From: Candidatus Berkelbacteria bacterium | GTDB taxonomy: Bacteria; Patescibacteriota; UBA1384; DTJR01 | Length of the DNA stretch: 64,000 bases | Direction: 5' to 3' | Assembly: GCA_029865605.1 (NCBI GenBank) | Contig: JAOUGE010000003.1 | Coordinates: forward strand, 21,797 to 85,796 | Shown: in pieces, positions 1 to 64,000 of the stretch | How the letters are laid out: each line of letters opens with the position of its first letter | How positions within the stretch are numbered: position 1 is the first letter of the stretch | Notes under the pieces: model-generated | Database searches by the model: none | What the model saw: only the letters and a program-made list of their open reading frames with translations | What the model was told of the DNA's origin: nothing | Made by a program: the position numbers and the translations under genes

Positions 1-34
1 GACCAATCCACAAGAAGAAAAAATAACTAGTTTA

Positions 35-709
35 ATGGAAAAACTCAATCTCGAGTTTAAAAACCCGGATCTTTTTAGGAATGCCTTCGTTCACAGATCA
101 TATTTGAATGAAAACAAGGATTTCAATCTAGAAAATAATGAAAGATTAGAATTTTTAGGAGATGCGGTATTAGAATTAGTCGTTACCGAGCACCTTTATG
201 AAAAATTTAAGATGCCGGAGGGGAAATTGACTGCGCTTCGCTCTGCTTTAGTTCGAGGAAAAAATCTCTCTTATATTGCGCGGAAGCTCAGGCTGCTAGA
301 TCACATTTACTTAAGTGCCGGGGAAAAGGCGGGGTCGGATAAGGCAAAAGATTTGATTCTCGCAAATTGTCTTGAGGCAGTAATAGGCGCGATTTACCTC
401 GACCTAGGATATGAACAGACAAAAAAATTTATCGAAAACAGCCTTCTTCCAACTTTAGATAAGATAATTGACGAAAAGCTTTATTTAGACGCAAAAAGTG
501 AGTTTCAAGAGAAAGTCCAAGAGGAAATGAAAGTCACTCCATTCTACAAAGTACACCAAGAGCAAGGGCCGGATCACAATAAAAGCTTTACTAGCGGAGT
601 CTATGTTAATGACGAGTTAGTCGCAACGGGCGACGGTGCATCTAAATCAGAATCAGAAGAAAGAGCAGCGAGAGCTGCTTTAGAAAAGCTATTCAATAAT
701 CCGGCGTAG
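35..709 (+). CDS. rnc: Ribonuclease III
   Basis: 224 aa; RNase III signature ERLEFLGDAVLELVV and C-terminal dsRBD-like region. Confidence 0.9.
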   Translation: MEKLNLEFKNPDLFRNAFVHRSYLNENKDFNLENNERLEFLGDAVLELVVTEHLYEKFKMPEGKLTALRSALVRGKNLSYIARKLRLLDHIYLSAGEKAGSDKAKDLILANCLEAVIGAIYLDLGYEQTKKFIENSLLPTLDKIIDEKLYLDAKSEFQEKVQEEMKVTPFYKVHQEQGPDHNKSFTSGVYVNDELVATGDGASKSESEERAARAALEKLFNNPA

Positions 710-1447
710 TTTTTTGTACTGCATATTAGCGCGAAATCTGGGCCAATCATTAGGCATCAGTTCAATCGGCAGGTTTGGTTCAGAATTCAGAATAAAGGCA
801 TAGTTTAAAATCATTTTTTTCGCTTCTAGTTTGTCTTTTAGAGTAATGACGTTTTCTGATTCATCAATGAACTCCTCATACATTTTCCTAAATTTTTCAA
901 AGTCCCAAATTTTTATTAATTCTTGATTTAATTCCGTCTGCTCGCAGATTAAAATGAGATAATTTTTAACACCTAATCTCTCTGCTATTTTGGAGATATT
1001 GCTCTTGCAATCCTTTGGCGACACCCAAAGACTATTAAGATAAGGCTTCAATCCGATAGATTCTAAATATCTTCTAAATTTATCCCTGATAAATCGTTTC
1101 TTCTCTGGAATGCTGAAGCTTACGAACCTCCACTTTCCGTCCCAATGCGACACTCCATTATGAATCACATCAAGAATCCTATTTAGGTAGCTAAACCCTT
1201 TTTCCGAGAGAGAGAAAAACACTAAGCCATCGATATTCTTTTTTACTATCAAGCCCATGGATTCCATTTTCCCGACTGTACCTCGAAACGTACCAGAGGG
1301 CCATAGCTTAAAATCTCGAAGAGATACAGAACCCTTTTCTTCTAAAATAACAAGCAGCTCATAAAGTGGACTTAATTTCATTTTGACCCCGTTGTGAGAA
1401 AATGTGAAACCACTGTAGCAAAATTTACGATCGTAAGTCAACATCAA
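689..1447 (-). CDS. PaaX-family transcriptional regulator (winged-helix N-term, PaaX_C-like C-term)
   Basis: 252 aa; overall resemblance to PaaX-like regulators (WPSGTFRG, ...GLKPY...WVSP motifs); convergent 21-nt overlap with rnc. Confidence 0.55.
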   Translation of the reverse strand: MMLTYDRKFCYSGFTFSHNGVKMKLSPLYELLVILEEKGSVSLRDFKLWPSGTFRGTVGKMESMGLIVKKNIDGLVFFSLSEKGFSYLNRILDVIHNGVSHWDGKWRFVSFSIPEKKRFIRDKFRRYLESIGLKPYLNSLWVSPKDCKSNISKIAERLGVKNYLILICEQTELNQELIKIWDFEKFRKMYEEFIDESENVITLKDKLEAKKMILNYAFILNSEPNLPIELMPNDWPRFRANMQYKKLRRIIE

Positions 1448-1497
1448 ATTTTGATCGTAGGGTCAGATATACCGACTAGGCAAGTGGAGTTCAGCTA

Positions 1498-2427
1498 TTA
1501 AAAAACAAATGAATTAAATCCCCACTCGAGAAGCTTTTGGGTTTCGACTGCACTAGCTGCCTTGGTGTCATACTTTGTCTTTAAAACCACGCTGACCAGA
1601 GTAATCTCGTTTCTTGTGGCAGCACATACAAGAGTATGTCCGGCGCTATACGTAAATCCCGTCTTCCCACCGATAACCCCTGCAAGCTCTATCTCACCAT
1701 TAACTAATCTATTTGAGTTTTCTAAAGGATGAGATATTTGTTCGTCAACAGATTTAATTTCGATCTTCCCAGTCTTTATTCTTTTTAAAATGCCTTCGTT
1801 CTTTATCGCTTGAGAAAAAAGGATTGTCACCTCTCGAGCAGTAGAAAAACCGCTGTCATTCAAGCCGGCTGGATCCTTAAATCTAGTATCTACAAGCCCA
1901 ATTTCCTCGGCCTTTTGATTCATAAGCGATATGAATTCATCTTCTGTTGTCTTGGCGTTAGCTATCGCTTTAGCAGCATCATTACCCGAGTTAACCAGTA
2001 ATCCATACAGAAGATTGCCGTAAGTTATTTTTTCACCACTAAGAAGATTGATTTTTGAGCCTTCTACATTCAGATACTCCGGTTTTATTTCAACAACCTC
2101 GTCTTCTCCAAAGAGACCGGCGCTAACAAGCGCGGTCATAATCTTAGTTATTGAGGCGATAGGTACTCTAGTTCCCGAGTTTTTATCGTAGAGTACGTAT
2201 TTATTGGAGTTTAAAATCAAAACCGCTGATTCAGCAAGGATTTGAGGTTCTTTTGCTCCAGCCTTCATAACTGGTGGCTTCTGGGGAACCACGACTTTTT
2301 CTTTATAGTAATTAACGGATGAACCTAGAACTTGGCCGGTTTCGTCGCTAAAATATATAAATTTAGCAAGAAGACCAATGCCAACCAAAATAGTAACTAA
2401 CAAAAAAGAAATGATCGTCTTTTTCAT
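1498..2427 (-). CDS. D-alanyl-D-alanine carboxypeptidase (S11/PBP5 family)
   Basis: 309 aa; N-terminal TM/signal; SxxK (ASITKIMTA), SxN (NSGND), KTG (GKTGFT) active-site triad. Confidence 0.8.
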   Translation of the reverse strand: MKKTIISFLLVTILVGIGLLAKFIYFSDETGQVLGSSVNYYKEKVVVPQKPPVMKAGAKEPQILAESAVLILNSNKYVLYDKNSGTRVPIASITKIMTALVSAGLFGEDEVVEIKPEYLNVEGSKINLLSGEKITYGNLLYGLLVNSGNDAAKAIANAKTTEDEFISLMNQKAEEIGLVDTRFKDPAGLNDSGFSTAREVTILFSQAIKNEGILKRIKTGKIEIKSVDEQISHPLENSNRLVNGEIELAGVIGGKTGFTYSAGHTLVCAATRNEITLVSVVLKTKYDTKAASAVETQKLLEWGFNSFVF

Positions 2428-2801
2428 GTCTTGGGGTGTCTCCCTTGCATTGAGAAAAAGATTTCAATTAAAAGCAGGGCTAAAAGAAACGATAAAATAC
2501 TAATAAAATTGATCACATTCAATGCCGAGAATGCACCTATACCACCAATAAGAATTGCTGTAAGGATAGATCTCCGTAAAGCGGTGTTAATAAAGCGACC
2601 ATCAGTGGTTTTTTTAGAAATATACTGGTATAAAAGCGTAAAAAAGAAAATCAAAGCTGACAAGGCTCCTACCCCAAATAAAAAAAACCCCGCCTTTGTT
2701 ACAGGCGAAGAGCTTAGGGGACTTGTATTAAAAATTATAACTAATTCCACTCCCAACAAAACTAAAAATATAGAAATTGCGATGAAAAATTTTTCTGTCA
2801 T
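2424..2801 (-). CDS. hypothetical integral membrane protein (4 predicted TM helices)
   Basis: 125 aa hydrophobic ORF co-directional and 4-nt overlapped with neighbours; the antisense ORF 2431..2811 judged spurious. Confidence 0.45.
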   Translation of the reverse strand: MTEKFFIAISIFLVLLGVELVIIFNTSPLSSSPVTKAGFFLFGVGALSALIFFFTLLYQYISKKTTDGRFINTALRRSILTAILIGGIGAFSALNVINFISILSFLLALLLIEIFFSMQGRHPKT

Positions 2802-3073
2802 TTTTCTATGAAAAAAACTCTGGGAAGGAACTTCGTTTCAAAAAAATTTTTCAAATATTCTGTTACTAGCTTACTATTCTGATTTATTCTATTCATATCA
2901 ACCTTATCTTCATCAAGAGATTCTATAAATACACTCGCTCTTCTCAAGTCTTCAGACAATACTACCTCAGAGACACAAACCAATCCAGTTTTATCAGCAT
3001 TTTCAGTAAAAAACTTACTCAAAGCTTTTTTTAAATAAGAAGTTAGTCTTTCTCTCCTTAGCGAGATTTCCAT
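2798..3073 (-). CDS. rbfA: ribosome-binding factor A
   Basis: 91 aa; pattern GLVCVSEVVLSEDLRRASVFI ... KFLPRVFF matches RbfA core (GxxTVTxVExSxDLxxAxVY ... LRxxPELxF). Confidence 0.55.
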   Translation of the reverse strand: MEISLRRERLTSYLKKALSKFFTENADKTGLVCVSEVVLSEDLRRASVFIESLDEDKVDMNRINQNSKLVTEYLKNFFETKFLPRVFFIEK

Positions 3074-3078
3074 TTATC

Positions 3079-3453
3079 TTATCTTTTTTGCCATTGAGGA
3101 GCTCGACGAGCTCTTTTTAGGCCGGGTTTTTTTCTTTCCTTTTTTCTAGCGTCTCTAGTCATTAAGCCCTGTTTTTTAAGATTTTTTTCGAAATCCTGGT
3201 TTATCTTAGACAGTGCTCTGGCAATTCCTAAGATAGCAGCTTCTTTCTGAGAGATTTTACCGCCGCCCTTTAACACAAGGGTAACGTCAAAATTTTTAGA
3301 CTGATCGAGCAAATCAAAAGGCTTTTTGATCTCATCAAAATGTTTTTCGTCTATCTTACCGCCCTTCACTTCAATAAGGCCACTTCCCTTTTTGATTCTT
3401 GCTTGGGCGACCGCTGTTTTCCTTCTGCCGATTCCAAAATAGTATTTTTCCAT
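3079..3453 (-). CDS. rpsI: 30S ribosomal protein S9
   Basis: 124 aa; GRRKTAVAQ... C-terminal ...RRAPQWQKR. Confidence 0.9.
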   Translation of the reverse strand: MEKYYFGIGRRKTAVAQARIKKGSGLIEVKGGKIDEKHFDEIKKPFDLLDQSKNFDVTLVLKGGGKISQKEAAILGIARALSKINQDFEKNLKKQGLMTRDARKKERKKPGLKRARRAPQWQKR

Positions 3454-3800
3454 CAGCTACCTTTAAATTTAATTTTTTTAAGCCTGGGTTTTTTTAGCCT
3501 GTTATTAGGCAACATTCCGGCAACGACTGCTTTAAAATAAGACTTCGGATCTTTATCGATCAAATCCTGTGCTTTAATAGTTTTTAAATTTCCCAAATAT
3601 CCGCTGTGTTTAAAATAAGCCTTTTTAGAAATCTTCTTGGTATCAAGGGCAATGTCTTCAATGTTTTCAATAACAAGCTCAACTTCTACGACTTTATTTG
3701 CCGAGAAGGAGACACTGTCTTTGCCAAGCAATATTTTAGCTGCTTCTGAGGCTGCTCTGCCGATGGGGATATTTTTAACATCAAGCCTTACTGTCTTCAT
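3453..3800 (-). CDS. rplM: 50S ribosomal protein L13
   Basis: 115 aa; MKT...IGRAASEAAKILLGKD matches L13 N-term (GRLASxVAxxLRGK); conserved rplM-rpsI pair. Confidence 0.8.
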   Translation of the reverse strand: MKTVRLDVKNIPIGRAASEAAKILLGKDSVSFSANKVVEVELVIENIEDIALDTKKISKKAYFKHSGYLGNLKTIKAQDLIDKDPKSYFKAVVAGMLPNNRLKKPRLKKIKFKGS

Positions 3801-4155
3801 TTTTCTTTGCTTTTTTATCTTTCAGTTGTTTAGATTCACTTTTTATAAGGATGACTTTCTCCAGCGGAGCACTGTCTCCGGACCTATATCCAAGTTTATA
3901 TGAAGTAATACCCGTAAAGACCCCCCCTTCATTAACAGCTTTCTTTTGCGCACCAGCATAGAGAAACAGCTTTATCTTCCTAATATCAGTTGCCTCGAAT
4001 TTGCTTTTCTTCAGGAATTCAATCATTCTAGACGCTTCCTGTTTTAATGTTCTAGCTTTATCTCGCGTTGTAATAATACTTTCATTTATAATTAAGCTAC
4101 TGAGCTGATTCCGTAGTAATCTTTGTGAATTCGACCTCGACTTTGAATGTTTCAT
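3781..4155 (-). CDS. rplQ: 50S ribosomal protein L17
   Basis: 124 aa; MKHSKSRSNSQRLLRNQLSSLIINESIITT matches L17 N-term; follows rpoA as in canonical alpha operon. Confidence 0.9.
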   Translation of the reverse strand: MKHSKSRSNSQRLLRNQLSSLIINESIITTRDKARTLKQEASRMIEFLKKSKFEATDIRKIKLFLYAGAQKKAVNEGGVFTGITSYKLGYRSGDSAPLEKVILIKSESKQLKDKKAKKNEDSKA

Positions 4156-4898
4156 TTAGTTTTTTTACCTTTTTGTTTTTTCACTTTTAACCCGGGGAGT
4201 TGATCACAGGCGGTTATGACTATTTGCAAATGTTCACTCATAATTTGAGCCGCCGTTTGCAGGGCTTGGGCGGGTGAAACAGAGCCGTCGGTTGTTATTT
4301 CAATCGTCAATTTGTTGTAATTAGTCATTCCTCCCACTCGAGCATTTTCAACATCGAATCGCACCTTTTTTACCGGTGTGTAAACGCTATCAACCATAAT
4401 CGTTCCGATGGGCGCTTTTTCCTCAGTCCTTTTTTCAATCGGTACATAGCCTCTGCCTTTATCGATATTAATTTCTAGCTCAAGTTTCCCACTTTTTTCA
4501 ATCGTGCAAAGGTAGTAGGATTTATCCGTTAATTCAACCGATGCATTTTTACCAAAGTCATCAGCCGTCACTTTTTTGGGGCCCTTAATTGCAAGCTTAA
4601 GGCTGGCTTCGTCTGCTCCAACAAGCTTTAACCTCATGGCCTTCAAGTTTAAGACTAAATCAACTACGTCTTCTTTCACACCCTTAATCACAGAATATTC
4701 ATGATCCACGCCGTTAATTTTGATTGACTTAATCGCAAATCCCTCAAGAGAGGCAAGTAATATTCTCCTTAAAGTGTTCCCGACTGTTACACCATAACCT
4801 GGGGAAAGAGGTTCAATAGTAAAAACCCCTGTCCTCCCATCTTTTGAAAGTGCCGATTTTACCTCCAGCAAGTTGAGATCGGGTAATGTATATTCCAT
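4152..4898 (-). CDS. rpoA: DNA-directed RNA polymerase subunit alpha (N-terminal domain only)
   Basis: 248 aa; GYGVTVGNTLRRILLASLEGFAI alpha-NTD signature; no alpha-CTD encoded before rplQ. Confidence 0.9.
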   Translation of the reverse strand: MEYTLPDLNLLEVKSALSKDGRTGVFTIEPLSPGYGVTVGNTLRRILLASLEGFAIKSIKINGVDHEYSVIKGVKEDVVDLVLNLKAMRLKLVGADEASLKLAIKGPKKVTADDFGKNASVELTDKSYYLCTIEKSGKLELEINIDKGRGYVPIEKRTEEKAPIGTIMVDSVYTPVKKVRFDVENARVGGMTNYNKLTIEITTDGSVSPAQALQTAAQIMSEHLQIVITACDQLPGLKVKKQKGKKTK

Positions 4899-4910
4899 TT
4901 ATTCTCCTCT

Positions 4911-5534
4911 TTATCTTGAATAATATTCAATTATTAGTTGCTCATTAAATTGGGAAAAGCTATCTTTTTCCGGCTGTCCTATAACTTCAACGCCACTCTC
5001 TGCTGTCAATTTGAGCCAGCTGGGTAAGTCTTTTTGGCTTATTTTTTTATCACTTGGCTTGCTGGCTGATATTTTATCGTCTATCCCAGTCTGATAAGAG
5101 GGAATATCAACAGTTTTTCCATTAATTTTTATGCCTCCATGAGTAACCAGCTGTCTCGCCTGTTTCCTGGAGGAAGCAATTTTAGCCCTGAATACGATGT
5201 TATCGAGCCTTTTTTCAAGCAGCTCAAACAGTTTGGCTCCCGTCCTGCCCCGATCGCGCCGCGCAGATACGAAATAGTTTGTCATCTGCCTCTCGCTTAC
5301 GCCATAAATTGCCCTTGCTTTCTGCTTTTCAATAAGCTGAATTAGATAGTCTGAACTCTTTTTCCCTCTTTTTCTAGGCCCGGATTCACCCGGCGAGTAA
5401 CTGCGCTTCAAGAAAGGACAGGATGGTAAATTACACTTTTCACCTTTGAGAAAAAGCTTCTCTCCCACTCTCCGGCAAATTGAACATTTATCAGTATATT
5501 TCATCAGACCCTTCTGGGTTTTTTGGCTCGACAA
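4911..5534 (-). CDS. rpsD: 30S ribosomal protein S4 (Zn-ribbon type)
   Basis: 207 aa; N-terminal CSICRRVGEKLFLKGEKCNLPSC zinc ribbon and S4 domain. Confidence 0.9.
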   Translation of the reverse strand: MSSQKTQKGLMKYTDKCSICRRVGEKLFLKGEKCNLPSCPFLKRSYSPGESGPRKRGKKSSDYLIQLIEKQKARAIYGVSERQMTNYFVSARRDRGRTGAKLFELLEKRLDNIVFRAKIASSRKQARQLVTHGGIKINGKTVDIPSYQTGIDDKISASKPSDKKISQKDLPSWLKLTAESGVEVIGQPEKDSFSQFNEQLIIEYYSR

Positions 5535-5893
5535 CCATTGTGCGGTACCGGTGTTATATCCTTAATTGAGACTATTTTAACTCCTGCCGTAGCAATTGCC
5601 CTTAAGGCGGCGTCCCTTCCGGTGGACACCCCCGAGACAAAAATTTTAACCTGCTTTACCTGAAAATCTCTTAGCCTTTCAATTAGTAATCTCGTCGCTT
5701 GAGTCGCTGCAAAAGGCGTTGACTTTTTCGTACCCTTAAACCCCGCTTTACCAGTCGAGCTCCAAGCAAGAGTTTCTCCGCTCTCTGACGTTGCCGAAAT
5801 CATCGTGTTATTAAAGGAAGATTTAATATAAATTCTGGCGGACTCAACAACCCTAGCCGTTTTTCTTTTCTTTGTGTTGGTTTTTTTAGCCAT
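5504..5893 (-). CDS. rpsK: 30S ribosomal protein S11
   Basis: 129 aa; ...ISATSESGETLAWSSTGKAGFKGTKKSTPFAA... classic S11. Confidence 0.9.
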   Translation of the reverse strand: MAKKTNTKKRKTARVVESARIYIKSSFNNTMISATSESGETLAWSSTGKAGFKGTKKSTPFAATQATRLLIERLRDFQVKQVKIFVSGVSTGRDAALRAIATAGVKIVSIKDITPVPHNGCRAKKPRRV

Positions 5894-5896
5894 GGC

Positions 5897-6283
5897 TTAT
5901 GTCTTTTCAGCAGTTTTCTTCCTGCCCGATCCAACAGTCACCTTTTTCCCTCTTTTCGTTCTTGCATTAGTTTTTGTTCTTTGACCGCGAACAGGAAGAT
6001 TTTTGATGTGACGAGTCCCCCTATAAGAGCCAATATCTTTTAGCCTTCTGATATTTTGAGAGATGACCAACTTCAAATCACCTTCAACCTTTAACTTCTT
6101 CTCTATATTATTTCTAATTATTTCGATTTTATTTTCGGGGAGATTTTTAAGTTTTTCGTCAGCCGAGACGCCTGAGTCAACAAGAATCTTTTTAGCGGTG
6201 CTTTTACCAATGCCATAAATATGCATCAATGCAATTACCGCTCTTTTTTCCTCCGGAATAATAACGCCAGCAATTCTTATCAT
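5897..6283 (-). CDS. rpsM: 30S ribosomal protein S13
   Basis: 128 aa; MIRIAGVIIPEEKRAVIALMHIYGIGKSTAKKIL. Confidence 0.9.
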   Translation of the reverse strand: MIRIAGVIIPEEKRAVIALMHIYGIGKSTAKKILVDSGVSADEKLKNLPENKIEIIRNNIEKKLKVEGDLKLVISQNIRRLKDIGSYRGTRHIKNLPVRGQRTKTNARTKRGKKVTVGSGRKKTAEKT

Positions 6284-6285
6284 AT

Positions 6286-6414
6286 TTATCCCTGTCTTTG
6301 TTTGTGTCTGGGATTCTCACAACTAACATATACCCGCACCTTAAGGCTTTTTGTCCTTCGGCGGATAATTTTACATTTATTGCATATTCTTTTGACCGAG
6401 GCTCTTACTTTCAT
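6286..6414 (-). CDS. rpmJ: 50S ribosomal protein L36 (Zn-binding)
   Basis: Hand-translated 42-aa ORF absent from the ORF track: [42 protein letters not shown]; sits in canonical infA-rpmJ-rpsM position. Confidence 0.8.
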
Positions 6415-6634
6415 TGTGATTTAGTCTTTTTACTATTCTTCCCTTGGTTAAATCATAAGGTGTCATTTCTAACTTTACCCAGTCTCCGGCAACGACCTTG
6501 ATATAATTAATCCTCATTTTGCCGGAAAGGTGGCCAAGAATTTCTTGGCCGCTTTTCAGCCTAATCTTAAATAAGGCATTTGGTAATGCCTCAATAACTT
6601 CTCCCTCAATCTCTATTATCTCACCCTGCGGCAT
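6377..6634 (-). CDS. infA: translation initiation factor IF-1
   Basis: 85 aa; S1-like core ...[35 protein letters not shown]; C-terminal extension overlaps rpmJ start by ~38 nt. Confidence 0.85.
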
Positions 6635-6681
6635 TCAACCTCTACTCACTCAAGCCTTTATAACAAAATAAGAATAACATT

Positions 6682-7431
6682 TCACATTCTATCTGTCAAC
6701 ACCCGAGAACCGGTACTTGTAACTAAAACAGTATGTTCGAAGTGGGCGGAAGTTGAGCTATCCTTTGTTTTCACAGTCCAGCCATCATCCGACGTTTCCA
6801 CCTCGCCGCTCCCTAAAGTAGCCATAGGCTCAATCGCAAAAACCATGCCTTCCTTAATGGTTTCACCAGTACACTGCCTGCCATCACACATAATAACCGG
6901 TTTTTCATGTATAGATTTCCCGATTCCATGACCAGAAAGAGCTAAAACGGGCCTTAAATCGTATTTCTTTAAAGTTTCCCCGATTACACTTTCGATATCA
7001 CCAATCTTTGCTCCGGGTTTCACAGCTCTTATAGCCTCCTGCAAGGCCTCTCTTGTCCCTTTTATAAGCCTAAGAGCATCCCCGGATGGTTTGCCAACAA
7101 AGACAGTCTTGGCCGTATCGGCAAAATATCCGTCATATTTTACGCCCAAATCAATACCAACAACATCACCTTCCTTTATCTTTTTTGCAGAAGGAATACC
7201 ATGAACAAGTTCTTCGTTAGTCGAAACGCAAATCGCCGCCGGAAAACCGTTATATCCCAAGAAGGCGGGCTCGCCTCCCCTGGCAGAAATCAATCTTCTC
7301 GCAATTTTCTCAAGTTCGATGGTTGTCCTGCCCGCCCTGATCTCTTTTGTAAGTTGCCTTAGGGCAAATTCAGCAATAGACCCCGCTTTAGTCATCGTTT
7401 TTATTTCTTCTTTCGACTTTCTTGAAATCAT
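6682..7431 (-). CDS. map: methionine aminopeptidase type I
   Basis: 249 aa; pita-bread fold motifs (GYNGFPAAICVSTNEELVHGIP, metal ligands D/D/H/E/E). Confidence 0.9.
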   Translation of the reverse strand: MISRKSKEEIKTMTKAGSIAEFALRQLTKEIRAGRTTIELEKIARRLISARGGEPAFLGYNGFPAAICVSTNEELVHGIPSAKKIKEGDVVGIDLGVKYDGYFADTAKTVFVGKPSGDALRLIKGTREALQEAIRAVKPGAKIGDIESVIGETLKKYDLRPVLALSGHGIGKSIHEKPVIMCDGRQCTGETIKEGMVFAIEPMATLGSGEVETSDDGWTVKTKDSSTSAHFEHTVLVTSTGSRVLTDRM

Positions 7432-7434
7432 CTT

Positions 7435-8715
7435 TTAAGCAGAAATATCCTCGTAAGAACGCATAACTAACTGTGCTTTCATCGATCTGACCATTTCGAG
7501 GGTTACCGAAACGATAATTAAAATCCCCGTGCCGCCAATAGCCAGGGTTTGAATATTAGTTAAGCTTTGCATTGCGAATGGAAAAACCGCAACAATTGAT
7601 AGAAAGAACGCCCCAGCAAACGTAATCCTGTATATTACCCTAGATAGATACTCAGCCGTTTGGTTACCAGGACGTATTCCCGGCACGAAGCCACCTTGTT
7701 TCTGAAGGTTTTCGGCAATATTTTTAGGTTGAAATATTATTGATGTATAGAAGAATGTGAAGAAGAAAACAAGAACAAAAAAGGATACCCCGTAAAAAAT
7801 ATCATTTGTTAAAATACTGTTCAAATTAGCCGCAAACGATTTTATATTTTCCAGCTTCGAGGTCTGAAGAAACTGCAATATCACACCCGGAAAAACAAGG
7901 AGGCTGGTGGCAAAAATTATTGGAATTACCCCGGCCGCATTGGCTTTAATCGGAAGATAAGAATCAATCAACCCAACTGTTCTCCCCGCTCGAACCCTCC
8001 GGGCATAACTGACAGGAACACGACGCTCAGCCTCATTCATCCAAACAATAAAAGCTACCATCAAAACAGATAAGATTAATATCTCTCCACCAACTAAAAA
8101 TTTATTGCTGACGATTTGGGATGTAGCCGATACTTGAGAGGGTATACCAGCTAAAATTCCAACAGCAATAAGAAGGGAGACGCCGTTGCCGATTCCATTC
8201 TCGCTTATTATTTCGCCTAGCCACATTAACAAAACTGATCCAGCTGTCGCCACTACCATAATTAACCCAAGCGACGTTAGATCGAGCTCTTCAATTACAC
8301 CCTGCCCCTGTAAAAGTCTTATTAATCCATAGGATTCAACTAAGGCGAGAGGAACGGAAAGATATCTAGTGTATTGATTTATCTTTTGGCGGCCATATTC
8401 GCCTTCTTTCTGGAGCTCCTCAAGAGAAGGCACGGCAACTGTCAAAAGCTGAATTACAATGGAGGCAGTGATATATGGGCCGACACCGAGCATAACAATT
8501 GAAAAACGGCTTACAGAACCGCCAGAAAAAAGGTCTAAAAGGCCTAAAATCTGATTATTTTCGAAAAAACTAGCCAGCCCGGCAGCATTAACGTGAGGCA
8601 AGGGGACATGAGCCAATAAACGAAATATTACTATTAGAAGAACTGTAAATAATATCCTGTTGCGAAGATCTTTAAGCTGAAATATTCTTTTTAAAATACC
8701 AATTGCTTTATTCAT
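7435..8715 (-). CDS. secY: preprotein translocase subunit SecY
   Basis: 426 aa, 10-TM protein in spc operon position. Confidence 0.9.
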
Positions 8716-9136
8716 TCTCAGCTTTCTTCACCTTAAAAGAAAGCGGTTTACTAAATAAAACGTCCTCCCTCAAAGAGGATTTAAATTCCTCTCGGCCTCT
8801 TACAATTTTTATTTTTCTAATTTTCTTGGCGCTTTGAGTGTCAAGCTTTTCTAGAATTTCTTTTTCCCCTATTATGCTCCCCGCCTTAAACCAACTATTT
8901 AATTTGTCCGTAGTCAGTGTTAACTGACCCGAACCACCTCTTGCCTTAAAGCCCTTTGCCTTCGGTAACCGCATCCCAATGCTTGTTTGGCCGCCCTCGA
9001 AAAAACCGGTTCTTCTACCTGCCCTTGATTTCTGCCCGCTCATTCCTCTACCAGCAGTCTTTCCCCTACCACTGGATGTACCACGACCAAGACGCTTTCT
9101 TCTTTTAACAGTTTTGACAACTTTCAAATTAGTCAT
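8708..9136 (-). CDS. rplO: 50S ribosomal protein L15
   Basis: 142 aa; G/R-rich N-term [17 protein letters not shown]...; directly followed by rpsE (no rpmD/L30 between). Confidence 0.9.
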
Positions 9137-9575
9137 AACCTGCCTCTAAAAGACCTTCTAGGGTCGCTCTGGCTGTATTTATTTTATTTGACGAGCCCAA
9201 AGACTTAGCAACAAGATTTCTAATACCGGCGAGTTCAGCAACAGCCCTGACCACACCGCCGGCTATGATTGATGTTCCTTCAGGAGCAGGCCTCAACAAA
9301 ACCTTCGATGAGTGAAAAGAAGACAGAACCTCTTTTGAGATAGTGCCGTCCTTATTGATTTTGATATTTTTCAAATTTCTTTTGGCCTGGGACGTCGCCT
9401 TTTGGATAGAAACTGATACATCATTGGCTTTTCCGATTCCGATACCCGCTCTGCCAGACTTATCGCCCACAATAACAAGCGCCCTAAAACCAATTCTTTT
9501 CCCACCCTTAACAGTCCGGCTTACCCTGTTCAGCTCAATTACCTTTTCCGTAAAAATATCTTTCCGTTCTTCCAT
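9129..9575 (-). CDS. rpsE: 30S ribosomal protein S5
   Basis: 148 aa; [34 protein letters not shown]. Confidence 0.9.
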
Positions 9576-9577
9576 CT

Positions 9578-9844
9578 TTAAAACTCCAATCCACTTTCTC
9601 TCAAGCCTTCAGCGAATGCTTTAATATTACCGTGATATTTTCTTTTGCCTCGGTTGTATAAAACGGTTTTGGCTTTTAGTTTCATAACTAAACCGGCAAA
9701 ATCCTTACCAAATTCAAACGATTGCTCTACTGGTTTCTTGCCTGTTTTATACAAATATCTCTTAGAAAATAAAACGCGGCTCGAATCTCTAAGCTGGGCA
9801 TAAATTGCCGAAGATGACCTGTGAACCAGAATTTCTTTTTTCAT
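9578..9844 (-). CDS. rplR: 50S ribosomal protein L18
   Basis: 88 aa; C-term ...YHGNIKAFAEGLRESGLEF matches L18 (YHGRVKALAEAAREAGLEF); N-term shorter than typical. Confidence 0.8.
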   Translation of the reverse strand: MKKEILVHRSSSAIYAQLRDSSRVLFSKRYLYKTGKKPVEQSFEFGKDFAGLVMKLKAKTVLYNRGKRKYHGNIKAFAEGLRESGLEF

Positions 9845-9847
9845 AAA

Positions 9848-10399
9848 CTAAGCTCCCGTCGCCGTAGCCTTTACTGCCTTTCCGACTTTTCTTATTACTT
9901 TTTCACCCAAATACCTGATTCCCTTACCTTTATATGGCTCGGGTTTTTTAATAGCGCGAATCTCGGCTGCTACTTGCCCGACTAACTGCTTATCAATCCC
10001 CCTAACTGAAATAACATTCTTTTCTACCTCAAACCCGATCCCTTCCGGGGGGCTGACAGAAACATCATGGGAAAAACCGACCCGAAGCTTTAAAACTCCG
10101 TCTTCAATGCTAGCCCTGTAACCAACCCCAATTATTTCCAGGTCTTTCTGATACCCTTTTTCTACGCCTTCAATAGCGTTAGCAACTAAGGCTCTGGTTA
10201 AACCATGAAGTGATTTTGAAAGCTTGTCATCGGCCTTGCGTTTAATGATAATCCTATTCTCCTCAATAAGAAGCTGAACTTCATCCCTAATTTTGACCTC
10301 AAGACTTCCCAGCGGGCCATTCACAGCCAAAATGTGGTCGCTAAGTTTAACCTTAACGTCCTCGGGTATCGGTATTTCCTTTCTTCCTATTCTACTCAT
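9848..10399 (-). CDS. rplF: 50S ribosomal protein L6
   Basis: 183 aa; MSRIGRKEIPIPEDVKVKL... Confidence 0.9.
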   Translation of the reverse strand: MSRIGRKEIPIPEDVKVKLSDHILAVNGPLGSLEVKIRDEVQLLIEENRIIIKRKADDKLSKSLHGLTRALVANAIEGVEKGYQKDLEIIGVGYRASIEDGVLKLRVGFSHDVSVSPPEGIGFEVEKNVISVRGIDKQLVGQVAAEIRAIKKPEPYKGKGIRYLGEKVIRKVGKAVKATATGA

Positions 10400-10422
10400 T
10401 TTTTATCTATAGATTACGCTTT

Positions 10423-10794
10423 TTAATATATCTCGCAGATTAATTCCCCGCCCACGCCTATTTTTCTGGCTTTTTTGCCACTTAGCATACCTTTCGGTGT
10501 AGAAACTATAACCTCACCAAAACCACCCTTGGGTCTGGGAATATTTTTAGACTTAGCGTAAATTCTCCTACCGGGCGAACTTATCCGGCGGATTTTGTTA
10601 AACACCCTTTTTGCTTCCCCAATCATAATAACAGCTTTCCCCGAATCCTTTTTATAACCAGAAATATACCCTTCTTCCCGAAGTACTGCCAATATCGCCA
10701 TCTTCACATTAGAAAAGGGAACTTCCAGCTTATCTTTTCCGGATAGCCTAGCATTATTTATCCTATTTATTAAGTCGGAAATTGTGTCGTTCAT
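10423..10794 (-). CDS. rpsH: 30S ribosomal protein S8
   Basis: 123 aa; MNDTISDLINRINNARLSG... Confidence 0.9.
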   Translation of the reverse strand: MNDTISDLINRINNARLSGKDKLEVPFSNVKMAILAVLREEGYISGYKKDSGKAVIMIGEAKRVFNKIRRISSPGRRIYAKSKNIPRPKGGFGEVIVSTPKGMLSGKKARKIGVGGELICEIY

Positions 10795-10795
10795 A

Positions 10796-10996
10796 TTACC
10801 ATGATGATTTAGTTATCCCGGGGATTTCACCGCGGGTGGCAAGCTCCCTAAAGCAAATGCGGCAAAGACCATATTTTCTTAAATAGGCTCGTGAACGTCC
10901 GCACTTTCCGCACCGTCTAACCAAACGGGTTGAAAATTTAGGTTTTCGCTTTGCCTTGGCAATCAGTGATTTTCTAGCCATATTATTTAAGTACAA
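10796..10996 (-). CDS. rpsZ: 30S ribosomal protein S14 type Z (Zn-binding)
   Basis: 66 aa; [25 protein letters not shown] Cys4 motif. Confidence 0.85.
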
Positions 10997-11516
10997 ACCC
11001 TAATCTTTTTAAGTAATTTTCGACCATCTGTTTATCTTTCGAATTCTTAAGGCTAAATGATATTGCCATCCCCCAGCTGAATTTTATCTCGTTGGGGTTG
11101 ATTTCTGGAAAAATCGCTTGCTCACGAACAGGGTAAGTAAAATTCATAGATTTATCAAAGTTCTTGCTTGAAATTCCGTCAAAATCCCTAAGTCTGGGTA
11201 AAACAATATTAATAAACCTCGAAATAAAGTCCCACATTTTGCCGTTTCTCAAAGTGACAGAGTAGCCGACTCTTTCACCTTCCCGCGTTTTGAAACCCGA
11301 TATAGATTTCTTAGCGCAAGTAAACCTAGGCTTCTGCCCAGAAATAAGAGCCAATTCTGACTCAATTTTCTGGCAATCTTCCTTAGAATCCTTGTGCGAT
11401 CCGATTCCCACATTTAATGTAACCTTATAAATTTTCGGCACTTCAGACACATTTAATCCAAGTTCCTTAGCGATTTCTTTTCTAACTTTGTTATTTTGCG
11501 TTAACATTTGTGACAT
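10983..11516 (-). CDS. rplE: 50S ribosomal protein L5
   Basis: 177 aa; L5 fold, spc operon position. Confidence 0.9.
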
Positions 11517-11823
11517 CCAATATCTCTTTACAGTTGATACAAACCCTTCTCTTTTCTTTGCCGAGATTTTTGAACCTGGCCTTTGTCATTTTTTTGCAAT
11601 TCGGACAGATAATCCTCAGGTTCGAAACAGGTATCGGCTGGCTCATATCGATAATTCCACCTTGCGGATATTTCTTTGATGGCTTAATTTGTTTTTTGTA
11701 AATATTCACACCGTCAACAAGAGCCTTTTGGGATGATATAATAACCTTAATAACAGGACCGACCTTACCTCTATCTCTTCCTTTAGCCACGACGACTGTA
11801 TCTCCTTTTCTAATTTTCTCCAT
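11491..11823 (-). CDS. rplX: 50S ribosomal protein L24 (KOW domain + C-terminal Cys4 segment)
   Basis: 110 aa; KGDTVVVAKGRDRGKVGPV KOW motif; C-term CPNCKK...CINCKE. Confidence 0.85.
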   Translation of the reverse strand: MEKIRKGDTVVVAKGRDRGKVGPVIKVIISSQKALVDGVNIYKKQIKPSKKYPQGGIIDMSQPIPVSNLRIICPNCKKMTKARFKNLGKEKRRVCINCKEILDVTNVNAK

Positions 11824-12192
11824 TTACAAAGCCTCTCCTGCCATTGAAATTATTTTGCCAAACCCTTTTTCTCTCAATTCCCGCGCTATTGGACCAAAAA
11901 CTCGCGTTCCCCTTGGTGTTTTATCAGGATTAATAATAACCACAGCATTATCATCAAATCTTATGACTGACCCATCTAGGCGCCGGTAGGGGTGTTTTTG
12001 TCTGACAATCACTGCTCGGTGAATTTCTTTTTTCTTTACCATGCCCCTGGGGGTTGCAGATTTAACTGAAACAACAATCAAGTCCCCGATTCTGGCATGC
12101 GTTGATCTTCCTCTGCCCAATATCCTAATACAACCCACTTCTTTGGCTCCTGTATTATCCGCCGACTTTATTCTTGTTCCAACCTGGATCAT
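11824..12192 (-). CDS. rplN: 50S ribosomal protein L14
   Basis: 122 aa; [28 protein letters not shown]. Confidence 0.9.
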
Positions 12193-12419
12193 TTTAATAC
12201 CTTGCTAACCTTCCATCTTTTCTTCTTTGAAACCGGGCGGCACTCAACAATCTCAACCTTATCGCCCTCGGCCAAATCAAAACCACGGCTATCGGCTATA
12301 AATTTCTTTTGCCTCTTAACCGATTTATGATAAATCGGATCCCGCTTGCTCCGATCCACAATAACAACGGTTTGAATATTAACTTTATCAATTTTTCCGA
12401 CTAATTTATTTAACGCCAT
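12189..12419 (-). CDS. rpsQ: 30S ribosomal protein S17
   Basis: 76 aa; S17 OB-fold consensus. Confidence 0.9.
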
Positions 12420-12422
12420 TTT

Positions 12423-12614
12423 TTACCTAGATGATATTTTAGTTTTAATTCTAGCGATCTTAAGCTTCAGCTTTCTTATTTCATCCGAGTTTTTTTTACC
12501 GGAAGAAGCAATCTTTGCCCTTTCCTTTAAAATATTCCGCTCTGTTTCATCAAGTAAAGCCAGAAGGTCTTTTGGACTCATTTTTTTTATTTCATCAGTT
12601 TTTACTTGGGCCAT
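12423..12614 (-). CDS. rpmC: 50S ribosomal protein L29
   Basis: 63 aa helical protein between rplP and rpsQ. Confidence 0.85.
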   Translation of the reverse strand: MAQVKTDEIKKMSPKDLLALLDETERNILKERAKIASSGKKNSDEIRKLKLKIARIKTKISSR

Positions 12615-12620
12615 AAAAAA

Positions 12621-13028
12621 CTACTCCCTCTCAACAATCGCTGTTTTCACCGGAAGCTTATTGGCACCTAGGCCAAGAGCTTCAAAAGCGGTATTTTTAT
12701 CCACGCCATCTATCTCAAAAATAATTTTTCCCGGCTTGACTACTGCTACGAAATGATCCGGCGAACCCTTGCCGCCACCCATTCCGACTTCATCCGAGGT
12801 CTTTGTCACCACTTTATCTGGAAATACCCTAATCCAAATTTTTCCTCCTCTTTTGCAAAATCTCGTAATTGCTCTTCTAGCCGCTTCAATCTGTCTCGAT
12901 GTTACCCAAGAAGCTTCTAGTGACTTAATCGCATATTTGCCAAAACTAATTTTACTTCCACGTACAGCTAAGCCACCCATCTTGCCGCGGAAATGCTTTC
13001 TATATTTTAATTTTCTTGGGATAAGCAT
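12621..13028 (-). CDS. rplP: 50S ribosomal protein L16
   Basis: 135 aa; [19 protein letters not shown]... Confidence 0.9.
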
Positions 13029-13660
13029 TATATGATTTTATCGCCGCAATTAATCCAAACCTTGATTCCGATAACACCGTATGTAGTCTTAGCGTGATAG
13101 GTCGCAAACTGAATATCTTTTCTTAGGGTCGTAAGAGGGATTGAACCCGATGAAAAAGTTTCATCTCTTGAGATTTCAGCCCCGTCAAGCCTTCCGGAAA
13201 TGGTTATTCTCGCCCCAGCCACTCCCGTTGCTATTACTTTCTGGAGAGTTTGCTTCGCCACACGTCTAAAGGGCATTCTCTTAGAGATTTGAATGCCGAT
13301 ATTTTGAGCTACGACCTGTGCGTTCGAATCCGCTTTTTTAATTTCAACAATTTCAAGTTTAAATTTTTTCTTCAGCATTTTAGTTAAATCCTCGCGTAGT
13401 TTTTCCAGTTGTTTCCCAGACCGGCCGATTAAGATACCTGGACGAGCCGAATATATAAAGATCGTCAACGCGCCGATTCCTCTTTCAATAATAATTTCTG
13501 AAATCCCGGCCTGGGGACCTGAAACCTGCTTAATCAGCTCGCGAATTTTATAATCCTCCAAGACATAATTCGCCATATCTTTTCCCTTGGCGAACCACTT
13601 GCTTTTCCAGTTGCCGTAAAGCCCCAGTCTATATGCTGTAGGATTAACTTTTTGTCCCAT
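13028..13660 (-). CDS. rpsC: 30S ribosomal protein S3
   Basis: 210 aa; [24 protein letters not shown]; KH domain. Confidence 0.9.
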
Positions 13661-14054
13661 TTTTTGCCTTTATCTTTTTCTCCACAATTTCTTTTTTCTC
13701 CTCTAACTCTTTGGGATCTGAAACCTTGCAAAGACTTATTTTAATATGAGAATGCCTTTTTGTAAAGCCTCTTGACCTACCCCTTGCGCTGACCATAAAC
13801 CTTTTTAGCCTTCTGCCTTCTTGGCATACCGCCTCACATAAGTAGAGATCCTGCGCCTTATAGTCTTTTTGCTTGCAAGCATCCAGGCCTGATTTTAAAA
13901 GCTTTTCAACTAATTTAGCCGATTTTTTATTAGTAAATCTCAGTAAAGACAAAGCGTCCTCGGCACCCTTCCCTCTAACCAAGTTAATAACCAAACGAGC
14001 CTTCTTCGGGCTAACGGGCTGTTCGCGTAAGCTAACTGTTGTTATTTTTTCCAT
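13644..14054 (-). CDS. rplV: 50S ribosomal protein L22
   Basis: 136 aa; ...[28 protein letters not shown]... Confidence 0.85.
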
Positions 14055-14355
14055 CGCTTTTTATTATTGGCTGAGCCTGTCCGGCGGTTTCTTGCTCTCT
14101 GGCCATTCTTCCGCCATGCTTTCTGAATTTCCTTGTCGGCGCAAATTCACCAAGCTTATGTCCAACCATCTCTTCTATTACCTTAACAGGCAAGTGTTCT
14201 TTGCCGTTATAAACCAAAAAAGCCAACCCCACCATTTCAGGAATAATAGTCGATCTTCTCGACCAAGTTCTTATCTGCGTAGACTTATCGGCTTTAGCAA
14301 TCTTTTTCAGTAAGTGTTCGTCAACGAATGGACCTTTTTTGAGCGATCTAGCCAT
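14032..14355 (-). CDS. rpsS: 30S ribosomal protein S19
   Basis: 107 aa; [19 protein letters not shown]...[10 protein letters not shown]...[17 protein letters not shown]. Confidence 0.9.
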
Positions 14356-15191
14356 TATTTCTCCTTCGCCCTTTTCACAATAAATTTATTCGACCGTTTC
14401 CTTCTTCTTGTTCTTCGGCCCATCGCTGGCTTTCCCCAAGGCGTTTTGGGATGCTTTAAACCTATAGGATTTACTCCCTCGCCGCCACCGTGAGGATGGG
14501 CTGCCGGGTGCATCGCCTTGCCCCGCACAGTGGGGCGAACTCCCATTAATCTTTTTCTGCCGGCTTTCCCTATTCTGATATTTGAATGATCCGGGTTTGA
14601 AACTCGACCTATCGTAGCATAGCAGTTTGAATGAATTTTTCTTAATTCACCCGAAGGAAGTTTAATTAAGGCATAGTCGCCATCAACAGCCATGAGAGTC
14701 GCTGACGAGCCCGCTGCTCTAACCATATATTTCTTAGAATCAGGATAAATTTGGATATCGCAGATCTGGGCCCCAATTGGCAGACTTTTCAAAACCGATC
14801 TATTACCAGGCTCAGATTTTACTTTTTCAGAGGCTATTACCACATCATTTACTTTAAGTCCCTCAACCGCCAAAATATAAAGTTTTTCCTTGTCTTCAAG
14901 CTCCACTAAAGCAATAAAAGCTGTACGATTAGGATCATACTCAAGTCTTAAAACCTTTGCTTTTTTATTCAGATTTTGATCGAGGGTTGAAACCACCCGA
15001 TATTTTATTTTTTGACCACCCCCCCTGTGTCGCACGGTAATTTGACCTGTTTTGTCCCGCCCCGACTTCCTTGTTATGCTTAAAGTTAACCCCTTATGTG
15101 GTTGCCCTTTATAAAGAGCGGAACGATCAACAAAGCTCTGCTCGATATAGCCCGAACTAATTTTTTTTATGATTTTAAGCTTCTTGCTCAT
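14355..15191 (-). CDS. rplB: 50S ribosomal protein L2
   Basis: 278 aa; conserved C-terminal GGGEG...HPHGGG. Confidence 0.9.
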
Positions 15192-15505
15192 TTCTTAACC
15201 TGCTTTTCTCCCTTTAGCTGCTTGCTCTTCTCATCCAAAACTTCAAACCCGGTTATTTTCTCTCCCTTTTTTAATTCGACAATAGCTTTTTTTAACCCTG
15301 CTTCTTTCACTTTCCTGCGGGCAGTTTTCCGAACCGCAGACTTTTTATTAATAATCTTCACGCTCAACGGATTCACTTTAAATACTTTTTTGAGCATTTT
15401 TATAAGGCCGATCTTATCCAGTTCTTTAGATACGACAAAGGTATATTTCCCGTCTTTGGCTAAATTCACTGATTTTTCCGTAATATGGGGCCTTATCTTA
15501 TACAT
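15188..15505 (-). CDS. rplW: 50S ribosomal protein L23
   Basis: 105 aa; ...IRPHITEKSVNLAKDGKYTFVV... Confidence 0.85.
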   Translation of the reverse strand: MYKIRPHITEKSVNLAKDGKYTFVVSKELDKIGLIKMLKKVFKVNPLSVKIINKKSAVRKTARRKVKEAGLKKAIVELKKGEKITGFEVLDEKSKQLKGEKQVKK

Positions 15506-16118
15506 CTTTGAACCTTCTCTTTAATTCTCCTGTCGCCTCTGAAGTAAAAATAAGTTTCAGGTTTTTACTTAAGTCAATCAAATTAATCTCTCCGAAGGAT
15601 TTCATCTCAAGTAACGGGAGGTTCCTCCAGGGAGCAAGGTCTTTAGACTCAGGGAGAGAAAAAACCAATAGGCTTCGACCGCTTTTAGATATCTTACCTA
15701 GCAAGACGGCAGCGTCTTTGGTTTTTCCACTCTTTACCTCGATACTATCCAATATCAAAATATTCTTTCTCTTAGCCTGCCAGCTTAAAACCTCGAGATA
15801 GGCCTTCAGCTTCATTTTAATTGGGATTTTCAGCGTTCTACTTTCACCCGTTGGGCCAAAGTTTACGCCGCCCCCCCTAAAAAGCGGAGACCTGATCGAG
15901 CCCGCCCTGGCGCGGCCAGTTCCTTTCTGCCTCCAGGGTTTTCTCCCCCCACCCGAAACCTCAGCCCTGGTCTTAGTTTTACCGCTTTTTTTAAAAATAT
16001 TGGCTTGTTCAACTCTCAAAACCTGAGAAACCAGAGATTCATCTAAGCCAAGATCAAGTTTCAAAACTTGGTCTTTTATCTTTTTGCCCTGATTATTAAA
16101 TACCTCAATTTTTGCCAT
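15498..16118 (-). CDS. rplD: 50S ribosomal protein L4
   Basis: 206 aa in S10 operon position. Confidence 0.9.
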   Translation of the reverse strand: MAKIEVFNNQGKKIKDQVLKLDLGLDESLVSQVLRVEQANIFKKSGKTKTRAEVSGGGRKPWRQKGTGRARAGSIRSPLFRGGGVNFGPTGESRTLKIPIKMKLKAYLEVLSWQAKRKNILILDSIEVKSGKTKDAAVLLGKISKSGRSLLVFSLPESKDLAPWRNLPLLEMKSFGEINLIDLSKNLKLIFTSEATGELKRRFKDV

Positions 16119-16119
16119 T

Positions 16120-16716
16120 TTATTTGCTGATTACAACAATGGATTTATTGGCTCCGGGAACAGAACCCGCAACCCAAATTTCACCTTCGTTTTCTCTTAT
16201 CGCGACAATCTCCAAGTTTTTGACTGAAGATCTTCGGGCTCCCATATGACCAGCCATCCTTCTTCCCTTAATTGTTCTTTGAGGATAAGTCGGGCCAATT
16301 GATCCTGGTTTTCTCCAGTTACACGATCCGTGTGTCTTCGGGCCAGTCGTAAAACCATGCCTTTTAACAGTCCCGGCAAAACCCTTGCCCTTAGACACAG
16401 ACTCGACCGAAACTTTCTCGCCAACCTTAAAATCGCTTATCCCGACTTCTTTCCCCGGCTCGTCTGTTGATTCCGCTTTATTTCTTTCTTCTTTTATCAT
16501 CCTTGCCGGACCTATTTTAAACCTCTTTTCTTGCGATCTAGGGGGTTTAAATTTCTCGTCTACCCAAGCAAATATATCAGCATTATATGAATCTTTTTCC
16601 GCATTTCTTTTGCCACAAAGCTGGGTTTTTTTTAATTTTAAAACAGTTACAGCTTTCTGCATTCCAGATTTATCGAATATTTGCGTCATTTGCATCTTTT
16701 GGGCAAAACACACCAT
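16120..16716 (-). CDS. rplC: 50S ribosomal protein L3
   Basis: 198 aa; ...GFAGTVKRHGFTTGPKTHGS... Confidence 0.9.
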   Translation of the reverse strand: MVCFAQKMQMTQIFDKSGMQKAVTVLKLKKTQLCGKRNAEKDSYNADIFAWVDEKFKPPRSQEKRFKIGPARMIKEERNKAESTDEPGKEVGISDFKVGEKVSVESVSKGKGFAGTVKRHGFTTGPKTHGSCNWRKPGSIGPTYPQRTIKGRRMAGHMGARRSSVKNLEIVAIRENEGEIWVAGSVPGANKSIVVISK

Positions 16717-16831
16717 AATTCCTCCCGGAATTTACCCCGCCTACGGCGGGACAATATTCAGGGCAAGCTTTAAATTAAGCTAGCCAGATAATCCCGCCAG
16801 AATAATTTCGGGCGGGAGCAATCTGATTGGC

Positions 16832-17152
16832 TTAAGTTTTTATTTCTATGTCAACCCCTGCCGGCAGTTCTAGGTTCATAAGCAGATCTATTGTCCTGTT
16901 TGTTATGTCCGAAACGTCAATTACCCGCTTGTGAACCCTTACCTCAAACTGGTCTCGGCTGTCTTTGTGAACAAAGGTGGACTTCAAAACAGTCGTCTTT
17001 TGAATTTCGGTCGGTAGTGGAATCGGTCCAGTTACTTTTGCCCCCGACTTTTCGACTGTTTCAACAATATTGGCTACCGCTCGATCCAAAATCCTATAAT
17101 CATAACCCCTTATTTTTATTCTGATTATTTGATTTGTTTTGGATTGGGGCAT
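16832..17152 (-). CDS. rpsJ: 30S ribosomal protein S10
   Basis: 106 aa; IRIKIRGYDYRILDRAVANIVETVEKSGAKVTGPIPLPT. Confidence 0.9.
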   Translation of the reverse strand: MPQSKTNQIIRIKIRGYDYRILDRAVANIVETVEKSGAKVTGPIPLPTEIQKTTVLKSTFVHKDSRDQFEVRVHKRVIDVSDITNRTIDLLMNLELPAGVDIEIKT

Positions 17153-17176
17153 TTTTCAATGGACACAGATTCGGCT

Positions 17177-18361
17177 TTATTTGATAACTTTTGTGACTAC
17201 ACCTGCTCCGACAGTTCTTCCGCCTTCTCTTATGGCGAATTTCATCTTTTCTTCCATGGCAACAGGCACGATCAACTTCACCTTCAAGTTTGCAGTATCA
17301 CCCGGCATCACCATTTCAACACCTGCTGGAATTTCAGTAATCTCCCCGGTAACATCGGTTGTTCTAACGTAAAACTGCGGTTTATACCCCTTTGTGAACG
17401 GAGAGTGGCGGCCACCCTCGTCTTTACTTAAGATATAAACTTCGCCCTCAAATTCAGTGTGAGGGGTAACAGAACCCGGCTTGGCTAAAACCTGTCCTCT
17501 TTCAACATCTTCTCTTTCTATACCGCGCAGCAAAACCCCGATATTATCACCAGCGCGACCTTCATCAAGAAGTTTTCTGAACATTTCAACGCCGGTCACG
17601 ACAACTTTCTTGGTGGGTTTTATACCGACAATTTCCACTTCTTCGTTTACTTTTACAACTCCCCTTTCAACACGACCAGTTACAACCGTCCCTCGTCCTT
17701 TGATTGAGAAAACGTCCTCAATCGGCATCAGTAATGGCTTATCGATTTCCCGTTCCGGCTCCGGAATATAACTGTCCATAGCTTCAACCAGCTCTAATAC
17801 TGCCTTTTCCGCCTCAGGGTCGCCCTCCATCGCTTTAAGCGCCGACCCCTTAATAATAGGAATTTCATCACCGGGAAACTTATATTTTTTCAGTAAATCC
17901 CTTATTTCAATCTCAACTAGATCTAGAAGTTCCTTGTCTGTAACTTGATCTACCTTATTGAGAAAAACAATTACACTTGGGACCCCCACCTGCCTAGCTA
18001 AGAGAATATGCTCTCTTGTTTGAGGCATGGGGCCGTCGGCAGCCGAAACGACTAAAATAGCCGCGTCCATCTGGGCTGCCCCGGTAATCATATTTTTTAC
18101 GTAATCGGCATGACCGGGACAATCAACATGAGCATAATGCCTTTTTTCCGACTCATACTCCTGGTGGGAAGTGGCGATTGTGATTCCCCTTTCCTTCTCC
18201 TCGGGAGCATTATCTATGTCCTCAAATTTCTTAGCCACAGCCAGGTTTTTCTTGGCTAAAATCTGAGTAATAGCTGCCGTTAAAGTAGTTTTGCCATGAT
18301 CAACATGACCAATTGTTCCCACATTGATATGCGGTTTTGTCCTTTCGAACTTTTCTGCCAT
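17177..18361 (-). CDS. tuf: elongation factor Tu
   Basis: 394 aa; [23 protein letters not shown]-motifs. Confidence 0.95.
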
Positions 18362-18421
18362 CTCGTTCTCCTTTACTTCACTTATTTTACACTAAATTTA
18401 TACCCTAAAAGGCTAAAAATG

Positions 18422-20530
18422 TCAACTTAGACTTTTCGATCCGACCCTTTTGCTTATAATCGATTCGGCAATATTATGAGGAACGGTCTCATACTTCAAA
18501 AATTCCATCGTGTAACTCGCTCTACCTTGAGTCAAAGAGCGCAACGACGTGGCATAGCCGAACATCTCACCAAGAGAGACTTCGGCGGGAACTATTTTAG
18601 CGTTACCCCTGTCTGTAACCTGACCAATCTGAGCCCGCTTCGAATTTAAATCACCCAAAACATCGCCCATAAATTCTTCTGGGGTGACTACCTCCACCTT
18701 CATTATCGGTTCGAGTACTACCGGATCAGCCGATTTTACCGCGTCCTGGACAGCCATTGACCCGGCAATCTGGAATGCCAGCTCTGACGAGTCAACTTCA
18801 TGATAAGAGCCGTCATATAAAGTAACGGAAATATCAACGACCGGGTAGCCTGCGATTACGCCCTTACCCAAAGCTTTTGTGACGCCATCTTCCACGGCGG
18901 GTATGAACTCTTTTGGTATTGCTCCGCCGAAAATTTTATTGATAAATTCATTGCCCTGGCCCCTCTCACGCGGTGCAATCTCAAGTAAAACATGTCCATA
19001 CTGACCACGCCCACCGGTTTGTCGGATAAACTTACCCTCCGCTTTAGTACCTTTCATTACCGTTTCGCGATAGGCAACCTGAGGAGCACCGACATTCGCC
19101 TCAACGCTAAACTCCCTTTTTAACCGGTCAACTATAATCTCAAGATGCAATTCGCCCATGCCAGCAATTAGAGTTTGGTTTGACTCCTGATCGGTTTTTA
19201 TCCTAAAAGTTGGATCCTCTTCGGCTAATCTACCCAAGGCCAGGCCCATCTTTGCCTGGTCGACTTTAGTTTTTGGTTCAATTGCAATTTCAATGACCGG
19301 TTCAGGAAAGATAATGCTTTCAAGCCTAACTTTATAGCCCTGAATAGCAAGAGTATCGCCTGTGGTCGTATTCTTAAGACCAACGATAGCCGCAATGTCT
19401 CCGGAGGTAATTTCTTCGATGTCCTCACGGTGGTTAGCATGCATTCTTAAAATACGACCGACCCTCTCTTTTTCACCATTAGTCGTATTAATAACATAAG
19501 ACCCGGCCTTGAGCATTCCGGAATAAACCCTAATAAAACTTAATCTCCCGACGTATGGGTCTGTGGCGATTTTGAATGCCAAGGCGCAAAATGGCTCATC
19601 GTCTGAAGTCTTAATTTCCACTTCCTCGTCGTTGTCTGGGTTAAACCCCTTGGCCGGAGGAACTTCAAGAGGGTTGGGGAGATAATCCACGATAGCATCC
19701 AATAAAAGCTGGACGCCTTTATTTTTTAAAGCGGAACCGCATAAAACTGGTACAAGTGAGTTACTTATTGTGGCTTCTCTTATGCCTTGGCGCAGTTCGT
19801 CTTCAGATAATTTACCCTCATTCAGATATTTATTAAGAAGGGTTTCTGAACATTCAGCGACCTTTTCGTCAAGTTTGTTTTTCCATTTTTTCGTCTCGTC
19901 GAGAAGTTCAGCGGGAATTTCAACCTCTTTAATCACCTGCCCCAAATCATCTTGATACTCAAAGGCAGTCATTCTAACAAGGTCTACCAAACCTCTGAAT
20001 TTTTCTTCGATACCAATCGGCAGCTGAAGAGGAACAGCATTCGAACCGAGCCGATCTAAAATTGACTGGTAAGATTTATAGAAATCCGCGCCAGTTCGAT
20101 CAAGTTTATTAATAAAACAAACCCTCGGAACGCGATATTTTTCCGCCTGGCGCCAGACGGTTTCCGACTGGGGCTCAACACCGGCCACACCATCAAAAAC
20201 AACCACTCCACCGTCAAGCACTCTAAGCGACCGCTCAACCTCTACGGTAAAATCAACATGGCCCGGTGTGTCAATTATATTTATTCGGTTTTTGTTTTTC
20301 TCATCCCCTCGAGGCGTCCAAAAACAAGTTGTAGCCGCTGAAGTAATCGTAATCCCCCGCTCTTTTTCTTGTTCCATCCAATCCATCTCCGCCTTCCCCT
20401 CGTGGACTTCGCCAATTTTGTGTTTTTTCCCAGTGTAAAAAAGAACCCTTTCGGTCACGGTAGTTTTACCGGCATCTATATGGGCGATTATTCCTATATT
20501 CCTGGTTTTCTCAAGCGGATATTCTCTCAT
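18422..20530 (-). CDS. fusA: elongation factor G
   Basis: 702 aa; [17 protein letters not shown], five-domain EF-G. Confidence 0.95.
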
Positions 20531-20561
20531 ATTTAAAATTACCCCTTCAGTCGAATAATAT

Positions 20562-21038
20562 TCATCTTAATCGAGCGAAGTGGGCGAAGGCGCGGTTCGC
20601 CTCAGCCATCTTGTGGGTGTCTGCTCTTTTCTTGAGTGAATAACTAGCGCCGGATAAAATCTCACAATATTCCTCGGCTAGCTTTTTGGCCATGGGAAGA
20701 CCCTTCTTAGACTTAGCGCCCTCGATTATCCAACGCATAGCCAGCGCTGTTCTTCTTGGTTCTTTAACCTCCATTGGTATTTGATAATTTGCCCCGCCTA
20801 TCCTTCTAGAACGAACTTCAACGGAAGGCGCGACAGCTATAATTACTTGATTAAAAATATCGAGCGGCTCTTTCTTCAACTTTGCCGAAGCTTCATCAAG
20901 CGATGAGTAGACGATCTTCTCGGCCACCGATTTTTTCCCTCTTTCCATAACATAATTGATAAATTTAGCCAATGCCGAAGACACGAACCTCTTATCGGGT
21001 TCAATCGTTTTCCTTTTGTACCCTGATTTTCCTCTCAT
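20562..21038 (-). CDS. rpsG: 30S ribosomal protein S7
   Basis: 158 aa in str operon. Confidence 0.9.
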
Positions 21039-21040
21039 CC

Positions 21041-21475
21041 TTACGCCTTGCCTTTGCCCACACCATACTTTGAACGACTGGATTTTCTGCTCTCAACACC
21101 TAAAGTATCAATCTTTCCCCTCACGATATGGTATCTAACCCCCGGCAGATCCTTAACCCGTCCGCCCCTAATCAAGACAACCGAATGCTCCTGGAGATTA
21201 TGGCCTATTCCTGGTATATAAGCCGTTACCTCTTGGCCATTGCTCAAACGCACCTTAGCAATTTTTCTTAAGGCCGAATTAGGCTTTTTAGGCGTCATTG
21301 TAGTTACTTTTGTGCAAACGCCTCTTTTAAAAGGATTCGACTTCTTTTCGATTTTGGGTTTGTTTTTTAGATAATTAAAATTCCTCGCCAAAGCAGGCGA
21401 TTTACTCTTTTTTAGCTGTTTTTTTCTTCGCTTCTTTAGAAGCTGGTTAACTGTAGGCATATTTCCTTCGGTCAA
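21041..21475 (-). CDS. rpsL: 30S ribosomal protein S12
   Basis: 144 aa; [10 protein letters not shown] conserved loop. Confidence 0.9.
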
Positions 21476-21485
21476 ACTTTTTAAT

Positions 21486-24400
21486 TTATTTTCTGAACCC
21501 TGTTCCAGCGGGAATTAGTTTACCAATAATCACATTCTCTTTCAAGCCTCTTAGGTTGTCCTCGGACCCGTCAATTGCAGCATTAATCAAAACACTCGTT
21601 GTTTCCTGAAACGAGGCTGCTGCCAGAAAACTTTCGGTTTTTAGAGCAACCCTTGTTATACCCATAACTATCGGCTCAACTGTAAGTTCTTTTCGACCCT
21701 TTTTACCCACCCCTTTTTGTGCCTTTTCATACTCGATGCGATCAATTATCTGCCCTGGAACGAAGCCGCTTGAACCCTCGTCAACAACTTTTAGCTTTGA
21801 CAACATCTGCCGGACTATTACTTCAAGGTGCTTGTCATTAATAGATTGGCCCTGCGAAGAATATATTGCTTTTGTTTCACGGATAATATATTTAATCACC
21901 TCCTCTTTTCCTTGAAGCCGGAGCGAGCTGGAAAGATTAAGGTGGCCTTCAGAAAGAATTTCGCCCTTTTTCACTTTTTGACCATCCTTAACTGAAACTA
22001 TCATCACCGGACTAATGTCATATTTAACCGAAACCTTATCTTTCGACTGTATTTCCACTTTGTTCTTAGAAACCTTAGCAACACCGTTTATGCTAGCTCT
22101 TACCGCTTTTTTATCCTTACACAAGGCTATCGCCTTTTTCGCTTTGACTAAATCTCCATCTTTAACTGCCAGTTGATAATCATGAGGAATATTCAGCTCC
22201 TCGCGCATAGGCTCGTCAGAAATAACTTCAACTGATACTGCCCCTTGTGTTTTGTAGATCTTAACTATTCCATCTAATTCGCTAATCGGCGCCTCGTATT
22301 TAGGGCGACGAGCCTCAAAAATCTCCTCAACCCTTGGTAATCCAGACGTTATGTCTTCCCCGGTAACTCCCCCCAGGTGAAATGTCTTCATCGTTAACTG
22401 AGTTCCGGGCTCTCCGATGGCTTGAGCGGCAATTATCCCGACGGCAACTCCCAGCTCAACAATGGCGCCCGTCCCCAAATCTATCCCATAACACATTTGA
22501 CAAGTACCAAACTTAGTATCACAAAATGCAACCGAACGTACGACAACCGTTTCTACGTCAGAATTTTCAATCTCCCGCGCTTTTTCCTTGCCTATTTCAC
22601 CATTAGCTTTGACTAATATTTTCCTCCCCGACCTGACATCTCCAACAGTCACTCTACCTTCAAGTCTTTCGGCAAATGTCTCGCCAAAGGCTTCCGACTC
22701 GCCTCTATTAATATTCAGCCCCTCCTTGGTACCACAGTCTTTTTCCCTAATAATCACGTCTTGCGCGACATCAACCAACCTTCTAGTAAGATAGCCAGCA
22801 TCGGAAGTCCTTAGGGAGGTGTCTGATCTTCCTTTCCTCGATCCATGAGAAGAAATAAAGTATTCAAACACATTTAACCCGCCCTTATAGTTAGAAGTAA
22901 TGGGAATCTCAATTATCTCGCCCGCAGGGTTAACAACCAACCCTTTCATGCCTGCCATCTGAGTAAGCTGAGCAACTGATCCCCTTGTTCCTGAGGCAAC
23001 ATACATGTAAACTGGATTTTCTCTAGAAAAGCCGCTTACCATTGACTTTTCAATTTTATTTCTAGCTTCGTTCCAAAGATCAATAACCCTTACGCTTTTT
23101 TCTTCCGCGGTTATAAGACCTCTTCTTAACTGCATTTCGATTTCATCAATCTTATTCTGAGTAGATGAAATAACATCCGCTTTTAACTGGGGAACCTCGA
23201 TATCGTCCATACCAATTGAAAGACCGGAGAGAGTTGCTTGCTCAAACCCTAAGTCCTTTATCTTATCTAAAACATCCGAAGTCATTTCAGACCCATGTCT
23301 CTTAAAAATATCAGAGATTATTTTTTTCATCATTTTGGCGTCGATGGGCTTATTAATGAAGTCGAAGTCATCCGGGAAGATATTATTGAATAGAATCCTT
23401 CCTACACAGGTTATAGCAACGTTTTCCTTCTCGCTTTCAAAATCACTTTCTTTTATGCGATCGTCCATCTTTACCATAATCTTCGTATTTATATCAATAT
23501 TTCCAGTTTGCCAGGCCATAATCGCTTCGTTCTTGCCTGAGTATGCTTTGGGCTTAATAGAATCATCAACAATTTTAGTCACAAAATAACTTCCCAAAAC
23601 CATATCAAAGCGGGGAGTCACAATCGGTTCTCCCGAAGCAGGTTTTAGAAGGTTTTTAGTTGACATCATTATTGCTTTTGATTCATCCCTCGCCTTCGAG
23701 GAAAGCGGAACATGAACAGCCATCTGGTCTCCATCAAAGTCGGCATTAAAAGCCTGGCAGACAAGCGGATGAATCTGAATGGCTTTTCCTTCGATTAAAA
23801 CGGGCAGAAAGGCCTGAATCCCGAGTCTGTGAAGCGTAGGCGCGCGGTTTAAAAGAACGTGGTGCTCAGAAGTTATCTCTTCCAAAATGTCCCAAACTAC
23901 GGGGGCTTTCGTTTCTATCAGCTTAGTGGCGTTTTTAACATTATAAACATGGCCGTCTTTAATTAATCTTGAGATGACAAAGGTTTTAAATAACTCTAGG
24001 GCCATTACTTTCGGAACACCGCATTGGCTAAGTTTCAATTCAGGTCCTATTACAATAACGCTCCGACCCGAATAATCTACTCTTTTACCTAGAAGGTTTT
24101 GCCTAAACCTGCCCTGTTTCCCCCTGAGAATATCCGAAAGCGACCTTAGTTTTCTCTGATTTCCCGTAACCGCCGCCTTCCCTCGTCTTGCCGAATTATC
24201 TATCAATGCATCAACTGCCTCTTGGAGCATTCTTTTCTCGTTTCTGCATATAACTTCAGGTGCTCCTGCCCCAATCAGTTTTTTCAGGCGATTATTCCGA
24301 TTCAAAACCCTACGATAAAGGTCGTTTAAATCGGAAGCGGCAAATCTGCCACCGTCAAGCTGAACCATAGGTCTCAAATCAGGGGGAATAACAGGTACCC

Positions 24401-25262
24401 TCACCAAGACCAACCACTCCGGTCGCACGACAGCTTGTCTCATCGAATTAAAAACCCTCAATCTCTTAAGAAGCTTCTTTCTATTCGCGGTTACTTGGGT
24501 TTCCAGTCTCGTTGAAATATTTTTAATTTCTTCGCTTATATCAACCGACTTCAAAAGTTCGAGAATCGCCTCGGCCCCTATCCCAACCCTGATCAATTGA
24601 CCATATTTCAAAGATATTGCGTTAAATTCTGGCTCGCTTAAGACCTTTTTTCTCTCAAGTGAGGCTATCTCTTGCTTCGATCGCTTATAGGCAGCCTCGA
24701 GTTTCTGTGTCGCTATTTCATTCGATTTTATCTTGGGGTCTTTCTTGGCTTCTTCATACTCCTTCTGTAGCTGCTCAATCGATTCCTTTTTCAGATTTTC
24801 GTCAATTTCGAGAATTACATAGGCAGCAAAATAAGTTACCGCCTCAATATCAGAAATAGACATATCGAGAATAGTCCCAATTATGCCACCGCCGCCGCGC
24901 AAATACCAAACATGAACCACAGGCACGACTAAGTCAATATGTCCCATCCGTTCGCGCCTAACAGAGCTCCGGGTGACTTCAACCCCGCAGCGATCACAAA
25001 TGACTCCCTTATATCTTATTTTTTTATACTTGCCGCAGTAACATTCCCAGTCCTTAACTGGGCCAAACACCTTTTCATCAAAAAGTCCGTCTCTTTCTGG
25101 TTTTTGTGTCCGATAATTAATAGTCTCCGGCTTCGTGATTTCGCCATAAGACCAACTTAAAATCTCCTCAGGGCTCGCGACAGAAAGCCTCACCTTTTCA
25201 AAATCCCTAGGAATATTTTCCCTACCGGCCTTATAAAGCTTAGCTTCGGTATTATTTGCCAT
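21486..25262 (-). CDS. rpoC: DNA-directed RNA polymerase subunit beta'
   Basis: ORF 21486..25313; start probably the internal ATG ([10 protein letters not shown]...) at ~25262, which removes the 62-nt overlap with rpoB; NADFDGD catalytic motif present. Confidence 0.95.
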
Positions 25263-28200
25263 TTTTCTCCTCAATCGGCTTCTCTGCAGGCGGATTTTCT
25301 TCCTGATTAGCATAAATCTCCGTTAATTCACGGTCTTGTTTCTCCTCCTTTAAATTTTTGTCCGCCTTGGTCTCTTTTGGATTTATAGTTGCAGCACCAG
25401 TTACGGAAACCTTATCTTCTTCTTTTCTAACTGACTCACTCGAAATCATATCTACGGACAAACCCAGACTCTGAAGCTCTCTAACCAAAACACTGAAAGA
25501 AGCTGGGACCGAAGGCCTTTCTATTTCCTCACCTTTTATAATCGCCTCGTACGCCCTAGAACGTCCGATAACATCATCGGACTTAATTGTCAGCATTTCC
25601 TGCAACGAATTAGCAGCGCCATATGCCTCTAAGGCCCAAACTTCCATTTCCCCAAAACGTTGACCGCCAAACTGAGCCTTACCTCCTAGCGGCTGTTGAG
25701 TAACCATTGAGTATGGCCCAACCGACCTAGCATGCATTTTATCATCGACAAGATGAGCCAGTTTTAGCATATAGATTACGCCCACACTCACTCTCTCAGC
25801 AAAAGGCTCTCCGGATTTACCATCGTAGAGAATCATTTTCCCGTCCTGATCAAACCCAGCTTTCTTAAGCTCCTCTTTAATCTTAGAAATTCTGACCCCG
25901 TCGAATATCGGTGAAATAACTTTATAGCCGAGTTTCTGGGCTGCTAACCCAAGGTGCGTTTCTAATATCTGTCCCAAATTCATTCTCGAAACGACTCCGA
26001 GAGGATTTAAAATAATGTCAACAGGAGTACCGTCTTTAAGATAGGGCATATCTTCTTGCGGCAGTATCATCGAAATTACCCCCTTATTACCGTGACGCCC
26101 CGCCAGCTTGTCCCCAACCGATATTTTCCTAAGCTGGGCGACAGATATTTCAACCATCTGGTAGACACCTTCCGGTAATTCATCACCAGCATCCTTGGAG
26201 AACAACTTAACCTCTATTACCTTTCCTTTTTCACCGTGAGGCAGTCTCAAAGAAGTATCCTTAACATCCTTAGCCTTTTCACCAAAAATCGCTCTCAACA
26301 ACTTCTCTTCAACAGTCAGCTCGGTTTCTCCCTTGGGAGAAATTTTACCCACCAAAATTTCACCAGCCTCAACTTCGGCGCCGATTCTGACAATTCCACC
26401 TTCGTCTAAATTCGCTAGAGCCTCTTCTCCAACATTAGGAATATCTCTGGTTATAAGCTCTGGTCCTAATTTAGTGTCCCTAACCTCAATCGCATATTTT
26501 TCAATATGAACGGAGGTTAAAATATCATCCTTAACCAACCTCTCGGAAATGATAATAGCGTCCTCATAATTCCCGCCACGATAACTCATAAAAGCAACCA
26601 AAACATTTCTTCCAAGAGACAGCTCTCCGCGATCGGTCGAGGGACCATCGGCGATTATTTCACCTCTGCTAACTTTCTCCCCCTGTGACACTAAAATTTT
26701 CTGGTTAATACAGGTAGCCTGATTAGATCGGACGAATTTATTAAGTTTGTGCTGATGACGATTGCCTTTTTTATCTTTTACCGTAACCCTATCGCCCCAA
26801 GCCTCCTCAACAACCCCCTCAACACTTGATGTTAAAACGTGGCCAGACGCCAAAGCCGCATCTTGTTCCATGCCCGTTCCGATCAAAGGAGACTCATTTA
26901 TAACTAAAGGAACTGCCTGCCTCTGCATATTGGATCCCATATTCGCCCTGACCGCATCATCATGTTCGATAAAAGGAATTAGGGCAGTGGTTATTGAAGC
27001 AATTTGCTGAGGCGAAACATCCATATACTGAATCGAGTTAACCGGTTCAATTGAAGGACGGCCAAACTTTCTAACCGGGATGTTTCTGCCGACGATACAA
27101 CCATTTTTATCTACTTCTGCTGAAGATGGAGCAATAACCGTTTTCTCCTCACTCGAAGCATCAAGATAAACTATTTTCTTGGTTACCCTCATCTTCGACT
27201 GTTTTTTCTCAACTACTAAATACGGAGTTTCAATAAACCCATACTCGTTTACTATCCCATATGACGCCAGATAGCCTACCAGGCCAATATTGGGACCTTC
27301 GGGCGTTTCAATCGGGCATATTCTTCCATAGTGCGACTGGTGAACATCTCTCACCTCAAAACCCGCCCTCTCTCTTGACAGGCCGCCCGGACCCGTTGCC
27401 GAGAGAGTTCTTTTATGCTCAAGTTCGCTTAATGGGTTCGTTTGATTCATAAATTGTGACATCTGCGATGAGGCAAAAAACTCTTGCAAAACAGCCACGA
27501 TAGGGCGGGAATTAACCAGCTGAGCAGGCGTAGCGCTGTCAGGTTCGACAATGCTCATCCTATCTTTGATAATTCTCTCCATCCTTAAAAACCCGACTCT
27601 AAGCCTCGACTGGACAAGTTCGCCAACTGACCTGACGCGCCGGTTTTTCAAGTGATCAATATCATCCGGTTCTGCCGTAGGATCATTATTAAGTCTAATT
27701 ATCTCCTTAACGATCTCGATTACGTCCGCTACCCTCAGCACCCGTCCGGAAATATCATCCTTTGTTTTAAGCTCAAGCCTCCTATTTAACTTATACCTGC
27801 CAACCTTACCCAGATCGTACCTCTTTGGGTTAAAAAATAAGGCGTCTAAAAATATCTTGGCCGCTTCAGCGGTAGCCAAATCTCCCGGCCTGATTCGTTT
27901 GTAAACTTCAATCATGGCCGATTCCCTGTCTTTAGAGGGGTCTTTGGAGAGAGTCTGTTCGATATATTTTAGATCAATGTCGTCGTCTACGTCCGAAAAG
28001 GTGTCTTGAATTTTTATATTTGATTCTAATCCTAAGGCCCTCAAAAATGTAGTCACAGGTATTTTTCTTTTTCTATCAACCTTAACGCTAATTACTCCTT
28101 TATTTGATGTTTCAAACTCAAGCCAAGCACCACGGCTCGGGATAAGTTTTGCTCCAAAAAACTTGCGGCCGGCGACCTCATTGGAAACAAAAATCACCCC

Positions 28201-28602
28201 GTAAGATCTCACAATCTGGGAGACAACCACTCTTTCGATACCATTGATTATAAAGGTCCCCCGATCAGTCATTACTGGAAAATCTCCCAAAAAAACCCTT
28301 GAAGCCTTTTTTTTGTTGGTTGTCTTACTGTGAAGGACCACATCGCAAGTCAAAGGCGCCTTATAGGTCAGATTTTTATTCTTGGCAGTCAGTTCGTCAA
28401 CCTTTGGTTCGCCAAGCGAATACTCGCCAAACTCAAGCGTCATCGATTCACCGGTAAAGTCATCGACTGGACTGATTTCTTCCAAGAGCTCTCTTATGCC
28501 TTCCTCGAAAAGCCAACTATAAGAATTCTTTTGAATTTCTATTAAATTCGGTAGGGCAACTTTAAGATATTCTTTAGAAAAATTAACTCTACTTTGTGGC
28601 AT
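25252..28602 (-). CDS. rpoB: DNA-directed RNA polymerase subunit beta
   Basis: 1116 aa; conserved beta-subunit regions throughout. Confidence 0.95.
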   Translation of the reverse strand: MPQSRVNFSKEYLKVALPNLIEIQKNSYSWLFEEGIRELLEEISPVDDFTGESMTLEFGEYSLGEPKVDELTAKNKNLTYKAPLTCDVVLHSKTTNKKKASRVFLGDFPVMTDRGTFIINGIERVVVSQIVRSYGVIFVSNEVAGRKFFGAKLIPSRGAWLEFETSNKGVISVKVDRKRKIPVTTFLRALGLESNIKIQDTFSDVDDDIDLKYIEQTLSKDPSKDRESAMIEVYKRIRPGDLATAEAAKIFLDALFFNPKRYDLGKVGRYKLNRRLELKTKDDISGRVLRVADVIEIVKEIIRLNNDPTAEPDDIDHLKNRRVRSVGELVQSRLRVGFLRMERIIKDRMSIVEPDSATPAQLVNSRPIVAVLQEFFASSQMSQFMNQTNPLSELEHKRTLSATGPGGLSRERAGFEVRDVHQSHYGRICPIETPEGPNIGLVGYLASYGIVNEYGFIETPYLVVEKKQSKMRVTKKIVYLDASSEEKTVIAPSSAEVDKNGCIVGRNIPVRKFGRPSIEPVNSIQYMDVSPQQIASITTALIPFIEHDDAVRANMGSNMQRQAVPLVINESPLIGTGMEQDAALASGHVLTSSVEGVVEEAWGDRVTVKDKKGNRHQHKLNKFVRSNQATCINQKILVSQGEKVSRGEIIADGPSTDRGELSLGRNVLVAFMSYRGGNYEDAIIISERLVKDDILTSVHIEKYAIEVRDTKLGPELITRDIPNVGEEALANLDEGGIVRIGAEVEAGEILVGKISPKGETELTVEEKLLRAIFGEKAKDVKDTSLRLPHGEKGKVIEVKLFSKDAGDELPEGVYQMVEISVAQLRKISVGDKLAGRHGNKGVISMILPQEDMPYLKDGTPVDIILNPLGVVSRMNLGQILETHLGLAAQKLGYKVISPIFDGVRISKIKEELKKAGFDQDGKMILYDGKSGEPFAERVSVGVIYMLKLAHLVDDKMHARSVGPYSMVTQQPLGGKAQFGGQRFGEMEVWALEAYGAANSLQEMLTIKSDDVIGRSRAYEAIIKGEEIERPSVPASFSVLVRELQSLGLSVDMISSESVRKEEDKVSVTGAATINPKETKADKNLKEEKQDRELTEIYANQEENPPAEKPIEEKNGK

Positions 28603-28748
28603 AAATTACTTACCTTCTAGTATTTTGCAACACACAAATGCCCCTCACAAAAGTAAGGAAACAACCTCCTCCTATTTTAATCGAGGATTTGTCCCACTAA
28701 CCTTATTTTATCTTAGCTCTTATCTCCCTTTACACAATCATTGCCTTA

Positions 28749-28782
28749 ATATTAACTAAAATAAAATCATTGTCAACCCCCC
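28749..28782 (-). promoter_or_regulatory. putative sigma70-type promoter of rpoB-rpoC (G-run + TTGACA, 16-nt spacer, TAATAT)
   Basis: minus-strand reading GGGGGGTTGACAatgattttattttagtTAATAT ~150 nt upstream of rpoB ATG. Confidence 0.5.
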
Positions 28783-28793
28783 AAACTTAAAAG

Positions 28794-29133
28794 CCTGACC
28801 ATTTGATAAGCCGGGTTCTGTTTGTGTAGTCATTTATCTAATGCGTCGGGACCCGTGGACATCAAGCGAGTAGCTTTAATGATGATGTGCGGGCCCACCC
28901 GACTTGCACCAGGAAGGAGTTTCGCCCCTCAATGTCTTCCGACACTGAGTTGTGGTCTCTTACACCACCTCTTTTCACCCTTGCTGCCCCGCATAAGCGA
29001 GGTTAGCGGTATAGTCTCTGTGCTACTATCCCTGGGGTCACCCCCGTCCCGCTTACGCGGGATACCCTACTCTTCGGTGCCCGGACTTTCCTCCCCCGCC
29101 TCAGACGGGGGCGACTACTTCAAATGGTCAGGC
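28794..29133 (-). ncRNA. rnpB: RNase P RNA, bacterial type A
   Basis: Minus-strand sequence contains GGAGGAAAGUCCGGGCACC (P4 5' strand), AGGGUGAAAAGAGGUGGUGUAAGAGACCAC (P10-P12 region) and 3' ACAGAACCCGGCUUA; P1 closes with CUGACCAUUUGA / UCAAAUGGUCAG; not in the ORF track. Confidence 0.85.
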
Positions 29134-29172
29134 TAAACAATTCTAGCAAATAATTAGGTTTTTTTCAAGAGG

Positions 29173-31956
29173 TCACAGAAGAAATTTTAAAAACTGCCCG
29201 GTTTGAGACGCCTTGCATTTAGCAATGCCCTCCGGCCTGCCGGAAACAACTATTCTCCCCCCCTCCTTACCACCGCTGGGTCCCATATCAATAATCCAGT
29301 CAGCAGATTTAATCACATCAAGATTATGTTCAATAACTAAAACAGTATTCCCGCGATCTACCAATTCCTGCAACACTTTTAATAACCTACCGATATCCTC
29401 AAAATGAAGACCAGTTGTCGGTTCATCTAATATATAAATTGTTTTACCTGTTGACGGCCTCGAAAGCTCGGTAGCCAGCTTAATTCTTTGCGCCTCCCCA
29501 CCAGAAAGAGAGGTAGCGCTTTGCCCCAGCGGCAGATAGCCCAAACCGACCTTTCTCAAAACCTCAATCTTATCCATCACCTCCTGGCAGTCAGAAAAGA
29601 ATTCACTCGCCTCATCCACGCTCATTTCTAAAACGTCCGCAATAGATTTCCCTTTATACTTAACCGCTAAAGTCTCTTGATTATAGCGCTTCCCAGAACA
29701 CTCCTCGCAAAGTACATATACATCTTCCATAAAAAACATTTCTATCTTTATATAGCCGTCACCGCGACAATTTTCACATCTTCCTCCTTTAAGGTTGAAG
29801 CTAAATTGACTAGCATTAAAATTTCTGGTGCTTGCATCAGGCTGGGAGGCAAAAATTTCTCGGACTGGCGTGAAAAGCCCGGTAAAGGTGGCCAGGTTAC
29901 TGCGAGGAGTACGACCGATCGGGGATTGATCGATTTTTATCGCTTTGTCCAAACCCTCGATTCCTAAAATATCATTGCACTCTCCTGGTATTTCTTGTGA
30001 CCTATTCAGCTTCGCAGCAAACTTCTTGGCTATTACATCATAAACAAGCGAGGACTTGCCACTCCCTGAAACGCCAGTCACACAAGTAAAAAGCCCCAGT
30101 GGGATTTTCACATCAATATCCTTCAGATTATTATGCCTAGCACCTTTTATTTCAAAATAACCCAGAACTGGTTCCCGTCGGGACTTCGGTACCTCGATTT
30201 TTTTTCTCCCGCTGAGATACTGCCCTGTAACTGAAAGCGGATTAGCTTTTATCTCTTTCGTTGTCCCCCGGGCAACGATAGTTCCGCCCTCCCTACCAGC
30301 TCCCGGTCCCATATCGATAATATAGTCTGAGCTTTCAATGACTGATCTGTCGTGTTCAACAACAACCACAGTATTGCCCTCCTTTTTCAACTTCTCAAAC
30401 GCCTTAATAAGCTTAACCGTATCGGCACTATGAAGGCTGATTGTTGGTTCGTCCATAACATAAAGTGCTCCGCTCAAGAAGGAATCAAATTGAATTCCCA
30501 GCTTAATTCTTTGCGCCTCGCCCCCCGAAAGACTCTCGCTGCCTCGCGATAATGCCAGATACCCCAAGCCCATCATCTCAAGATTTTTCAACCTCTTTTC
30601 AACCTCTAGAATTAAGCTGGCAGCTTCTTTCGGCATAGTTTCCATCAAGCGCCTAACGAAGCTTAGAAGCGCTGGCACTTCTAAATCAGAGAGCTCACAA
30701 ATATTCATCCCTAAAACCTTAACTGATCCGGCGAAAGAGTTAAGTCTTTTTCCGCCACATTCTCCACAAATACTTTCGACCATATATTGTTCAATTTCCT
30801 GCCTAAGATAATCGGAGTCGGTTTCACGATATTTTCTCTCTAGATTATTAACGACGCCTTCAAAGTCACTCGTTCCATAAAGGATCGCCCTCAATACGTC
30901 CTCGCCAAGCTGCTCAACTGGCAAGTCGTTTGAAAAACTCATCTTTTTGGATAATTCCTTTAAAGAGCTCATCAGCGCCCCATTTTGATTAGCTAGTCTA
31001 ACCCATGGTCTAATTGCTCCCTCAGCAATGGTCAGTTTCTTATTCGGAACAACCAGGTCGGGATTAATTTTCATAACCCTACCCAACCCCTGACAAACCT
31101 GGCAGGCACCATGAGGACTATTAAATGAAAATAGTCTAGGCTGAATTGCGGGAAAAACGATCGAGCAACTAGCACAAGACGGTTGTTTAGAAACAAACTC
31201 TTTCTGCCCGTTTATTTCAAGCTCTAAAGTATCCCCCCCGAGCTCAAAACCCTTCTTCAAAGCCCTCAAGATCTCCGCTCGCTCAGTCTTTTTTAAATTA
31301 CCCTCTATGCTAATTTTTAAAACTTGGGCTTCAATTGTGTGCACCTGCGACCTGACAAGGGCCACTTTTTCAATATACTGCCGACCATATTCCTCGCCGT
31401 CAACTCTAAACCTACTAAACGCAGAACGCGCCAGTTTCTTTAAAAGATCTTCGTGGGTGCCTTTAACAGACCTGACAATCGTTGTATAAATAGTAATTTC
31501 TTTTTTTTCAAAACCGTTCGCCTTAATTTTCGAATAGACAGTTTCAGCTACTTTCTCAAGACTAGACCCAAGAACAAGCTCTTTTTTACAATTTGGGCAA
31601 TGAATATTACCAAAACGAGCAAAAAGAATTCTCAAATAATCATAAATCTCTGTCAGCGTACCAACAGTCGACCTTGGCGACCGAGAAACACTTCTCTGGT
31701 CAATAGCAATAGCCGGGGGGATGCCTTCAATAGAATCAACGTCAGGTCTTTCAATCACGCCGATTACCTGCTTAGCATAAGAAGAGAGGTTCTCAACATA
31801 CCTTCTTTGGCCCTCGGCAAAAACTGTATCAAAGGCTAAAGACGACTTACCGCTCCCAGAAATCCCCGAGACAACAGTGATCTTCTCCTTGGGGATCTCC
31901 AAGGTAATATTTTTCAGGTTGTGAGTTCTGGCTCCCGTTATCCTAATCTTATTCAT
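29173..31956 (-). CDS. uvrA: excinuclease ABC subunit A
   Basis: 927 aa; two ABC ATPase modules (GVSGSGKSSL twice), zinc fingers. Confidence 0.95.
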   Translation of the reverse strand: MNKIRITGARTHNLKNITLEIPKEKITVVSGISGSGKSSLAFDTVFAEGQRRYVENLSSYAKQVIGVIERPDVDSIEGIPPAIAIDQRSVSRSPRSTVGTLTEIYDYLRILFARFGNIHCPNCKKELVLGSSLEKVAETVYSKIKANGFEKKEITIYTTIVRSVKGTHEDLLKKLARSAFSRFRVDGEEYGRQYIEKVALVRSQVHTIEAQVLKISIEGNLKKTERAEILRALKKGFELGGDTLELEINGQKEFVSKQPSCASCSIVFPAIQPRLFSFNSPHGACQVCQGLGRVMKINPDLVVPNKKLTIAEGAIRPWVRLANQNGALMSSLKELSKKMSFSNDLPVEQLGEDVLRAILYGTSDFEGVVNNLERKYRETDSDYLRQEIEQYMVESICGECGGKRLNSFAGSVKVLGMNICELSDLEVPALLSFVRRLMETMPKEAASLILEVEKRLKNLEMMGLGYLALSRGSESLSGGEAQRIKLGIQFDSFLSGALYVMDEPTISLHSADTVKLIKAFEKLKKEGNTVVVVEHDRSVIESSDYIIDMGPGAGREGGTIVARGTTKEIKANPLSVTGQYLSGRKKIEVPKSRREPVLGYFEIKGARHNNLKDIDVKIPLGLFTCVTGVSGSGKSSLVYDVIAKKFAAKLNRSQEIPGECNDILGIEGLDKAIKIDQSPIGRTPRSNLATFTGLFTPVREIFASQPDASTRNFNASQFSFNLKGGRCENCRGDGYIKIEMFFMEDVYVLCEECSGKRYNQETLAVKYKGKSIADVLEMSVDEASEFFSDCQEVMDKIEVLRKVGLGYLPLGQSATSLSGGEAQRIKLATELSRPSTGKTIYILDEPTTGLHFEDIGRLLKVLQELVDRGNTVLVIEHNLDVIKSADWIIDMGPSGGKEGGRIVVSGRPEGIAKCKASQTGQFLKFLL

Positions 31957-32098
31957 AAACTAAGGCGATTACTGCTAATTCTTGGCGAATATTAACAAAA
32001 AAACAATTAAAAATCAATACCCACGCTTTTGCAAAGTTTCACAATTTTGCTACAGTGCAAGCGGAACATCAAATATAAAGATAATTTGGGGAGGAAAA

Positions 32099-32638
32099 AT
32101 GAAACAACAGGAGGTCGGTACTATCGTAGGATCAAGCGTTCATCTGACCGGGACAATCAAAGACTCTTCCGATATAACTATCTTCGGCTCAATTGAGGGG
32201 GAAATTTTATCAGACCAACGGGTCATAATCGAAGAGTCTGCCCACGTGAAAGGCCCGATCAATGCCAACGAAGTCGTAATTAGTGGCCAAGTAGCCGGAA
32301 CAATTTCCGCCAAAAGCCGCTTAGAACTAAATCCTACAGGCACAATTAAAGGAAATGTTGATACAAGCGAACTGCTAATTCACGCCGGAGCCGTCTTTAT
32401 CGGAGAGTGCAGCATGCCGGACAAAAGAGCTGAAGGTGAAAAAGGAGAAGAATTTTTTGAGACTGAAGAAGAGGGTCTCAAGGAAAAATCAACTGAGGCC
32501 AAAAAAGAACAAGAAACGGAACCAAGCGATCTAATTTTCGGCAGGAAAGACGAAGAGAAAGATGAAGACAGTGACGAAGAAAGAGAAAGTGAAGAGATCA
32601 AGGCCAAGGAGGAAGAGAGCGAAAAAAGAAAAAAATAG
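32099..32638 (+). CDS. bactofilin (polymer-forming cytoskeletal protein) with acidic C-terminal tail
   Basis: ORF 31982..32638; likely start ATG 32099 after GGGGAGG SD; repeated beta-helix motifs (TIxGxIxG...) typical of bactofilin/DUF583; E/D/K-rich tail. Confidence 0.7.
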   Translation: MKQQEVGTIVGSSVHLTGTIKDSSDITIFGSIEGEILSDQRVIIEESAHVKGPINANEVVISGQVAGTISAKSRLELNPTGTIKGNVDTSELLIHAGAVFIGECSMPDKRAEGEKGEEFFETEEEGLKEKSTEAKKEQETEPSDLIFGRKDEEKDEDSDEERESEEIKAKEEESEKRKK

Positions 32639-32645
32639 TAACTAG

Positions 32646-33440
32646 ATGTATTATTACATCTTTGAGCCAGCAAAAACATCCTATGAGCGATCTTACATAG
32701 AAAGAATTAGAGATGTAGCTCGTGAGGTTGGAATTGTTTCGGAAATGACTCAAGCGTCTCCGGCCAGATCGCCAGAAGAACTGGCGGCGATGGGAATTGT
32801 GAAACAGTACTCAACTATCGTCGCAGTCGGGGATGACTCTCATATTAATAGGGTGATAAGTCAATTGATGAACCTTAAGCCAGATTTTCATTATGCCGTC
32901 GGAATCATATCTACCGACTCACAATCAATGCTCTTCGAAAAATGGGGATTTAAAAAACCCGAACAAGCCTGTGAAACCTTAAAATTCCGTAAATTGAGCC
33001 GGTTTGATCTTGGTCTGGTTGAACCCAACTTCTACTTCTTAACTAGCGCAAAAATCGAATGTAAAAAACCAACCCGGGTAACGCTCGAAGTCGATCACTG
33101 GAGGGCAGATGCCATCATCGATAGAATTGAAGTCTCAAACAATCTTTACATACTCGTTGAAAGATTTATAAAAGAACCCTCCCTCGGAAAAACAGCCTTT
33201 AACTGGCTATTCGGAAAGTCTAACCTCAGAGCTGATCGAAGCATCTTTAAGGCAAAAATTATTAGGGCTGTTAGTGATGAAAATCTACCTATCGTTGTAG
33301 ACAAAATCGTCGTCGGTCACACGCCTTGCCATATTTATAGAAAGCCCAATGCCTTGAACATTATTACCAAACGTGATAATATATCTCTCGAAGAGGACAA
33401 CCAAGAGCGCAACAGAAACGAGTATAAGGAGCAAAAATAA
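32646..33440 (+). CDS. DAGK/YegS-family lipid-kinase-like protein with degenerate catalytic motifs
   Basis: 264 aa; architecture matches DAGK_cat (IFEP..., VAVGDDSHINRVISQL in place of GGDGTxNEV, AVGIISTDSQS in place of LGxIPxGTGND). Confidence 0.4.
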   Translation: MYYYIFEPAKTSYERSYIERIRDVAREVGIVSEMTQASPARSPEELAAMGIVKQYSTIVAVGDDSHINRVISQLMNLKPDFHYAVGIISTDSQSMLFEKWGFKKPEQACETLKFRKLSRFDLGLVEPNFYFLTSAKIECKKPTRVTLEVDHWRADAIIDRIEVSNNLYILVERFIKEPSLGKTAFNWLFGKSNLRADRSIFKAKIIRAVSDENLPIVVDKIVVGHTPCHIYRKPNALNIITKRDNISLEEDNQERNRNEYKEQK

Positions 33441-33985
33441 GTCCAAGGTCACCATTCGTAAGAAAAAATTACGGAATTTCTAAAGCCGAAGTACTTCTTA
33501 TCGATGAAAACGGTAAATCCCTCGGTGCAAAGAAAACCTCGGAGGCGATCGAAGCGGCATTCGAAAAGGGTTATGACTTAGTTGAAATCGGCCCCAACGC
33601 AACACCTCCGGTTTGCAAAATGCTTGACTTCGGTAAATACATGTACGAAGCCGAAAAAAAGCAACAAAAAAGTAAGGCGAAAGGACATTTTGGAGAAGTT
33701 AAAGAAATCAGATTTACTCCCCGGACCGGCGAACATGATATAAACACAAAAATAGAGCGAATAAAAAAATTTGTAAGCGAAGGATACAAAATAAGACTAA
33801 CGGTTAAGATGAAGGGTCGGGAGAATATATATTCAGAGCGGGCACTAGAACAAATAAATAAGATAAAAGGGGTTACGGGAATGAAGTTTGAGCAAAGCCC
33901 AGTAAGGTTAGGAAATAGATTCACCTGCATATTAGTTTACAACAAGGAAAACAATGCCAAAGATAAAAACGAAAAAATCAATTAG
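33437..33985 (+). CDS. infC: translation initiation factor IF-3 (non-AUG start)
   Basis: Frame open from ~33437 (ATA) through ORF-track 33620..33985; translation ...IRKNYGISKAEVLLIDENGKSLGAK...VEIGPNATPPVCKMLDFGKYMYE... is full-length IF-3; first ATG is internal; start codon (ATA at 33437 or ATT at 33476) uncertain. Confidence 0.75.
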   Translation: MSPRSPFVRKNYGISKAEVLLIDENGKSLGAKKTSEAIEAAFEKGYDLVEIGPNATPPVCKMLDFGKYMYEAEKKQQKSKAKGHFGEVKEIRFTPRTGEHDINTKIERIKKFVSEGYKIRLTVKMKGRENIYSERALEQINKIKGVTGMKFEQSPVRLGNRFTCILVYNKENNAKDKNEKIN

Positions 33986-34157
33986 AAAAAGGGTGGCGAA
34001 AATTACTGGAACGAGCCGAATTTTAAGGAGAAAAACAGTTTCCCAGCATCTCTGCAGTAGAAAAAGTAAGAGGACAAAAAAAAATTCCGGGCGGAAAACA
34101 GGATTGACCAAAGCAGACGAAAGAAAAATAAGGGCGCAAGTACCTTACGGTAAATAA
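33954..34157 (+). CDS. rpmI: 50S ribosomal protein L35
   Basis: 67 aa; MPKIKTKKSIRKRVAKITGTSRILRRK; infC-rpmI-rplT operon. Confidence 0.9.
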   Translation: MPKIKTKKSIRKRVAKITGTSRILRRKTVSQHLCSRKSKRTKKNSGRKTGLTKADERKIRAQVPYGK

Positions 34158-34159
34158 TC

Positions 34160-34558
34160 ATGGCAAGAGTAAAAAGAGGCAAGACGAGCAGGGCAAGACA
34201 CAAAAGCTTAATTCAAAAAGCCAAAGGTTTTAGACATGGACGTAAAAATGTTTATAGGCAAGCAAAACAGGCGGTTGAAAAAGCGAAGGCCCACACCTAC
34301 AAAAGCAAAAAGGTTAAAAAAAGGAATTTTAGATCTCTTTGGATAGTAAGATTAAACGCTGCTTTAAAAACCCGGGGTATTAAATACTCAAAATTTATTG
34401 AGGCTTTAAGAAAAAGCAACGCAAACCTAAACCGCAAAGAACTCTCTCAGATAGCTTTGAATAATCCCGCCCAGTTTGAAAAGCTTATTATTAAAATTGG
34501 GCTTAAGAGTCCGTCCTTGAGAACAGAGCATAAACAGTCCATACAAGACCAAAAGTAA
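34160..34558 (+). CDS. rplT: 50S ribosomal protein L20
   Basis: 132 aa; MARVKRGKTSRARHKSLIQKAKGFRHGRKN. Confidence 0.9.
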   Translation: MARVKRGKTSRARHKSLIQKAKGFRHGRKNVYRQAKQAVEKAKAHTYKSKKVKKRNFRSLWIVRLNAALKTRGIKYSKFIEALRKSNANLNRKELSQIALNNPAQFEKLIIKIGLKSPSLRTEHKQSIQDQK

Positions 34559-34976
34559 TCAGAACGTCAGCCAGATTAAAACTCGGCCATACCTTCAGGT
34601 CAATATAATCAATAACGCACCCTCTGAAAACACGATCGAGCAAGTTCGACAGGGCGGCTCCCATAACTAGAGCAAGAGGTAAAATAGGGCCTTGCTTTTT
34701 GTTTTGCTTCCAAAAATAAAGAAGAGCCCCAAAAACCAAAAACAAAACCGATGAACTTAATAAAATCGAATCGAACCTCCCTGGGCTTAACCCGAACCCA
34801 ACGCCTGCGTTGCACAACACAAGGCTAGGTAATTTTTCAACAAAGATCAGCTTTGTTAGCTGATCGAGTAAAACTGCCAGTGAACTTATTACAAATAAAA
34901 TCGGGGCTTTACTTATCTTTTGCATGGGTCGCACAAGTAGTTGCAGCGGGATAAACCTTAAGGCGGCCAGCCTCAA
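34503..34976 (-). CDS. lspA: lipoprotein signal peptidase (signal peptidase II)
   Basis: 157 aa; NxGxxFGL, LGGALGNLxDR-like (MGAALSNLLDR) and FNLADxxI motifs; true start may be the internal Met (~34925). Confidence 0.8.
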   Translation of the reverse strand: MRLAALRFIPLQLLVRPMQKISKAPILFVISSLAVLLDQLTKLIFVEKLPSLVLCNAGVGFGLSPGRFDSILLSSSVLFLVFGALLYFWKQNKKQGPILPLALVMGAALSNLLDRVFRGCVIDYIDLKVWPSFNLADVLITFGLVWTVYALFSRTDS

Positions 34977-35235
34977 TAACCCCGCTACACTTCTTACAAA
35001 TTCCGTATTTTCCTTCTTCTATCCTCTCCAGTGCTTTCTTCAGCTCCTTCAACTCCTTCTCGGCTAACTTCGATAAAGAGAGACTTTCCTCAAAAGCTTC
35101 GAATTCTAAAGCGTTGTCTTCGTTAGTTGTTCCGAGATGCTTAAATTTACGATATTCTTTTACCTCCCCCTCCAACCTCTTAATATCGAATTTTATTGCC
35201 TTCTTAAGACTTTTTAAAAGTTTTTGGCTGATCAT
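34909..35235 (-). CDS. DksA/TraR-family C4 zinc-finger protein
   Basis: 108 aa; coiled-coil N-term, C-terminal CKKCSGVIEAGRLKVYPAATTCATHAKDK. Confidence 0.7.
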   Translation of the reverse strand: MISQKLLKSLKKAIKFDIKRLEGEVKEYRKFKHLGTTNEDNALEFEAFEESLSLSKLAEKELKELKKALERIEEGKYGICKKCSGVIEAGRLKVYPAATTCATHAKDK

Positions 35236-35449
35236 AGGTAGCTCTCTCTGCTTTCTTTACTATCTCCATAATATCGGTCAAGTTACTCTTGTCAATAACC
35301 ATTTAATTTAAAAAGCTTTCGGGTAGAATAATCACATATGCACCAGTACCTGCCGGCAGGCAGGGCTCGGCGGTAGAACGCTTGATTTACCTTCAAGCGT
35401 TTTGGGGTTGGAACCCGGAGCTAATCCACAGCCAGAGCATATGAAAATT

Positions 35450-35526
35450 GCGTCTATAGCTCAGTTGGTTAGAGCGCATCGTTCACATCGATGAGGTCAG
35501 TGGTTCGAGTCCACTTAGACGCACCA
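35450..35526 (+). tRNA. tRNA-Val (anticodon CAC)
   Basis: Hand-folded cloverleaf: acceptor GCGTCTA/TAGACGC, D-arm GCTC-AGTTGGTTA-GAGC, anticodon arm CATCG-TTCACAT-CGATG, T-arm AGTGG-TTCGAGT-CCACT, encoded CCA. Confidence 0.85.
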
Positions 35527-35590
35527 TTAATTATGAACAGGCGCCTCGATGTCGAGGCGCCTGGATTCGCTCGCAGCCATACTGTCGGGC

Positions 35591-35935
35591 TCATCCCTTA
35601 GCAGGGGCACTGCCCCTCATCGAGGGCTCCCGCGGCTCAATGAAGAACCGGATTGCGGTGCGTTCGGCAGCCCCGATTTGAACATCGACAAACGCCGGGT
35701 AACACCAGATGTCCAGCCCTCCAGGGGACAGATAGCCGCGCGCGATGGCGATCGCCTTGACCGCCTGGTTAAGCGCTCCCGCCCCGATGGTCTGAACCTC
35801 CGCCCGGCGGCTTTCCCTGATACAGCCGGCAATGGCCCCAGCCACCTTGTTAGGATCCGACTTGGCCCCAACCTTGAGAACACCATCTTCGAACACTACT
35901 TCCGGCCGTTTCTCCTTTGTTCCTCTGCGTGGCAT
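35591..35935 (-). CDS. SpoVS-family (Alba-like fold) protein; high-GC gene
   Basis: ORF 35591..35992; start probably ATG at 35935 preceded by AGGAGGTG; ...KVGAKSDPNKVAGAIAGCIRESRRAEVQTIGAGALNQAVKAIAIARGYLSPGGLDIWCYPAFVDVQIGAAERTAIRFFIEPR matches SpoVS almost end to end; ~60%+ GC vs ~40% flanks. Confidence 0.7.
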   Translation of the reverse strand: MPRRGTKEKRPEVVFEDGVLKVGAKSDPNKVAGAIAGCIRESRRAEVQTIGAGALNQAVKAIAIARGYLSPGGLDIWCYPAFVDVQIGAAERTAIRFFIEPREPSMRGSAPAKG

Positions 35936-36080
35936 CGTGTGCCACCTCCTGCTGACTGGTGTGTATGTTGCTGCAATCGTTGCTGCGAGCAAAAAAAGCT
36001 TATCATAAAAATATCAGTTTGTCATCGAAGCTACCATTTAAAATTATTTAGCTTTTGCTATAATCCTTTTTTAGAGGAAA

Positions 36081-36695
36081 ATGACTGAAGAAGAATTATT
36101 TACCCAAGAAAAGGAAACGCCGGAAGAAACTAAAAAGCGCAGTTTTTTAGTCAACTTATTCTTTGGTTTTATCGATTTTATTAAAACGGTTGCCTTAATC
36201 ATTATTATCGCTTTCGCCATCAGGGTTTTTGCCGTCCAGCCCTTCATTGTTGAGGGTCAGTCTATGGAGCCAATGTTTAAAAACAACGATTATCTGATTA
36301 CAGAAAAAATCTTATATCGGCTAAAAGACCCTGCTAGAGGCGATGTTGTTATTTTTCACCCTCCAGAAAATCCCTCTATAAACTATATCAAGAGAGTAAT
36401 CGGGCTGCCGGGAGATGTAATCGAAATCAAAGATGGTAAGGTTTTTGTTAACAGCCAAGCCTTGAGTGAATCCTATGTTGACTCTTCAACTCTGCTTAAT
36501 CTGAAGTCCCCGCAAGCGCCGATCACGCTAAAATCCGGAGAATATTACGTTTTAGGTGACAACCGAAATCACTCAAGAGATTCGCGCGAAATAGGCGCAA
36601 TTCCAAAACAAAACATAGTTTCAAGGATTTGGTTCAGACTGCTTCCGCCGTCAAGCATAAGGATCTTTGCCCGGGTCAACTACGACACACCCTAG
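36081..36695 (+). CDS. lepB: signal peptidase I
   Basis: 204 aa; N-terminal TM; catalytic GQSMEP (Ser) and IKRVIGLPGD (Lys) boxes, GDNRNHSxDSR box. Confidence 0.85.
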   Translation: MTEEELFTQEKETPEETKKRSFLVNLFFGFIDFIKTVALIIIIAFAIRVFAVQPFIVEGQSMEPMFKNNDYLITEKILYRLKDPARGDVVIFHPPENPSINYIKRVIGLPGDVIEIKDGKVFVNSQALSESYVDSSTLLNLKSPQAPITLKSGEYYVLGDNRNHSRDSREIGAIPKQNIVSRIWFRLLPPSSIRIFARVNYDTP

Positions 36696-37759
36696 ATCTT
36701 CATTAGCTCTCTTACAAGAAGATTGAGATTCTCTTTAGATTTAGCCGAAATGGCAACAGCAGGAAGGCGAGACAAAAACTCGAACCTTGAAATGTTAGCT
36801 ATCTCATCAGCGGACTTTTCTTTTAAAAGATCAATTTTATTTAATACCAAAACCACTTTTTTGTTATTCTGAAGAGCCAGCTGAGCCAAATGAGCCTCTC
36901 CCCTCGTTAGGCCCTCAGACGCATCGGCCAAAATTAAAACTACATCGCTTGAAATAATTGCTCCGACAGACCTTAAAACGCTATACTTCTCAACTCCGGG
37001 AGTAATCTTCCCTCTGCGCCTAAAACCAGCGGTATCTATGAATTCAAAAGATCGCGACCTGTTCCCAAGCCTTACTTCATATTTTATGCTGTCACGTGTC
37101 GTGCCCGGAATATCGCTAACAATCGCTCTTTCAAATCCGACCAAGGCATTAAAAAGAGTCGATTTGCCAACGTTGGGACGGCCGACAATCGCAACTCGGG
37201 TAAGAGCCTTCTTTTCAACCTCAGCTAGGGGCAGCCTACTCGTGATCAAATCGAGAAGATTACCGCTTCTTCGGCCAGATATAGCTGAAACAGCCATTTT
37301 TTGCCGAAATCCTACGTCCCTGCTGGCTCGAACTAACTCTTCCGCCCTCATATTATCCGTTTTATTAAAAACCAATATTATTTTATCGGAGAGTTTCCTC
37401 AACCTCTTAGCAACCTGCATATCTCGAGCCGTTAGCCCCTCCTTAGCATCAACGACAAACAAAACAAGGTCGGAGCCTTCAAGAGCTGCGTCAATTTGAT
37501 CTTGGGCTTTCTTCTCAATCTCCTGCTCGCTAATGCCATAATAATCAGTCAAAAACCCGGCTGTATCGACCAAAATGAAGCCTTTCCCCTCCCATTCCAC
37601 TTTTTCAGCAACCAGATCACGGGTTGTTCCGGGCTTATGCGAGGTGATTGCCCGACGCTCACCGACTAATCTGTTAAAAAGGGTCGATTTGCCGACATTG
37701 GGTCTGCCAATAATTGAAACTATCGGTAGGTTTTTCATCTTTTGAGTTAATCTTATCAA
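36692..37759 (-). CDS. der: ribosome-biogenesis GTPase Der (EngA), two tandem G domains, no C-terminal KH domain
   Basis: 355 aa; two GRPNVGKSTLFN Walker A motifs and two DTAG motifs. Confidence 0.85.
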   Translation of the reverse strand: MIRLTQKMKNLPIVSIIGRPNVGKSTLFNRLVGERRAITSHKPGTTRDLVAEKVEWEGKGFILVDTAGFLTDYYGISEQEIEKKAQDQIDAALEGSDLVLFVVDAKEGLTARDMQVAKRLRKLSDKIILVFNKTDNMRAEELVRASRDVGFRQKMAVSAISGRRSGNLLDLITSRLPLAEVEKKALTRVAIVGRPNVGKSTLFNALVGFERAIVSDIPGTTRDSIKYEVRLGNRSRSFEFIDTAGFRRRGKITPGVEKYSVLRSVGAIISSDVVLILADASEGLTRGEAHLAQLALQNNKKVVLVLNKIDLLKEKSADEIANISRFEFLSRLPAVAISAKSKENLNLLVRELMKI

Positions 37760-37872
37760 AGAAGAATAGCACGGTTTAGACTAACTATCAACAGTCCCCA
37801 GTAAGATCAAATTCCGATATTGATTTCTGTTTCGGTTCCTGCTATGGTTTTAAAAACTTTCTGGTAAGCTTT

Positions 37873-39591
37873 ATGCCACTAGAAAAATCTTGCCGCCAGT
37901 GCAAGAACAGGTTCGTCATTGAAGATGATGAGTTAAAGTTTTTTTCAAAAATTTCCCCCCGGTTCTCAAATAAAACCTTCGAAATTCCCCCTCCGACTCT
38001 GTGTCCGGTCTGCCGTGAGATTCATCGGCTCATTCGCCGTAACGAAAGACATCTCTACAGCCGGAAATGCGACCTCTGCTCAAAACGAGTCGTCAGTATG
38101 TACTCAACCGGAAAGCCATTCCCGGTCTTTTGTCAAGAATGTTGGTGGGGCGGTAAATGGAACGCAAAAGACTATGGTGCAAAATACGAAAGCGGCTCTT
38201 TTTTTGAACAATTTAAGAAACTTTATAACAAGGTCCCCAAGGTCTGTGCCTCAATCATCAAAAGCACTAATTGCGACTTTAACACCTTTCTGGTTGATTC
38301 GAAAAATTGCTATATGACAACTTCATCAAGAGGAGAAAATTGCCTTTATTGCCGTAAGGTCGTTGATTGCCGTGATGTCGTTGACCTTCTTAACTCAAAC
38401 GAGTGCGAAAACTGCTATGAGACAATCAACTGCCATAACTGCTACGACTGCAATTTTGCAAATTTTTGCGAAAATTGTTCCAATTCGATGTTTTTATTTG
38501 CCTGCAAGGGTTGCCACAACTGTTTTATGAGCTCGAACCTGAACAACAAAAACTTCTATTTTTATAACCAGCCGCTTCCAAAGGAGGAATATTTGAAAAA
38601 GGTCAGCGAGCTCTGGAACGGCAGCTATAAAAGTCTAGAGAAACTAAAGGCGGAATACTTAGAACTTATTAAAGGCGCCACCCACAAAGAAAATACTAAC
38701 CGAAGAAGCGAGAATTGCTTAGGGAACGATCTTACAAACTGTAAAAATTGCCGGGACTGCTTTGAGATCAAAGACGGTGAAAACTGCATCTATGTTTACG
38801 ACAGCAAGGGCATAACCCCGCGCGACTCGATGGATTGCGATATGGGAGCTGGGGCCGAACTTTGCTACCAGCTTCTAAGCGGATATGTTGCCTATAGATG
38901 TATGTTCGGAGCGATCAATTATACTTCGAAAGATCTGCTCTACTGCTGCGATTGTTATGACAGTGATTTTCTTTTCGGCTGTGCTGGAATGAAAAATAGG
39001 AAATATTTTGTCTTAAACAGTGAGTATTCAAAAGAAGATTATGAAGAATTGGTCAGTAGAATAATCGCCGATATGATCGAGAATAAAGAATGGGGGGAGT
39101 ATTTCCCACTTGGCGACTCTACATTCGCTTACAATGAAGCCCTGGTTAGCATATATTTCCCTAAAACTAAACAAGAGGCTCAGAAAATCGGGGCGAACTG
39201 GCTTAATGACCACAAGGCAAAATATAAAGGGCCTTTTTATGAACCCTGCGACAGCATCTCCGACTACAAAAAATTCTCTCTCAAAAGAGACGAGCTTTTG
39301 CGAAGTGTAATCAGATGTCAGACCTCCGGCAGGCCGTTCAGAATAATCCCAAGGGAGCTCTCCTACTATATGGCAAACAATATTCCCATTCCACGCGAAC
39401 ATCCCGAAGCGAGATTTAAGAGAAGATTTTCGCTTCTTAACCCTCGCCAACTCTGGGAAAGAGATTGTATGTGCGAAGGCGAGTGCCTAAGGCACAGCGG
39501 GGAGTGCAAAACAAGGTTTAAAACGACCTATGCTCCAGAACGGCCAGAAAAGGTTTTTTGCGATAATTGCTATATTTATACGTTTAGATAA
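37873..39591 (+). CDS. large cysteine-rich protein (44 Cys), N- and C-terminal zinc-ribbon-like CxxC pairs, central tandem N-C-x2-C / C-x2-N-C repeats; function unknown
   Basis: 572-aa ORF with no recognisable SD; CRQC...CPVC, CDLC...CQEC, then NCYMT..NCLYC..DCRD..ECENCYETINCHNCYDCNFANFCENC..., C-term CMCEGEC...CKT...CDNC. Confidence 0.5.
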   Translation: MPLEKSCRQCKNRFVIEDDELKFFSKISPRFSNKTFEIPPPTLCPVCREIHRLIRRNERHLYSRKCDLCSKRVVSMYSTGKPFPVFCQECWWGGKWNAKDYGAKYESGSFFEQFKKLYNKVPKVCASIIKSTNCDFNTFLVDSKNCYMTTSSRGENCLYCRKVVDCRDVVDLLNSNECENCYETINCHNCYDCNFANFCENCSNSMFLFACKGCHNCFMSSNLNNKNFYFYNQPLPKEEYLKKVSELWNGSYKSLEKLKAEYLELIKGATHKENTNRRSENCLGNDLTNCKNCRDCFEIKDGENCIYVYDSKGITPRDSMDCDMGAGAELCYQLLSGYVAYRCMFGAINYTSKDLLYCCDCYDSDFLFGCAGMKNRKYFVLNSEYSKEDYEELVSRIIADMIENKEWGEYFPLGDSTFAYNEALVSIYFPKTKQEAQKIGANWLNDHKAKYKGPFYEPCDSISDYKKFSLKRDELLRSVIRCQTSGRPFRIIPRELSYYMANNIPIPREHPEARFKRRFSLLNPRQLWERDCMCEGECLRHSGECKTRFKTTYAPERPEKVFCDNCYIYTFR

Positions 39592-39594
39592 AAA

Positions 39595-40155
39595 TTATGC
39601 CGAGCGAACTCTGTTCAGAGTCCTAACCCACTTTTTATAAAAAGGTCTCGCAATCCTGCGGGCTTTCTCGAGTGTAATCCTGTCAAGCATAAAGTCGTAC
39701 TTTTCCCTTACCTGAACCTTCCCTATCCCCTTTTCGATCCAGCCCAAATGAATTCCGGCATTATTTTCAAAATAACTTATACTATCTGCATCCTTAATAA
39801 GATTTGATTCCTCGTCACCACCTGATTCGTGATGCGAAACCATGTTTTTAACCCTCATCGCAAACTTTTTTTCTGCGCCACAGCTGATTAGAAACTCGTA
39901 AATTTTATTTCCGGAGAGCTCTTCGTGCTTGCGCACATATCTTGGATCAACAATCTTCATTCCTCGAACGTAAAGGGGCAATCTATCAGGGGCGAAAGCC
40001 CTTCCAATGTCATGACCATACGCCGCAGCTTGCATCGCCTCGTCAGCATCAGGTTTTAATTGTAACAGCCAATAAACAGTCCTCTCAAAATGAGGCTTCT
40101 TGGAGCCAAATGACTTATCCACATATTCTCTAATTTTTTCCAAATTCCTCAACAT
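39595..40155 (-). CDS. HD-domain phosphohydrolase
   Basis: 186 aa; H...HDIGR...HHESGG...DADSISY metal-binding motif set (H, HD, H, D). Confidence 0.65.
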   Translation of the reverse strand: MLRNLEKIREYVDKSFGSKKPHFERTVYWLLQLKPDADEAMQAAAYGHDIGRAFAPDRLPLYVRGMKIVDPRYVRKHEELSGNKIYEFLISCGAEKKFAMRVKNMVSHHESGGDEESNLIKDADSISYFENNAGIHLGWIEKGIGKVQVREKYDFMLDRITLEKARRIARPFYKKWVRTLNRVRSA

Positions 40156-40262
40156 TTGAACTAAAATATAACAGACGGAGAGAAATAAGTTAAGCCTCTC
40201 GCCTCGAAAATAAATAGAAATCCTTGAGAAAACCCTAACTTTAAGATAAACTGATCTAGTAT

Positions 40263-40336
40263 TCCGGACTCGTCTAATGGCAGGACAGCGGCCTTTGAAG
40301 CCGTGAATCTACGTTCGAATCGTAGGTCCGGAGCCA
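40263..40336 (+). tRNA. tRNA-Gln (anticodon UUG)
   Basis: Hand-folded: acceptor TCCGGAC/GTCCGGA, D-arm GTCT-AATGGCA-GGAC, anticodon arm GCGGC-CTTTGAA-GCCGT, T-arm CTACG-TTCGAAT-CGTAG, discriminator G, encoded CCA. Confidence 0.75.
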
Positions 40337-40349
40337 AATTTAAAAAATT

Positions 40350-41357
40350 ATGTCAAAAACAGTTCAAGATAATATGAATAAAAAAGTCTTAATCATCGGC
40401 GGAACAGGGTTTATCGGCTATCACGCAACTCTTGAATTTCTAAAAGAAGGTTACGAAGTATCAATCATTACTCTGCCCCCTGAGATCAAAAAAGGCCTAT
40501 TACCCGAGAGAGTTAAAATAACCTATTCCGACCTAAATAAAATTAGCGACCAGCAAACAATCAAAGCTATCAAAGGCAATGATTCCGTTGTCTTTGCCGC
40601 AGGGGCGGATGACCGCATCACTCCCCAAAAGCCGGCTTACCGGTTTTTTTATGACGCCAATGTTAAATCGGCCAAAAGATTTTTTGAGCTTGCTCAAAAA
40701 GCCGGGGCCAAAAGGGGCGTTCTTTTCAGCTCTTATTTTGCCTACTTTGCCCGCGTTTGGCCGGAAATGAAACTCGACCGCCATCACCCCTATATTCGCA
40801 GTCGAGTCGTTCAAGAAAGCGAAGTAATATCAGTTTGCAACAAAGGGCTTGAAGTAATGGTCCTCGAGTTTCCTTATATTTTCGGTGCTGCACCCGACAA
40901 AAAACCTCTTTGGTGTCCCCTACTCTCCTACCTTGAAAAGACCCCCTACGTCTTTTACACCCGCGGCAGTACTAACTGCGTTTCGGTTAAAACGGTTGCT
41001 CGGGCTGTTGTTGGCGCCATCAAAAATGGAAAAGCCGGGGAACGGTACGTAATTGGCGACCAAAATCTCACCTGGAAAGAAATGCTAAGCGGGCTAATGA
41101 AAGCGATGGGAATAAGAAAAAAAATTATCATCTTGCCGAACATAATGGCAAAAATAGGCGTTTTATCTCTTTTAATAAAACACAAGCTTCAAGGCAGAGA
41201 GGGTGGCTTAAGTCCAATCAAATTCGTTAATCTCCAGACAAGAAATACCTATTTTAAGGCTTCTTTGGCTCAAAAAGAGCTTGATTTTGAAGGAGGAGAT
41301 TTGGAAGAAGCTTTTTCTCAAACCGCAAAAGCCTGCGCGAATATTTACCCCACATAG
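40350..41357 (+). CDS. NAD-dependent epimerase/dehydratase family protein (SDR fold)
   Basis: 335 aa; N-terminal Rossmann VLIIGGTGFIGYH. Confidence 0.75.
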   Translation: MSKTVQDNMNKKVLIIGGTGFIGYHATLEFLKEGYEVSIITLPPEIKKGLLPERVKITYSDLNKISDQQTIKAIKGNDSVVFAAGADDRITPQKPAYRFFYDANVKSAKRFFELAQKAGAKRGVLFSSYFAYFARVWPEMKLDRHHPYIRSRVVQESEVISVCNKGLEVMVLEFPYIFGAAPDKKPLWCPLLSYLEKTPYVFYTRGSTNCVSVKTVARAVVGAIKNGKAGERYVIGDQNLTWKEMLSGLMKAMGIRKKIIILPNIMAKIGVLSLLIKHKLQGREGGLSPIKFVNLQTRNTYFKASLAQKELDFEGGDLEEAFSQTAKACANIYPT

Positions 41358-41426
41358 ACCCTTGTGTCAAAACTTGAAAACGCTAATAATAAAAACACAT
41401 CCTAATTTAAAGACACAAGGAGGTCT

Positions 41427-41591
41427 ATGGAAAAGTGCGAAAAATGCGGCATGCCAATGGAAGAGGGCGAGTGCTGTTCGTGCCGCCCCAGTAGGTGTTA
41501 TCACTGCTGTAAATGCGAAGACGGCTGTAGCTGTAACTGTACTAACCGCGAATTGCGCGAAATAGAAGAAGAAAAAGAAAAGAAAGAATAA
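41427..41591 (+). CDS. small cysteine-rich metallothionein-like peptide (54 aa, 13 Cys) with acidic C-terminal tail
   Basis: Not in ORF track (<60 aa). AAGGAGG SD 6 nt upstream of ATG; MEKCEKCGMPMEEGECCSCRPSRCYHCCKCEDGCSCNCTNRELREIEEEKEKKE. Confidence 0.5.
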   Translation: MEKCEKCGMPMEEGECCSCRPSRCYHCCKCEDGCSCNCTNRELREIEEEKEKKE

Positions 41592-41635
41592 TTTAGAAAT
41601 TATAAAACCGGCTCGGATATACCTTAATCGTCTGT

Positions 41636-42424
41636 TTGGATATGGCATACAACCCACCCAGAAAATACAATCTATTTGACCCAACTTCTTCAAAACCATT
41701 CTCTCTAAGCCGGGGGAAAATTGAAAATTTCCTCAAATGCCCAAGGTGTTTTTACTTGGATAGACGGCTGGGAATTGACCGGCCGCCGCTCCCCGGCTTT
41801 TCCCTAAACGTTGCTGTTGATCAACTGATGAAAAAAGAGTTTGACATTTTAAGAAAATCAAAAAAAAGACACGAACTAATGAAAAAATTCAAGATTGACG
41901 CTGTCCCCTTCGATCACCCCGATATTATGGTTTGGCGGGACGATATCAAAAAATTCGAGGGGGCAAACTTTTTGCACAAGCAAACTAATTTGAAGATATG
42001 CGGAATAATTGACGATGTTTGGATAAATCCGACGAGTAAACTCCATATAGTCGACTATAAGTCAACCAGTACTTCGCGTGAAATCTCGCTAGAGGATGAA
42101 TATAAACAAACTTATAAAAAACAAATTGAGCTTTATCAATGGATATTCAGACAAAACGGTTTCAAGGTCTCGGATATCGGCTATTTCGTTTTCGCCAACG
42201 CGAAAAAAACGCCGGAAAAATTCGATGGAGTCCTTGAGTTCGAAATGCAAATCATCTCCCATAAGGGAGACGACTCCTGGGTTGAAAAAACAGTTTTCGA
42301 GATCAAAAAATGTCTAATGTCGGACACCCTACCCTCGTCTACTGAAAGGTGCGAATATTGCGCTTACCGAAAAGCGTCCAAACCCTTTGACCAAAAAGCT
42401 ATTCAAGGAAGCCTAGGGATCTAA
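41636..42424 (+). CDS. PD-(D/E)XK nuclease, Cas4/RecB-like with four-Cys cluster
   Basis: 262 aa; GIIDDV...IVDYKST (D...D/E-x-K), QIELYQW (QxxxY), Cys pairs CPRC (N-term) and CEYC (C-term) as in Cas4 Fe-S nucleases; no cas genes or array nearby. Confidence 0.6.
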   Translation: MDMAYNPPRKYNLFDPTSSKPFSLSRGKIENFLKCPRCFYLDRRLGIDRPPLPGFSLNVAVDQLMKKEFDILRKSKKRHELMKKFKIDAVPFDHPDIMVWRDDIKKFEGANFLHKQTNLKICGIIDDVWINPTSKLHIVDYKSTSTSREISLEDEYKQTYKKQIELYQWIFRQNGFKVSDIGYFVFANAKKTPEKFDGVLEFEMQIISHKGDDSWVEKTVFEIKKCLMSDTLPSSTERCEYCAYRKASKPFDQKAIQGSLGI

Positions 42425-42462
42425 CCGAATCTTCCTAAGAAAAAAATGAAAGAGGAGGACAT

Positions 42463-42975
42463 ATGGCAAAAATCGTGATGGTTATTGCACCGGAGAACTT
42501 TCGTGACGAAGAGTACTTCAAGCCGAAGGAAATCCTTGAGTCAAATGGGCACGAGGTCATCACTGCCTCAAAAGAGATCAATCAAATCAGGGGCGTCGGG
42601 GGTGGAACAGCCAAAGCAACAGTCAAGGTGATGGATTTAAGCCCTTATGATTATGAGGCAATAGTTTTTATTGGCGGGCAGGGCATGCAAGAATTTACTA
42701 ATGATTCCGACCTTAAGGCAGCAGCTAAAAAATTCTACGATGCAAAAAAACTGACAGCAGCAATCTGCATCGCTCCAGCGATTCTGGCCAACGCCGGAAT
42801 CCTCTCCGGCAAAAAAGTAACTTCTACCCCGAGTGCTATCGAAGTCCTTAAAAAAGCCGGCTCTAATCACACCGGAAGTCTAGTCGAAGTCGATGGCCAA
42901 ATCATTACCGCCAGCGGCCCCGACGCCGCCGAAGAACTTGGTAACAAAATTGCCGAGATATTAAAACCCAAATAA
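42463..42975 (+). CDS. DJ-1/PfpI family protein (class I glutamine amidotransferase-like)
   Basis: 170 aa; nucleophile elbow AICIAPAILANAG; strong SD GAGGAGG. Confidence 0.8.
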   Translation: MAKIVMVIAPENFRDEEYFKPKEILESNGHEVITASKEINQIRGVGGGTAKATVKVMDLSPYDYEAIVFIGGQGMQEFTNDSDLKAAAKKFYDAKKLTAAICIAPAILANAGILSGKKVTSTPSAIEVLKKAGSNHTGSLVEVDGQIITASGPDAAEELGNKIAEILKPK

Positions 42976-42995
42976 GAACGCTTTTCTAAAAGTCT

Positions 42996-43029
42996 GGGGG
43001 TTGACAAGCATCGGTCTTGTAATTATCAT
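42996..43029 (+). promoter_or_regulatory. putative strong sigma70-type promoter (GGGGG-TTGACA, 17-nt spacer, TATCAT)
   Basis: GGGGGTTGACAagcatcggtcttgtaatTATCAT; predicted TSS ~43036-43039. Confidence 0.55.
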
Positions 43030-43038
43030 CATTACAAG

Positions 43039-43163
43039 ATGAGAAACCTCAAACACCACAAGAAGCTGCAAAAGAGATCTCTCATCCAAGAGGCCATCAC
43101 GGCCTCGTTTTTGTATCAGGGCCCTTAAGGGTCCCAAACGCTCCCTGAGAGGGAGGTGAATCG
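43039..43163 (+). promoter_or_regulatory. 5' leader: leaderless 29-codon uORF (43039..43128) containing a terminator-like hairpin, followed by two GC hairpins, the last overlapping the SD of the downstream gene
   Basis: ATG at predicted TSS; uORF MRNLKHHKKLQKRSLIQEAITASFLYQGP; GAGGCCatcacGGCCTCgttttt (43090..43112); GGGCCCttaaGGGTCC (43118..43134); CTCCCtgagaGGGAGgtg (43141..43158) then ATG 43164. Confidence 0.35.
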
Positions 43164-43808
43164 ATGGACCAGCGGGTCGAAGAAGCGCTTAGGGCGCTAG
43201 AAGACAGCCTCCGACTCCACCTGGATCATTACACCTCGAATGAGATCGCACTCATTCATAGAGCAATGCACACCGCTGTCACCTGGCAAGGCACACGCAC
43301 GCGTCTCTCGGGCACACCGGCCTGGGCCCACACGCTCGCAGTAGGCAACGACCTAATCGCGCTCGGCGCCGATGCCGACCCGATCGTCGCCGGTTACCAT
43401 CACGACGACTTGGAGGACCTCGGCAAAACAGCCGAAGATCTGTGCACACTCTATGGCCCCGAAGCCGCCGGGCTGGTGGTTGCCCTGACCAAGACTGTCG
43501 AGGACACCTATATCGCCCAGCTGATACGCGAGGGACATGTCAACTGGTGGGTGCTGCTGATTAAGGCCGTTGACCGGCGCCACAACATTCGAACAGTCGC
43601 CGGCTTCAAACTCAACAAGCAGGAAGAGTATGCCCACGAAACCCGAGCTCTGGTCGCCGTCCTGCGCATTGGCAGCATCTGGGTCCCCGCCGAGTGGCAA
43701 GAGCGCTACCACGGCATCCTCGACGAATCGCAAGGGCTTGCCCGACAAGTCCTCGCCTCGATCGAAGCCGGGCGCCGTACGAACCCCACCCTCCCCCTCC
43801 TGTTCTAG
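43164..43808 (+). CDS. small alarmone hydrolase-like HD protein (RelA/SpoT-type (p)ppGpp hydrolase domain only); high-GC gene
   Basis: 214 aa; RLSGTPAWAHTLAVG (RxSGxPYxxH), GYHHDDLEDLG (HDxxED), LVVALTK, LIKAVDRRHNIRTV (KLADRxHNMRT); no synthetase domain; ~60% GC. Confidence 0.75.
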   Translation: MDQRVEEALRALEDSLRLHLDHYTSNEIALIHRAMHTAVTWQGTRTRLSGTPAWAHTLAVGNDLIALGADADPIVAGYHHDDLEDLGKTAEDLCTLYGPEAAGLVVALTKTVEDTYIAQLIREGHVNWWVLLIKAVDRRHNIRTVAGFKLNKQEEYAHETRALVAVLRIGSIWVPAEWQERYHGILDESQGLARQVLASIEAGRRTNPTLPLLF

Positions 43809-43953
43809 GCCTCGCTGCAGTGCCAGAAGGCAAAAGCAGCGGGGCCTTCGCGATTTTTAAAACCAAGGGGGTTGACAAGAAAGCTTTTTTGTCTTAAACA
43901 AGACTGCTATAATTATTTTGCTATGTTAAGTAGCTTGAGAGGAGGTGATCAAA

Positions 43954-44175
43954 ATGGACGAAGAAAAAGACGAAACAACGGACGAAACAACAGAAGAAAA
44001 AGACGATAAAGAGCCCACTGGTGTAGTTGATACAGCAGCCGATACAGAGGAGGAACCTGCTGTAGGAGGCGGTGCTTCTTGGGGTTCGGGCGGTACTGAT
44101 GACGACGATGGGGATGACGAGGGCGATGAAGAAGAAAAACCAGCTGGCGAGGAAGAGAAGAAAGAAAAGGAATAA
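43954..44175 (+). CDS. hyper-acidic low-complexity small protein (73 aa, D/E/T-rich)
   Basis: GGAGGTG SD 6 nt before ATG 43954 (track lists GTG 43945); MDEEKDETTDETTEEKDD...DDDDGDDEGDEEEK...; followed by a canonical terminator. Confidence 0.5.
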   Translation: MDEEKDETTDETTEEKDDKEPTGVVDTAADTEEEPAVGGGASWGSGGTDDDDGDDEGDEEEKPAGEEEKKEKE

Positions 44176-44211
44176 GGCAAAGAGTAAAATAACTGATTTA
44201 ACCATCAAAAA

Positions 44212-44235
44212 AGGGCCCCGAAAGGGCCCTTTTTT
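44212..44235 (+). terminator. Rho-independent terminator
   Basis: AAAAAAGGGCCCCgaaaGGGCCCTTTTTTG. Confidence 0.75.
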
Positions 44236-44268
44236 GCTAATTCTATCCTGTTTGGCTAAAATATATCT

Positions 44269-44592
44269 ATGACATACTCGCTACTCAGTCTATGGTTACT
44301 GGCAATTATTATATATATCAGGGCAAGCCTGCTCGCAACGGGAACCTGGACAAAAAAACTCTTTAAACAAGAAGGATTTCTTCTCTGGCAGAAACTATCC
44401 GCCGTTATTTTAACCCTTAGCGCAATTTATGCTCTTTTAGCAGGGGTGAAGTTTTTGGCAATTCCATTTGCCATAAATCTTATTTTCAATTTTCTTTTTT
44501 ACCTGCAACCGACACCACGAACAACAAAGCTGCTACTCAAGCTTTTTACTATTTCGAACCTAATCCTTTTAATAATTTATTTTCTGGGCTAA
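44269..44592 (+). CDS. hypothetical membrane protein (3 TM)
   Basis: 107-aa hydrophobic ORF. Confidence 0.45.
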   Translation: MTYSLLSLWLLAIIIYIRASLLATGTWTKKLFKQEGFLLWQKLSAVILTLSAIYALLAGVKFLAIPFAINLIFNFLFYLQPTPRTTKLLLKLFTISNLILLIIYFLG

Positions 44593-44610
44593 GCCAGGGG
44601 TTTTTCGTTT

Positions 44611-45222
44611 ATGGAATTCTTGACAGAAAAAAAGCCCTTGCTAAGTTATATTCGTATGAGAAAGACTATTTTATTAATTTTGAGCATCGGACTCGCGGTT
44701 TTCTCTTATTCTAAGTGCTTCGCCGAGACCACAAGTAGCACTAGCGCCTGGGCGGAAGCCAGTTCATCTTCTTCGTCAGCCAGTGCATCAGCAAATAGCG
44801 CGAGCGCAAATGCAACAGCCGATGGTTTCTCATCTAGCTCACAGGCTATAATCGAGAATCCTCCCGAAGGCCTCTACCCAGAGGTAATTGAGTATTATCC
44901 AGCACCACAAACACCGCAACCTGCTCTAAGCGCCACCACCGCCAGCAACGAAAAACTCTCGCAGGCTGCCCAACAAACTGAAGCGAATACGTCCGACTCA
45001 ACAGTCCAAGAATCTCTAGGTCTGAAAAACTTGGCTAGTAGGCTTAGTGATATTCAAAACAGACAAATTGGCATTGATAACACGCTCATCAATCTCGAAA
45101 GCTGGACGAGCAAGGTTCAAAAATACTACCTAATAAGCCTGCTGATGATAGTTATCATCCTTATTATCCTAGCCATAGATTCAATTGCTCTGCGAAAAAG
45201 GGTTTCGGAACTAGAAGCTTAA
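44611..45222 (+). CDS. secreted/anchored Ser-Ala-rich low-complexity protein with C-terminal TM anchor
   Basis: 203 aa; probable start at Met 44656 (MRKTILLILSIGLAVFSYSKCFA signal peptide); S/A-rich tract; coiled-coil-like region; C-terminal hydrophobic helix. Confidence 0.45.
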   Translation: MEFLTEKKPLLSYIRMRKTILLILSIGLAVFSYSKCFAETTSSTSAWAEASSSSSSASASANSASANATADGFSSSSQAIIENPPEGLYPEVIEYYPAPQTPQPALSATTASNEKLSQAAQQTEANTSDSTVQESLGLKNLASRLSDIQNRQIGIDNTLINLESWTSKVQKYYLISLLMIVIILIILAIDSIALRKRVSELEA

Positions 45223-45254
45223 ATTTATGCTAAAATGTATTTGAAAGGAGGAAG

Positions 45255-45422
45255 GTGAAAAAAATCTACTTAATAGCTGCAGTTTTAGCAGTTGGAATCA
45301 TATTGTCTGGTTGCCAGGGTACAAACTATGGCACAACAGACAATGCTGATATTGCGACTGAAGACGAAAGCGAGCCAACCAACGTGCCACCGGTTCCACC
45401 AGAGCCAACCCAACCCGAATAA
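45255..45422 (+). CDS. small lipoprotein (55 aa; lipobox LSGC), acidic proline-rich mature part
   Basis: Hand-called; GTG start after AGGAGG (short spacer, so start uncertain); VKKIYLIAAVLAVGIILSGCQGTNYGTTDNADIATEDESEPTNVPPVPPEPTQPE; track ORF 45292..45492 is another frame. Confidence 0.45.
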   Translation: MKKIYLIAAVLAVGIILSGCQGTNYGTTDNADIATEDESEPTNVPPVPPEPTQPE

Positions 45423-45533
45423 ACCAAGGCAACAAAGACAAGGTCAGAAACAGATCGTAGTCCGAAGGCAAAGCCTAGAGCCAGCATCTTGAGAGACGGT
45501 CTTACCACAAGGGGTAAAATTTTATAAACCACA

Positions 45534-46184
45534 TTGAGAAAAGACTTAAATCCAGCCCAGGACATTGAAGGGCTTATCCGAAAGTCAGGTTATTCAAGAT
45601 TATGTGGAATCGATGAAGCTGGGCGAGGCGCTCTAGCCGGTCCGCTTGTAGCAGCTGCTGTAATCTTACCCGTAAAGTTCAAAGTCGCCGTTAAGGACTC
45701 GAAGCAACTTAAAAACGAAGAACGTACCGCTCTCTCTAGGCTAATAAAAGAAAAATCTATCTGTTGGTCGATCGGCTTGTCCTCAGTTGAAGAAATTAAT
45801 GCCTTCGGAATTCAAAGCGCAACATATATCGCATATCATCGAGCAATCGATTTACTTGAAAAAAAACCCGATTTCCTAATAATCGACCATTATCGTCTCC
45901 CGGCAACGAGAATCCCTCAAAAAAGCATTACTTTCGGGGACCGGCTTTGCCCAACAATCTCTGCCGCATCAATAATCGCTAAGACCACACGTGATCAAAT
46001 AATGCAAGATTTATCCAGAAGAAATGAGCTGAAAAAATACAAACTTCATAAGCACTTCGGCTACGGGACCAAACTCCACCTAAAGATAGTTGCTAAAATC
46101 GGACCAAGCTCAGAACACAGAATAAAATATATTTCTGGTTACCCTCTTGAAAAAATTAGAAACACATTGTTTACTCATAATTAA
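45534..46184 (+). CDS. rnhB: ribonuclease HII
   Basis: 216 aa (TTG start in track); GIDEAGRGALAGPLVAAAVIL catalytic motif. Confidence 0.85.
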   Translation: MRKDLNPAQDIEGLIRKSGYSRLCGIDEAGRGALAGPLVAAAVILPVKFKVAVKDSKQLKNEERTALSRLIKEKSICWSIGLSSVEEINAFGIQSATYIAYHRAIDLLEKKPDFLIIDHYRLPATRIPQKSITFGDRLCPTISAASIIAKTTRDQIMQDLSRRNELKKYKLHKHFGYGTKLHLKIVAKIGPSSEHRIKYISGYPLEKIRNTLFTHN

Positions 46185-46201
46185 TATAGGGAAGGAGTGA
46201 A

Positions 46202-46711
46202 ATGAAAATCCAAATCGTTTCTGACAGTTTAGCAAGGGGCTCGGATTACCTGAAGCGGGACAAGATGGCTCTAGTTTTAGACCTGGCTAAAAAAGCTTTT
46301 TTTATCTGGGTGGCGGTATTTATTATTAGCGAAATTGCGATCTCGGGCGGAAGATACGAGTTTAATATTTACCTGACAATCGTTCAGCTAGTAATTATCT
46401 TGACCGTTTTAATCTACTTCATGTCAGTCTCAAAGCTAAAAACAAAATCACTAAAAGAAAATCTCATTTGGGGGCTAGGTTTAGCAGTCTGGTTTGCCAT
46501 TCTAGATTTTCTGATCATTAATCTCTTACTCGAGAAAAATAGTCTCTCGATTTATAAGAACTGGGAAACCTACATCGCCTATGGATTACTTCTTTTGATC
46601 CCCGTGTTCCGATATTCACTAAAAATACGACCCCAATCCCTCACTCCCCCACCACCCCCAGAAGGAGAAAACGAAATAAGCAGCAAAGCTATCGGTGGAA
46701 TAAACCCTTAA
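46202..46711 (+). CDS. hypothetical membrane protein with C-terminal PPPPP tract
   Basis: 169 aa, 4 TM segments, AGGAG SD. Confidence 0.45.
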   Translation: MKIQIVSDSLARGSDYLKRDKMALVLDLAKKAFFIWVAVFIISEIAISGGRYEFNIYLTIVQLVIILTVLIYFMSVSKLKTKSLKENLIWGLGLAVWFAILDFLIINLLLEKNSLSIYKNWETYIAYGLLLLIPVFRYSLKIRPQSLTPPPPPEGENEISSKAIGGINP

Positions 46712-46739
46712 AAAAATCCGAGTCCAGAAGCGCAAGGGC

Positions 46740-46767
46740 TTGACAAACCATAAACACTCCTTATAAT
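46740..46767 (+). promoter_or_regulatory. putative strong promoter (GGGC-TTGACA, 16-nt spacer, TATAAT)
   Basis: GGGCTTGACAaaccataaacactcctTATAAT upstream of 46817 gene. Confidence 0.5.
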
Positions 46768-46816
46768 CAGATTGTATAAGTAAAATAAAACCGAGATTAG
46801 AAAGGAGGTGGCGAAA

Positions 46817-47014
46817 ATGGCACACACAGTCAAGTCAAATAAGACCGGTGAGACATATTACTTGCACTCAAAAGACGTGACTTTGAGGGGAGGAAGAAAA
46901 CAAACTATTTACTACTTCGCAAGAAATGAGAGACCAAATTCATGCGATCTCCCGTCAGGATACAAAGTAATGGAAAACCCGAGAACGGGTCTACCCATGC
47001 TCAAAAAGGGCTAA
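46817..47014 (+). CDS. small basic hypothetical protein (66 aa)
   Basis: GGAGGTG SD then ATG 46817 (track uses GTG 46808); MAHTVKSNKTGETYYLHSKDVTLRGGRKQTIYYFARNERP...; consensus promoter and terminator. Confidence 0.45.
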   Translation: MAHTVKSNKTGETYYLHSKDVTLRGGRKQTIYYFARNERPNSCDLPSGYKVMENPRTGLPMLKKG

Positions 47015-47034
47015 AGAAATAAACGTTTTGGGAA

Positions 47035-47070
47035 AAACCCCCCCCACAGTAATTTAGAGGGGGGTTTTTC
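47035..47070 (+). terminator. Rho-independent terminator
   Basis: AAAAACCCCCCCCacagtaatttagaGGGGGGTTTTTCTTT. Confidence 0.7.
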
Positions 47071-47110
47071 TTTCAATTCAAAAATCTTTATGATATAGTC
47101 ATACAAGCTC

Positions 47111-48559
47111 ATGAGAAGAGTTGATAATGTTTTTACTTTCATTTTATTGCCGCTTGATGCTCTGGCGGTAATTTTAGCTTTTGTAGCGAGTTATTTTCTG
47201 CGCTCCAACGCGACCTTTCCCCCTGTAGTTTATATTTGGCCATTCGAGCAATATATAAAGCTAGCTATTTATATGATACCGGTTTGGCTAGTCGCCTTCT
47301 CTCTGGCCGGACTATACAACCCCCAAAGAAAAGGCATCAAGGAATTCGGCCAAATTATTGTCGGGGCAAGCCTAGGCACAATGGCTGTAGTACTCTGGGT
47401 CTTTCTGAACAGAAGCGACTTTTTTTCAAGACTAATTGTCTTCTACATTTGGGGTTCGGCTATAGTTTTGGTCACGGCCGAAAGGTCAATCCTAAGTCTG
47501 ATCAAATCAAACCTATACCTCCTCGGTCTTAAGAAAAAACGGCTCTTGATTATTGGGCAGCCGGATAAAATAACTCGATCCTTATTGGGAATAATAAAAG
47601 TAAAGCCTTCGCTAGGTTATGAAGCAGCTGGGATTCTATCAAACGAAAAAACAAATAATATAAAAGGGTTCGAGGGCCTTGAATACTTAGGTAAACCAGA
47701 CGAACTTGAAAATATATTGAGAAAAAACGGTATCAGCGAAACTATTTTAACCGACAAGGGTGTCAGAGATGAAGATCTTTTTTCATACATGAGAACTTGC
47801 CAAGAGAGAGGTGTTATATTCAAGGCCATTCCAAACCACGCCGAAGTCGGGGCAAGAACGCTGCGCTTTGACGCCTTTGGCGGACTCCCCATAATTGAGT
47901 TTAAAGGTACCCCGCTCGATGGTTGGGGAGCGGCCTATAAAAGAGTTATTGACTTTATCGGCTCAATCATAGCAATAATAATCCTTTCGCCACTTATGAC
48001 GTTAATTGCTCTTTTGGTAAAAACTACATCTAGAGGACCTGTTATCTATCGAAATACCAGGATCGGCAACAGGGGAAAATTTATAACCTTGAAATTCAGA
48101 ACGATGTATCTGGAGCACTGCACTGGCCCGCAATATGGTGGCTCGCGCGCCGAAAACTTCGAAAATAAATTAATTGCCGAAAGGAATATCAAAAAAGGCA
48201 GCGCCGTTTACAAAATTGCCAGAGACCCCAGAATTACCCCGATAGGAAGATTTTTAAGAAAAACGTCCCTTGACGAACTTCCCCAGTTCTTCAATGTCAT
48301 TAAAGGCAATATGAGCATAGTCGGACCCCGTCCCCACCAACCTAAAGAAGTAATACATTATACAAAAGAGCAGAGGAAACTACTAATGATAAAGCCCGGC
48401 ATTACCGGGCTAGCGCAAATTTCCGGTCGCAGCGACCTTAATTTTGACGAGGAAGCCGACCTTGATATATTTTATCTCGAGAACTGGTCCATCTGGCTCG
48501 ATCTTTTCATCATTATCAACACCCCCAAGGCAGTCTTTGGCAAAAGAGGAACGTACTAA
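47111..48559 (+). CDS. polyprenyl-phosphate hexose-1-phosphate transferase (WbaP/EpsB-like bacterial sugar transferase)
   Basis: 482 aa; N-terminal TMs, C-terminal Bac_transf domain (PRPHQP...GITGLAQISGRSDL...DLDIFYLENWS). Confidence 0.8.
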   Translation: MRRVDNVFTFILLPLDALAVILAFVASYFLRSNATFPPVVYIWPFEQYIKLAIYMIPVWLVAFSLAGLYNPQRKGIKEFGQIIVGASLGTMAVVLWVFLNRSDFFSRLIVFYIWGSAIVLVTAERSILSLIKSNLYLLGLKKKRLLIIGQPDKITRSLLGIIKVKPSLGYEAAGILSNEKTNNIKGFEGLEYLGKPDELENILRKNGISETILTDKGVRDEDLFSYMRTCQERGVIFKAIPNHAEVGARTLRFDAFGGLPIIEFKGTPLDGWGAAYKRVIDFIGSIIAIIILSPLMTLIALLVKTTSRGPVIYRNTRIGNRGKFITLKFRTMYLEHCTGPQYGGSRAENFENKLIAERNIKKGSAVYKIARDPRITPIGRFLRKTSLDELPQFFNVIKGNMSIVGPRPHQPKEVIHYTKEQRKLLMIKPGITGLAQISGRSDLNFDEEADLDIFYLENWSIWLDLFIIINTPKAVFGKRGTY

Positions 48560-48690
48560 AGCTATCTCAAAAATCTTAGGCCAGCAAAGCCGGGGGAGCA
48601 GAGCCAAAATAAAACCTCAAAAAGAACACGCCGAAACCCATACTCACCAATCTGACTAGAAAAAACACCTATTTATTAAAAACCAAAGAG

Positions 48691-49806
48691 ATGATACCTA
48701 AAAAAATTGCTGTTGTTGCCGAGTGGCTCACATCGCGAGGCGGGGCGGAAAAGGTGGTTGAGGCTTTGCTTGAAATTTATCCGAAGGCCGATCTGTTTAC
48801 AGCCGTTTATAACAGCAGCCTTTTTCCGGAGTTTCAAAAAAGAAAAGTCAAAACAAGTATCTTGCAGAAAATCCCTTGTTTAAATAGAAAACATCAGTGG
48901 CTTTTGCCCTTCTTGCCGGCTGCAATTAGCCATTTGGACCTAAGGGGATACGATTTAATAATCTCGAGCTCTTCGGCCTTTGGTAAGGGGATAAGGAAGC
49001 CGGTTGGCTCAATTCATATCTGCTACTGCCACACACCAATGAGATATGTCTGGCAACCGGATATCGACGAACGCCTAGCGAAACTCCCGTTTGGGAAATA
49101 TATCATAAGAAGACTAAAGGTTTGGGATTTGAAAACCAATCCCGGTGTAGACTACTTTATCAGCAATTCCAGCTATACTGGAGAGAGAATTGCTACCTAT
49201 TATAAAAGAAAATCGCTAGTCATCTATCCTCCGGTTGAAATAAATCCCGGTGATAAACATCCTCTAGGATGGAGTGCCGCCAAAAAAAAGGAAAGCTTCT
49301 ATTTCGCTATTTCAAGGTTAATCCCATACAAAAGGTTCGACCTTGCTATTAAAACGGCTAATGAACTCAGGATCCCGCTTATAGTTGCCGGAAGCGGCCC
49401 CGAAGAAGGAAACTTAAAAAAAATAGCAGGAGCTAAAGTTAGGTTCGTTGGCAAAATAAGCGATAGGGAAAAGGCAAACTATTACTCTCAGGCACGAGCG
49501 GTGATATTTCCAGGCGAAGAAGATTTTGGTATTGTACCTATTGAAGCAATGGCTGTAGGAACGCCGGTAATCGCATACGCTAAGGGTGGTGCAGCCGAAT
49601 CAGTAATAGACGGAGAAACCGGAGTACTCTTCAGCGAACAAACTGTTGATAGCTTAAAGGAAGCCATTCTCAAACTAGAAAAATTATCGCTTAAAAAAGA
49701 AAAAATTATTAACAACACGAAGAGGTTTTCAAAACAAGAATTCATAAAAAAATTTAAAGCGTTTGTGAAACAAATCAAACCTGTCAACGAGAGAAATAAA
49801 ATTTAA
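48691..49806 (+). CDS. glycosyltransferase family 4
   Basis: 371 aa; GT-B fold, C-terminal EDFGIVPIEAMAVGTPVIA motif. Confidence 0.8.
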   Translation: MIPKKIAVVAEWLTSRGGAEKVVEALLEIYPKADLFTAVYNSSLFPEFQKRKVKTSILQKIPCLNRKHQWLLPFLPAAISHLDLRGYDLIISSSSAFGKGIRKPVGSIHICYCHTPMRYVWQPDIDERLAKLPFGKYIIRRLKVWDLKTNPGVDYFISNSSYTGERIATYYKRKSLVIYPPVEINPGDKHPLGWSAAKKKESFYFAISRLIPYKRFDLAIKTANELRIPLIVAGSGPEEGNLKKIAGAKVRFVGKISDREKANYYSQARAVIFPGEEDFGIVPIEAMAVGTPVIAYAKGGAAESVIDGETGVLFSEQTVDSLKEAILKLEKLSLKKEKIINNTKRFSKQEFIKKFKAFVKQIKPVNERNKI

Positions 49807-49839
49807 AACTAAAGTTAATAAAAAGAAAGCGAGGATTAG

Positions 49840-50454
49840 ATGGAGCTTAAAGACTACGTTCAAATCATAAAAAAAAATCTGATTATGATCATTGTTGTTG
49901 CGGCGATTCTTGGCTTAGCAGCATACTTTGTAACGCTAAGACAAGAACCAACCTACAACTCGACAATAGGTATCGAAATTACCAGGGAACAAACGGCAAA
50001 ACAGGCAGAAGTTCCTTATTATTTATATGACAATTATTATGCCACCCAAGTGGCCACGACGCTTTCCGATAATATAATCGGTTGGCTCTCTGCTCCATCG
50101 TTCGTTTCGGAGATACTCACCAAAGCTGGCTACGAAGCGCCTTCGGGAAGCTTAAGAGAAATCAGCAAGACCTTTACAGCAAAAAAGAAGATCTCTACTT
50201 CTTCCGTTGTTGATATCAGCTACTCCTCGACTGACTCACAAAAAGCCGAAAAAATAATCCAAACCGCAGCCAGCCTACTCAGAGACAAAACTGAAGCTCT
50301 AAACAGCGCTAAAGAAGCAGCTAAATACGTCACCAGCGTAAGTACGCCGGTCGTAATTACAACGCCCAAGCCACTTTTACTCAATACTCTTATCGGAGTA
50401 CTCGTAGGACTATTTCTATCAGTCGGCTACGCTTTCCTTAAAAATTCAGCTTAG
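49840..50454 (+). CDS. Wzz-like polysaccharide chain-length determinant (two TM, periplasmic domain)
   Basis: 204 aa; N- and C-terminal TM helices. Confidence 0.5.
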   Translation: MELKDYVQIIKKNLIMIIVVAAILGLAAYFVTLRQEPTYNSTIGIEITREQTAKQAEVPYYLYDNYYATQVATTLSDNIIGWLSAPSFVSEILTKAGYEAPSGSLREISKTFTAKKKISTSSVVDISYSSTDSQKAEKIIQTAASLLRDKTEALNSAKEAAKYVTSVSTPVVITTPKPLLLNTLIGVLVGLFLSVGYAFLKNSA

Positions 50455-50461
50455 ATAAATT

Positions 50462-51919
50462 ATGCTCGATGGGATATCAAAAAAGGAAAACGCCACCCCA
50501 TCTAAAAATCCCGAAGCAAAAATCGCAGATGCGCCAAGGACTCAGGGTTTAACAAAGAAGGGGCCATATTTAGATAGTTTTGAGAAGAAAAAAGTAGGAA
50601 GATTACGCCCTCGCTACAAGGATGTGCGGACAAAAATTAAAATACGAAAAAACCGCATAAAGATGGGCTGGTTTTGGTTCTTTGCTTCACTTATTTTTCT
50701 AGCCGCCTTCACGCTTTCTCTGGCTAGCACCAAGATATTTTCTTTCTTTTCAATATTATATAGTCTCGAGAGCGAAAATATTTTGGTTGGCTTTCAAAAC
50801 AGCGCCGAACTGCGACCAACGGGCGGTTTCTGGGGCAGTTTCGCCATCTGGCAGATAGAAAAAAATCTCCAAAATAGTCAGATCCTTTTTGAGACAAACG
50901 TTTACAAAAATACAAATCCTCTACTTGAAAAAACAAATGTCGAACCGCCAAAGCCGCTGAAGGAAACCTGGCCGGAAAATCCACTTGGCTTCGTTAATGC
51001 TAACTGGTCTTTTGATTTCGAGCAGGCAGCTAAAACTCTTGAGTGGTATTTCGGTCAGGCTTGGCAATTAGAAAATTCCGGCGTTATTGCCATATCGTCC
51101 TTAGCGGTCATTGATCTTCTTAAATTAACTGGGCCTGTTACCGCACTCGATGGGACTCAAATAAACAGTGAAAATTTTACTCAAATCCTATCCCAAAAGA
51201 TTGATACTGAATATTGGCAAACAGAGGAAAACAAGCGAATCAATGAACCAAAAACGATTCTAAAGGAAATCTCCCCGCAAATAATCCAAAAAGCAAAAAA
51301 CATCCCTATCCTCACTCTCTATAGATTCACTAAAAAACAGCTCGAAGAGGGACGAATCCTCTGCTATTTTTCCGACCCAGCAAGGGAAAAACTCTGTCAA
51401 AAACTTGGTATAAGCGGAAAATTAGCTCCTTACAGCAAGGACTACCTCTCAATTAACAATGCTAACTTAAACGGCGGTAAGACCAGCCTGAATGTTTCTC
51501 AATCAATTGAATACAGAATTGATAGAGCCGAAGAAGACAATGTCACATTCTTAAAGATAAGGCGCGAACACATGGCAAATAGCTGGCCAGGTATACTAAA
51601 TCGCAATTTCACCAGAATAATCACTCCCCTGGGGTCACAACTAGTTTCGGCAAAGCTTGGCGAGGAAGATATCACTAACACGGTCGAAAAAACAGATGAG
51701 ATGGGCAGAACAACTTTCGGTTTTTGGTTTTCAACTTTGCCCGGAGAAACAAAAACTGCCGAAATCCAATACCTTTTGCCCTTTAGTCTTAAGGATAACC
51801 AAGATTATAATTTGGTTTTTCAAAAACAGCCGGGTACCTTAAGCGAGAAGCTCAAGGTGATCATTTTTGATAAGATTCTATATGAGGGGGAAAACTCAAA
51901 GTCATTCCTTAAACTATAA
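50462..51919 (+). CDS. DUF4012-like exported protein in a polysaccharide locus
   Basis: 485 aa; N-terminal TM; ...SAELRPTGGFWGSF... motif recalled from DUF4012 family (from memory). Confidence 0.4.
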   Translation: MLDGISKKENATPSKNPEAKIADAPRTQGLTKKGPYLDSFEKKKVGRLRPRYKDVRTKIKIRKNRIKMGWFWFFASLIFLAAFTLSLASTKIFSFFSILYSLESENILVGFQNSAELRPTGGFWGSFAIWQIEKNLQNSQILFETNVYKNTNPLLEKTNVEPPKPLKETWPENPLGFVNANWSFDFEQAAKTLEWYFGQAWQLENSGVIAISSLAVIDLLKLTGPVTALDGTQINSENFTQILSQKIDTEYWQTEENKRINEPKTILKEISPQIIQKAKNIPILTLYRFTKKQLEEGRILCYFSDPAREKLCQKLGISGKLAPYSKDYLSINNANLNGGKTSLNVSQSIEYRIDRAEEDNVTFLKIRREHMANSWPGILNRNFTRIITPLGSQLVSAKLGEEDITNTVEKTDEMGRTTFGFWFSTLPGETKTAEIQYLLPFSLKDNQDYNLVFQKQPGTLSEKLKVIIFDKILYEGENSKSFLKL

Positions 51920-51920
51920 A

Positions 51921-53083
51921 ATGAAAATCGCCATCTTCACTGAATGCTACGAGCCCGTAATCACTGGCGTGGTTCACTCCATCGAATCTACAAAAAAAGG
52001 GCTTGAAAGTCTCGGGCATCAAGTGTTTATAATCACACCTGATTATGGCAAAAAAAACCTCAAAGACGAGGGGATTATCCCCTGTCCCAGCATCCCTCTT
52101 GGCTCAACCGGCTATCATTTCGTTTATAGTTTTCCCCTAAAAGCCCGCCGGATCGCCGAAGAGGCTGACATACTTCATACTCATCACCCGTTTACGCTAG
52201 GCCAAAGGGCGAGAAAAATAGCCAGAGGGCAAAAAAAACCGTTACTTTTTACTCATCATACCCAATACGATCAATATCTTGCCTATGTGCCAATTGCTAA
52301 GAAGCTGGCCAAAAAAGTCCTCTACGGCTACTTAAAAAGCTTCTGCGACCAAGCAACATTAATAATTGCCCCGTCAGAAAGCATTAAAAGGAAAATTAAG
52401 GCTTATGGCGCAGAAACCCCTATCGAAACAGTCCCAAACGGCGTTGAAATAGAAAAATTCAAAAGAAAAACATTGCTATCCCGCCAGAACTAAAACAGCT
52501 GCCGGAGGACGAAAAAATCGTCATTTTTGTCGGCAGGGTTTGCTATGAGAAAAAAATCGACTTTGTAATACGAGCCTTTAAAAAAGTCGTTGGGGAGGCA
52601 CCAAAAACCCGACTTCTGATAGTCGGCGGCGGACCAGCTTTTGATGAATTCAAAAAATTATCCGAGTATCTAGGAATCGCTAAAAATGTGACTATGACCG
52701 GTGTAGTCCCTTTCACTAAAATCCCCGGTTACTTTAGACGAGCTGATATTTTTGCTTCGGCTTCAAAAACCGAGGTTCACCCGATGGTAGGAATCGAAGC
52801 AATGGCCTCGGGACTACCTATTGTCGCCCTAGATTCGGTTGGTTATCGCGATATTGTCGAGAGGGGAAAGACAGGCCTAATTGCTCAAGAAAACCTTAAC
52901 GACTTTGCCTCAAAAATTGTCGAGCTAGTCTCAAACAAAGAAAAGTTCGAGCGCATGAAAAAGAACTCCTCTATATCCTCAAGAAAATATTCTATCGCAG
53001 CAACTTCCAAAAATATGCTAGCGACTTATCAGCGCGCCCAGCAACTTATAAACGGGCTCGAACAGGATAGTAAAAACGACTAA
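51921..53083 (+). pseudogene. glycosyltransferase family 4, disrupted by a -1 frameshift in an A-run (~52461..52470)
   Basis: GT4 N-domain in frame 0 (51921..52493) and C-domain (ExFGxxxxEAMAxGxPVVA) in another frame (track ORF 52688..53083, open back to 52463); hand translation gives continuous ...KFK(K)NIAIPPELKQLPEDEKIVIFVGR... Confidence 0.6.
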
Positions 53084-53128
53084 TTTGTGATAAAATGAAT
53101 CCACAAGCCAAAATGGTGTGCTTTATAA

Positions 53129-55075
<1,947 letters not shown>

Positions 55076-55093
55076 AATAGAGCAATAAAAGCC

Positions 55094-57739
55094 ATGAAAG
55101 ACCAAAAAAACCAGAACCCAAAACAGGATTCCACGAAAGAAACGAAGGGCAAATCGAGCTCCATTATTCCCCGTCCAATCGTTGAGGAAATGGAGAAATC
55201 CTATCTTGACTATGCGATGAGTGTTATTATCGCCCGGGCGCTCCCGGATGTAAGGGACGGTCTTAAGCCGGTTCATCGCCGCATCATTTACGCCATGGGT
55301 GAAATGGGACTCTCGTCGGGGTCAAGATACACCAAATCTGCTAAGATCGTTGGTGAAGTCCTCGGCAAATATCACCCTCATGGCGATATGGCCGTTTACG
55401 ACACACTGGTCGGAATGGCCCAGCCTTTCAGAATAAATCACCCCTTGGTTGACGGACAGGGCAATTTCGGCTCAATCGACGGCGACGGGGCCGCTGCTCC
55501 ACGCTACACCGAAGCAAAATTGGAACGCTATGGTGAAAAAATGCTTGAGGACATTGAAAAAAATACGGTTGATTTTAGCTCTAACTACGATAATACGCTC
55601 AAAGAGCCAACTGTTTTACCGACTAAAATCCCCAACCTGCTCGTCAATGGGACAGTGGGAATCGCCGTCGGCATGGCAACTAATATTCCGCCTCACAACC
55701 TAAGCGAAATATGCGATGGGATTATTCAGCTAATCGAAAAGCCGGAACTGACAGTCGAAGAATTGATGCAGTATATAAAGGGGCCTGATTTCCCAACTGC
55801 TGGTACGATCTTTGGAGTCGAGGGAATCAAGAATGCTTCTGCCACCGGCCACGGCAAAATCATCATCCGTGGCGAAGCAGAAGTAATAGAAGATAAAAAA
55901 AACTTTAAAATACATATTTCTTCTATCCCCTTCCAAGTGAATAAAGCCGACCTTATTACGAAAATCGCTCAACTTGTTAAAGAAAAGAAACTGGAAGGAA
56001 TAGCCGATATTCGCGATGAGTCCGATCGCACCAAATCGGTTAGCATCATCGTTGAGCTCAAATCAACGGCTTACCCAAAAAAAGTCTTAAATCGGCTCTA
56101 CGACCTTACTCCGCTGCAGATTTCTTACCACATTAACATGCTTGCCCTGGTTGAGAGAATTCAACCGAGAATATTAAATATACGCCGCATCTTAATTGAA
56201 TTCATCAACCATCGCCGCGAGGTCGTAAAAAGAAGAACGCAGTTTGACCTCGAAAGAGCTAAAGAAAGGGCTCATATCCTCGAAGGACTTAAAAAAGCCC
56301 TCGATCATATTGATGAAATAATTAAGACTATCAAGGGGTCGGAAAACCGCGAGGTGGCGCTCGCAAATCTAGTCAAAAAATACGAATTCACCAAAATCCA
56401 AGCTAATGCGATATTGGATATGCGCCTTTCTGCTTTGGCTGCCCTTGAAAGAAAAAAAGTCGAGAATGAACTTAAGGAAAAATTAAAGCTTATTGAAGAG
56501 CTAACCGCGATCTTAGCTTCAGAAGAGAAGATTCTTAAAATCATAAGAGATGAAACTAATGAAATTAAAGAAAAATTTGGTCGCCCAAGACAAACTAAAA
56601 TAATCGCCGAAGAAATCGGGCAGTTCAAAGTCGAGGATTTAATTCCCAATGAACCTGTCGTAGTTACGCTAACCGAAGGCAACTACATTAAACGAGTGGC
56701 GGTTGATGCTTACCGAAAACAGGGCCGCGGAGGAAAGGGGGTAGTCGGCACAACGCTTAAAGAGAAAGATAAGGTATTACAGATGCAATCAGCCAAAACC
56801 CATGACGATATTTATTTCTTCACCAATTTAGGTAAAGTTTTTTCCAGCAAAATCCACGAGATCCCCCCCTCATCCCGCCAAGCCCGCGGCCAAGCAATCG
56901 TCAACTTAATCCAGATTCAACCCGATGAGTATGTAACAGCAATGCTTATCATTCCAAAAAACGCCAATATTGCTGATAAATATTTCACGATGGGAACAAA
57001 AGGCGGAGTAGTTAAACGAACCAGGATCGGCGCTTATTCTAATATCAGGAAGACAGGGTTAATTGCGGTTAGACTTCGAGAAAAAGACGAATTAAGGTTC
57101 ATCGATATTACATGCGGCAATGACTACGTTATGATGGTTACAAGGGATGGTCAGGGAATAATTTTCTCCGAGGAAGAAATACGCCCGATGGGGCGCTCCG
57201 CCGCCGGCGTAATCGGTATAAGACTTAAATCATCCGATGAAGTCATTTCGATGGGTACCTTCTCCCAGGACCAACCCCAAGCCAGCCAATTTGAGGTAGT
57301 AACGGTTTTAGAAAACGGATTAGGCAAGAGAACGCAAATCCTTAAGCATTTCCCCACCCAAAAGCGGGGGGGCTATGGGGTCAGAACATCCAAAACTTCC
57401 CAGAAAACCGGTAAGGTTGTTGAGGCATTCATAACTAACAACCCCAAACAGGATCTGATTTTAGTCTCTATCTCTGGACAGGCAATTAGAATTCCGCTAA
57501 AATCAGCCAAGCTTCTCGGACGTGATACACAGGGCGTAAGATTAATGAAACTCGGCCTTTCCGACAAACTGGCTTCGGTTAGCGCAGTTGAAGAACAGGC
57601 CGAAATCAAAGAGATTAAAGTGGCATTTCCAGACCAAGCCAAATTCGGGAAAGCCGACAAGGGAGAAATAAAACTAAAAGATCTTGACGTAAAATACTAC
57701 GACCAAAATGCCGCAAACACAAGAAAAGAAAAAAATTAG
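55094..57739 (+). CDS. gyrA: DNA gyrase subunit A
   Basis: 881 aa; active-site region (AAMRYTE-like [11 protein letters not shown]), C-terminal beta-pinwheel. Confidence 0.95.
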
Positions 57740-59501
57740 CCTGCCGGAAGTCGTTCCAGTCAAGCTATTAGCCGAAGAGCTAGAAGCTTCTCCTGCTTTA
57801 ATTGTAAAAAAATTACTGGAAATGGGGGTTCTGGCGACCATTAACGAAAGCGTCGATTTCGACACGGCAGCAATCGTTGCCGATGAATACGAAGTTTCTG
57901 CCGAACGCAAAAAAGATGAAACTGATATTGAGCTCGAAGAAAGCTCAAAATACACGGCTTACGACAGACCTCCCGTTGTAACGGTTATGGGCCACGTCGA
58001 TCATGGCAAAACAAAACTTCTTGATGCAATTAGAAAAACTAATGTCATTGAGACAGAGTCGGGCGGAATCACTCAACATATTGGAGCCTACAAGACAAAA
58101 ATATCAATGAAAGAAAGAAAAAAGACAATCGACCGAGAAATGACTTTCATTGATACCCCTGGGCACGAGGCCTTCTCGGCTATGCGAGCCCACGGGGCAA
58201 ATATCACCGATATTGTAATTTTAGTAGTCGCCGCAGATGAAGGTGTAAAACCCCAGACAATTGAAGCAATAAGCCACGCCAAAGCCGCTAAAGTCCCTAT
58301 CATTGTCGCGATTAACAAAATTGATAAACCGGAAGCTGATCCCGACCGAGTAAAAAGAGAACTGTCCGAGCAAAAATTAATCCCAGAAGAGTGGGGAGGC
58401 AAAACACCAATGGTTCCGGTTTCTGCCAAGGAAGGCAAGAATATAGACGATCTTCTAGAAACCGTCATCCTAACCGCCGATCTCGAAGAGCTTAAAGCAC
58501 CAACCGATGGGCCCGCCCGCGGAATGGTAATCGAATCTAAAGTCCAGTCCGGTAAGGGCGCGACTGCGACCGTAATCATCCAATCTGGAACACTCAAGCC
58601 CTCTGACGTCATAGTTAGCGAAGGAGAATATGCGAAAGTGAGATTTATCGAAGATTGGCGCGGAAAAAGAGCCCAAACAGCCCATCCTTCCGACCCTGTC
58701 CTTGTAGCTGGATTTAAAAAGCCGCCTAAAGTAGGCTCCCAGATAAGATCGGTTAAATCAGAAAAAGCAGCCCGCCAAATAGCTGAAAAGACAAGAAGGG
58801 ATAATTCGGTAAAATCCCTTTCAAGTAAAGGAACTGGTCTTGGCGAGGTTTCAAAAGTCGCCAAAGAGGAAGGTATTAAAGAGTTGAGGCTTATTATCCG
58901 AGCCGACACAAAGGGTTCTCTCGAGGCTATAAAAAGCGGTTTATCCGAAGTTTCAAGCGATTTTGTTAAAATCTCCGTCATTTCCGAGGGGGTTGGAGCC
59001 GTAACCGAATCCGACATTAATCTTGCCTCAGCCAGCCTAGCTGTCGTTTTAGCTTTTAGAGCTTCTGTCCCCCCACAAGTAATGCGCTTAGCCGACGAGA
59101 AGAAGATAAAAATTTCAAAGTACGAAATAATTTACGAACTTATTGATGATATCTTTGCTGCTTTAGAGGGAATGCTGGAACCAGAAATCGTAGAAACGGT
59201 TTTGGGTAAGCTTGAAGTGGTGAAGGTATTTTTCAAACAGCATAACCGAGGAATCATCGGCGGTAGAGTTATATCAGGAAAAATCTCGCCAGGAACAAAA
59301 ATAACCGTAACGAGAAATGGCCAGCCGATTGGCGAGTTAAAAACGGAGAGTATTAAAATAGGCGCCCAAACCGTTAACCAAGTCACAGACAAAAAAGAAT
59401 GTGGTATAAGCTATTTAGGAACAGTTAAGTTGAAGCCGAAAGATATTCTAGAATTTGTTTTAGTTGAAGAAAGACTAAGATCTCTCAAGAAAAAAATATA
59501 G
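57708..59501 (+). CDS. infB: translation initiation factor IF-2
   Basis: 597 aa; G domain [25 protein letters not shown]; overlaps gyrA end by 32 nt. Confidence 0.9.
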   Translation: MPQTQEKKKISLPEVVPVKLLAEELEASPALIVKKLLEMGVLATINESVDFDTAAIVADEYEVSAERKKDETDIELEESSKYTAYDRPPVVTVMGHVDHGKTKLLDAIRKTNVIETESGGITQHIGAYKTKISMKERKKTIDREMTFIDTPGHEAFSAMRAHGANITDIVILVVAADEGVKPQTIEAISHAKAAKVPIIVAINKIDKPEADPDRVKRELSEQKLIPEEWGGKTPMVPVSAKEGKNIDDLLETVILTADLEELKAPTDGPARGMVIESKVQSGKGATATVIIQSGTLKPSDVIVSEGEYAKVRFIEDWRGKRAQTAHPSDPVLVAGFKKPPKVGSQIRSVKSEKAARQIAEKTRRDNSVKSLSSKGTGLGEVSKVAKEEGIKELRLIIRADTKGSLEAIKSGLSEVSSDFVKISVISEGVGAVTESDINLASASLAVVLAFRASVPPQVMRLADEKKIKISKYEIIYELIDDIFAALEGMLEPEIVETVLGKLEVVKVFFKQHNRGIIGGRVISGKISPGTKITVTRNGQPIGELKTESIKIGAQTVNQVTDKKECGISYLGTVKLKPKDILEFVLVEERLRSLKKKI

Positions 59502-59554
59502 TCGTAAGGTTCTTCAAAATCCATTCTCGCAGCCGTTCTATAAGGTGTGAGGGG

Positions 59555-59582
59555 TTGACAGATAAGGTCATTCAAGTAAAAT
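59555..59582 (+). promoter_or_regulatory. putative promoter (GGGG-TTGACA, 16-nt spacer, TAAAAT)
   Basis: GGGGTTGACAgataaggtcattcaagTAAAAT; ATG 59598 lies ~15 nt downstream of the -10 with no SD. Confidence 0.45.
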
Positions 59583-59597
59583 GGTTCGCAGTCGTAC

Positions 59598-59840
59598 ATG
59601 ACTGAACAAACCGAGCCTCCCCTCTTACAAAGACGGCTCATAAAAACAAAAAATCCCTTAACAAAGAGCTTTGAAGCAATCTCCGAAATATTAAAAGAGG
59701 CGAAGAAGCTCTTATTTAGGTCCGCTTCGACCAACAATATTGGAAAGAAGCTGATCATAAATATCGGTCTTCTTTTTCTAATAGTCTTAATCCCCTCGAT
59801 CTCCGAATATGCTACAAACTATCAACTTATTCCAGCCTGA
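59598..59840 (+). CDS. small protein with C-terminal TM anchor (possibly the detached N-terminal anchor of the downstream peptidase)
   Basis: 80 aa; cytoplasmic N-term then LIINIGLLFLIVLIPSI helix. Confidence 0.35.
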   Translation: MTEQTEPPLLQRRLIKTKNPLTKSFEAISEILKEAKKLLFRSASTNNIGKKLIINIGLLFLIVLIPSISEYATNYQLIPA

Positions 59841-59941
59841 GACAGCTCACCGATCCATTAGATCCGAAAAAAGCCGGTGAGTTAGCAGAATCTCTCGACC
59901 TATACACCAGCGGAGTTAACGAAAACCCCGACGAAGTTGCT

Positions 59942-60711
59942 TTGGCGCTCATGCTTAAAGACGATACCTATACTCTATCTCAACAGCTTTCTGTAAACGC
60001 CGGCAAAGAGATCAATGAGCCGCAAAGGGTAGAGGCAACCTATACTGTAAAGCAAGGCGAAACGATAACCCAAATCGCCCAAAAATTTGACCTTCATGTT
60101 GGCACAATTCTCGAAGCAAATAAAATTCCAGCCGAACAGTCAAAAATAATAAAGCCGGGAACGATTCTAAAAATTCCCTCTTCAGACACCGTCACATCAA
60201 GCGACTGGCTGGTAACCCTAAACCGCGCCGAGGAGGCCGAGAGAAAAGCCGCCGAGCAGAAAAGGCAGGAGGAGCTAAGAAAACAGCTCGCAAAACGGGG
60301 GCGCGCCTACGCCGCTTCTTCATATTCTTACAGCTCGGGCGGATATGCCGGGGTCGACAGAAGCGGCCTTATTGTCCCTATTAGCCACAATGGAATAAGC
60401 CGGGGCTTTAGCTGGGGACACAGCGGAATTGATTACCGAGCCAATGTCGGCACGCCCGTCCGCGCAGCTGCTTCCGGAGAGTAATCCAAATAAGCGGTGG
60501 TTGGTCCGGGGGGTACGGAAACCAAATGCTAGTTGATCACGGCGGGGGTCGGGTAACAAGATATGCCCACCTATCTTCATTTACCGTCGGGGTTGGCCAA
60601 ACAGTTGGCCAGGGACAAACAATCGCTTATTCTGGAAACACCGGGCGCTCCACTGGTCCGCACTTGCACTTTGAACTTATCGTCGGCGGGCGACCAGTCA
60701 ATCCATTCTAA
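59942..60711 (+). pseudogene. LysM-domain M23 peptidase, split by a frameshift at ~60478..60485
   Basis: LysM (YTVKQGETITQIAQKF...) in ORF 59942..60484; M23 catalytic motifs ([14 protein letters not shown], then [12 protein letters not shown]...YAHL...[15 protein letters not shown]) continue in another frame (60526..60711); hand translation across the junction gives ...[25 protein letters not shown]... Confidence 0.65.
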
Positions 60712-60782
60712 AAATAACACCAGGATATAGAATTAAGAATAAAGGATAATAAATAAGAACATCATAAAATCTCGATTCTTAA

Positions 60783-61757
<975 letters not shown>

Positions 61758-61804
61758 ACTTGGCTGGTTTTTTTGCAATCTTTAGGTTGGTTGTAAACTT
61801 TTAG

Positions 61805-63532
61805 ATGATCGCTCAAATATATTTAAAAAGAAAAACGAAACTCGATAAGCCGTTTGATTACGAGATTCCCCGCGGTATGAAAATCAAGAAATTCTCCCTG
61901 GTTGAAATAGAGTTGGGAACGAAAAAAACGATCGGCCTTGTCTGGGGCTTTAAAGATAGATCCCCCTATAATTTAAAAAAAATATCTAGGGTTTTATCTG
62001 CCGGTCCTGCCCTTACGCCAAATCAGTTAAAACTCGCGCATCTGATTTCCGATGAATACTTATCGACGTTAAGCGAGTCAATATTCTCTTTTCTCCCTAA
62101 ATTAAACATCCGCGACTTAAATAAAATAGGCTCAGAGGCCAAACACGCTAGGCGACAAAAACAAGAGAAAATGCTGCTAATCGCCGAGGCTTCCCAAAGA
62201 CTACTATTTTTTTGCCAGAAAATGCAGTTAGGCCAAAATCTAGCCGTGTTTCCTACAATCCACAGGGTTGAAGAAGCCTCCCGAGCCATAAAAAGATTAA
62301 ACCCTAAGCTTCAAGTTTACACCTGGCACAGCAAGCTTGAAAGCTACCAAAAAGCGAAAATCTGGCAAGATTTAATTTCAGATAAAAATAATATTGCTGT
62401 GATAGGAACAAGGCACTCATTATTACTCCCTTTTGTTTCGCTCAAGTCAGCCTATATTGATGAGCCAACCAGCTTTGCCTACCAAGAGGATCAAGCGCCA
62501 TATTACAACGCCTACAAAGTAGCCAGAACTCTTGCCGGCATATTTGGTGCTGATTTAATTATCGGTGAATCCTCCCCTGACATACTCTCGTTTGTTGCTC
62601 TGTCAAAAGGAGAGCTCAAGATAAAAGAAACCAAACCAGCGCTCGACTTTGAAATCCGTGACGGTTGGGAAAATTTCCTAAAAGATGCCCAAAACATAAA
62701 GAGTCTAAAGCCTAACTCAAAAATCTGCGTCATCGGCCCCTGGAAAAATCAGGCGAGGCTTCAATGTTCCGACTGCAAAAGCGAAATCACCTGCCCTAAC
62801 TGCCAAAACCCATTTTTTGAGGAGAACAGCTTTTCCTGCACTAAGTGCAAAAAAAATTATAAAAAAAGTCTTTGCTCAAAATGCGGGGGAGCAAATATTC
62901 AAAAAACCGGCTTTCTCTATTCTAAAATAATAAACGATCTAAAAGCGGTTTTCCCTCAAGCCTTAATTACGGCTAATCCAAAAGCATTTTCCAAATCTCA
63001 TATTGCCGTCACCTCAATCAATGAGCTGGACCGCCTCGATCCAATTTTCGAAACTGCCTTAATCCCCTACTTTATCGAGATGGCCAATTTCCCCTATCTA
63101 AACTTCAGAGAAAAATTATTCCAGAAAATCTGGGGGTTAAGTTCGGCCGGGGTAAAAAAAATCTACCTTTTCGGTGAAAGTCTAGGACAAGATCGTTTTA
63201 CTAGGCAGTTAACCACTAACAATTGGAAGGCGTTTTTAAAGGAAGAAATTGAAGAAAGAGCAAAGCTTAAGCTCCCCCCTTTTAGTAAGTCGGTCATGCT
63301 GGTAGTCAAGTGCCAAACGCCCGAAATTTGCGAAAAAATCAGCCGTGATGTGTTATCAAAAATTAAAATAACGGCCAACACCTATCCTTACGGTCAAGAC
63401 GCAAGAGCAGGAAAATTTACCCAAAAAACGCTATTGACCTTCCCCCACAAAGAGTGGCAAAAATACAAAGTTCTTTTGAAAAATACAAATCCCGATTTTC
63501 ACTTTGAGGTAGATCCGGTGGAATTTAGCTAG
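61805..63532 (+). CDS. priA: primosomal protein N' (PriA)-like with degenerate Walker A/B motifs
   Basis: 575 aa; PriA N-terminal 3' DNA-binding-like region, AVIGTRHSLLLPF and C-terminal Cys cluster (CSDCKSEITCPNC...CTKCKK...CSKCGG); no GxGKT/S P-loop; DEPTS replaces DEEHD. Confidence 0.7.
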   Translation: MIAQIYLKRKTKLDKPFDYEIPRGMKIKKFSLVEIELGTKKTIGLVWGFKDRSPYNLKKISRVLSAGPALTPNQLKLAHLISDEYLSTLSESIFSFLPKLNIRDLNKIGSEAKHARRQKQEKMLLIAEASQRLLFFCQKMQLGQNLAVFPTIHRVEEASRAIKRLNPKLQVYTWHSKLESYQKAKIWQDLISDKNNIAVIGTRHSLLLPFVSLKSAYIDEPTSFAYQEDQAPYYNAYKVARTLAGIFGADLIIGESSPDILSFVALSKGELKIKETKPALDFEIRDGWENFLKDAQNIKSLKPNSKICVIGPWKNQARLQCSDCKSEITCPNCQNPFFEENSFSCTKCKKNYKKSLCSKCGGANIQKTGFLYSKIINDLKAVFPQALITANPKAFSKSHIAVTSINELDRLDPIFETALIPYFIEMANFPYLNFREKLFQKIWGLSSAGVKKIYLFGESLGQDRFTRQLTTNNWKAFLKEEIEERAKLKLPPFSKSVMLVVKCQTPEICEKISRDVLSKIKITANTYPYGQDARAGKFTQKTLLTFPHKEWQKYKVLLKNTNPDFHFEVDPVEFS

Positions 63533-63538
63533 GTCGGG

Positions 63539-63573
63539 CGGGGCGGACACGCGCTTGCGCGCGTGCCGCCCCG
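63539..63573. terminator. 15-bp GC-rich hairpin between convergent genes (possible bidirectional terminator; no flanking T-run)
   Basis: CGGGGCGGACACGCGC-ttgc-GCGCGTGCCGCCCCG with one bulge. Confidence 0.4.
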
Positions 63574-63589
63574 TGTGCGAGCTGGCCCG

Positions 63590-64000
63590 CTAGGGCCGCT
63601 CGCGGATGACCACCTTCATCGACTCGGTCCACATGAGAGTGGGGTCCTTGATAGACCAGACGAGCGCGACCACATTGGCCGCGCCTCTGCCCTCGATCGT
63701 ATCGCCGACTACCCTGAGAGGCTCACCGGCATCGAGAACAAATCGAAAGCCTTCGGGAGCAGCAGTGAGCTTGGTCCGCTCACCGTCTGCCTCCTTCCGG
63801 TACCAATCCACCCAGACCTTCACAACCTGATCCGGGCGGGTGGCGTCATAGATCCGGAAGCTGCACCCGAAGACAGATGGGTGCAGAACACACGCCCGCG
63901 CCTCCGGAGTGACGGGAGTGCACATCTGCCCCTCGTTGAGGCGGACCTTGTCCCACCTCCCCGTCTTCTCCACTTCGAGGATCTCAGCGCCCGGGGGTTG
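63590..64000 (-). CDS. hypothetical protein, high-GC gene, 5' end beyond the window
   Basis: ORF 63590..63973 (127 aa from first Met); frame stays open to the window edge; ~65% GC; Ala/Arg/Gly/Val-rich; no recognisable motifs. Confidence 0.4.
   Translation of the reverse strand, partial: QPPGAEILEVEKTGRWDKVRLNEGQMCTPVTPEARACVLHPSVFGCSFRIYDATRPDQVVKVWVDWYRKEADGERTKLTAAPEGFRFVLDAGEPLRVVGDTIEGRGAANVVALVWSIKDPTLMWTESMKVVIRERP

Follow-up and report, generated by a model that had tools for sequence, protein, structure and literature searches.

Three short GC-rich genes stand in the 64-kb stretch of Candidatus Berkelbacteria DNA analysed here (the window), which derives from a MAG of the CPR. As the best explanation of the whole, we judge it probable, though well short of certain, that they are three independent one-gene units with three separate histories, not acquired together, and that the GC-rich composition of the second (island 2), and probably of the first (island 1), is maintained. 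Coordinates, gene families, occurrence in relatives, synteny and per-lineage composition are shown directly; judged from these, the C- and G-ending codons of island 2, and probably island 1, appear to be held by a gene-specific, non-neutral force rather than to be fading after a transfer. Candidates for it are selection acting on some feature of the mRNA or the DNA (mRNA stability or the use of non-preferred codons, for example) and a fixation bias linked to recombination. Below, W denotes the lineage of the window, and labels such as L004 and L103 denote the loci of its relatives.

Composition of the window and integrity of the assembly

The window as a whole has a GC content of 42.8% (mean 0.427, SD 0.047 in 300-nt windows), and only seven of its segments reach a GC of 0.53 or more at this resolution. 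The three island peaks, at 35351–36000 (GC up to 0.647), 43051–43950 (up to 0.63) and 63401–64000 (up to 0.64), rise 4.3–4.6 SD over the mean. Each island is a one-gene transcription unit (5' UTR, coding sequence and terminator hairpin) of 61–62% GC with a GC3 of 0.67–0.77, compared with ~0.42 for the backbone (0.425 ± 0.079 over 75 ORFs of the window, islands counted in), and all three lie outside the recipient range for GC and GC3, as xenologues would. The other peaks are the RNase P RNA (28791–29131), two mild rises in gyrB/gyrA and, within a LysM/M23 gene, the M23 domain (60151–60700). The last of these serves as a control: its GC3 is only 0.46–0.64 and its excess sits in GC1 and GC2, and is therefore due to amino-acid composition, which GC3 and GC4 (GC at four-fold degenerate sites) reject as the sole cause of the islands. 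A common donor for all three was also rejected, since base use at four-fold sites differs among them (chi-square p = 0.004), with island 2 distinct from the other two.

That high-GC reads were wrongly joined into a low-GC contig during assembly or binning is so improbable as to be negligible. A 52-kb Logan contig (SRR7132115_128241) and a 173-kb MEGAHIT contig from ENA (ERZ27296335 k141_229558), which represent the same population put together by different assemblers, show identical junctions, and the islands are thus not chimeras. The same gene-in-context arrangement, with syntenic GC-rich orthologues, recurs in at least seven other samples, and the genes lie at short intergenic distances from native promoters. 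The window consensus is itself imperfect, with three single-base deletions relative to the ENA contig. The islands are under purifying selection (dN/dS ~0.2). A reading made earlier from the sequence alone had placed this DNA in a CPR lineage, singled out the three segments by composition and taken them for expressed-looking units rather than assembly debris, all of which agrees with the present results. No known RNA element apart from the tRNA was found inside the islands with Rfam at E <= 1, and a PADLOC search for defence systems returned zero matches for the three proteins. For mRNA structure in excess of that expected from composition the outcome was mixed: folding z-scores against shuffled sequences were -2.6 for the SpoVS gene with its UTRs, an unremarkable -0.6 for the island 2 coding sequence and -4.4 for island 3 (only 20 shuffles).

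An alarmone hydrolase-like gene behind a conserved leader

Island 2 carries the HD_4 gene (43164–43808, plus strand; GC 0.616, GC3 0.73), which encodes a stand-alone RelA/SpoT-type HD hydrolase of 214 aa. The protein matches HD_4 (PF13328) at 43.8 bits (cut-off 27.2), in keeping with the SpoT-type alarmone hydrolase proposed in the sequence-only reading, and its match to TIGR00691 (spoT_relA) is confined to positions 1–144. In alignment with 5XNX it corresponds to the hydrolase half, with HD, ED and DRxHN conserved and the synthetase domain absent. The product is thus predicted to be small alarmone hydrolase-like and to hydrolyse (p)ppGpp or (p)ppApp. It resembles known small alarmone hydrolases (5XNX, 1VJ7, 7QOC, 3NQW) in its size of ~200 aa, its HD domain alone, equivalent to the Rel hydrolase half, and its H...HD..ED...K.DR.HN motifs, but differs from them in being very divergent, fast-evolving, confined to one Berkelbacteria clade and preceded by a uORF/terminator leader. 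Only three members of the family occur among 5.8e9 proteins, and a profile search of 1.84e9 representatives found no close relative outside it, the best outside match having an E of 8e-31 and about 30% identity. No relatives were found on viral contigs.

The gene is preceded by a native-type promoter, TTGACA-17 nt-TATCAT (43001–43029, plus strand), with a GGGG motif in front, as at other promoters in the window; this agrees with the earlier remark that one of the islands has a native-style promoter. The element GGGGTTGACA lies at this promoter and has five exact copies in the window, the others at promoter-like sites. A conserved, structured leader follows (43039–43163, plus strand; fold z = -3.2), for which Rfam gave no match. 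It contains a basic uORF of 29 codons (43039–43128) inside hairpin 1, a terminator-like hairpin with a U-run (43090–43113), a further hairpin (43119–43134) and, at about 43141–43156, a hairpin pairing with the RBS, GGAGGTG (43152–43158), all on the plus strand. This architecture is kept in all five lineages (W, L004, L005, L103 and L105). Downstream on the same strand lie a terminator composed of a GC-rich hairpin and a T-run (43809–43860) and the next native promoter, GGGGGTTGACA, which starts at 43866. A 26-nt direct repeat (42983–43008 and 43854–43879) was considered as a target-site duplication and rejected, as it is more simply explained by two native promoter copies; conservation of the upstream copy does not extend to L005. 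This fast-evolving gene behind a conserved leader-peptide/terminator attenuator would be the clearest case of held composition.

The order PDDEXK, (DJ-1), HD_4, small acidic protein is shared by W, L004, L005, L103 and L105, and no empty site was found, the gene being present in every one of the five lineages recovered. HD_4 identities to W are 84, 65, 30 and 28% (L103 and L105 share 50%), and those of the flanking proteins are 97, 51, 53 and 76% for PDDEXK and 78% for DJ-1; ordering the lineages by HD_4 distance gives the ranking obtained from the flanking proteins, with flanks down to ~50% identity. Across the five lineages the gene has a GC3 of 0.64–0.73 and a GC4 of 0.63–0.79, compared with a GC4 of 0.35–0.53 in flanking genes. 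Because it is inherited with its flanks and GC-rich in all five, its composition cannot be read as an un-decayed mark of recent transfer. HD_4 would instead be an old resident of the clade, transmitted by vertical descent as a unit with its promoter, its leader-peptide/terminator leader and the hairpin that sequesters the RBS.

A SpoVS gene beside tRNA-Val

Island 1 is a single-gene block of ~460 nt. Its SpoVS gene (35591–35935, minus strand; GC 0.614, GC3 0.67) encodes 114 aa, matches PF04232 over residues 19–99 (E 3e-35; 120.2 bits, cut-off 24), which bears out its initial recognition as SpoVS-like, and matches structure 2EH1 at E 1.5e-22. The RBS is GGAGGTG (35943–35949, minus strand), and the GC-rich 5' UTR extends to ~35990. 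Directly beside the island, as had been remarked from the sequence, is tRNA-Val(CAC) (35450–35526, plus strand), which is convergent with SpoVS and holds the same adjacency in L007 and L008. Between tRNA-Val and the stop codon of SpoVS lies a perfect, GC-rich 12+12 hairpin (35538–35563), which is kept in L007 and is probably a bidirectional terminator. On the other side of the tRNA lies a GC-rich, decayed tRNA-Val-like copy (35340–35440, plus strand) with a cloverleaf-like fold (z = -4.2), similar to the tRNA-Val of L007 and L103; it has a 16-nt hairpin insert and an anticodon loop UUUACCU, lacks the 3' acceptor strand, and is uncalled by ARAGORN and Rfam. In its PF04232 domain the protein is like SpoVS of Bacillus (stage V sporulation protein S) and Thermus (2EH1/2EK0), but the gene stands isolated outside the rny-ymdB-spoVS operon, in a non-sporulating CPR lineage, and its product bears a basic, Berkelbacteria-specific N-terminal extension of 18 aa (MPRR...).

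Syntenic orthologues are found in L006, L007 and L008 (71% aa identity) and L009 (64%), in the order S26 peptidase, SpoVS, tRNA-Val, dksA-like, with a GC of 0.58–0.60 and a GC3 of 0.65 between flanks of ~41% GC. The deeper relative L103 has dksA, tRNA-Val and S26 without SpoVS, and at its tRNA-Val the last 21 nt of the tRNA are duplicated around a 95-nt remnant, forming an att-like scar. The gene would have been inserted beside tRNA-Val after the L103 split and before the divergence of W, L006 and L009. This duplication, the position of island 1 against the 3' side of tRNA-Val, and a serine recombinase gene that overlaps tRNA-Asp and adjoins SpoVS in another Berkelbacteria locus, L019, recall tRNA-targeted integrative islands. 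However, island 1 is small, holds one gene, and in W and L007 has neither integrase nor att repeat: no integrase lies within 10 kb of SpoVS in the window, and a search of W and L007 found no att repeat around the gene. Of the combination that marks a tRNA-integrated mobile island, an integrase plus a tRNA repeat at the far border, W shows nothing, and only L103 has the att-like duplication.

Over the conserved core, the nearest SpoVS proteins from outside Berkelbacteria are 84% identical; they come from genomes of 65–67% GC with a ymdB-spoVS-DUF1015 context. The W-type protein appears to nest among those of 65–68% GC genomes in which the canonical rny-ymdB-spoVS context is preserved. In all non-Berkelbacteria genomes checked, the GC of SpoVS is within 0.13 of that of the genome, mostly within 0.09, whereas the L019 gene exceeds its own flanks by 0.26. 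The L019 protein, from a second Berkelbacteria MAG, is of a different GC-rich type, 89% identical to SpoVS of the Armatimonadota class Hebobacteria. In neighbour-joining trees of 81 columns, W-type and Armatimonadota-like SpoVS form an exclusive clade with moderate support (bootstrap 62–67%), L019 groups with Hebobacteria and L030 (86%), and L019 falls outside the W-type clade (89%). The most likely source of the W-type gene would be an Armatimonadota-like high-GC bacterium, although this affinity could be inflated by GC-driven amino-acid convergence with high-GC SpoVS. Neither GC-rich genes nor SpoVS in Berkelbacteria came up in our search of the literature.

A lineage-specific gene between priA and a glycosyltransferase gene

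The C-terminal 136 codons of the island 3 gene (63590–64000; GC 0.624, GC3 about 0.76) lie in the window, on the minus strand, the orientation that we also assign, as a correction, to SpoVS. The full gene encodes 187 aa, its ATG falling at a position equivalent to 64153, beyond the window edge, and the island ends at its 3' side in a GC-rich hairpin directly after the priA stop (63541–63572). Its RBS is GAGGAGG, so that the GGAGGTG motif claimed for all three islands holds for SpoVS and HD_4. The N-terminus carries a signal or lipobox-like segment, and the protein is predicted to be secreted or lipoprotein-like; in line with its first description as unknown, it matches no family, and searches found no homologue anywhere and no phage, plasmid or viral-contig relatives. 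A single-sequence AlphaFold model reached a pLDDT of 37, too low to be usable. The gene has GC3 > GC1 > GC2, a pattern that together with its RBS indicates that it is truly coding and has a history of evolution at high GC. The block is lineage-specific (~670 nt GC-rich, ~730 nt of extra DNA): in L094, L095 and L097 the priA stop is followed after 25–37 nt by the GT4 start (L094 and W share 66% identity in PriA and 88% in GT4), and L096 has a different gene, for an 808-aa lipoprotein, in this gap. Island 3 would thus be a recent insertion between priA and the glycosyltransferase gene, from a donor that is presumably unsampled.

Taken across the islands, the recurrent foreign origin suggested by the sequence-only reading finds support for islands 1 and 3, at different times, and does not extend to island 2, which has no detectable donor. 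Islands 1 and 2 are old. The actinobacterial donor suggested with it gains no support, since the SpoVS donors look like Armatimonadota, not Actinobacteria, and neither HD_4 nor island 3 has a detectable one.

Maintained composition or incomplete amelioration

In the amelioration model, reportedly due to Lawrence and Ochman, transferred genes converge to the composition of the host. The islands fit this model as single genes of deviant GC and GC3, one of them beside a tRNA, with empty sites (islands 1 and 3) and a donor-type GC3 > GC1 > GC2; they depart from it in that orthologues in diverged relatives keep the deviant GC, for island 2 at ~50% flank identity. Decay to the recipient composition was observed neither for HD_4 in five lineages nor for SpoVS in four, where GC3 is 0.65–0.72 whatever the divergence. 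We modelled amelioration under HKY, calibrated on flanking genes and with time scaled by the dN of one flanking gene. With a backbone four-fold equilibrium of GC4 0.455, the predicted SpoVS GC4 is 0.56–0.60 at the minimum possible age and 0.47–0.49 at an age three times greater. Four lineages show 0.65–0.71 (on only 55–69 four-fold sites per gene), and the expectation at minimum age lies only ~1.5–2 SE below them. Polarised third-position changes, strong-to-weak against weak-to-strong, number 9:5, 9:5 and 6:3, ratios compatible with both equilibrium and slow decay, and 22:2 in L004. Translational optimisation was rejected as a cause of the GC-rich codons, because genes for EF-Tu, EF-G and ribosomal proteins prefer T-ending codons; C/(C+T) is 0.34 for EF-Tu and ribosomal-protein genes and 0.62–0.78 for HD_4.

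Plain transfer of all three islands from high-GC donors, followed by neutral and incomplete amelioration, is the account that corresponds to the sequence-only reading; it would suit island 3, with its empty sites in three relatives, its lack of homologues and the highest GC3. The SpoVS GC4 also equals that of the closest donor-like genes (0.65–0.69; L099 and L102) and is within ~2 SE of the neutral expectation at minimum age, and the polarised changes lean strong-to-weak. We nonetheless regard this account as unlikely, as HD_4 is GC-rich in five lineages whose flanks have saturated synonymous sites, its distances track those flanks, its regulatory leader is conserved and a donor is absent; SpoVS, moreover, stays near GC3 0.65 in L009, where the dN of S26 is three times that of the W–L006 pair.

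Slightly less likely still is GC-biased gene conversion (gBGC), by which frequent allelic exchange among Berkelbacteria would raise both GC and the rate of protein substitution. Its existence in bacteria is debated. HD_4 evolves ~2x faster than its neighbours, and the GC-rich domain spans UTRs as well as coding sequence. Between W and L004, identity falls to 68% in a 280-nt tract of HD_4 (nt 172–450 of the coding sequence), compared with 94–97% in the remainder of HD_4 and in 3.5 kb of flanking DNA, which directly attests recombination within the island. However, this is the single tract seen, L004, divergent there, has the lower GC, and the four-fold excess is mainly of C for T on the coding strand (C 0.40–0.55, G 0.19–0.25), unlike symmetric gBGC. 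As for a diversity-generating retroelement behind the mosaic tract, no reverse transcriptase was found in the gene lists. Repeated xenologous replacement from a high-GC partner, for example an Armatimonadota host, would leave no time to ameliorate; two Berkelbacteria lineages do have two SpoVS types, both closest to Armatimonadota, and each W-type SpoVS is nearer the Armatimonadota-like consensus than its own syntenic orthologues. We hold such refreshing to be improbable, the least so favoured of these three alternatives, as HD_4 has no outside relative in the profile search, nucleotide identity to donor-like genes is only 72–77%, and W-type SpoVS share derived states absent from donor-like sequences, namely the N-terminal MPR... 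extension, Ile in AGA-I-AG and, at core position 5, a residue other than Ser. These shared states speak for a single acquisition with rapid divergence afterwards, and the basic extension would have been gained after insertion.

Maintained composition in independently acquired or inherited units is thus the reading we prefer. A broader proposal, that a few short units are actively held at ~55–62% GC and that, separately, two Armatimonadota-type SpoVS imports mark a long-term partner, is tentative, and we lean slightly against it as a whole.

Implications

General HGT in Patescibacteria is already documented. A survey of groundwater Patescibacteria MAGs described single-gene and small-island transfers, mostly old (mean divergence 23.7%), from donors in other phyla such as Omnitrophota and Bacteroidota, with Armatimonadota and Berkelbacteria unmentioned, and assumed that ancient transfers lose their GC signature (PMC12455944). 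The islands resemble the transfers of that survey as individually transferred genes in ultra-small bacteria, but the old islands described here keep the signature.

Deviant GC routinely counts as a mark of recent transfer, and old transfers are supposed to have become invisible. HD_4 keeps a GC3 excess of ~+0.3 in every lineage in which it is found, beside vertically inherited flanks, and composition-based HGT calls in CPR can therefore mis-date transfers or take maintained composition for foreign. If the composition is indeed maintained, a gene-specific selective or conversion-driven force would act in an AT-rich, streamlined genome, keeping C- and G-ending codons that highly expressed genes avoid over a divergence that saturates synonymous sites, and the islands would offer a natural test case for a GC-favouring force, be it mRNA/codon selection or biased conversion. 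The uORF/terminator leader suggests that expression of the predicted alarmone hydrolase is tied to the state of translation. The two Armatimonadota-like SpoVS imports are a concrete, checkable lead on the partners of Berkelbacteria; if they are truly independent, Armatimonadota would be a long-term physical partner, and possibly host, of this lineage.

Composition of the Window and Its Three GC-Rich Islands

The window has a GC content of 42.8% (mean 0.427, SD 0.047 in 300-nt windows), and at that window size only seven of its segments reach a GC of at least 0.53. Three of these, with peaks of 0.63–0.65, are the single-gene islands that had been picked out in the sequence-only reading, and their deviation was borne out by the gene statistics: GC is 0.61–0.62 and GC at the third codon position (GC3) 0.67–0.77, against an average GC3 of 0.425 ± 0.079 for the ORFs of the window. 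Every island contains a single gene, and the GC-rich stretch takes in the entire transcription unit (5′ UTR, CDS, and GC-rich terminator hairpin) rather than the CDS alone. Island 1 carries SpoVS (35591–35935; PF04232, E = 3e-35), which lies on the minus strand. Island 2 encodes a 214-aa RelA/SpoT-type HD hydrolase, HD_4 (43164–43808; spoT_relA positions 1–144), and the minus-strand gene of island 3 terminates with a stop codon at 63590 and starts beyond the window edge. The remaining peaks correspond to the RNase P RNA, to two mild maxima in the gyrase genes, and to the M23 domain of a LysM/M23 gene (60151–60700, GC 0.58). In the latter, GC1 and GC2 are both approximately 0.58, owing to Gly, Ala, and Arg codons, with a GC3 of 0.46–0.64; because the excess falls in codon positions 1 and 2, it reflects amino-acid composition, and the peak was ruled out as an island of the same kind.

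The proteins are annotated at NCBI as those of a Candidatus Berkelbacteria MAG, in agreement with the CPR lineage suggested earlier. The same DNA occurs in two further assemblies, a Logan contig of SRR7132115 (52 kb) and an ENA MEGAHIT contig (173 kb) that reaches past the window end and makes the whole of island 3 visible; a chimeric assembly is thus excluded for practical purposes, and the islands are, as had been claimed, not assembly debris. The view that their genes are domesticated likewise held. Three single bases present in the ENA contig are missing from the window (at 52460, 59827, and 60478), which frameshifts two backbone genes, a glycosyltransferase (405 aa as read from the ENA contig) and the LysM/M23 peptidase (371 aa); the deletions reflect either errors in the consensus or pseudogenes at the strain level.

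A Recent Insertion Between priA and GT4

Island 3 spans approximately 670 nt of GC-rich DNA, equivalent to window positions 63533 to ~64204, beyond which the backbone genes GT4, def, fmt, and rpsP follow at ordinary GC in the ENA contig. Four relatives found in a PriA scan of JGI metagenomes keep the obg-priA-GT4-def order. In three of them (L094, L095, and L097), 25–37 nt without a GC peak separate the priA stop codon from the GT4 start, and L094 shares 66% identity in PriA and 88% in GT4 with the window lineage (W). In the fourth (L096, 4023–6449), the gap is occupied by a lipoprotein gene (808 aa) that is unrelated to the island 3 gene and has an ordinary GC. The priA–GT4 gap is a recurrent insertion site, and island 3 is a recent insertion.

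The gene, preceded by the ribosome-binding site GAGGAGG, encodes a protein of 187 aa with a hydrophobic N-terminus closing in ...PASCG. No homologue was found among 5.8 billion clustered proteins or in phage, plasmid, and viral-contig collections, no Pfam, NCBIfam, or PADLOC family matched, and single-sequence structure prediction gave a pLDDT of 37. By codon position, GC3 (0.76) exceeds GC1 (0.66) and GC1 exceeds GC2 (0.45), the profile shown by genes that have evolved within GC-rich genomes. The best reading of island 3 is a foreign origin with an unsampled donor.

SpoVS Beside tRNA-Val: An Older Import

Syntenic SpoVS orthologues were found in three JGI contigs (L006–L008, 71% amino-acid identity) and one Logan contig (L009, 64%), in each case divergent from an S26 peptidase gene; in L007 and L008, SpoVS is convergent with tRNA-Val, which is followed by a dksA-like gene. 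These orthologues are also GC-rich (GC 0.58–0.60, GC3 0.65) between flanks of ~41% GC. The deeper relative L103, whose flanking proteins are 50–60% identical to those of W, has dksA, tRNA-Val, and S26 and is devoid of SpoVS. There (L103 321–457), the final 21 nt of tRNA-Val (CAAATCCAGCCGGGTGCACCA) recur 95 nt downstream and bracket a GC-rich remnant; the repeat is an att-like scar at the place where the window has SpoVS, and the site is an integration hot spot. Neither a tRNA-end repeat nor an integrase was found around SpoVS in W and L007. On its plus strand at 35340–35440, the window does contain a GC-rich element that resembles a cloverleaf (fold z = −4.2) and is similar to the tRNA-Val of L007 and L103. 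This element has a UAC anticodon loop, includes a hairpin insert of 16 nt, lacks a 3′ acceptor strand, and probably represents a tRNA-Val in decay. The adjoining functional copy in W differs from it in sequence and is ~70% identical to the L007 tRNA. The locus has turned over repeatedly, and island 1 is an import older than island 3.

The closest SpoVS outside Berkelbacteria is 84% identical across the conserved core. The closest outside sequences come from genomes of 65–67% GC, in the canonical (rny-)ymdB-spoVS-DUF1015 context, and their named members are Armatimonadota, so that the actinobacterial donor offered as an example in the sequence-only reading found no support. Across 33 genomes in a species-representative scan, SpoVS GC tracks genome GC with a gap within 0.13, and GC3 falls as low as 0.14 in Clostridium. 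The exception is L019, a second Berkelbacteria MAG, with a SpoVS of 62.8% GC (GC3 0.72) between flanks of 37% GC. Its context is unlike that of W: SpoVS adjoins tRNA-Asp and is accompanied by a serine recombinase gene as well as by tRNA-Gly and tRNA-Thr. Within this region (L019 1791–3454 and 4370–4518), the 542-aa recombinase gene overlaps tRNA-Asp at its 3′ end and has as neighbours a GIY-YIG gene and SpoVS, after which come tRNA-Gly(CCC) and tRNA-Thr(CGT). The L019 SpoVS is of a different type from that of W and is 89% identical to the SpoVS of a MAG of Candidatus Hebobacteria, a class of Armatimonadota.

In a bootstrapped neighbour-joining tree of 81 core columns, the W-type Berkelbacteria SpoVS fell among an Armatimonadota-like group (bootstrap 62–67%), L019 grouped with Hebobacteria and L030 (86%), and L019 lay outside the W-type clade (89%). 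The apparent closeness to high-GC SpoVS could be inflated by the effect of GC pressure on amino-acid composition. The W-type copies have in common a set of derived residues and an N-terminal extension (MPR...), features that favour a single acquisition followed by fast divergence over repeated replacement.

An Inherited Alarmone Hydrolase-Like Gene with Lasting GC Richness

A word-indexed search recovered only three members of the family of the island 2 protein, namely the protein itself, P0002 (84%), and P0003 (64%); the genes of the latter two lie in the same PDDEXK–DJ-1–HD_4–acidic-protein context as in W, with GC of 0.575 and 0.609 and GC3 of 0.64 and 0.69, respectively, between flanks of 37–47% GC. 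When 1.84 billion representatives were searched with a profile, no close outside relative appeared, and the best matches were P0125 (8e-31), P0126 (5e-23), and P0131 (1e-16). P0126 and P0131 are syntenic orthologues from two deeper Berkelbacteria-like lineages, L103 and L105, with the order PDDEXK, HD_4, tiny acidic protein ... RNase HII ... Bac_transf. Amino-acid identities of HD_4 and a flanking protein are 84% and 97% (PDDEXK) between W and L004, 65% and 78% (DJ-1) between W and L005, 30% and 51% (PDDEXK) between W and L103, 28% and 53% between W and L105, and 50% and 76% between L103 and L105. The ranking of lineages was judged identical by the two measures, which indicates that HD_4 was inherited with its neighbours, evolving approximately twice as fast as they did. 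The Rel hydrolase motifs are intact, and a dN/dS of ~0.2 denotes purifying selection.

HD_4 is GC-rich in every lineage in which it was found, including L103 (GC 0.547, GC3 0.654; flanks GC3 0.29–0.37) and L105 (0.552 and 0.706; flanks 0.17–0.43). At 4-fold degenerate sites, all five lineages have C at 0.40–0.55, G at 0.19–0.25, A at 0.13–0.21, and T at 0.08–0.20, and the flanking genes have a GC at such sites (GC4) of 0.35–0.53. Since synonymous sites are saturated at the depth of L103 and L105, an un-ameliorated relic is untenable, and a more fitting description of island 2 is that of a gene passed on vertically whose GC-rich composition appears to have been maintained.

In all five lineages, HD_4 is preceded by a conserved leader region (window 43001–43163; L004 1613–1775; L005 2521–2681; L103 3845–4000; L105 717–850) that includes a native-type promoter (TTGACA, 17 nt, TATCAT or TAATAA), with the other leader elements starting within ~10 nt of it. 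These comprise a short, basic, near-leaderless uORF of 16–29 codons within a hairpin (product MRNLKHHKKLQKRSLIQ... in W, MTRSKNTKHKYNRATLVT in L103, and MTRTKHNKRMRATLVS in L105), an intrinsic-terminator-like hairpin with a U-run, and a hairpin pairing the ribosome-binding site. The uORF hairpin shows compensatory changes (GAUGAGA/UCUCAUC vs. GACGAGA/UCUCGUC), the fold z-score is −3.2, and no Rfam family matched. The region looks like a leader-peptide attenuator, which supports the view of the unit as old and under native control.

Several further features surround the unit. A tiny, extremely acidic protein (41–73 aa, D/E-rich) is always encoded directly downstream of HD_4 and has its own promoter (window 43954–44175; L004 2672–2887; L005 3460–3669; L105 1622–1747). 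The sequence GGGGTTGACA is present in five exact copies in the window (16849, 28771, 42997, 43868, and 59551); if up to one mismatch is allowed, the number rises to ten, where chance alone would give 2.3. It resembles an extended −35 element in the promoters of this organism. In L004, two MITE-like insertions of ~95 nt in opposite orientation (1513–1607 and 2489–2582), with terminal inverted repeats CCCCTTACTAAA / TTTAGTAAGGGG and each within a GGGGGTTGAC promoter motif, enclose the HD_4 unit between them; copies are absent from the window.

What Could Hold the Composition

For SpoVS, neutral decay of a donor composition was modelled under HKY, starting from donor-like composition and calibrated with the W–L006 identity of flanking genes at 4-fold sites (0.42, n = 148), with a backbone GC4 of 0.455 (n = 4165). 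The predicted SpoVS GC4 is 0.56–0.60 if transfer took place exactly at the W–L006 split and 0.47–0.49 at three times that age, the factor being the S26 dN ratio of W–L009 to W–L006. The observed values are 0.69, 0.65, 0.69, and 0.71 (each ± 0.06), which makes neutral decay less probable. Third-position strong-to-weak against weak-to-strong changes (9:5, 9:5, and 6:3, with 22:2 for L004) are too few to decide.

Translational preference of the genome was ruled out as the maintaining force, as the EF-Tu, EF-G, and ribosomal-protein genes favour T-ending codons, with a C/(C+T) of 0.34 vs. 0.62–0.78 in HD_4. Biased gene conversion is a candidate, and recombination within HD_4 speaks for it: nt 172–450 of the CDS (window 43335–43613) are only 68% identical between W and L004, as distant from each other as either is from L005, and the gene ends and 3.5 kb of flanks are 94–97% identical. 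This tract is an imported allele segment, and recombination does take place inside island 2. The C-over-T excess on the HD_4 coding strand, however, fits gene conversion poorly. Our preferred guess, which we infer from the coincidence of the GC-rich domain with the transcript, is selection acting on some feature of the mRNA (such as its stability, a low content of AU, or the use of non-preferred codons); the fold z-scores of the islands are mixed.

Transfer into Berkelbacteria and Possible Partners

Horizontal transfer into Patescibacteria is documented, mostly as old events with diverse donors (PMC12455944), and islands 1 and 3 are further cases. The interpretation made from sequence alone is partly supported: recurrent foreign origin stands for these two and gives way, for island 2, to vertical inheritance with apparently maintained GC richness. 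The protein searches and phylogeny suggested as a check on transfer differ in outcome by island, in that SpoVS falls with moderate support in an Armatimonadota-like group and neither a close outside relative of HD_4 nor a homologue of the island 3 protein was obtained. Unlike in the standard picture of transfer, the deviant composition lasts in orthologues, most clearly for HD_4. We found nothing in the literature linking Berkelbacteria and Armatimonadota; two independent SpoVS imports that both point to Armatimonadota nevertheless offer a lead on partners of Berkelbacteria.

What the first reader, a model, noticed from the sequence alone, without database searches (positions are those of the whole stretch)
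35527..36000. High-GC SpoVS-family gene inserted immediately downstream of tRNA-Val
A SpoVS homolog (a sporulation-associated Alba-fold protein family) sits in a non-sporulating, reduced genome. It abuts the 3' end of tRNA-Val(CAC) with a sharp GC shift. A perfect GC hairpin (CAGGCGCCTCGAtgtCGAGGCGCCTG, 35538-35563) lies between the tRNA and the gene's stop. The far boundary (~36030) weakly repeats the tRNA 3' end (ACCATTAATTAT versus ACCATTTAAAATTAT). This is the classic geometry of tRNA-targeted integration, but no integrase is present.
Basis: partly seen in the sequence, partly recalled or inferred. Interest (0 to 1): 0.6.

Follow-up and report, generated by a model that had tools for sequence, protein, structure and literature searches.

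The report
Anciently acquired GC-rich SpoVS gene cassette
A small nucleic-acid-binding-type gene (SpoVS) was inserted long ago between a tRNA gene and the signal-peptidase gene in one branch of the tiny-genome Berkelbacteria; it has stayed oddly GC-rich and carries conserved RNA pairing signals, so it is an old, domesticated import and not a fresh mobile island.

Summary
Window 35591-35935 (-) encodes a true SpoVS protein (Pfam 120 bits; AlphaFold model matches SpoVS crystal structures). It has 61% GC (GC3 0.67) in a 42% GC Candidatus Berkelbacteria genome. It lies 64 nt from tRNA-Val(CAC), with a perfect 12-bp hairpin between them.

The "weak boundary repeat" is no better than chance, and there is no integrase.

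Comparative loci change the interpretation. Six related lineages have tRNA-Val directly followed by lepB (empty site), and one carries a Bro-N gene there. Four lineages carry SpoVS there, and these form one clade in the LepB tree (86% bootstrap) and the Der tree (63%). So this is a real insertion, but an old one that has been inherited vertically.

All copies share:
- a new N-terminal MPR extension;
- an extended -10 promoter exactly 6 nt before GCTCGCAGC;
- an SD/AUG-sequestering hairpin;
- a 3'-UTR GCTGCGAGC, complementary to the transcript's 5' end, just before a GC-rich hairpin.

Four-fold sites are saturated between lineages, yet they stay 69-82% GC against 43% in host genes. This suggests the GC-richness is maintained and is not a relic.

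Best reading: a domesticated, self-contained SpoVS transcription unit whose mRNA ends pair, like B. subtilis hbs. The function of this pairing is inferred, not shown.

The parts
35450..35526 (+). tRNA-Val(CAC). This is the native gene that marks the left side of the junction. It is present at this position in all relatives, with or without SpoVS.
   Evidence: ARAGORN; Rfam RF00005 at 71 bits.
35527..36030 (.). Approximate extent of the DNA that is extra relative to the empty tRNA-Val/lepB junctions. It comprises an AT-rich spacer, the SpoVS transcription unit and its promoter. The edges are not precisely definable.
   Evidence: Comparison with the empty junctions in L093, L094, L096, L097, L007 and L008. 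GC steps at about 35538 and about 35990.
35538..35563 (-). GC-rich 3' hairpin, a perfect 12-bp palindrome (effectively an 11-bp stem with a 4-nt loop). It is a putative terminator or 3'-end protector of the SpoVS mRNA. It has no canonical U-tract.
   Evidence: I6. The stem is identical in L087 with a different loop. It is replaced by GGGGCGGCC/GGCCGCCCC in L092 and L089. It folds in every MFE structure. The terminator scan found no canonical site.
35569..35577 (-). 3'-UTR motif GCUGCGAGC in mRNA sense, lying 5 nt upstream of the hairpin. It is the exact reverse complement of the first 9 nt of the predicted transcript.
   Evidence: I8. This is one of only two exact copies of the 9-mer in the 64-kb window. 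It is conserved in L087 (exact), L092 (GCUGCGAGU, ending in a G-U pair) and L089 (8 of 9). Pairing probability is about 1.0 in 5 transcripts.
35591..35935 (-). SpoVS coding sequence, 114 aa, with the TGA stop at 35591-35593. Residues 1-18 are a lineage-specific MPR... extension, residues 19-101 are the SpoVS/Alba-like core, and residues 102-114 are a short C-terminal tail.
   Evidence: Pfam, PDB sequence search. AF2 model with pLDDT 84.8 and Foldseek matches to 9a7h_B, 2EH1 and 2EK0 with TMt 0.89-0.96. Alignments. NCBI annotates it as MDH4358604.1, stage V sporulation protein S.
35929..35949 (-). Shine-Dalgarno GGAGG (35945-35949) joined to a 6-bp hairpin, GUGGCA (35940-35945) / UGCCAC (35929-34). 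The hairpin sequesters the 3' part of the SD and the AUG (35933-35935).
   Evidence: The stem is conserved in 4 lineages with loops of 3-8 nt. Pair probabilities are 0.64-1.0. It is visible in the MFE and centroid folds.
35982..35990 (-). Predicted 5' end of the SpoVS mRNA, GCUCGCAGC. It is followed by the conserved A(A/G)CGAU(C/U)G and pairs with 35569-35577.
   Evidence: In all 4 lineages the -10 hexamer ends exactly 6 nt upstream (sequences; inference).
35997..36025 (-). Putative SpoVS promoter: -35 ATGACA (36020-36025), a 17-nt spacer, and an extended -10 TGaTAAGCT (35997-36005). The match to consensus is weak, so this is inferred.
   Evidence: Read from the sequence. The same TGnTAnnnT + 6 nt + GCTCGCAGC layout occurs in L087, L092 and L089. 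The consensus scan did not report it.
36037..36064 (+). lepB promoter-like site, TTTAAA-16-TATAAT with TG.
   Evidence: It is conserved between the window and L087.
36081..36695 (+). lepB (signal peptidase I). This is the native gene that marks the right side of the junction.
   Evidence: Pfam Peptidase_S26 at E=1e-48. Orthologues were used for the synteny comparison and the tree.

Best explanation
The window comes from a Candidatus Berkelbacteria (CPR/Patescibacteria) genome.

Origin. In the ancestor of one Berkelbacteria sub-clade, a spoVS gene from a high-GC bacterium was inserted into the short spacer between tRNA-Val(CAC) and lepB. The donor's spoVS normally follows ymdB. The insertion mechanism is no longer recoverable. 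The insert was then fixed and inherited vertically.

Domestication. The gene became a self-contained monocistronic unit with these parts:
- an extended -10 promoter that starts transcription at the G of GCUCGCAGC;
- a strong SD partly locked, together with the AUG, in a 6-bp hairpin;
- a new roughly 18-codon N-terminal extension;
- the Alba-like SpoVS core;
- a 3' UTR whose GCUGCGAGC pairs with the very 5' end of the mRNA;
- a GC-rich 3' hairpin immediately after that.

Inferred mechanism. The end-to-end helix and the 3' hairpin leave no free 5' or 3' end, which would protect the mRNA from end-dependent RNases. The SD/AUG hairpin would set or regulate translation initiation. Together with a generally GC-rich, strongly folding message, this would give stable expression of a small, probably nucleic-acid-binding protein.

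The high GC is not a timestamp of recent transfer. It appears to be maintained, most plausibly by selection at the RNA level.

Shown: family membership, the insertion relative to empty sites, clade-wide conservation of position, composition and motifs.
Inferred: the transcription start site, the RNA pairing in vivo, the stabilising role, the reason for GC maintenance, and the protein's cellular role.
For: Identity:
- Pfam SpoVS at 120 bits and PDB 2EH1/2EK0 at E=1.5e-22.
- The AF2 core has pLDDT above 90 and matches SpoVS structures with TMt 0.89-0.96, then Alba proteins.
- Family-invariant residues are retained.

Organism: the NCBI name for the exact protein is Candidatus Berkelbacteria.

Insertion:
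- Six lineages have empty junctions and one has Bro-N there.
- No SpoVS lies within 3-6 kb of lepB in about 160 other LepB loci.
- The nearest non-CPR homologues (80-83%) are in ymdB-spoVS-DUF1015 or recA-recX-rny-ymdB-spoVS contexts at 65-67% GC.

Age and vertical descent:
- SpoVS sits at the same junction in L086-88/L091 (LepB 83%), L092/L090 (64%) and L089 (62%).
- SpoVS+ loci are monophyletic in the LepB NJ tree (86% bootstrap) and the Der tree (125/200).
- SpoVS pairwise identities follow the LepB ranking.

Common origin:
- All copies share the MPR N-extension, which is absent from typical SpoVS.
- All copies share nucleotide motifs in the UTRs.
- The CPR-type clade is tiny, with 4 lineages among 5.8e9 proteins.

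GC maintenance:
- Gene GC is 0.58-0.63 and GC3 is 0.65-0.75 in every lineage, against LepB GC3 of 0.41-0.46.
- Four-fold sites differ by 0.57-0.68 between lineages, as saturated as LepB at 0.58-0.66, yet they are 69-82% G+C against 43% in host genes.
- A neutral F81 expectation gives 0.60 for the minimum time and 0.47 for the scaled time.
- A second gene in the window (HD_4) shows the same persistent GC-richness in two relatives.

RNA elements:
- The exact 9-mer occurs only twice in the 64 kb, in inverted orientation at the two ends of the unit.
- The 5' nt 1-9 pair with the 3' motif at probability about 1.0 in all 5 transcripts, and in both the MFE and the centroid structures.
- MFE z-scores are -2.8, -4.4, -3.2 and -2.2.
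- The SD/AUG hairpin is conserved with a variable loop.
- The 3' hairpin has two stem versions with both-side changes.
- Precedent: the B. subtilis hbs mRNA has a 14-bp 5'/3'-UTR interaction and a strong SD that control RNase Y/J1 attack (PMC5737220).
Against: - No transcript data exist. The TSS, the 3' end and the pairing are predictions only.
- The 9-bp end helix is invariant, with only one G-U change, so there is no true covariation. Conservation could reflect a DNA-level site instead.
- The -10 hexamer in the window (TAAGCT) is a weak match, and the 3' hairpin lacks a U-tract.
- SpoVS-core monophyly of the four Berkelbacteria copies has only 35% bootstrap. Each copy is more similar to non-CPR SpoVS (70-83%) than to the other CPR copies (56-72%).
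- The amelioration argument rests on 40-65 sites per gene near saturation. With the minimum time estimate, three of the four lineages are only marginally above expectation (P = 0.07-0.10).
- The trees are single-gene NJ trees from short metagenomic contigs.
- The protein's function is unknown even in B. subtilis.
Confidence: 0.6

Rival explanations
1. This is a recent, integrase-mediated genomic islet that targeted the 3' end of tRNA-Val. On this view the GC shift marks a young transfer and the weak ACCATT... repeat is the att scar.
For: - The gene is adjacent to the tRNA 3' end, there is a sharp GC step, and relatives have empty sites.
- Another cargo (Bro-N) occupies the same junction in L006.
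- SpoVS homologues do occur on viral contigs.
Against: - No integrase lies within 10 kb on either side.
- The repeat is at chance level and is not conserved.
- The same gene is at the same site in lineages whose LepB identity is as low as 60-64%, and it co-diverges with the host genes.
- Synonymous sites are saturated between lineages.
- Viral SpoVS are at most 63% identical, which is further away than cellular ones.
Confidence: 0.05
2. SpoVS is ancestral to Berkelbacteria at this locus and was lost in the 'empty' lineages. On this view there was no insertion.
For: - The gene is fixed, syntenic and co-diverging in a clade.
- SpoVS is widespread in non-sporulating phyla (PMC2732212).
Against: - It is absent from six sister lineages and from about 160 other Patescibacteria LepB loci.
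- The SpoVS+ group is nested as one clade and is not basal or scattered.
- The protein is 80-83% identical to that of high-GC non-CPR bacteria, far closer than any housekeeping protein here would be.
- The gene has a foreign composition.
- Only four CPR-type lineages exist in 5.8e9 proteins.
Confidence: 0.08
3. Several independent acquisitions of spoVS occurred at a hot-spot junction, rather than one old event.
For: - Each CPR copy is closer to non-CPR SpoVS than to the other CPR copies, and monophyly has weak bootstrap support of 21/60.
- The junction accepted a Bro-N gene in L006.
Against: - All four share features that the closest non-CPR genes lack: the MPR extension, the AUGCCACG/GGAGGUGGCA hairpin, the 5' GCTCGCAGCARCGAT motif, the 3' GCTGCGAG motif, and the same orientation and position.
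- SpoVS distances rank in the same order as the LepB distances.
Confidence: 0.07
4. The inverted 9-mers (35569-35577 and 35982-35990) act at the DNA level and do not form an mRNA helix. They could be relic terminal inverted repeats of a small mobile cassette, or paired binding sites for a protein, possibly SpoVS itself.
For: - The two exact copies bracket the gene.
- The helix shows no covariation.
- The 5' copy is part of a longer conserved 17-20-nt block, more than the pairing alone would require.
Against: - Dead TIRs should have decayed like the surrounding UTR sequence, which is unalignable between lineages.
- The promoter is positioned so that the 5' copy is exactly the transcript start in all four lineages.
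- The one change seen (C to U in L092) keeps a G-U pair that is valid only in RNA.
- The motif is not repeated elsewhere in the window.
Confidence: 0.15
5. The locus is an assembly chimera or contamination by a high-GC read pile.
For: There is an abrupt composition change within one contig.
Against: - Both junctions are reproduced in three independent assemblies of two strains.
- They are also reproduced in three further lineages from other samples.
Confidence: 0.01

Closest known systems
SpoVS (stage V sporulation protein S; Pfam PF04232) of Bacillus subtilis / Thermus thermophilus (PDB 2EH1, 2EK0; 9a7h chain B)
   Same: - Same domain and fold. The core is 54-64% identical to solved or modelled SpoVS, and the family-invariant residues are kept.
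- Like the Thermus, Chloroflexi and Thermotogae homologues, it sits in a non-sporulating organism (PMC2732212).
   Different: - It is detached from the usual rny-ymdB-spoVS neighbourhood.
- It carries an extra roughly 18-residue N-terminal extension, disordered over residues 1-11 with a short strand at 14-16, and a 13-residue C-terminal tail.
- It evolves much faster within its clade than typical SpoVS, at 56-72% identity.
- It is transcribed as its own unit with conserved UTR elements.
tRNA-linked genomic islands / integrative elements
   Same: - Foreign-composition DNA lies immediately 3' of a tRNA gene.
- Relatives have empty sites.
- The same junction is used by another cargo.
   Different: - There is no integrase and no att duplication above chance.
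- It is a single gene of about 0.5 kb.
- It is fixed and co-diverging with the host over deep time, with no patchy distribution among close strains.
5'/3'-UTR long-range interaction of the Bacillus subtilis hbs mRNA (Braun, Durand & Condon 2017, PMC5737220)
   Same: - It is a short monocistronic mRNA for a small nucleic-acid-binding-type protein.
- It has a strong Shine-Dalgarno sequence.
- A complementary 5'-UTR/3'-UTR segment sits just upstream of the terminator hairpin.
   Different: - The helix here is 9 bp (14 bp in hbs) and involves the very first nucleotides of the predicted transcript.
- There is no experimental evidence.
- The RNases of this organism were not examined.
- There is no sequence homology to hbs.
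Alba-superfamily chromatin/RNA-binding proteins (e.g. Sso10b, PDB 1H0X)
   Same: It has the same beta-alpha-beta-alpha-beta-beta fold by Foldseek at probability about 1.0. SpoVS is placed in the Alba superfamily (PMC11621453, PMC2732212).
   Different: - It is only 12-19% identical, with TM 0.5-0.7.
- No nucleic-acid binding has been shown for any SpoVS.

Membership tests
SpoVS family (Pfam PF04232) | The sequence matches the family HMM above the curated gathering score. | tested here: met
   120.2 bits against a cutoff of 24, E=3.2e-35, covering profile positions 2-82 of 83.
SpoVS family (Pfam PF04232) | The Alba-like beta-alpha-beta-alpha-beta-beta fold is superposable on solved SpoVS. | tested here: met
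   The AF2 model has pLDDT 84.8 and the core is above 90. Foldseek matches 9a7h_B, 2EH1 and 2EK0 at E 1e-12 to 3e-14, TMt 0.89-0.96 and rmsd 0.6-0.8 A.
SpoVS family (Pfam PF04232) | Family-invariant residues are conserved (for example S26, P28, G33, Q48, G51, N56, Q57, K60, R66, G67, D75, P80, F82, E91, T93 in window numbering). | tested here: met
   These are invariant columns of the 23-sequence alignment that includes the window protein.
SpoVS family (Pfam PF04232) | Typical genomic neighbourhood (rny-ymdB-spoVS). This is common in the family but is not a formal requirement. | tested here: not met
   The window gene lies between tRNA-Val and lepB. The closest non-CPR homologues do follow ymdB.
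SpoVS family (Pfam PF04232) | A role in sporulation or cell-separation phenotypes, as in B. subtilis. | not testable with these tools
   The organism is an uncultured CPR bacterium. The literature reports SpoVS in many non-sporulators (PMC2732212).
tRNA-targeted integrative island | It is inserted next to or into the 3' end of a tRNA gene, with empty sites in relatives. | tested here: met
   The tRNA-Val to lepB gap is 10-190 bp in six lineages and 554 bp here.
tRNA-targeted integrative island | A site-specific recombinase (integrase) is encoded in or beside the island. | tested here: not met
   The ORFs and the precomputed Pfam hits for 10 kb on either side are all housekeeping. There is no Phage_integrase, Resolvase or rve hit.
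tRNA-targeted integrative island | Flanking direct repeats (attL/attR) duplicate the tRNA 3' end. | tested here: not met
   The proposed repeat is at chance frequency, 82 observed against 86.6 expected. It is not conserved across lineages. No other direct repeat brackets the insert.
tRNA-targeted integrative island | Patchy, strain-level presence or absence that indicates recent mobility. | tested here: not met
   Presence maps to one clade and co-diverges with LepB and Der.
hbs-type 5'/3'-UTR interaction controlling mRNA decay | Complementary segments in the 5' UTR and 3' UTR are predicted to pair. | tested here: met
   A 9-bp perfect complement with pairing probability about 1.0 in 5 transcripts.
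hbs-type 5'/3'-UTR interaction controlling mRNA decay | Evolutionary support for the pairing, by conservation or covariation. | tested here: inconclusive
   Both halves are conserved in 4 lineages amid unalignable UTR sequence. The only change is one G-C to G-U and one terminal mismatch, and there are no double compensatory changes.
hbs-type 5'/3'-UTR interaction controlling mRNA decay | A demonstrated effect on RNase cleavage or mRNA half-life. | not testable with these tools
   This needs transcript mapping and mutagenesis.
Integron gene cassette | An attC site with R''/R' core sites (RYYYAAC ... GTTRRRY) 3' of a promoterless ORF, plus a nearby integron integrase. | tested here: not met
   The 3' region read has a perfect 12-bp palindrome and no GTTRRRY core. 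The gene has its own promoter-like site, and no integrase is present.

The most novel reading that the evidence does not exclude
This Berkelbacteria clade keeps a small set of anciently imported genes compositionally 'frozen' at about 60% GC inside about 42% GC genomes. In this window the set is SpoVS, an HD_4 protein at 43164-43808, and perhaps the gene at 63590-63973. On this reading, selection acts on the mRNA itself: end-to-end 5'/3' pairing, start-codon hairpins and long structured leaders. That would be a previously undescribed mode of post-transcriptional expression control in CPR bacteria, and SpoVS could be an RNA- or nucleoid-binding factor that autoregulates through these elements.
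Probability: 0.2. Interest if true: 0.65.

Novelty: new variant of a known kind. Interest (0 to 1): 0.42.

Why it matters
1. A sharp GC step next to a tRNA is not a clock. This example reads as a "fresh island" but is old, fixed and vertically inherited. That is a caution for composition-based HGT calls in CPR genomes.
2. It documents one of very few SpoVS/Alba-like proteins in the Candidate Phyla Radiation. The gene was acquired from a high-GC bacterium and remodelled with a new N-terminal tail and its own promoter and UTRs.
3. It gives a concrete, testable candidate for bacterial mRNA end-to-end pairing outside Bacillus, conserved across deep divergence.
4. Together with the HD_4 gene, it raises the question of why particular genes resist amelioration.

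Tried and rejected
- Rfam, at gathering threshold on the whole window and at E<=1 on 35200-36100. It found only tRNA and RNase P, and no known RNA family covers the SpoVS UTRs.
- The boundary direct repeat. It is at chance level.
- A canonical intrinsic terminator. The scan found none.
- Integron cassette and attC reading. Rejected on sequence and on the absence of an integrase.
- Phage delivery. IMG/VR contigs do carry SpoVS, but at most 63% identical and without the MPR extension.
- A donor carrying the same UTR motifs. The closest non-CPR loci lack GCTCGCAGC/GCTGCGAGC.
- The tandem two-domain SpoVS proteins P0002-4, which were the top bit scores. They lie in a non-CPR context (trigger factor, ClpP, B12-binding) and are only 60% identical.
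- fold_alignment was run with wrong locus coordinates for two sequences and is void. It was replaced by per-sequence folding of correctly extracted transcripts.
- A literature search for a SpoVS-YunD link, prompted by PDB 9a7h, found nothing. A search for Berkelbacteria HGT/GC papers found nothing specific.
- The 179-aa antisense ORF at 35549-36088 (+) is treated as a by-product of GC-rich sequence, since the Pfam-supported frame is on the minus strand.
Full report
WHAT IS THERE

ARAGORN and Rfam place tRNA-Val(CAC) at 35450-35526 on the plus strand. On the minus strand, 35591-35935 encodes a 114-residue protein. It matches Pfam SpoVS (PF04232) at 120 bits against a gathering score of 24. It matches the Thermus thermophilus SpoVS crystal structures 2EH1/2EK0 at E=1.5e-22.

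An AlphaFold2 model has mean pLDDT 84.8, with the core at residues 13-101 mostly above 90. It superposes on B. subtilis and Thermus SpoVS with target TM-scores of 0.89-0.96, and more distantly on archaeal Alba proteins. The exact protein is in NCBI as MDH4358604.1, [quoted passage not shown], on a 173-kb contig. The family call is therefore secure and, at the annotation level, already made.

The gene has 61.4% GC and GC3 of 0.67, against means of 0.42/0.42 for 68 other ORFs of the window. The composition steps up at about 35538 and down at about 35990. The 12-bp perfect palindrome at 35538-35563 is real.

The proposed boundary repeat is not meaningful. Matches of that quality occur 82 times in the window against 86.6 expected. 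The lepB-side copy is simply the lepB promoter. No integrase is encoded within 10 kb on either side.

The arrangement is reproduced in two other assemblies, one of them a 98%-identical strain that spans both junctions. It is not an assembly artefact.

IS IT AN INSERTION?

Yes. I used LepB as a handle to fetch about 160 related loci from GTDB genomes and JGI metagenomes. In the nearest lineages that lack SpoVS (L093, L094, L096, L097, L007, L008; LepB 55-64% identical), tRNA-Val(CAC) is followed by lepB after only about 10-190 bp. The surrounding order rpmI-rplT-lspA-dksA-like-tRNA-Val-lepB-der is the same.

In L006, a Berkelbacteria MAG, the same junction holds an unrelated Bro-N domain ORF with host-like GC. 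The spot has therefore accepted cargo more than once.

The closest SpoVS proteins outside this group are 80-83% identical. They lie in the canonical ymdB-spoVS (recA-recX-rny-ymdB-spoVS) neighbourhood of contigs with 65-67% GC, and named relatives are Armatimonadota MAGs. A high-GC bacterial donor is the simplest source. An 86-residue protein cannot pin the lineage down further.

IS IT RECENT?

No. SpoVS sits at exactly this junction, in the same orientation, in three further lineages:
- L086/L087/L088/L091 (LepB 83% identical to the window);
- L092/L090 (64%);
- L089 (62%).

In a LepB neighbour-joining tree the SpoVS-bearing loci form one clade with 86% bootstrap. A Der/EngA tree agrees, at 125 of 200 replicates. 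SpoVS pairwise identities rank in the same order as LepB identities.

All four copies share features that the non-CPR genes lack:
- an N-terminal extension beginning MPR;
- the nucleotide string GGAGGTGGCA...ATGCCACG around the start;
- a 5' block GCTCGCAGCA(A/G)CGAT(C/T)G;
- a 3' GCTGCGAG(C/T).

The SpoVS core tree recovers the four as a clade but with only 35% bootstrap. Each copy is closer to typical SpoVS than to its CPR cousins. I read this as accelerated, star-like divergence after one acquisition. Independent acquisitions are kept as a low-probability rival.

A profile search of 5.8 billion proteins finds no further members of this CPR type.

THE GC-RICHNESS PERSISTS

In every lineage the gene has 58-63% GC, with GC3 of 0.65-0.75, while the adjacent lepB has GC3 of 0.41-0.46.

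At four-fold degenerate sites of conserved residues the copies differ at 57-68% of sites. This is as saturated as LepB, at 58-66%. Yet those sites are 69-82% G+C, against 43% in host genes. Only the closest pair, window and L088, shows slower synonymous change than LepB (16/40 against 39/64, P=0.045).

A simple F81 decay towards the host composition predicts GC4 of about 0.60 if only the time since the window/L088 split is counted. It predicts about 0.47 if time is scaled to the deepest SpoVS+ node. The observed values exceed the latter with P of 5e-4 or less, and exceed the former only marginally for three lineages. The estimate is rough because there are few sites and they are near saturation.

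The direction is nonetheless clear: the composition is not a timestamp, and it is probably being held. A second GC-rich gene of the window (HD_4, 43164-43808) behaves the same way in its only two known relatives.

CONSERVED NON-CODING ANATOMY

All sequences below are read in SpoVS sense.

- Promoter. In all four lineages an extended -10 element (TGnTAnnnT) ends exactly 6 nt before the G of GCTCGCAGC. This places the likely transcription start at window 35990. That placement is an inference, and the window's hexamer TAAGCT is weak.
- SD and start codon. The SD GGAGG is followed by GUGGCA, which pairs with UGCCAC. That is, the UG of the AUG plus the next four bases (codon 2 and the first base of codon 3). 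The stem is invariant, the loop varies from 3 to 8 nt, and predicted pair probabilities are 0.64-1.0. This explains why "MP(R)" is conserved.
- 3' UTR motif. Downstream of the stop codon the 3' UTRs are unalignable except for GCUGCGAGC. This motif lies 4-5 nt before a GC-rich hairpin and is the exact reverse complement of transcript nucleotides 1-9. L092 has a terminal U, giving a G-U pair, and L089 has one terminal mismatch.
- Uniqueness of the motif. The exact 9-mer occurs only twice in the 64-kb window, at these two places.
- Folding. ViennaRNA pairs the two ends with probability about 1.0 in all five transcripts, in both the MFE and the centroid structures. Whole-transcript MFE z-scores are -2.2 to -4.4.
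- 3' hairpin. It comes in two stem versions, CAGGCGCCUCG and GGGGCGGCC, which differ on both sides.

Rfam has no family for any of this.

HOW IT MOST LIKELY WORKS

This section is inference. The unit looks like a compact, self-sufficient expression cassette. The 5'-terminal nucleotides are buried in a helix with the 3' UTR, and the 3' end is capped by a strong hairpin. This geometry should hinder 5'-end-dependent and 3'-exonucleolytic decay. The SD/AUG hairpin would meter translation initiation.

The nearest documented analogue is the B. subtilis hbs mRNA. There, a 14-bp 5'/3'-UTR interaction and a strong SD control attack by RNase Y and RNase J1 (PMC5737220). Long-range mRNA folding affecting expression is now reported to be widespread in B. 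subtilis (PMC12697547). Selection for a stable, highly structured message is a plausible, though unproven, reason for the maintained GC.

As for the protein, SpoVS has an Alba-like fold and is predicted to bind nucleic acid. Its molecular function is unknown even in Bacillus (PMC2732212, PMC11621453). The model shows residues 1-11 of the new N-terminal extension as disordered, and residues 14-16 adding a short strand.

WHAT I COULD NOT ESTABLISH

- The insertion mechanism. No integrase, no att sites, and any scar would have decayed.
- The donor lineage beyond "high-GC, ymdB-spoVS type".
- Whether the 9-mers act in RNA or in DNA.
- Whether the cassette is expressed.
- The species-tree position of the short metagenomic contigs, beyond what two single-gene trees show.

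VERDICT

The "classic tRNA-targeted integration" reading is only half right. There was an insertion at the tRNA-Val/lepB junction, but it is ancient, fixed in a Berkelbacteria sub-clade, and domesticated.

The more interesting content is the persistent GC-richness and the conserved end-to-end mRNA pairing and start-codon hairpin. The protein is a known kind. The cassette is a new variant of it. Interest is moderate.

Noticed in passing
window 42996-43879 (gene 43164-43808, +): This is a second GC-rich gene, an HD_4 domain protein with GC 0.62 and GC3 0.73. It is flanked by an exact 13-nt direct repeat, GGGGGTTGACAAG, at 42996-43008 and 43867-43879; each copy contains a TTGACA -35 box. Only two relatives exist in 5.8e9 proteins (84% and 64% aa). 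Both are next to a DJ-1_PfpI gene in AT-rich contigs and both are still GC-rich (GC3 0.64 and 0.69). The roughly 140-nt leader is conserved, with a possible 29-codon upstream ORF (43050-43139), and the terminator is also conserved.
   Followed up: partly
window 63533-64000 (ORF 63590-63973, -; runs off the window end): This is a third GC-rich gene (GC 0.63, GC3 0.77) with no Pfam hit. A GC-rich imperfect hairpin at about 63540-63577 lies directly after its stop. This is the same layout as the SpoVS 3' end.
   Followed up: no
window 35336-35449 (+): This is a 115-nt GC-rich, strongly folding segment (z = -4.2) lying between the tRNA-Val promoter and tRNA-Val(CAC). It is absent from the orthologous spacer of L087. 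ARAGORN calls a degenerate tRNA-Val(TAC) at 35355-35427, but only at 70% of its normal threshold. Rfam does not recognise it. It may be a decayed second tRNA or a tRNA leader element.
   Followed up: partly
L006 5097-5924 (+): In another Berkelbacteria MAG (JAPLVK010000013.1), the same tRNA-Val/lepB junction is occupied by a 275-aa Bro-N domain ORF of host-like GC (0.41). This suggests the junction is a recurrent landing site.
   Followed up: partly
window 35549-36088 (+): This is a 179-aa ORF antisense to SpoVS that runs into the lepB start. A comparable antisense ORF exists in L092 (1276-1689). It is most likely a by-product of the stop-poor, GC-rich sequence. It was not tested further.
   Followed up: no
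window 37873-39591 (+): This is a 572-aa cysteine-rich ORF (many CxxC-like pairs) with no Pfam hit at E<=0.01. It lies between der and tRNA-Gln.
   Followed up: no
PDB 9a7h chain B (fold search): The best structural match is B. subtilis SpoVS in an integrative crosslinking-MS model with YunD, a metallophosphoesterase-type protein. Together with the widespread ymdB-spoVS adjacency, this hints that SpoVS partners with phosphoesterases. No paper linking the two was found in the library.
   Followed up: partly
L175-L237 (IMG/VR viral contigs): 63 viral contigs encode SpoVS-like proteins, 29-63% identical to the window protein. The family is therefore carried by phages, although none is close to the Berkelbacteria type.
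   Followed up: no

What the first reader, a model, noticed from the sequence alone, without database searches (positions are those of the whole stretch)
37873..39591. 572-aa protein with 44 cysteines in tandem N-C-x2-C / C-x2-N-C repeats flanked by zinc-ribbon pairs
The protein has N-terminal CxxC...CxxC twice and a C-terminal CxC...C...C...CxxC. The central ~130 residues are almost periodic (…NCYMT…NCLYC…DCRD…ECENCYETINCHNCYDCNFANFCENC…ACKGCHNCF…), with further clusters (NCKNCRDCF, YCCDCYD). There are no His or Pro patterns of ferredoxins or cytochromes. I could not assign it to a family. It may be a novel metal-binding or disulfide-rich protein. It lacks an SD and lies convergent with an HD hydrolase.
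Basis: seen in the sequence. Interest (0 to 1): 0.55.

Follow-up and report, generated by a model that had tools for sequence, protein, structure and literature searches.

The report
Zinc-fingered cysteine-lined solenoid protein family
This is a real gene for a cytoplasmic protein with zinc fingers at both ends and two narrow repeat rods whose cores are lined with cysteine; it belongs to a very large, unstudied family found in ultra-small (CPR) bacteria, usually in tandem gene arrays that end with an 'orphan' conjugation-type ATPase of unknown role.

Summary
In detail: ORF 37873-39591 (+) encodes 572 aa with 44 Cys (7.7% against 0.76% in the other window ORFs). The gene is OEV37_01495 of a Candidatus Berkelbacteria MAG, annotated as hypothetical.

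The protein is A-M-M'-linker-A'. A and A' are homologous, basic double zinc fingers (Pfam zf_Tbcl + zf_Tbcl_2; the second finger resembles a LIM finger). Their optional Cys sites are gained or lost all-or-none across 520 homologs, as true metal sites are.

M and M' are homologous, acidic, narrow beta-solenoids with a Cys or small residue at every third position. These central Cys swap freely with Ser, Val, Leu, Ile and Ala and show no pairwise covariation. They are therefore core-packing residues, not metal ligands or disulfides.

The family is large (6,280 clusters at 50% identity) and seen only in Patescibacteria. It normally forms same-strand arrays of 2 to 9 or more old, about 41%-identical paralogs.

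In many lineages the array ends with a soluble VirD4/TraD-like ATPase: 60 of 80 ATPase-centred loci contain the family. A TrmB-type regulator often lies upstream. The window copy is a singleton without these partners. Function is unknown. My best guess is that the proteins are paralog-specific adaptors or clients of that ATPase.

The parts
37873..39591 (+). Complete CDS (572 aa plus stop); OEV37_01495 / MDH4358607.1, 'hypothetical protein', Candidatus Berkelbacteria MAG
   Evidence: There are 418 word-indexed homologs and 6,280 clusters in the profile search. AF2 model: pLDDT 90.5, pTM 0.92.
37885..38037 (+). Domain A, zinc site 1 (residues ~5-55: C7, C10, C44, C47, followed by an Arg-rich helix with R48, R52, R56, N57); zf_Tbcl type
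   Evidence: These Cys are 91-99% conserved. Homolog P0046 hits PF13451 at residues 3-50. Universally conserved residues are listed.
38056..38148 (+). Domain A, zinc site 2 (residues ~62-92: C66, C69, C87, C90); zf_Tbcl_2 type. This is an optional site, and it is intact in this protein.
   Evidence: C69/C87/C90 are all-or-none across 520 homologs, phi 0.99-1.00, 185 present against 332-335 absent. P0086 hits PF23477 at residues 52-85.
38158..38256 (+). Conserved linker (residues 96-128: W96, F110, F111, Q113, L117, P122)
38257..38538 (+). Solenoid module M1 (residues 129-222). It is acidic, with Cys or a small residue every third position and coils of about 12 residues. The last coil holds C211, C214 and C217.
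38539..38700 (+). Cap 1 (NLxNKxY...N232...KEEY) plus a variable helical linker (residues 223-276)
   Evidence: Helices 237-247 and 252-267 in the AF2 model. This is the most variable region, entropy 3.06.
38701..38997 (+). Solenoid module M2 (residues 277-375), homologous to M1. It ends in Y357, C361, F368, G369, C370.
38998..39303 (+). Cap 2 plus the conserved 'mid' region (residues 376-477: N382, Y385, Y390, G408-E409-F411-P412, Y420-N421-E422, P430, W443). No structural relative was found.
39304..39588 (+). Domain A' (residues 478-572), homologous to A. Zinc site 1 is degenerate here (only C482 remains). Zinc site 2 is invariant (C532, C545, C563, C566). An optional insert carries C534, C538 and H541.
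   Evidence: hhalign A against A': probability 99.8%, E 6e-28. The four Cys are 100% conserved. Positions 485/513 are all-or-none, phi 0.97. LIM-finger match E 1.6e-4.

Best explanation
The gene encodes a cytoplasmic, probably non-enzymatic, zinc-stabilised modular scaffold.

Anatomy. Two homologous, basic double zinc-finger 'heads' sit at the two ends. Each is a zf_Tbcl finger, an Arg-rich helix, then a LIM-like zf_Tbcl_2 finger. Three of the four possible Cys4 sites are intact in this copy. Between the heads lie two homologous, acidic, very narrow beta-solenoid rods. Their inward-pointing positions, every third residue in coils of about 12 residues, are filled with Cys, Ser or small hydrophobic residues. 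The many central cysteines are packing residues of that core. They are not metal ligands or disulfides.

Conservation. The heads and the cap2/mid region are conserved across all paralog lineages. The solenoid modules and the helical linker carry the differences between lineages.

Proposed function (inferred). The family works together with a soluble VirD4/TraD/CedD-like hexameric ATPase that is encoded as the last gene of the paralog arrays in many Patescibacteria. I propose that each paralog is an adaptor or client. It docks through its conserved basic heads, either on nucleic acid or on the ATPase's conserved acidic C-terminal tail. It then presents a paralog-specific solenoid surface.

What is shown and what is inferred:
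- Shown: the domain anatomy, the duplications, the two classes of cysteine, the arrays, and the genetic linkage.
- Inferred: physical partnership with the ATPase, the adaptor role, and zinc as the bound metal.
For: Architecture and fold:
- The internal duplications are supported by hhalign at 99.8% and 99.9% probability.
- The AF2 model is confident: pLDDT 90.5, pTM 0.92.
- Cys occupancy has period 3 and period 12.

Two classes of cysteine:
- Terminal site Cys are 91-100% conserved, or all-or-none with phi 0.97-1.00.
- Central Cys are 30-75% conserved, replaced by S/V/L/I/A, with maximum phi 0.36 and mean phi -0.16 at i/i+6.

Finger identity:
- Pfam zf_Tbcl and zf_Tbcl_2 hit the homologs.
- The last finger matches LIM second fingers, E 1.6e-4.

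Other properties:
- Charge pattern: the heads carry about +4 (A, summing its two halves) and +6.5 (A'), and each rod about -6.
- There is no TM helix or signal peptide.
- No His, Ser or Lys is among the universally conserved positions.

Arrays:
- 68 of 80 loci hold 2-9 same-strand copies.
- The median gap is 108 nt, and 54 of 175 gaps are 30 nt or less.
- Within-array identity is about 41%. For 217 of 241 members the best hit lies in another genome. There are 17 orthogroups with partial synteny.
- Lineage differences concentrate in M1, M2 and the helical linker.

ATPase link:
- A T4CP-like ATPase is present in 33 of 81 family-centred loci, and 17 of these ATPase genes lie immediately downstream of a family gene on the same strand.
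- In the reciprocal test, 60 of 80 ATPase-centred metagenome loci carry the family. It is adjacent in 51, and 184 of 188 family ORFs are on the same strand.
- One ATPase variant carries a zf_Tbcl_2 finger at 46.5 bits.
- The ATPase has no TM segment and ends in a conserved acidic-Phe-Pro tail.
- The literature reports 5,713 VirD4-like T4CPs in Patescibacteria, only 148 near virB4, possibly exapted (PMC12102498).
Against: - The window copy is a singleton. It has no ATPase or TrmB gene within 64 kb.
- The closest arrays (L001, L083, L164, L165) also lack them within the fetched flanks. The ATPase link may therefore not apply in this lineage.
- Gene linkage does not show physical interaction.
- Nucleic-acid binding, docking on the ATPase tail and the adaptor role are untested.
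Solenoid handedness, coil geometry and Cys-Cys distances could not be measured.
- C214, C217 and C370 are too invariant for the covariation test, so one extra metal site at the end of M1/M2 cannot be excluded.
- Both locus sets were chosen by similarity to the queries, so they over-represent Peribacteria-like lineages.
Confidence: 0.4

Rival explanations
1. One reading: the central NCxxC/CxxCxxC repeats form a novel metal-binding array (Fe-S clusters, a chain of Zn or Cu sites) or a disulfide ladder like the one in the insect antifreeze beta-helix.
For: - Cys density is extreme.
- There are three CxxCxxC motifs in the window protein.
- The family consensus of the last M1 coil is C211-x2-C214-x2-C217-x2-C220, with 69/92/97/70% Cys. 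This could form an in-plane Cys4 site.
- The period-3/12 pattern is the same logic as the Tenebrio AFP, where i/i+6 Cys form disulfides (the AFP comparison is from my own knowledge).
Against: - Most central Cys are replaced by Ser, Val, Leu, Ile or Ala in many homologs. Homologs carry between 28 and 46 Cys.
- Cys presence does not covary. The maximum phi is 0.36 and the mean at i/i+6 is -0.16. The genuine finger sites give 0.97-1.00 in the same alignment.
- There is no signal peptide, so the protein sits in a reducing compartment.
- No ferredoxin CxxCxxCxxxCP motif is present, and the single CxxCH has a non-conserved His.
Confidence: 0.1
2. Secreted effector family. The paralogs are substrates of a type IV secretion pathway. 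They would be recruited by the adjacent VirD4-like coupling protein and delivered to the host cell of the episymbiont, like the Bartonella Bep arrays next to virD4.
For: - Tandem paralog arrays lie directly next to a T4CP-like gene.
- T4SS substrates need no Sec signal.
- A conserved basic C-terminal domain could act as a recognition signal.
- Patescibacteria are host-dependent and have T4SS genes (PMC12102498).
Against: - The ATPase has no membrane anchor.
- Only 148 of 5,713 t4cp genes lie near virB4, and t4cp was not essential for epibiotic growth.
- No channel components recur near the arrays.
- The paralogs are ancient orthologous lineages, not fast, lineage-specific expansions.
- The protein ends in a folded zinc finger with no disordered tail.
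- The window copy sits among housekeeping genes.
Confidence: 0.15
3. Anti-phage or anti-plasmid defence module. The solenoid paralogs would be sensors or decoys, for example acidic DNA mimics. The HerA/FtsK/VirD4-like ATPase would be the motor or effector, and TrmB the regulator.
For: - The ATPase weakly matches PADLOC mad8 (7e-14) and HerA models.
- The arrays are interspersed with NYN, ORF6N, nucleotidyltransferase and HEPN-like genes.
- The rods are acidic, as in pentapeptide-repeat DNA mimics (own knowledge).
Against: - The family itself has no PADLOC hit.
- It is near-ubiquitous and multi-copy across CPR classes rather than patchy.
- The orthogroups are old, with conserved order.
- Relatives are absent from 50,697 phage records, and only one fragment was found in 2.9 million viral contigs.
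Confidence: 0.12
4. Hetero-oligomeric structural assembly. The many co-transcribed paralogs are distinct subunits of one large intracellular structure, for example stacked solenoid filaments. The ATPase would be its assembly or remodelling factor.
For: - The operons are tightly packed, sometimes with overlapping stop and start codons (L083: 10001-10004 and 11728-11731).
- The paralog lineages are ancient and maintained, with partly conserved order.
Against: - Copy number varies widely between genomes, from 1 to 9 or more per locus.
- Each solenoid has conserved caps, which normally block end-to-end stacking.
- The high pTM for a monomer suggests a compact, self-contained fold.
Confidence: 0.13

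Closest known systems
Pfam zf_Tbcl (PF13451) and zf_Tbcl_2 (PF23477), 'probable treble clef' zinc fingers
   Same: The terminal domains of family members hit these models. zf_Tbcl covers C7..C47. zf_Tbcl_2 covers C66..C90 and C532..C566. The CxxC...CxxC ligand pattern is the same.
   Different: These Pfam families are themselves uncharacterised domain models. The window protein does not reach any Pfam threshold. Pfam has no model for the fixed pairing of the two fingers through an Arg-rich helix, its duplication at both termini, or the central 380 residues.
LIM domain (CRP1, CRP2, MLP), second zinc finger
   Same: A profile of the C-terminal finger matches LIM second fingers, E 1.6e-4: 'W..C..C......T.....(V/I)YC..CY'. 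There is also a weak Foldseek hit to the LIM-like Stc1 tandem finger. Both are tandem two-zinc modules, and LIM domains are used for protein binding.
   Different: In a LIM domain the two fingers are contiguous (a 2-residue linker) and the first site contains His. Here the fingers are separated by a helix of about 18 residues rich in Arg, and all ligands are Cys. The proteins are bacterial, and the N-terminal copy gives only E 0.6-1 against LIM proteins.
Narrow cysteine-lined beta-helix of insect antifreeze proteins (Tenebrio TmAFP, 12-residue coils; spruce budworm CfAFP 1m8n)
   Different: - This protein is cytoplasmic, not secreted.
- There are no covarying i/i+6 Cys pairs.
- There is no Thr-x-Thr ice-binding face (read from the sequence).
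- The rods are flanked by zinc fingers and capped by conserved NK..Y...N..SKEEY elements.
The TmAFP comparison is from my own knowledge and was not tested on coordinates.
Type IV coupling proteins (VirD4/TraD/TrwB, archaeal CedD) and their clients or adaptors, e.g. the TraD C-tail with TraM, or Bartonella Bep arrays next to virD4
   Same: The recurrent neighbour hits T4SS-DNA_transf, TrwB_AAD_bind, TraG-D_C, the VirD4-like CD1115 family, TraD and CedD. It ends in a conserved acidic-Phe tail. Paralog arrays sit directly beside it.
   Different: - The ATPase has a soluble N-terminal domain (DUF8128) instead of TM helices.
- It scores far below every curated cut-off.
- It is not near virB4.
- The putative clients have no BID or relaxase features.
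- No interaction has been shown.
Left-handed beta-helix (hexapeptide-repeat) acyltransferases and gamma-carbonic anhydrases
   Different: The scores are low (Z no higher than 5.4; Foldseek E at least 0.28). There is no Pfam hexapeptide hit. The sequence period is 3/12, not 6/18. There are no trimer or active-site features.

Membership tests
Pfam zf_Tbcl (PF13451) | Score above the gathering cut-off (24 bits) on the protein itself | tested here: not met
   The window protein has 0 Pfam families even at E up to 10.
Pfam zf_Tbcl (PF13451) | Homology of the C7..C47 segment to sequences that do reach the model | tested here: met
   9 of 28 aligned homologs hit. P0046 scores 26.3 bits at residues 3-50. 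The ligand Cys are 91-99% conserved in the alignment.
Pfam zf_Tbcl_2 (PF23477) | CxxC-x(17-18)-CxxC finger matching the model in aligned homologs, at both A site 2 and A' site 2 | tested here: met
   16 of 28 homologs hit. P0086 scores 34.9 bits at residues 52-85, and P0046 hits at 521-555. The window protein itself is below detection.
LIM domain | Sequence similarity of a finger to the LIM second finger | tested here: met
   The profile of residues 376-572 matches CRP1 (E 1.6e-4), CRP (6.5e-4), CRP2 and MLP.
LIM domain | Two contiguous fingers, C-x2-C-x16-23-H-x2-C then C-x2-C-x16-21-C-x2-C/H/D, joined by 2 residues, with a His ligand in finger 1 | tested here: not met
   The fingers are separated by about 18 residues (C47 to C66) that form an Arg-rich helix, and all ligands are Cys. 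Pfam LIM hits 1 of 28 members at E 0.04.
Tenebrio-type antifreeze beta-helix | Coils of about 12 residues with a small or Cys residue every third position | tested here: met
   Autocorrelation of Cys occupancy is 0.74 at lag 3 and 0.62 at lag 12.
Tenebrio-type antifreeze beta-helix | Conserved intra-coil disulfide pairs (i/i+6) | tested here: not met
   Mean phi at separation 6 is -0.16, maximum 0.05.
Tenebrio-type antifreeze beta-helix | Secreted protein with a Thr-x-Thr ice-binding face | tested here: not met
   There is no signal peptide, and no TxT ladder is visible in the sequence.
Hexapeptide-repeat left-handed beta-helix proteins | Hexapeptide repeat detectable by Pfam, 18-residue coils, and a strong structural match | tested here: not met
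Ferredoxin-type [4Fe-4S] proteins | Conserved CxxCxxCxxxCP motifs | tested here: not met
   The motif is absent. The Cys of the CxxCxxC runs at 187-193 and 290-296 are only 38-66% conserved.
c-type cytochromes | Conserved CxxCH motif and export signal | tested here: not met
   There is one CKGCH, and position 215 is S/K/R/N in most homologs. There is no signal peptide.
VirD4-dependent T4SS substrates or effectors | Genetic linkage to a coupling protein | tested here: inconclusive
   The linkage is strong at family level. It is absent for the window copy and its closest arrays.
VirD4-dependent T4SS substrates or effectors | A membrane-anchored T4CP associated with a VirB4/VirB6 channel | tested here: not met
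   The ATPase has no TM segment, median maximum KD19 of 1.16. No channel genes recur near the arrays. Only 148 of 5,713 t4cp genes lie near virB4.
VirD4-dependent T4SS substrates or effectors | Translocation into a recipient cell | not testable with these tools
   This needs secretion or translocation assays.
Known anti-phage defence systems (PADLOC-DB 2.0) | Match of the protein to a defence-system model | tested here: not met
   The window protein has 0 families. Only the neighbouring ATPase family weakly hits mad8 and HerA.

The most novel reading that the evidence does not exclude
The family and its array-terminal, soluble VirD4/TraD-like ATPase, with a TrmB-type regulator, would form a previously undescribed machine specific to Patescibacteria. 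In it, a hexameric T4CP-derived motor has been exapted away from secretion. A dozen or so ancient, zinc-fingered solenoid paralogs would serve as its specificity subunits, for example to handle imported DNA or nucleoprotein cargo in organisms that must scavenge nucleotides. This would explain the roughly 5,700 'orphan' T4CP genes of Patescibacteria.
Probability: 0.3. Interest if true: 0.85.

Novelty: new variant of a known kind. Interest (0 to 1): 0.62.

Why it matters
CPR/Patescibacteria genomes are only about 1 Mb. Even so, a single locus of this family can take about 1.1% of a chromosome (9 genes, 14.6 kb of 1.306 Mb).

The family comprises thousands of sequence clusters, and nobody appears to have described it. 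Such an investment in old, maintained paralogs implies an important function that may be specific to this lineage.

The tight, reciprocal linkage to the 'orphan' VirD4-like ATPases gives a concrete, testable partner. The purpose of these ATPases in Patescibacteria is an explicitly open question (PMC12102498).

There is also a structural point. The family is a natural example of a cytoplasmic, cysteine-lined narrow beta-helix that apparently does not rely on disulfides. That is of interest for protein design and for understanding why CPR proteomes are Cys-rich.

For annotation, the result separates true metal-ligand cysteines from core cysteines. It also defines a domain architecture that could be turned into family models.

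Tried and rejected
- Direct family assignment. Pfam, NCBIfam, PADLOC and PDB sequence searches gave nothing for the window protein. PHROGs gave only phrog_15341 at E 0.007, a family of unknown function.
- Phage or plasmid origin. There was no match in 50,697 phage records and one 43-residue fragment in the viral contigs.
- Literature. The Cys-rich proteins of the Peribacter paper are a different class: large, with signal peptides, pappalysin-like. The CPR protein-family preprint mentions neither the family nor VirD4, TraG or TrmB. No paper mentions the Pfam names or DUF8128. A broader keyword search found nothing relevant.
- Haem or Fe-S binding. Rejected on conservation.
- Recent arms-race expansion. 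Rejected: only 1 of 437 within-array pairs exceeds 70% identity, and best hits lie in other genomes.
- Strict specificity-determining positions. None passed my thresholds; only a regional trend appeared.
- Promoter and terminator scans. At chance level.
- Fusion clue. The 250-aa extension of P0194 has no Pfam hit.
- Genomic context of P0008. It could not be retrieved.
Full report
**1. Observation**

ORF 37873..39591 (+) is present as described: an ATG start and 572 codons.

The Cys content is 7.7%, against 0.76% in the other 37 long ORFs of the window (binomial P about 2e-29). Exact-sequence look-up identifies the gene as OEV37_01495 (MDH4358607.1, 'hypothetical protein') on a 173-kb contig of a Candidatus Berkelbacteria MAG.

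Its neighbours are housekeeping genes:
- signal peptidase I;
- a Der-like double GTPase, divergent upstream;
- an HD-domain gene, convergent, 3 nt beyond the ORF end;
- an NAD-dependent epimerase;
- further away, UvrA, rpoB/C-sized ORFs and a ribosomal-protein cluster.

There is no signal peptide or TM helix. The absence of an SD motif means little, because only 18 of 38 genes here have one. Promoter and terminator scans are at chance level.

**2. It is a real, conserved gene**

A word-indexed search found 418 homologs. The best 120 are almost all full-length (about 545-600 aa) at 35-50% identity. Every named hit comes from Patescibacteria and is annotated 'hypothetical'.

An exhaustive profile search of 1.84 billion cluster representatives found 6,280 clusters at E up to 1e-3 and 2,574 at E up to 1e-30. 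All of the top 150 cover essentially the whole profile.

They came from Peribacteria, Gracilibacteria, Paceibacterota, Saccharibacteria-labelled MAGs, Abawacabacteria, Berkelbacteria and others.

The window protein itself has no Pfam, NCBIfam or PADLOC hit and no significant PDB sequence hit. It has one marginal PHROG hit.

**3. Anatomy**

Alignment and profile-profile comparison show two internal duplications:
- Residues ~1-95 (A) are homologous to ~478-572 (A'): hhalign probability 99.8%, E 6e-28.
- Residues ~129-245 (M1) are homologous to ~277-400 (M2): probability 99.9%, E 1e-33.

The order is A - linker - M1 - cap - variable helices - M2 - cap - conserved 'mid' region - A'. AlphaFold2 with 120 homologs gives a confident single-body model (pLDDT 90.5, pTM 0.92).

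*The heads.* Each A-type domain is a pair of zinc fingers.
- The first finger (C7, C10, C44, C47) corresponds to Pfam zf_Tbcl.
- The second finger (C66, C69, C87, C90 in A; C532, C545, C563, C566 in A') corresponds to zf_Tbcl_2. Homologs reach these models.
- An Arg-rich helix lies between the fingers (R48, R52, R56, N57, R64 in A; R514, R518, R530 in A').
- A profile of the C-terminal half matches the second finger of LIM domains (CRP1 E 1.6e-4). Foldseek weakly finds the LIM-like Stc1 tandem finger.
- The canonical LIM layout is not met.

Across homologs, Cys occupancy in M1 has autocorrelation 0.74 at lag 3 and 0.62 at lag 12. This means a small or Cys residue at every third position and coils of about 12 residues. 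From my own knowledge, this is the sequence logic of the Tenebrio antifreeze beta-helix. I could not access the model coordinates, so handedness and geometry remain unverified.

*Charge.* The heads are basic (family mean about +4 for A, summing its two halves, and +6.5 for A'). Each rod is acidic (about -6).

**4. Two classes of cysteine**

*Finger cysteines.* The constant fingers are 91-100% conserved.

The two optional fingers behave as units across 520 non-identical homologs:
- C69/C87/C90 are present together in 185 sequences and absent together in 332-335 (phi 0.99-1.00).
- Positions 485/513 give phi 0.97.

This all-or-none behaviour is what a tetrahedral metal site predicts. The family therefore has two constant and two optional sites. 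The window protein has three: A1, A2 and A'2. It also has an optional Cys/His-bearing insert (C534, C538, H541) that about 20% of members carry in some form.

*Rod cysteines.*
- They are 30-75% conserved and are replaced by Ser, Val, Leu, Ile or Ala.
- Homologs carry between 28 and 46 Cys.
- In the same alignment their presence is essentially uncoupled. The maximum phi is 0.36, against a background of 0.006 ± 0.115.
- At the i/i+6 spacing that would face across a 12-residue coil, the mean phi is negative (-0.16).

This argues against a disulfide ladder and against a chain of metal sites. The rod Cys are core-packing residues.

Exceptions I could not test are the nearly invariant C214, C217 and C370. 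The consensus last coil of M1, C211-x2-C214-x2-C217-x2-C220, is also untested; position 220 is Ser in the window protein. The single CxxCH motif is not conserved.

**5. Genomic organisation of the family**

The window holds one copy. Elsewhere the family is typically arrayed.
- In 68 of 80 loci of up to 22 kb there are 2-9 same-strand copies.
- Median spacing is 108 nt, and 54 of 175 gaps are 30 nt or less.
- One locus of a complete 1.306-Mb Peribacteria chromosome holds 9 copies, 14.6 kb in all.
- The same Berkelbacteria MAG has at least five paralogs. These are the window gene, P0008 (OEV37_01770), and P0021 (OEV37_00990) with its two neighbours in a trio whose coding regions overlap by 4 nt.
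- The closest relatives of the window copy (45-50% identity) also lie in arrays of about 6-10 full-length genes.

The paralogs are old.
- Within-array identity is about 41%, whether or not the genes are adjacent.
- Only 1 of 437 pairs exceeds 70%.
- For 217 of 241 members the best hit is in another genome.
- Reciprocal best hits define 17 orthogroups with partly conserved order.
- Between-lineage differences concentrate in M1, M2 and the helical linker. The heads, cap 2 and the mid region are conserved in all lineages.
- No His, Ser or Lys is among the universally conserved positions, so an enzyme is unlikely.

**6. Conserved partners**

Clustering the 863 non-family ORFs around the arrays gave two recurrent neighbours.

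The first is an ATPase of about 745 aa.
- It matches T4SS-DNA_transf, TrwB_AAD_bind, DUF87 and TraG-D_C. A precomputed hit gives DUF8128 at its N-terminus.
- It occurs in 33 of 81 loci. Of its 42 copies, 17 lie immediately downstream of a family gene on the same strand.

The second is a TrmB-family HTH protein of about 252 aa.
- It occurs in about 30 loci.
- It is typically divergent, just upstream of the array.

I then ran the reciprocal test on an independent collection, starting from the ATPase in JGI metagenome contigs:
- 60 of 80 loci contain the family, and 23 of 29 when at least 5 kb is available on both flanks.
- A family gene is within 600 nt of the ATPase in 51 loci, upstream of it in 42.
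- 184 of 188 family ORFs are on the ATPase strand.
- TrmB-like genes occur in 27 of these 80 loci.

Properties of the ATPase:
- It has no TM segment.
- Its nearest curated families are the VirD4-like CD1115 family, TraD and the archaeal DNA importer CedD. All score far below their cut-offs.
- It ends in a conserved acidic-Phe-Pro tail...EE.FEEPLI.
- One variant lacks the N-terminal domain and instead carries a bona fide zf_Tbcl_2 finger (46.5 bits). This is a domain-fusion link to the family.

A 2025 study counted 5,713 VirD4-like T4CP genes in 2,918 Patescibacteria genomes. Only 148 lie near virB4, and the authors suggested these T4CPs may have been exapted for other functions (PMC12102498). 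That paper does not mention this family.

Caveat: the window, and the four arrays closest to the window copy, have neither the ATPase nor TrmB within the fetched flanks.

**7. Interpretation**

What is shown:
- The gene is real and cytoplasmic.
- It has two zinc-finger heads and two Cys-lined solenoid rods.
- Its central cysteines are structural.
- Its family is large, has so far been found only in CPR, is arrayed and ancient, and is genetically coupled to an orphan T4CP-like ATPase.

What is inferred: the proteins act as paralog-specific adaptors or clients of that ATPase. They would dock through the conserved basic heads, on nucleic acid or on the ATPase's acidic tail, and display distinct acidic rod surfaces.

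Confidence by part:
- the anatomy, high (about 0.85);
- a functional partnership at family level, moderate (about 0.55);
- the specific adaptor mechanism, low (about 0.25).

The rivals are listed separately with their evidence: a central metal or disulfide array, T4SS effectors, a defence module, and a hetero-oligomeric structure.

**8. Novelty**

No searchable paper describes the family, its architecture or its linkage. The cysteine-rich proteins noted in the Peribacter genomes are a different, secreted class.

The building blocks are known kinds: treble-clef/LIM-like fingers, a narrow beta-helix, and a T4CP-type ATPase. The combination and the gene module are not. I therefore rate it a new variant of known kinds. 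There is a substantial chance (about 0.3) that the module is a categorically new ATPase-driven system.

Noticed in passing
window 41427-41591 (+): A 54-aa ORF with 13 Cys (MEKCEKCGMPMEEGECCSCRPSRCYHCCKCEDGCSCNCTNREL...) followed by an acidic/Lys tail. A strong SD (AAGGAGG) precedes it, in the gap between the epimerase and PD-(D/E)XK genes. It is annotated OEV37_01515 'hypothetical' and forms a singleton cluster in the 15-billion-protein collection. It may be a metallothionein-like small protein.
   Followed up: partly
L013, L025, L076, L081 and other loci; L084-L163: The array-terminal VirD4/TraD-like ATPase (about 745 aa) has a soluble N-terminal domain of about 320 aa (DUF8128 by a precomputed hit) instead of TM helices. 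It also has a conserved extreme C-terminal motif, [ED][ED]xF[EASD][EAMP]P[LI][ILV]. This recalls the TraD tail that binds TraM (own knowledge).
   Followed up: partly
one 756-aa ATPase ORF among the family-centred loci L001-L081 (exact locus not recorded; sequence): A shorter-headed variant of the same ATPase lacks the N-terminal domain. It carries a C-terminal zf_Tbcl_2 finger (CSVCGNETFVPFEPQPGRPVYCKDC; 46.5 bits), followed by a long Pro/Lys/Glu-rich tail.
   Followed up: partly
P0194 (808 aa; protein from the profile search): A family member with a degenerate last finger and a C-terminal extension of about 250 aa. By eye the extension looks like a winged-helix domain, but it has no Pfam hit. 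It may be a fusion with the neighbouring regulator or a gene-calling read-through.
   Followed up: partly
L001 11345-11869; L069 9397-9873; L044 7114-7773; L053, L076; L004, L006, L041, L070, L073: The arrays are interspersed with, or flanked by, small genes typical of variable islands. These include NYN-domain proteins (L001 by a precomputed Pfam hit; the L069 and L044 genes identified only by eye), ORF6N/KilA-N-like proteins, nucleotidyltransferase-like genes and a weak HEPN_Apea-like family.
   Followed up: no
window 36692-37759 (-): The Der/EngA-like GTPase is only 355 aa with a TTG start. It shows two MMR_HSR1 G domains but no hit for the C-terminal KH-like domain usual in Der.
   Followed up: no
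window ~31950-32000: Gene orientation switches here: long ORFs are almost all on the minus strand upstream and on the plus strand downstream. GC skew also changes, from about -0.2 to about 0, and AT skew changes sign. This could be a replication-related strand switch or only a divergent operon boundary.
   Followed up: no
window 39466-39507 (residues 532-545) and homologs: About 20% of family members carry a 10-12-residue insert between the first two Cys of the last finger, with extra Cys/His (e.g. CMCEESGHDHGGRC). The window protein has the variant CMCEGECLRHSGEC. This may be a further small metal site.
   Followed up: no
L164 9957-10904; L165 12863-13792; L081 3650-5480: Some arrays contain truncated or split family genes, at about 300 aa or as 473 + 145 aa pieces. 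This indicates occasional decay of individual paralogs.
   Followed up: no
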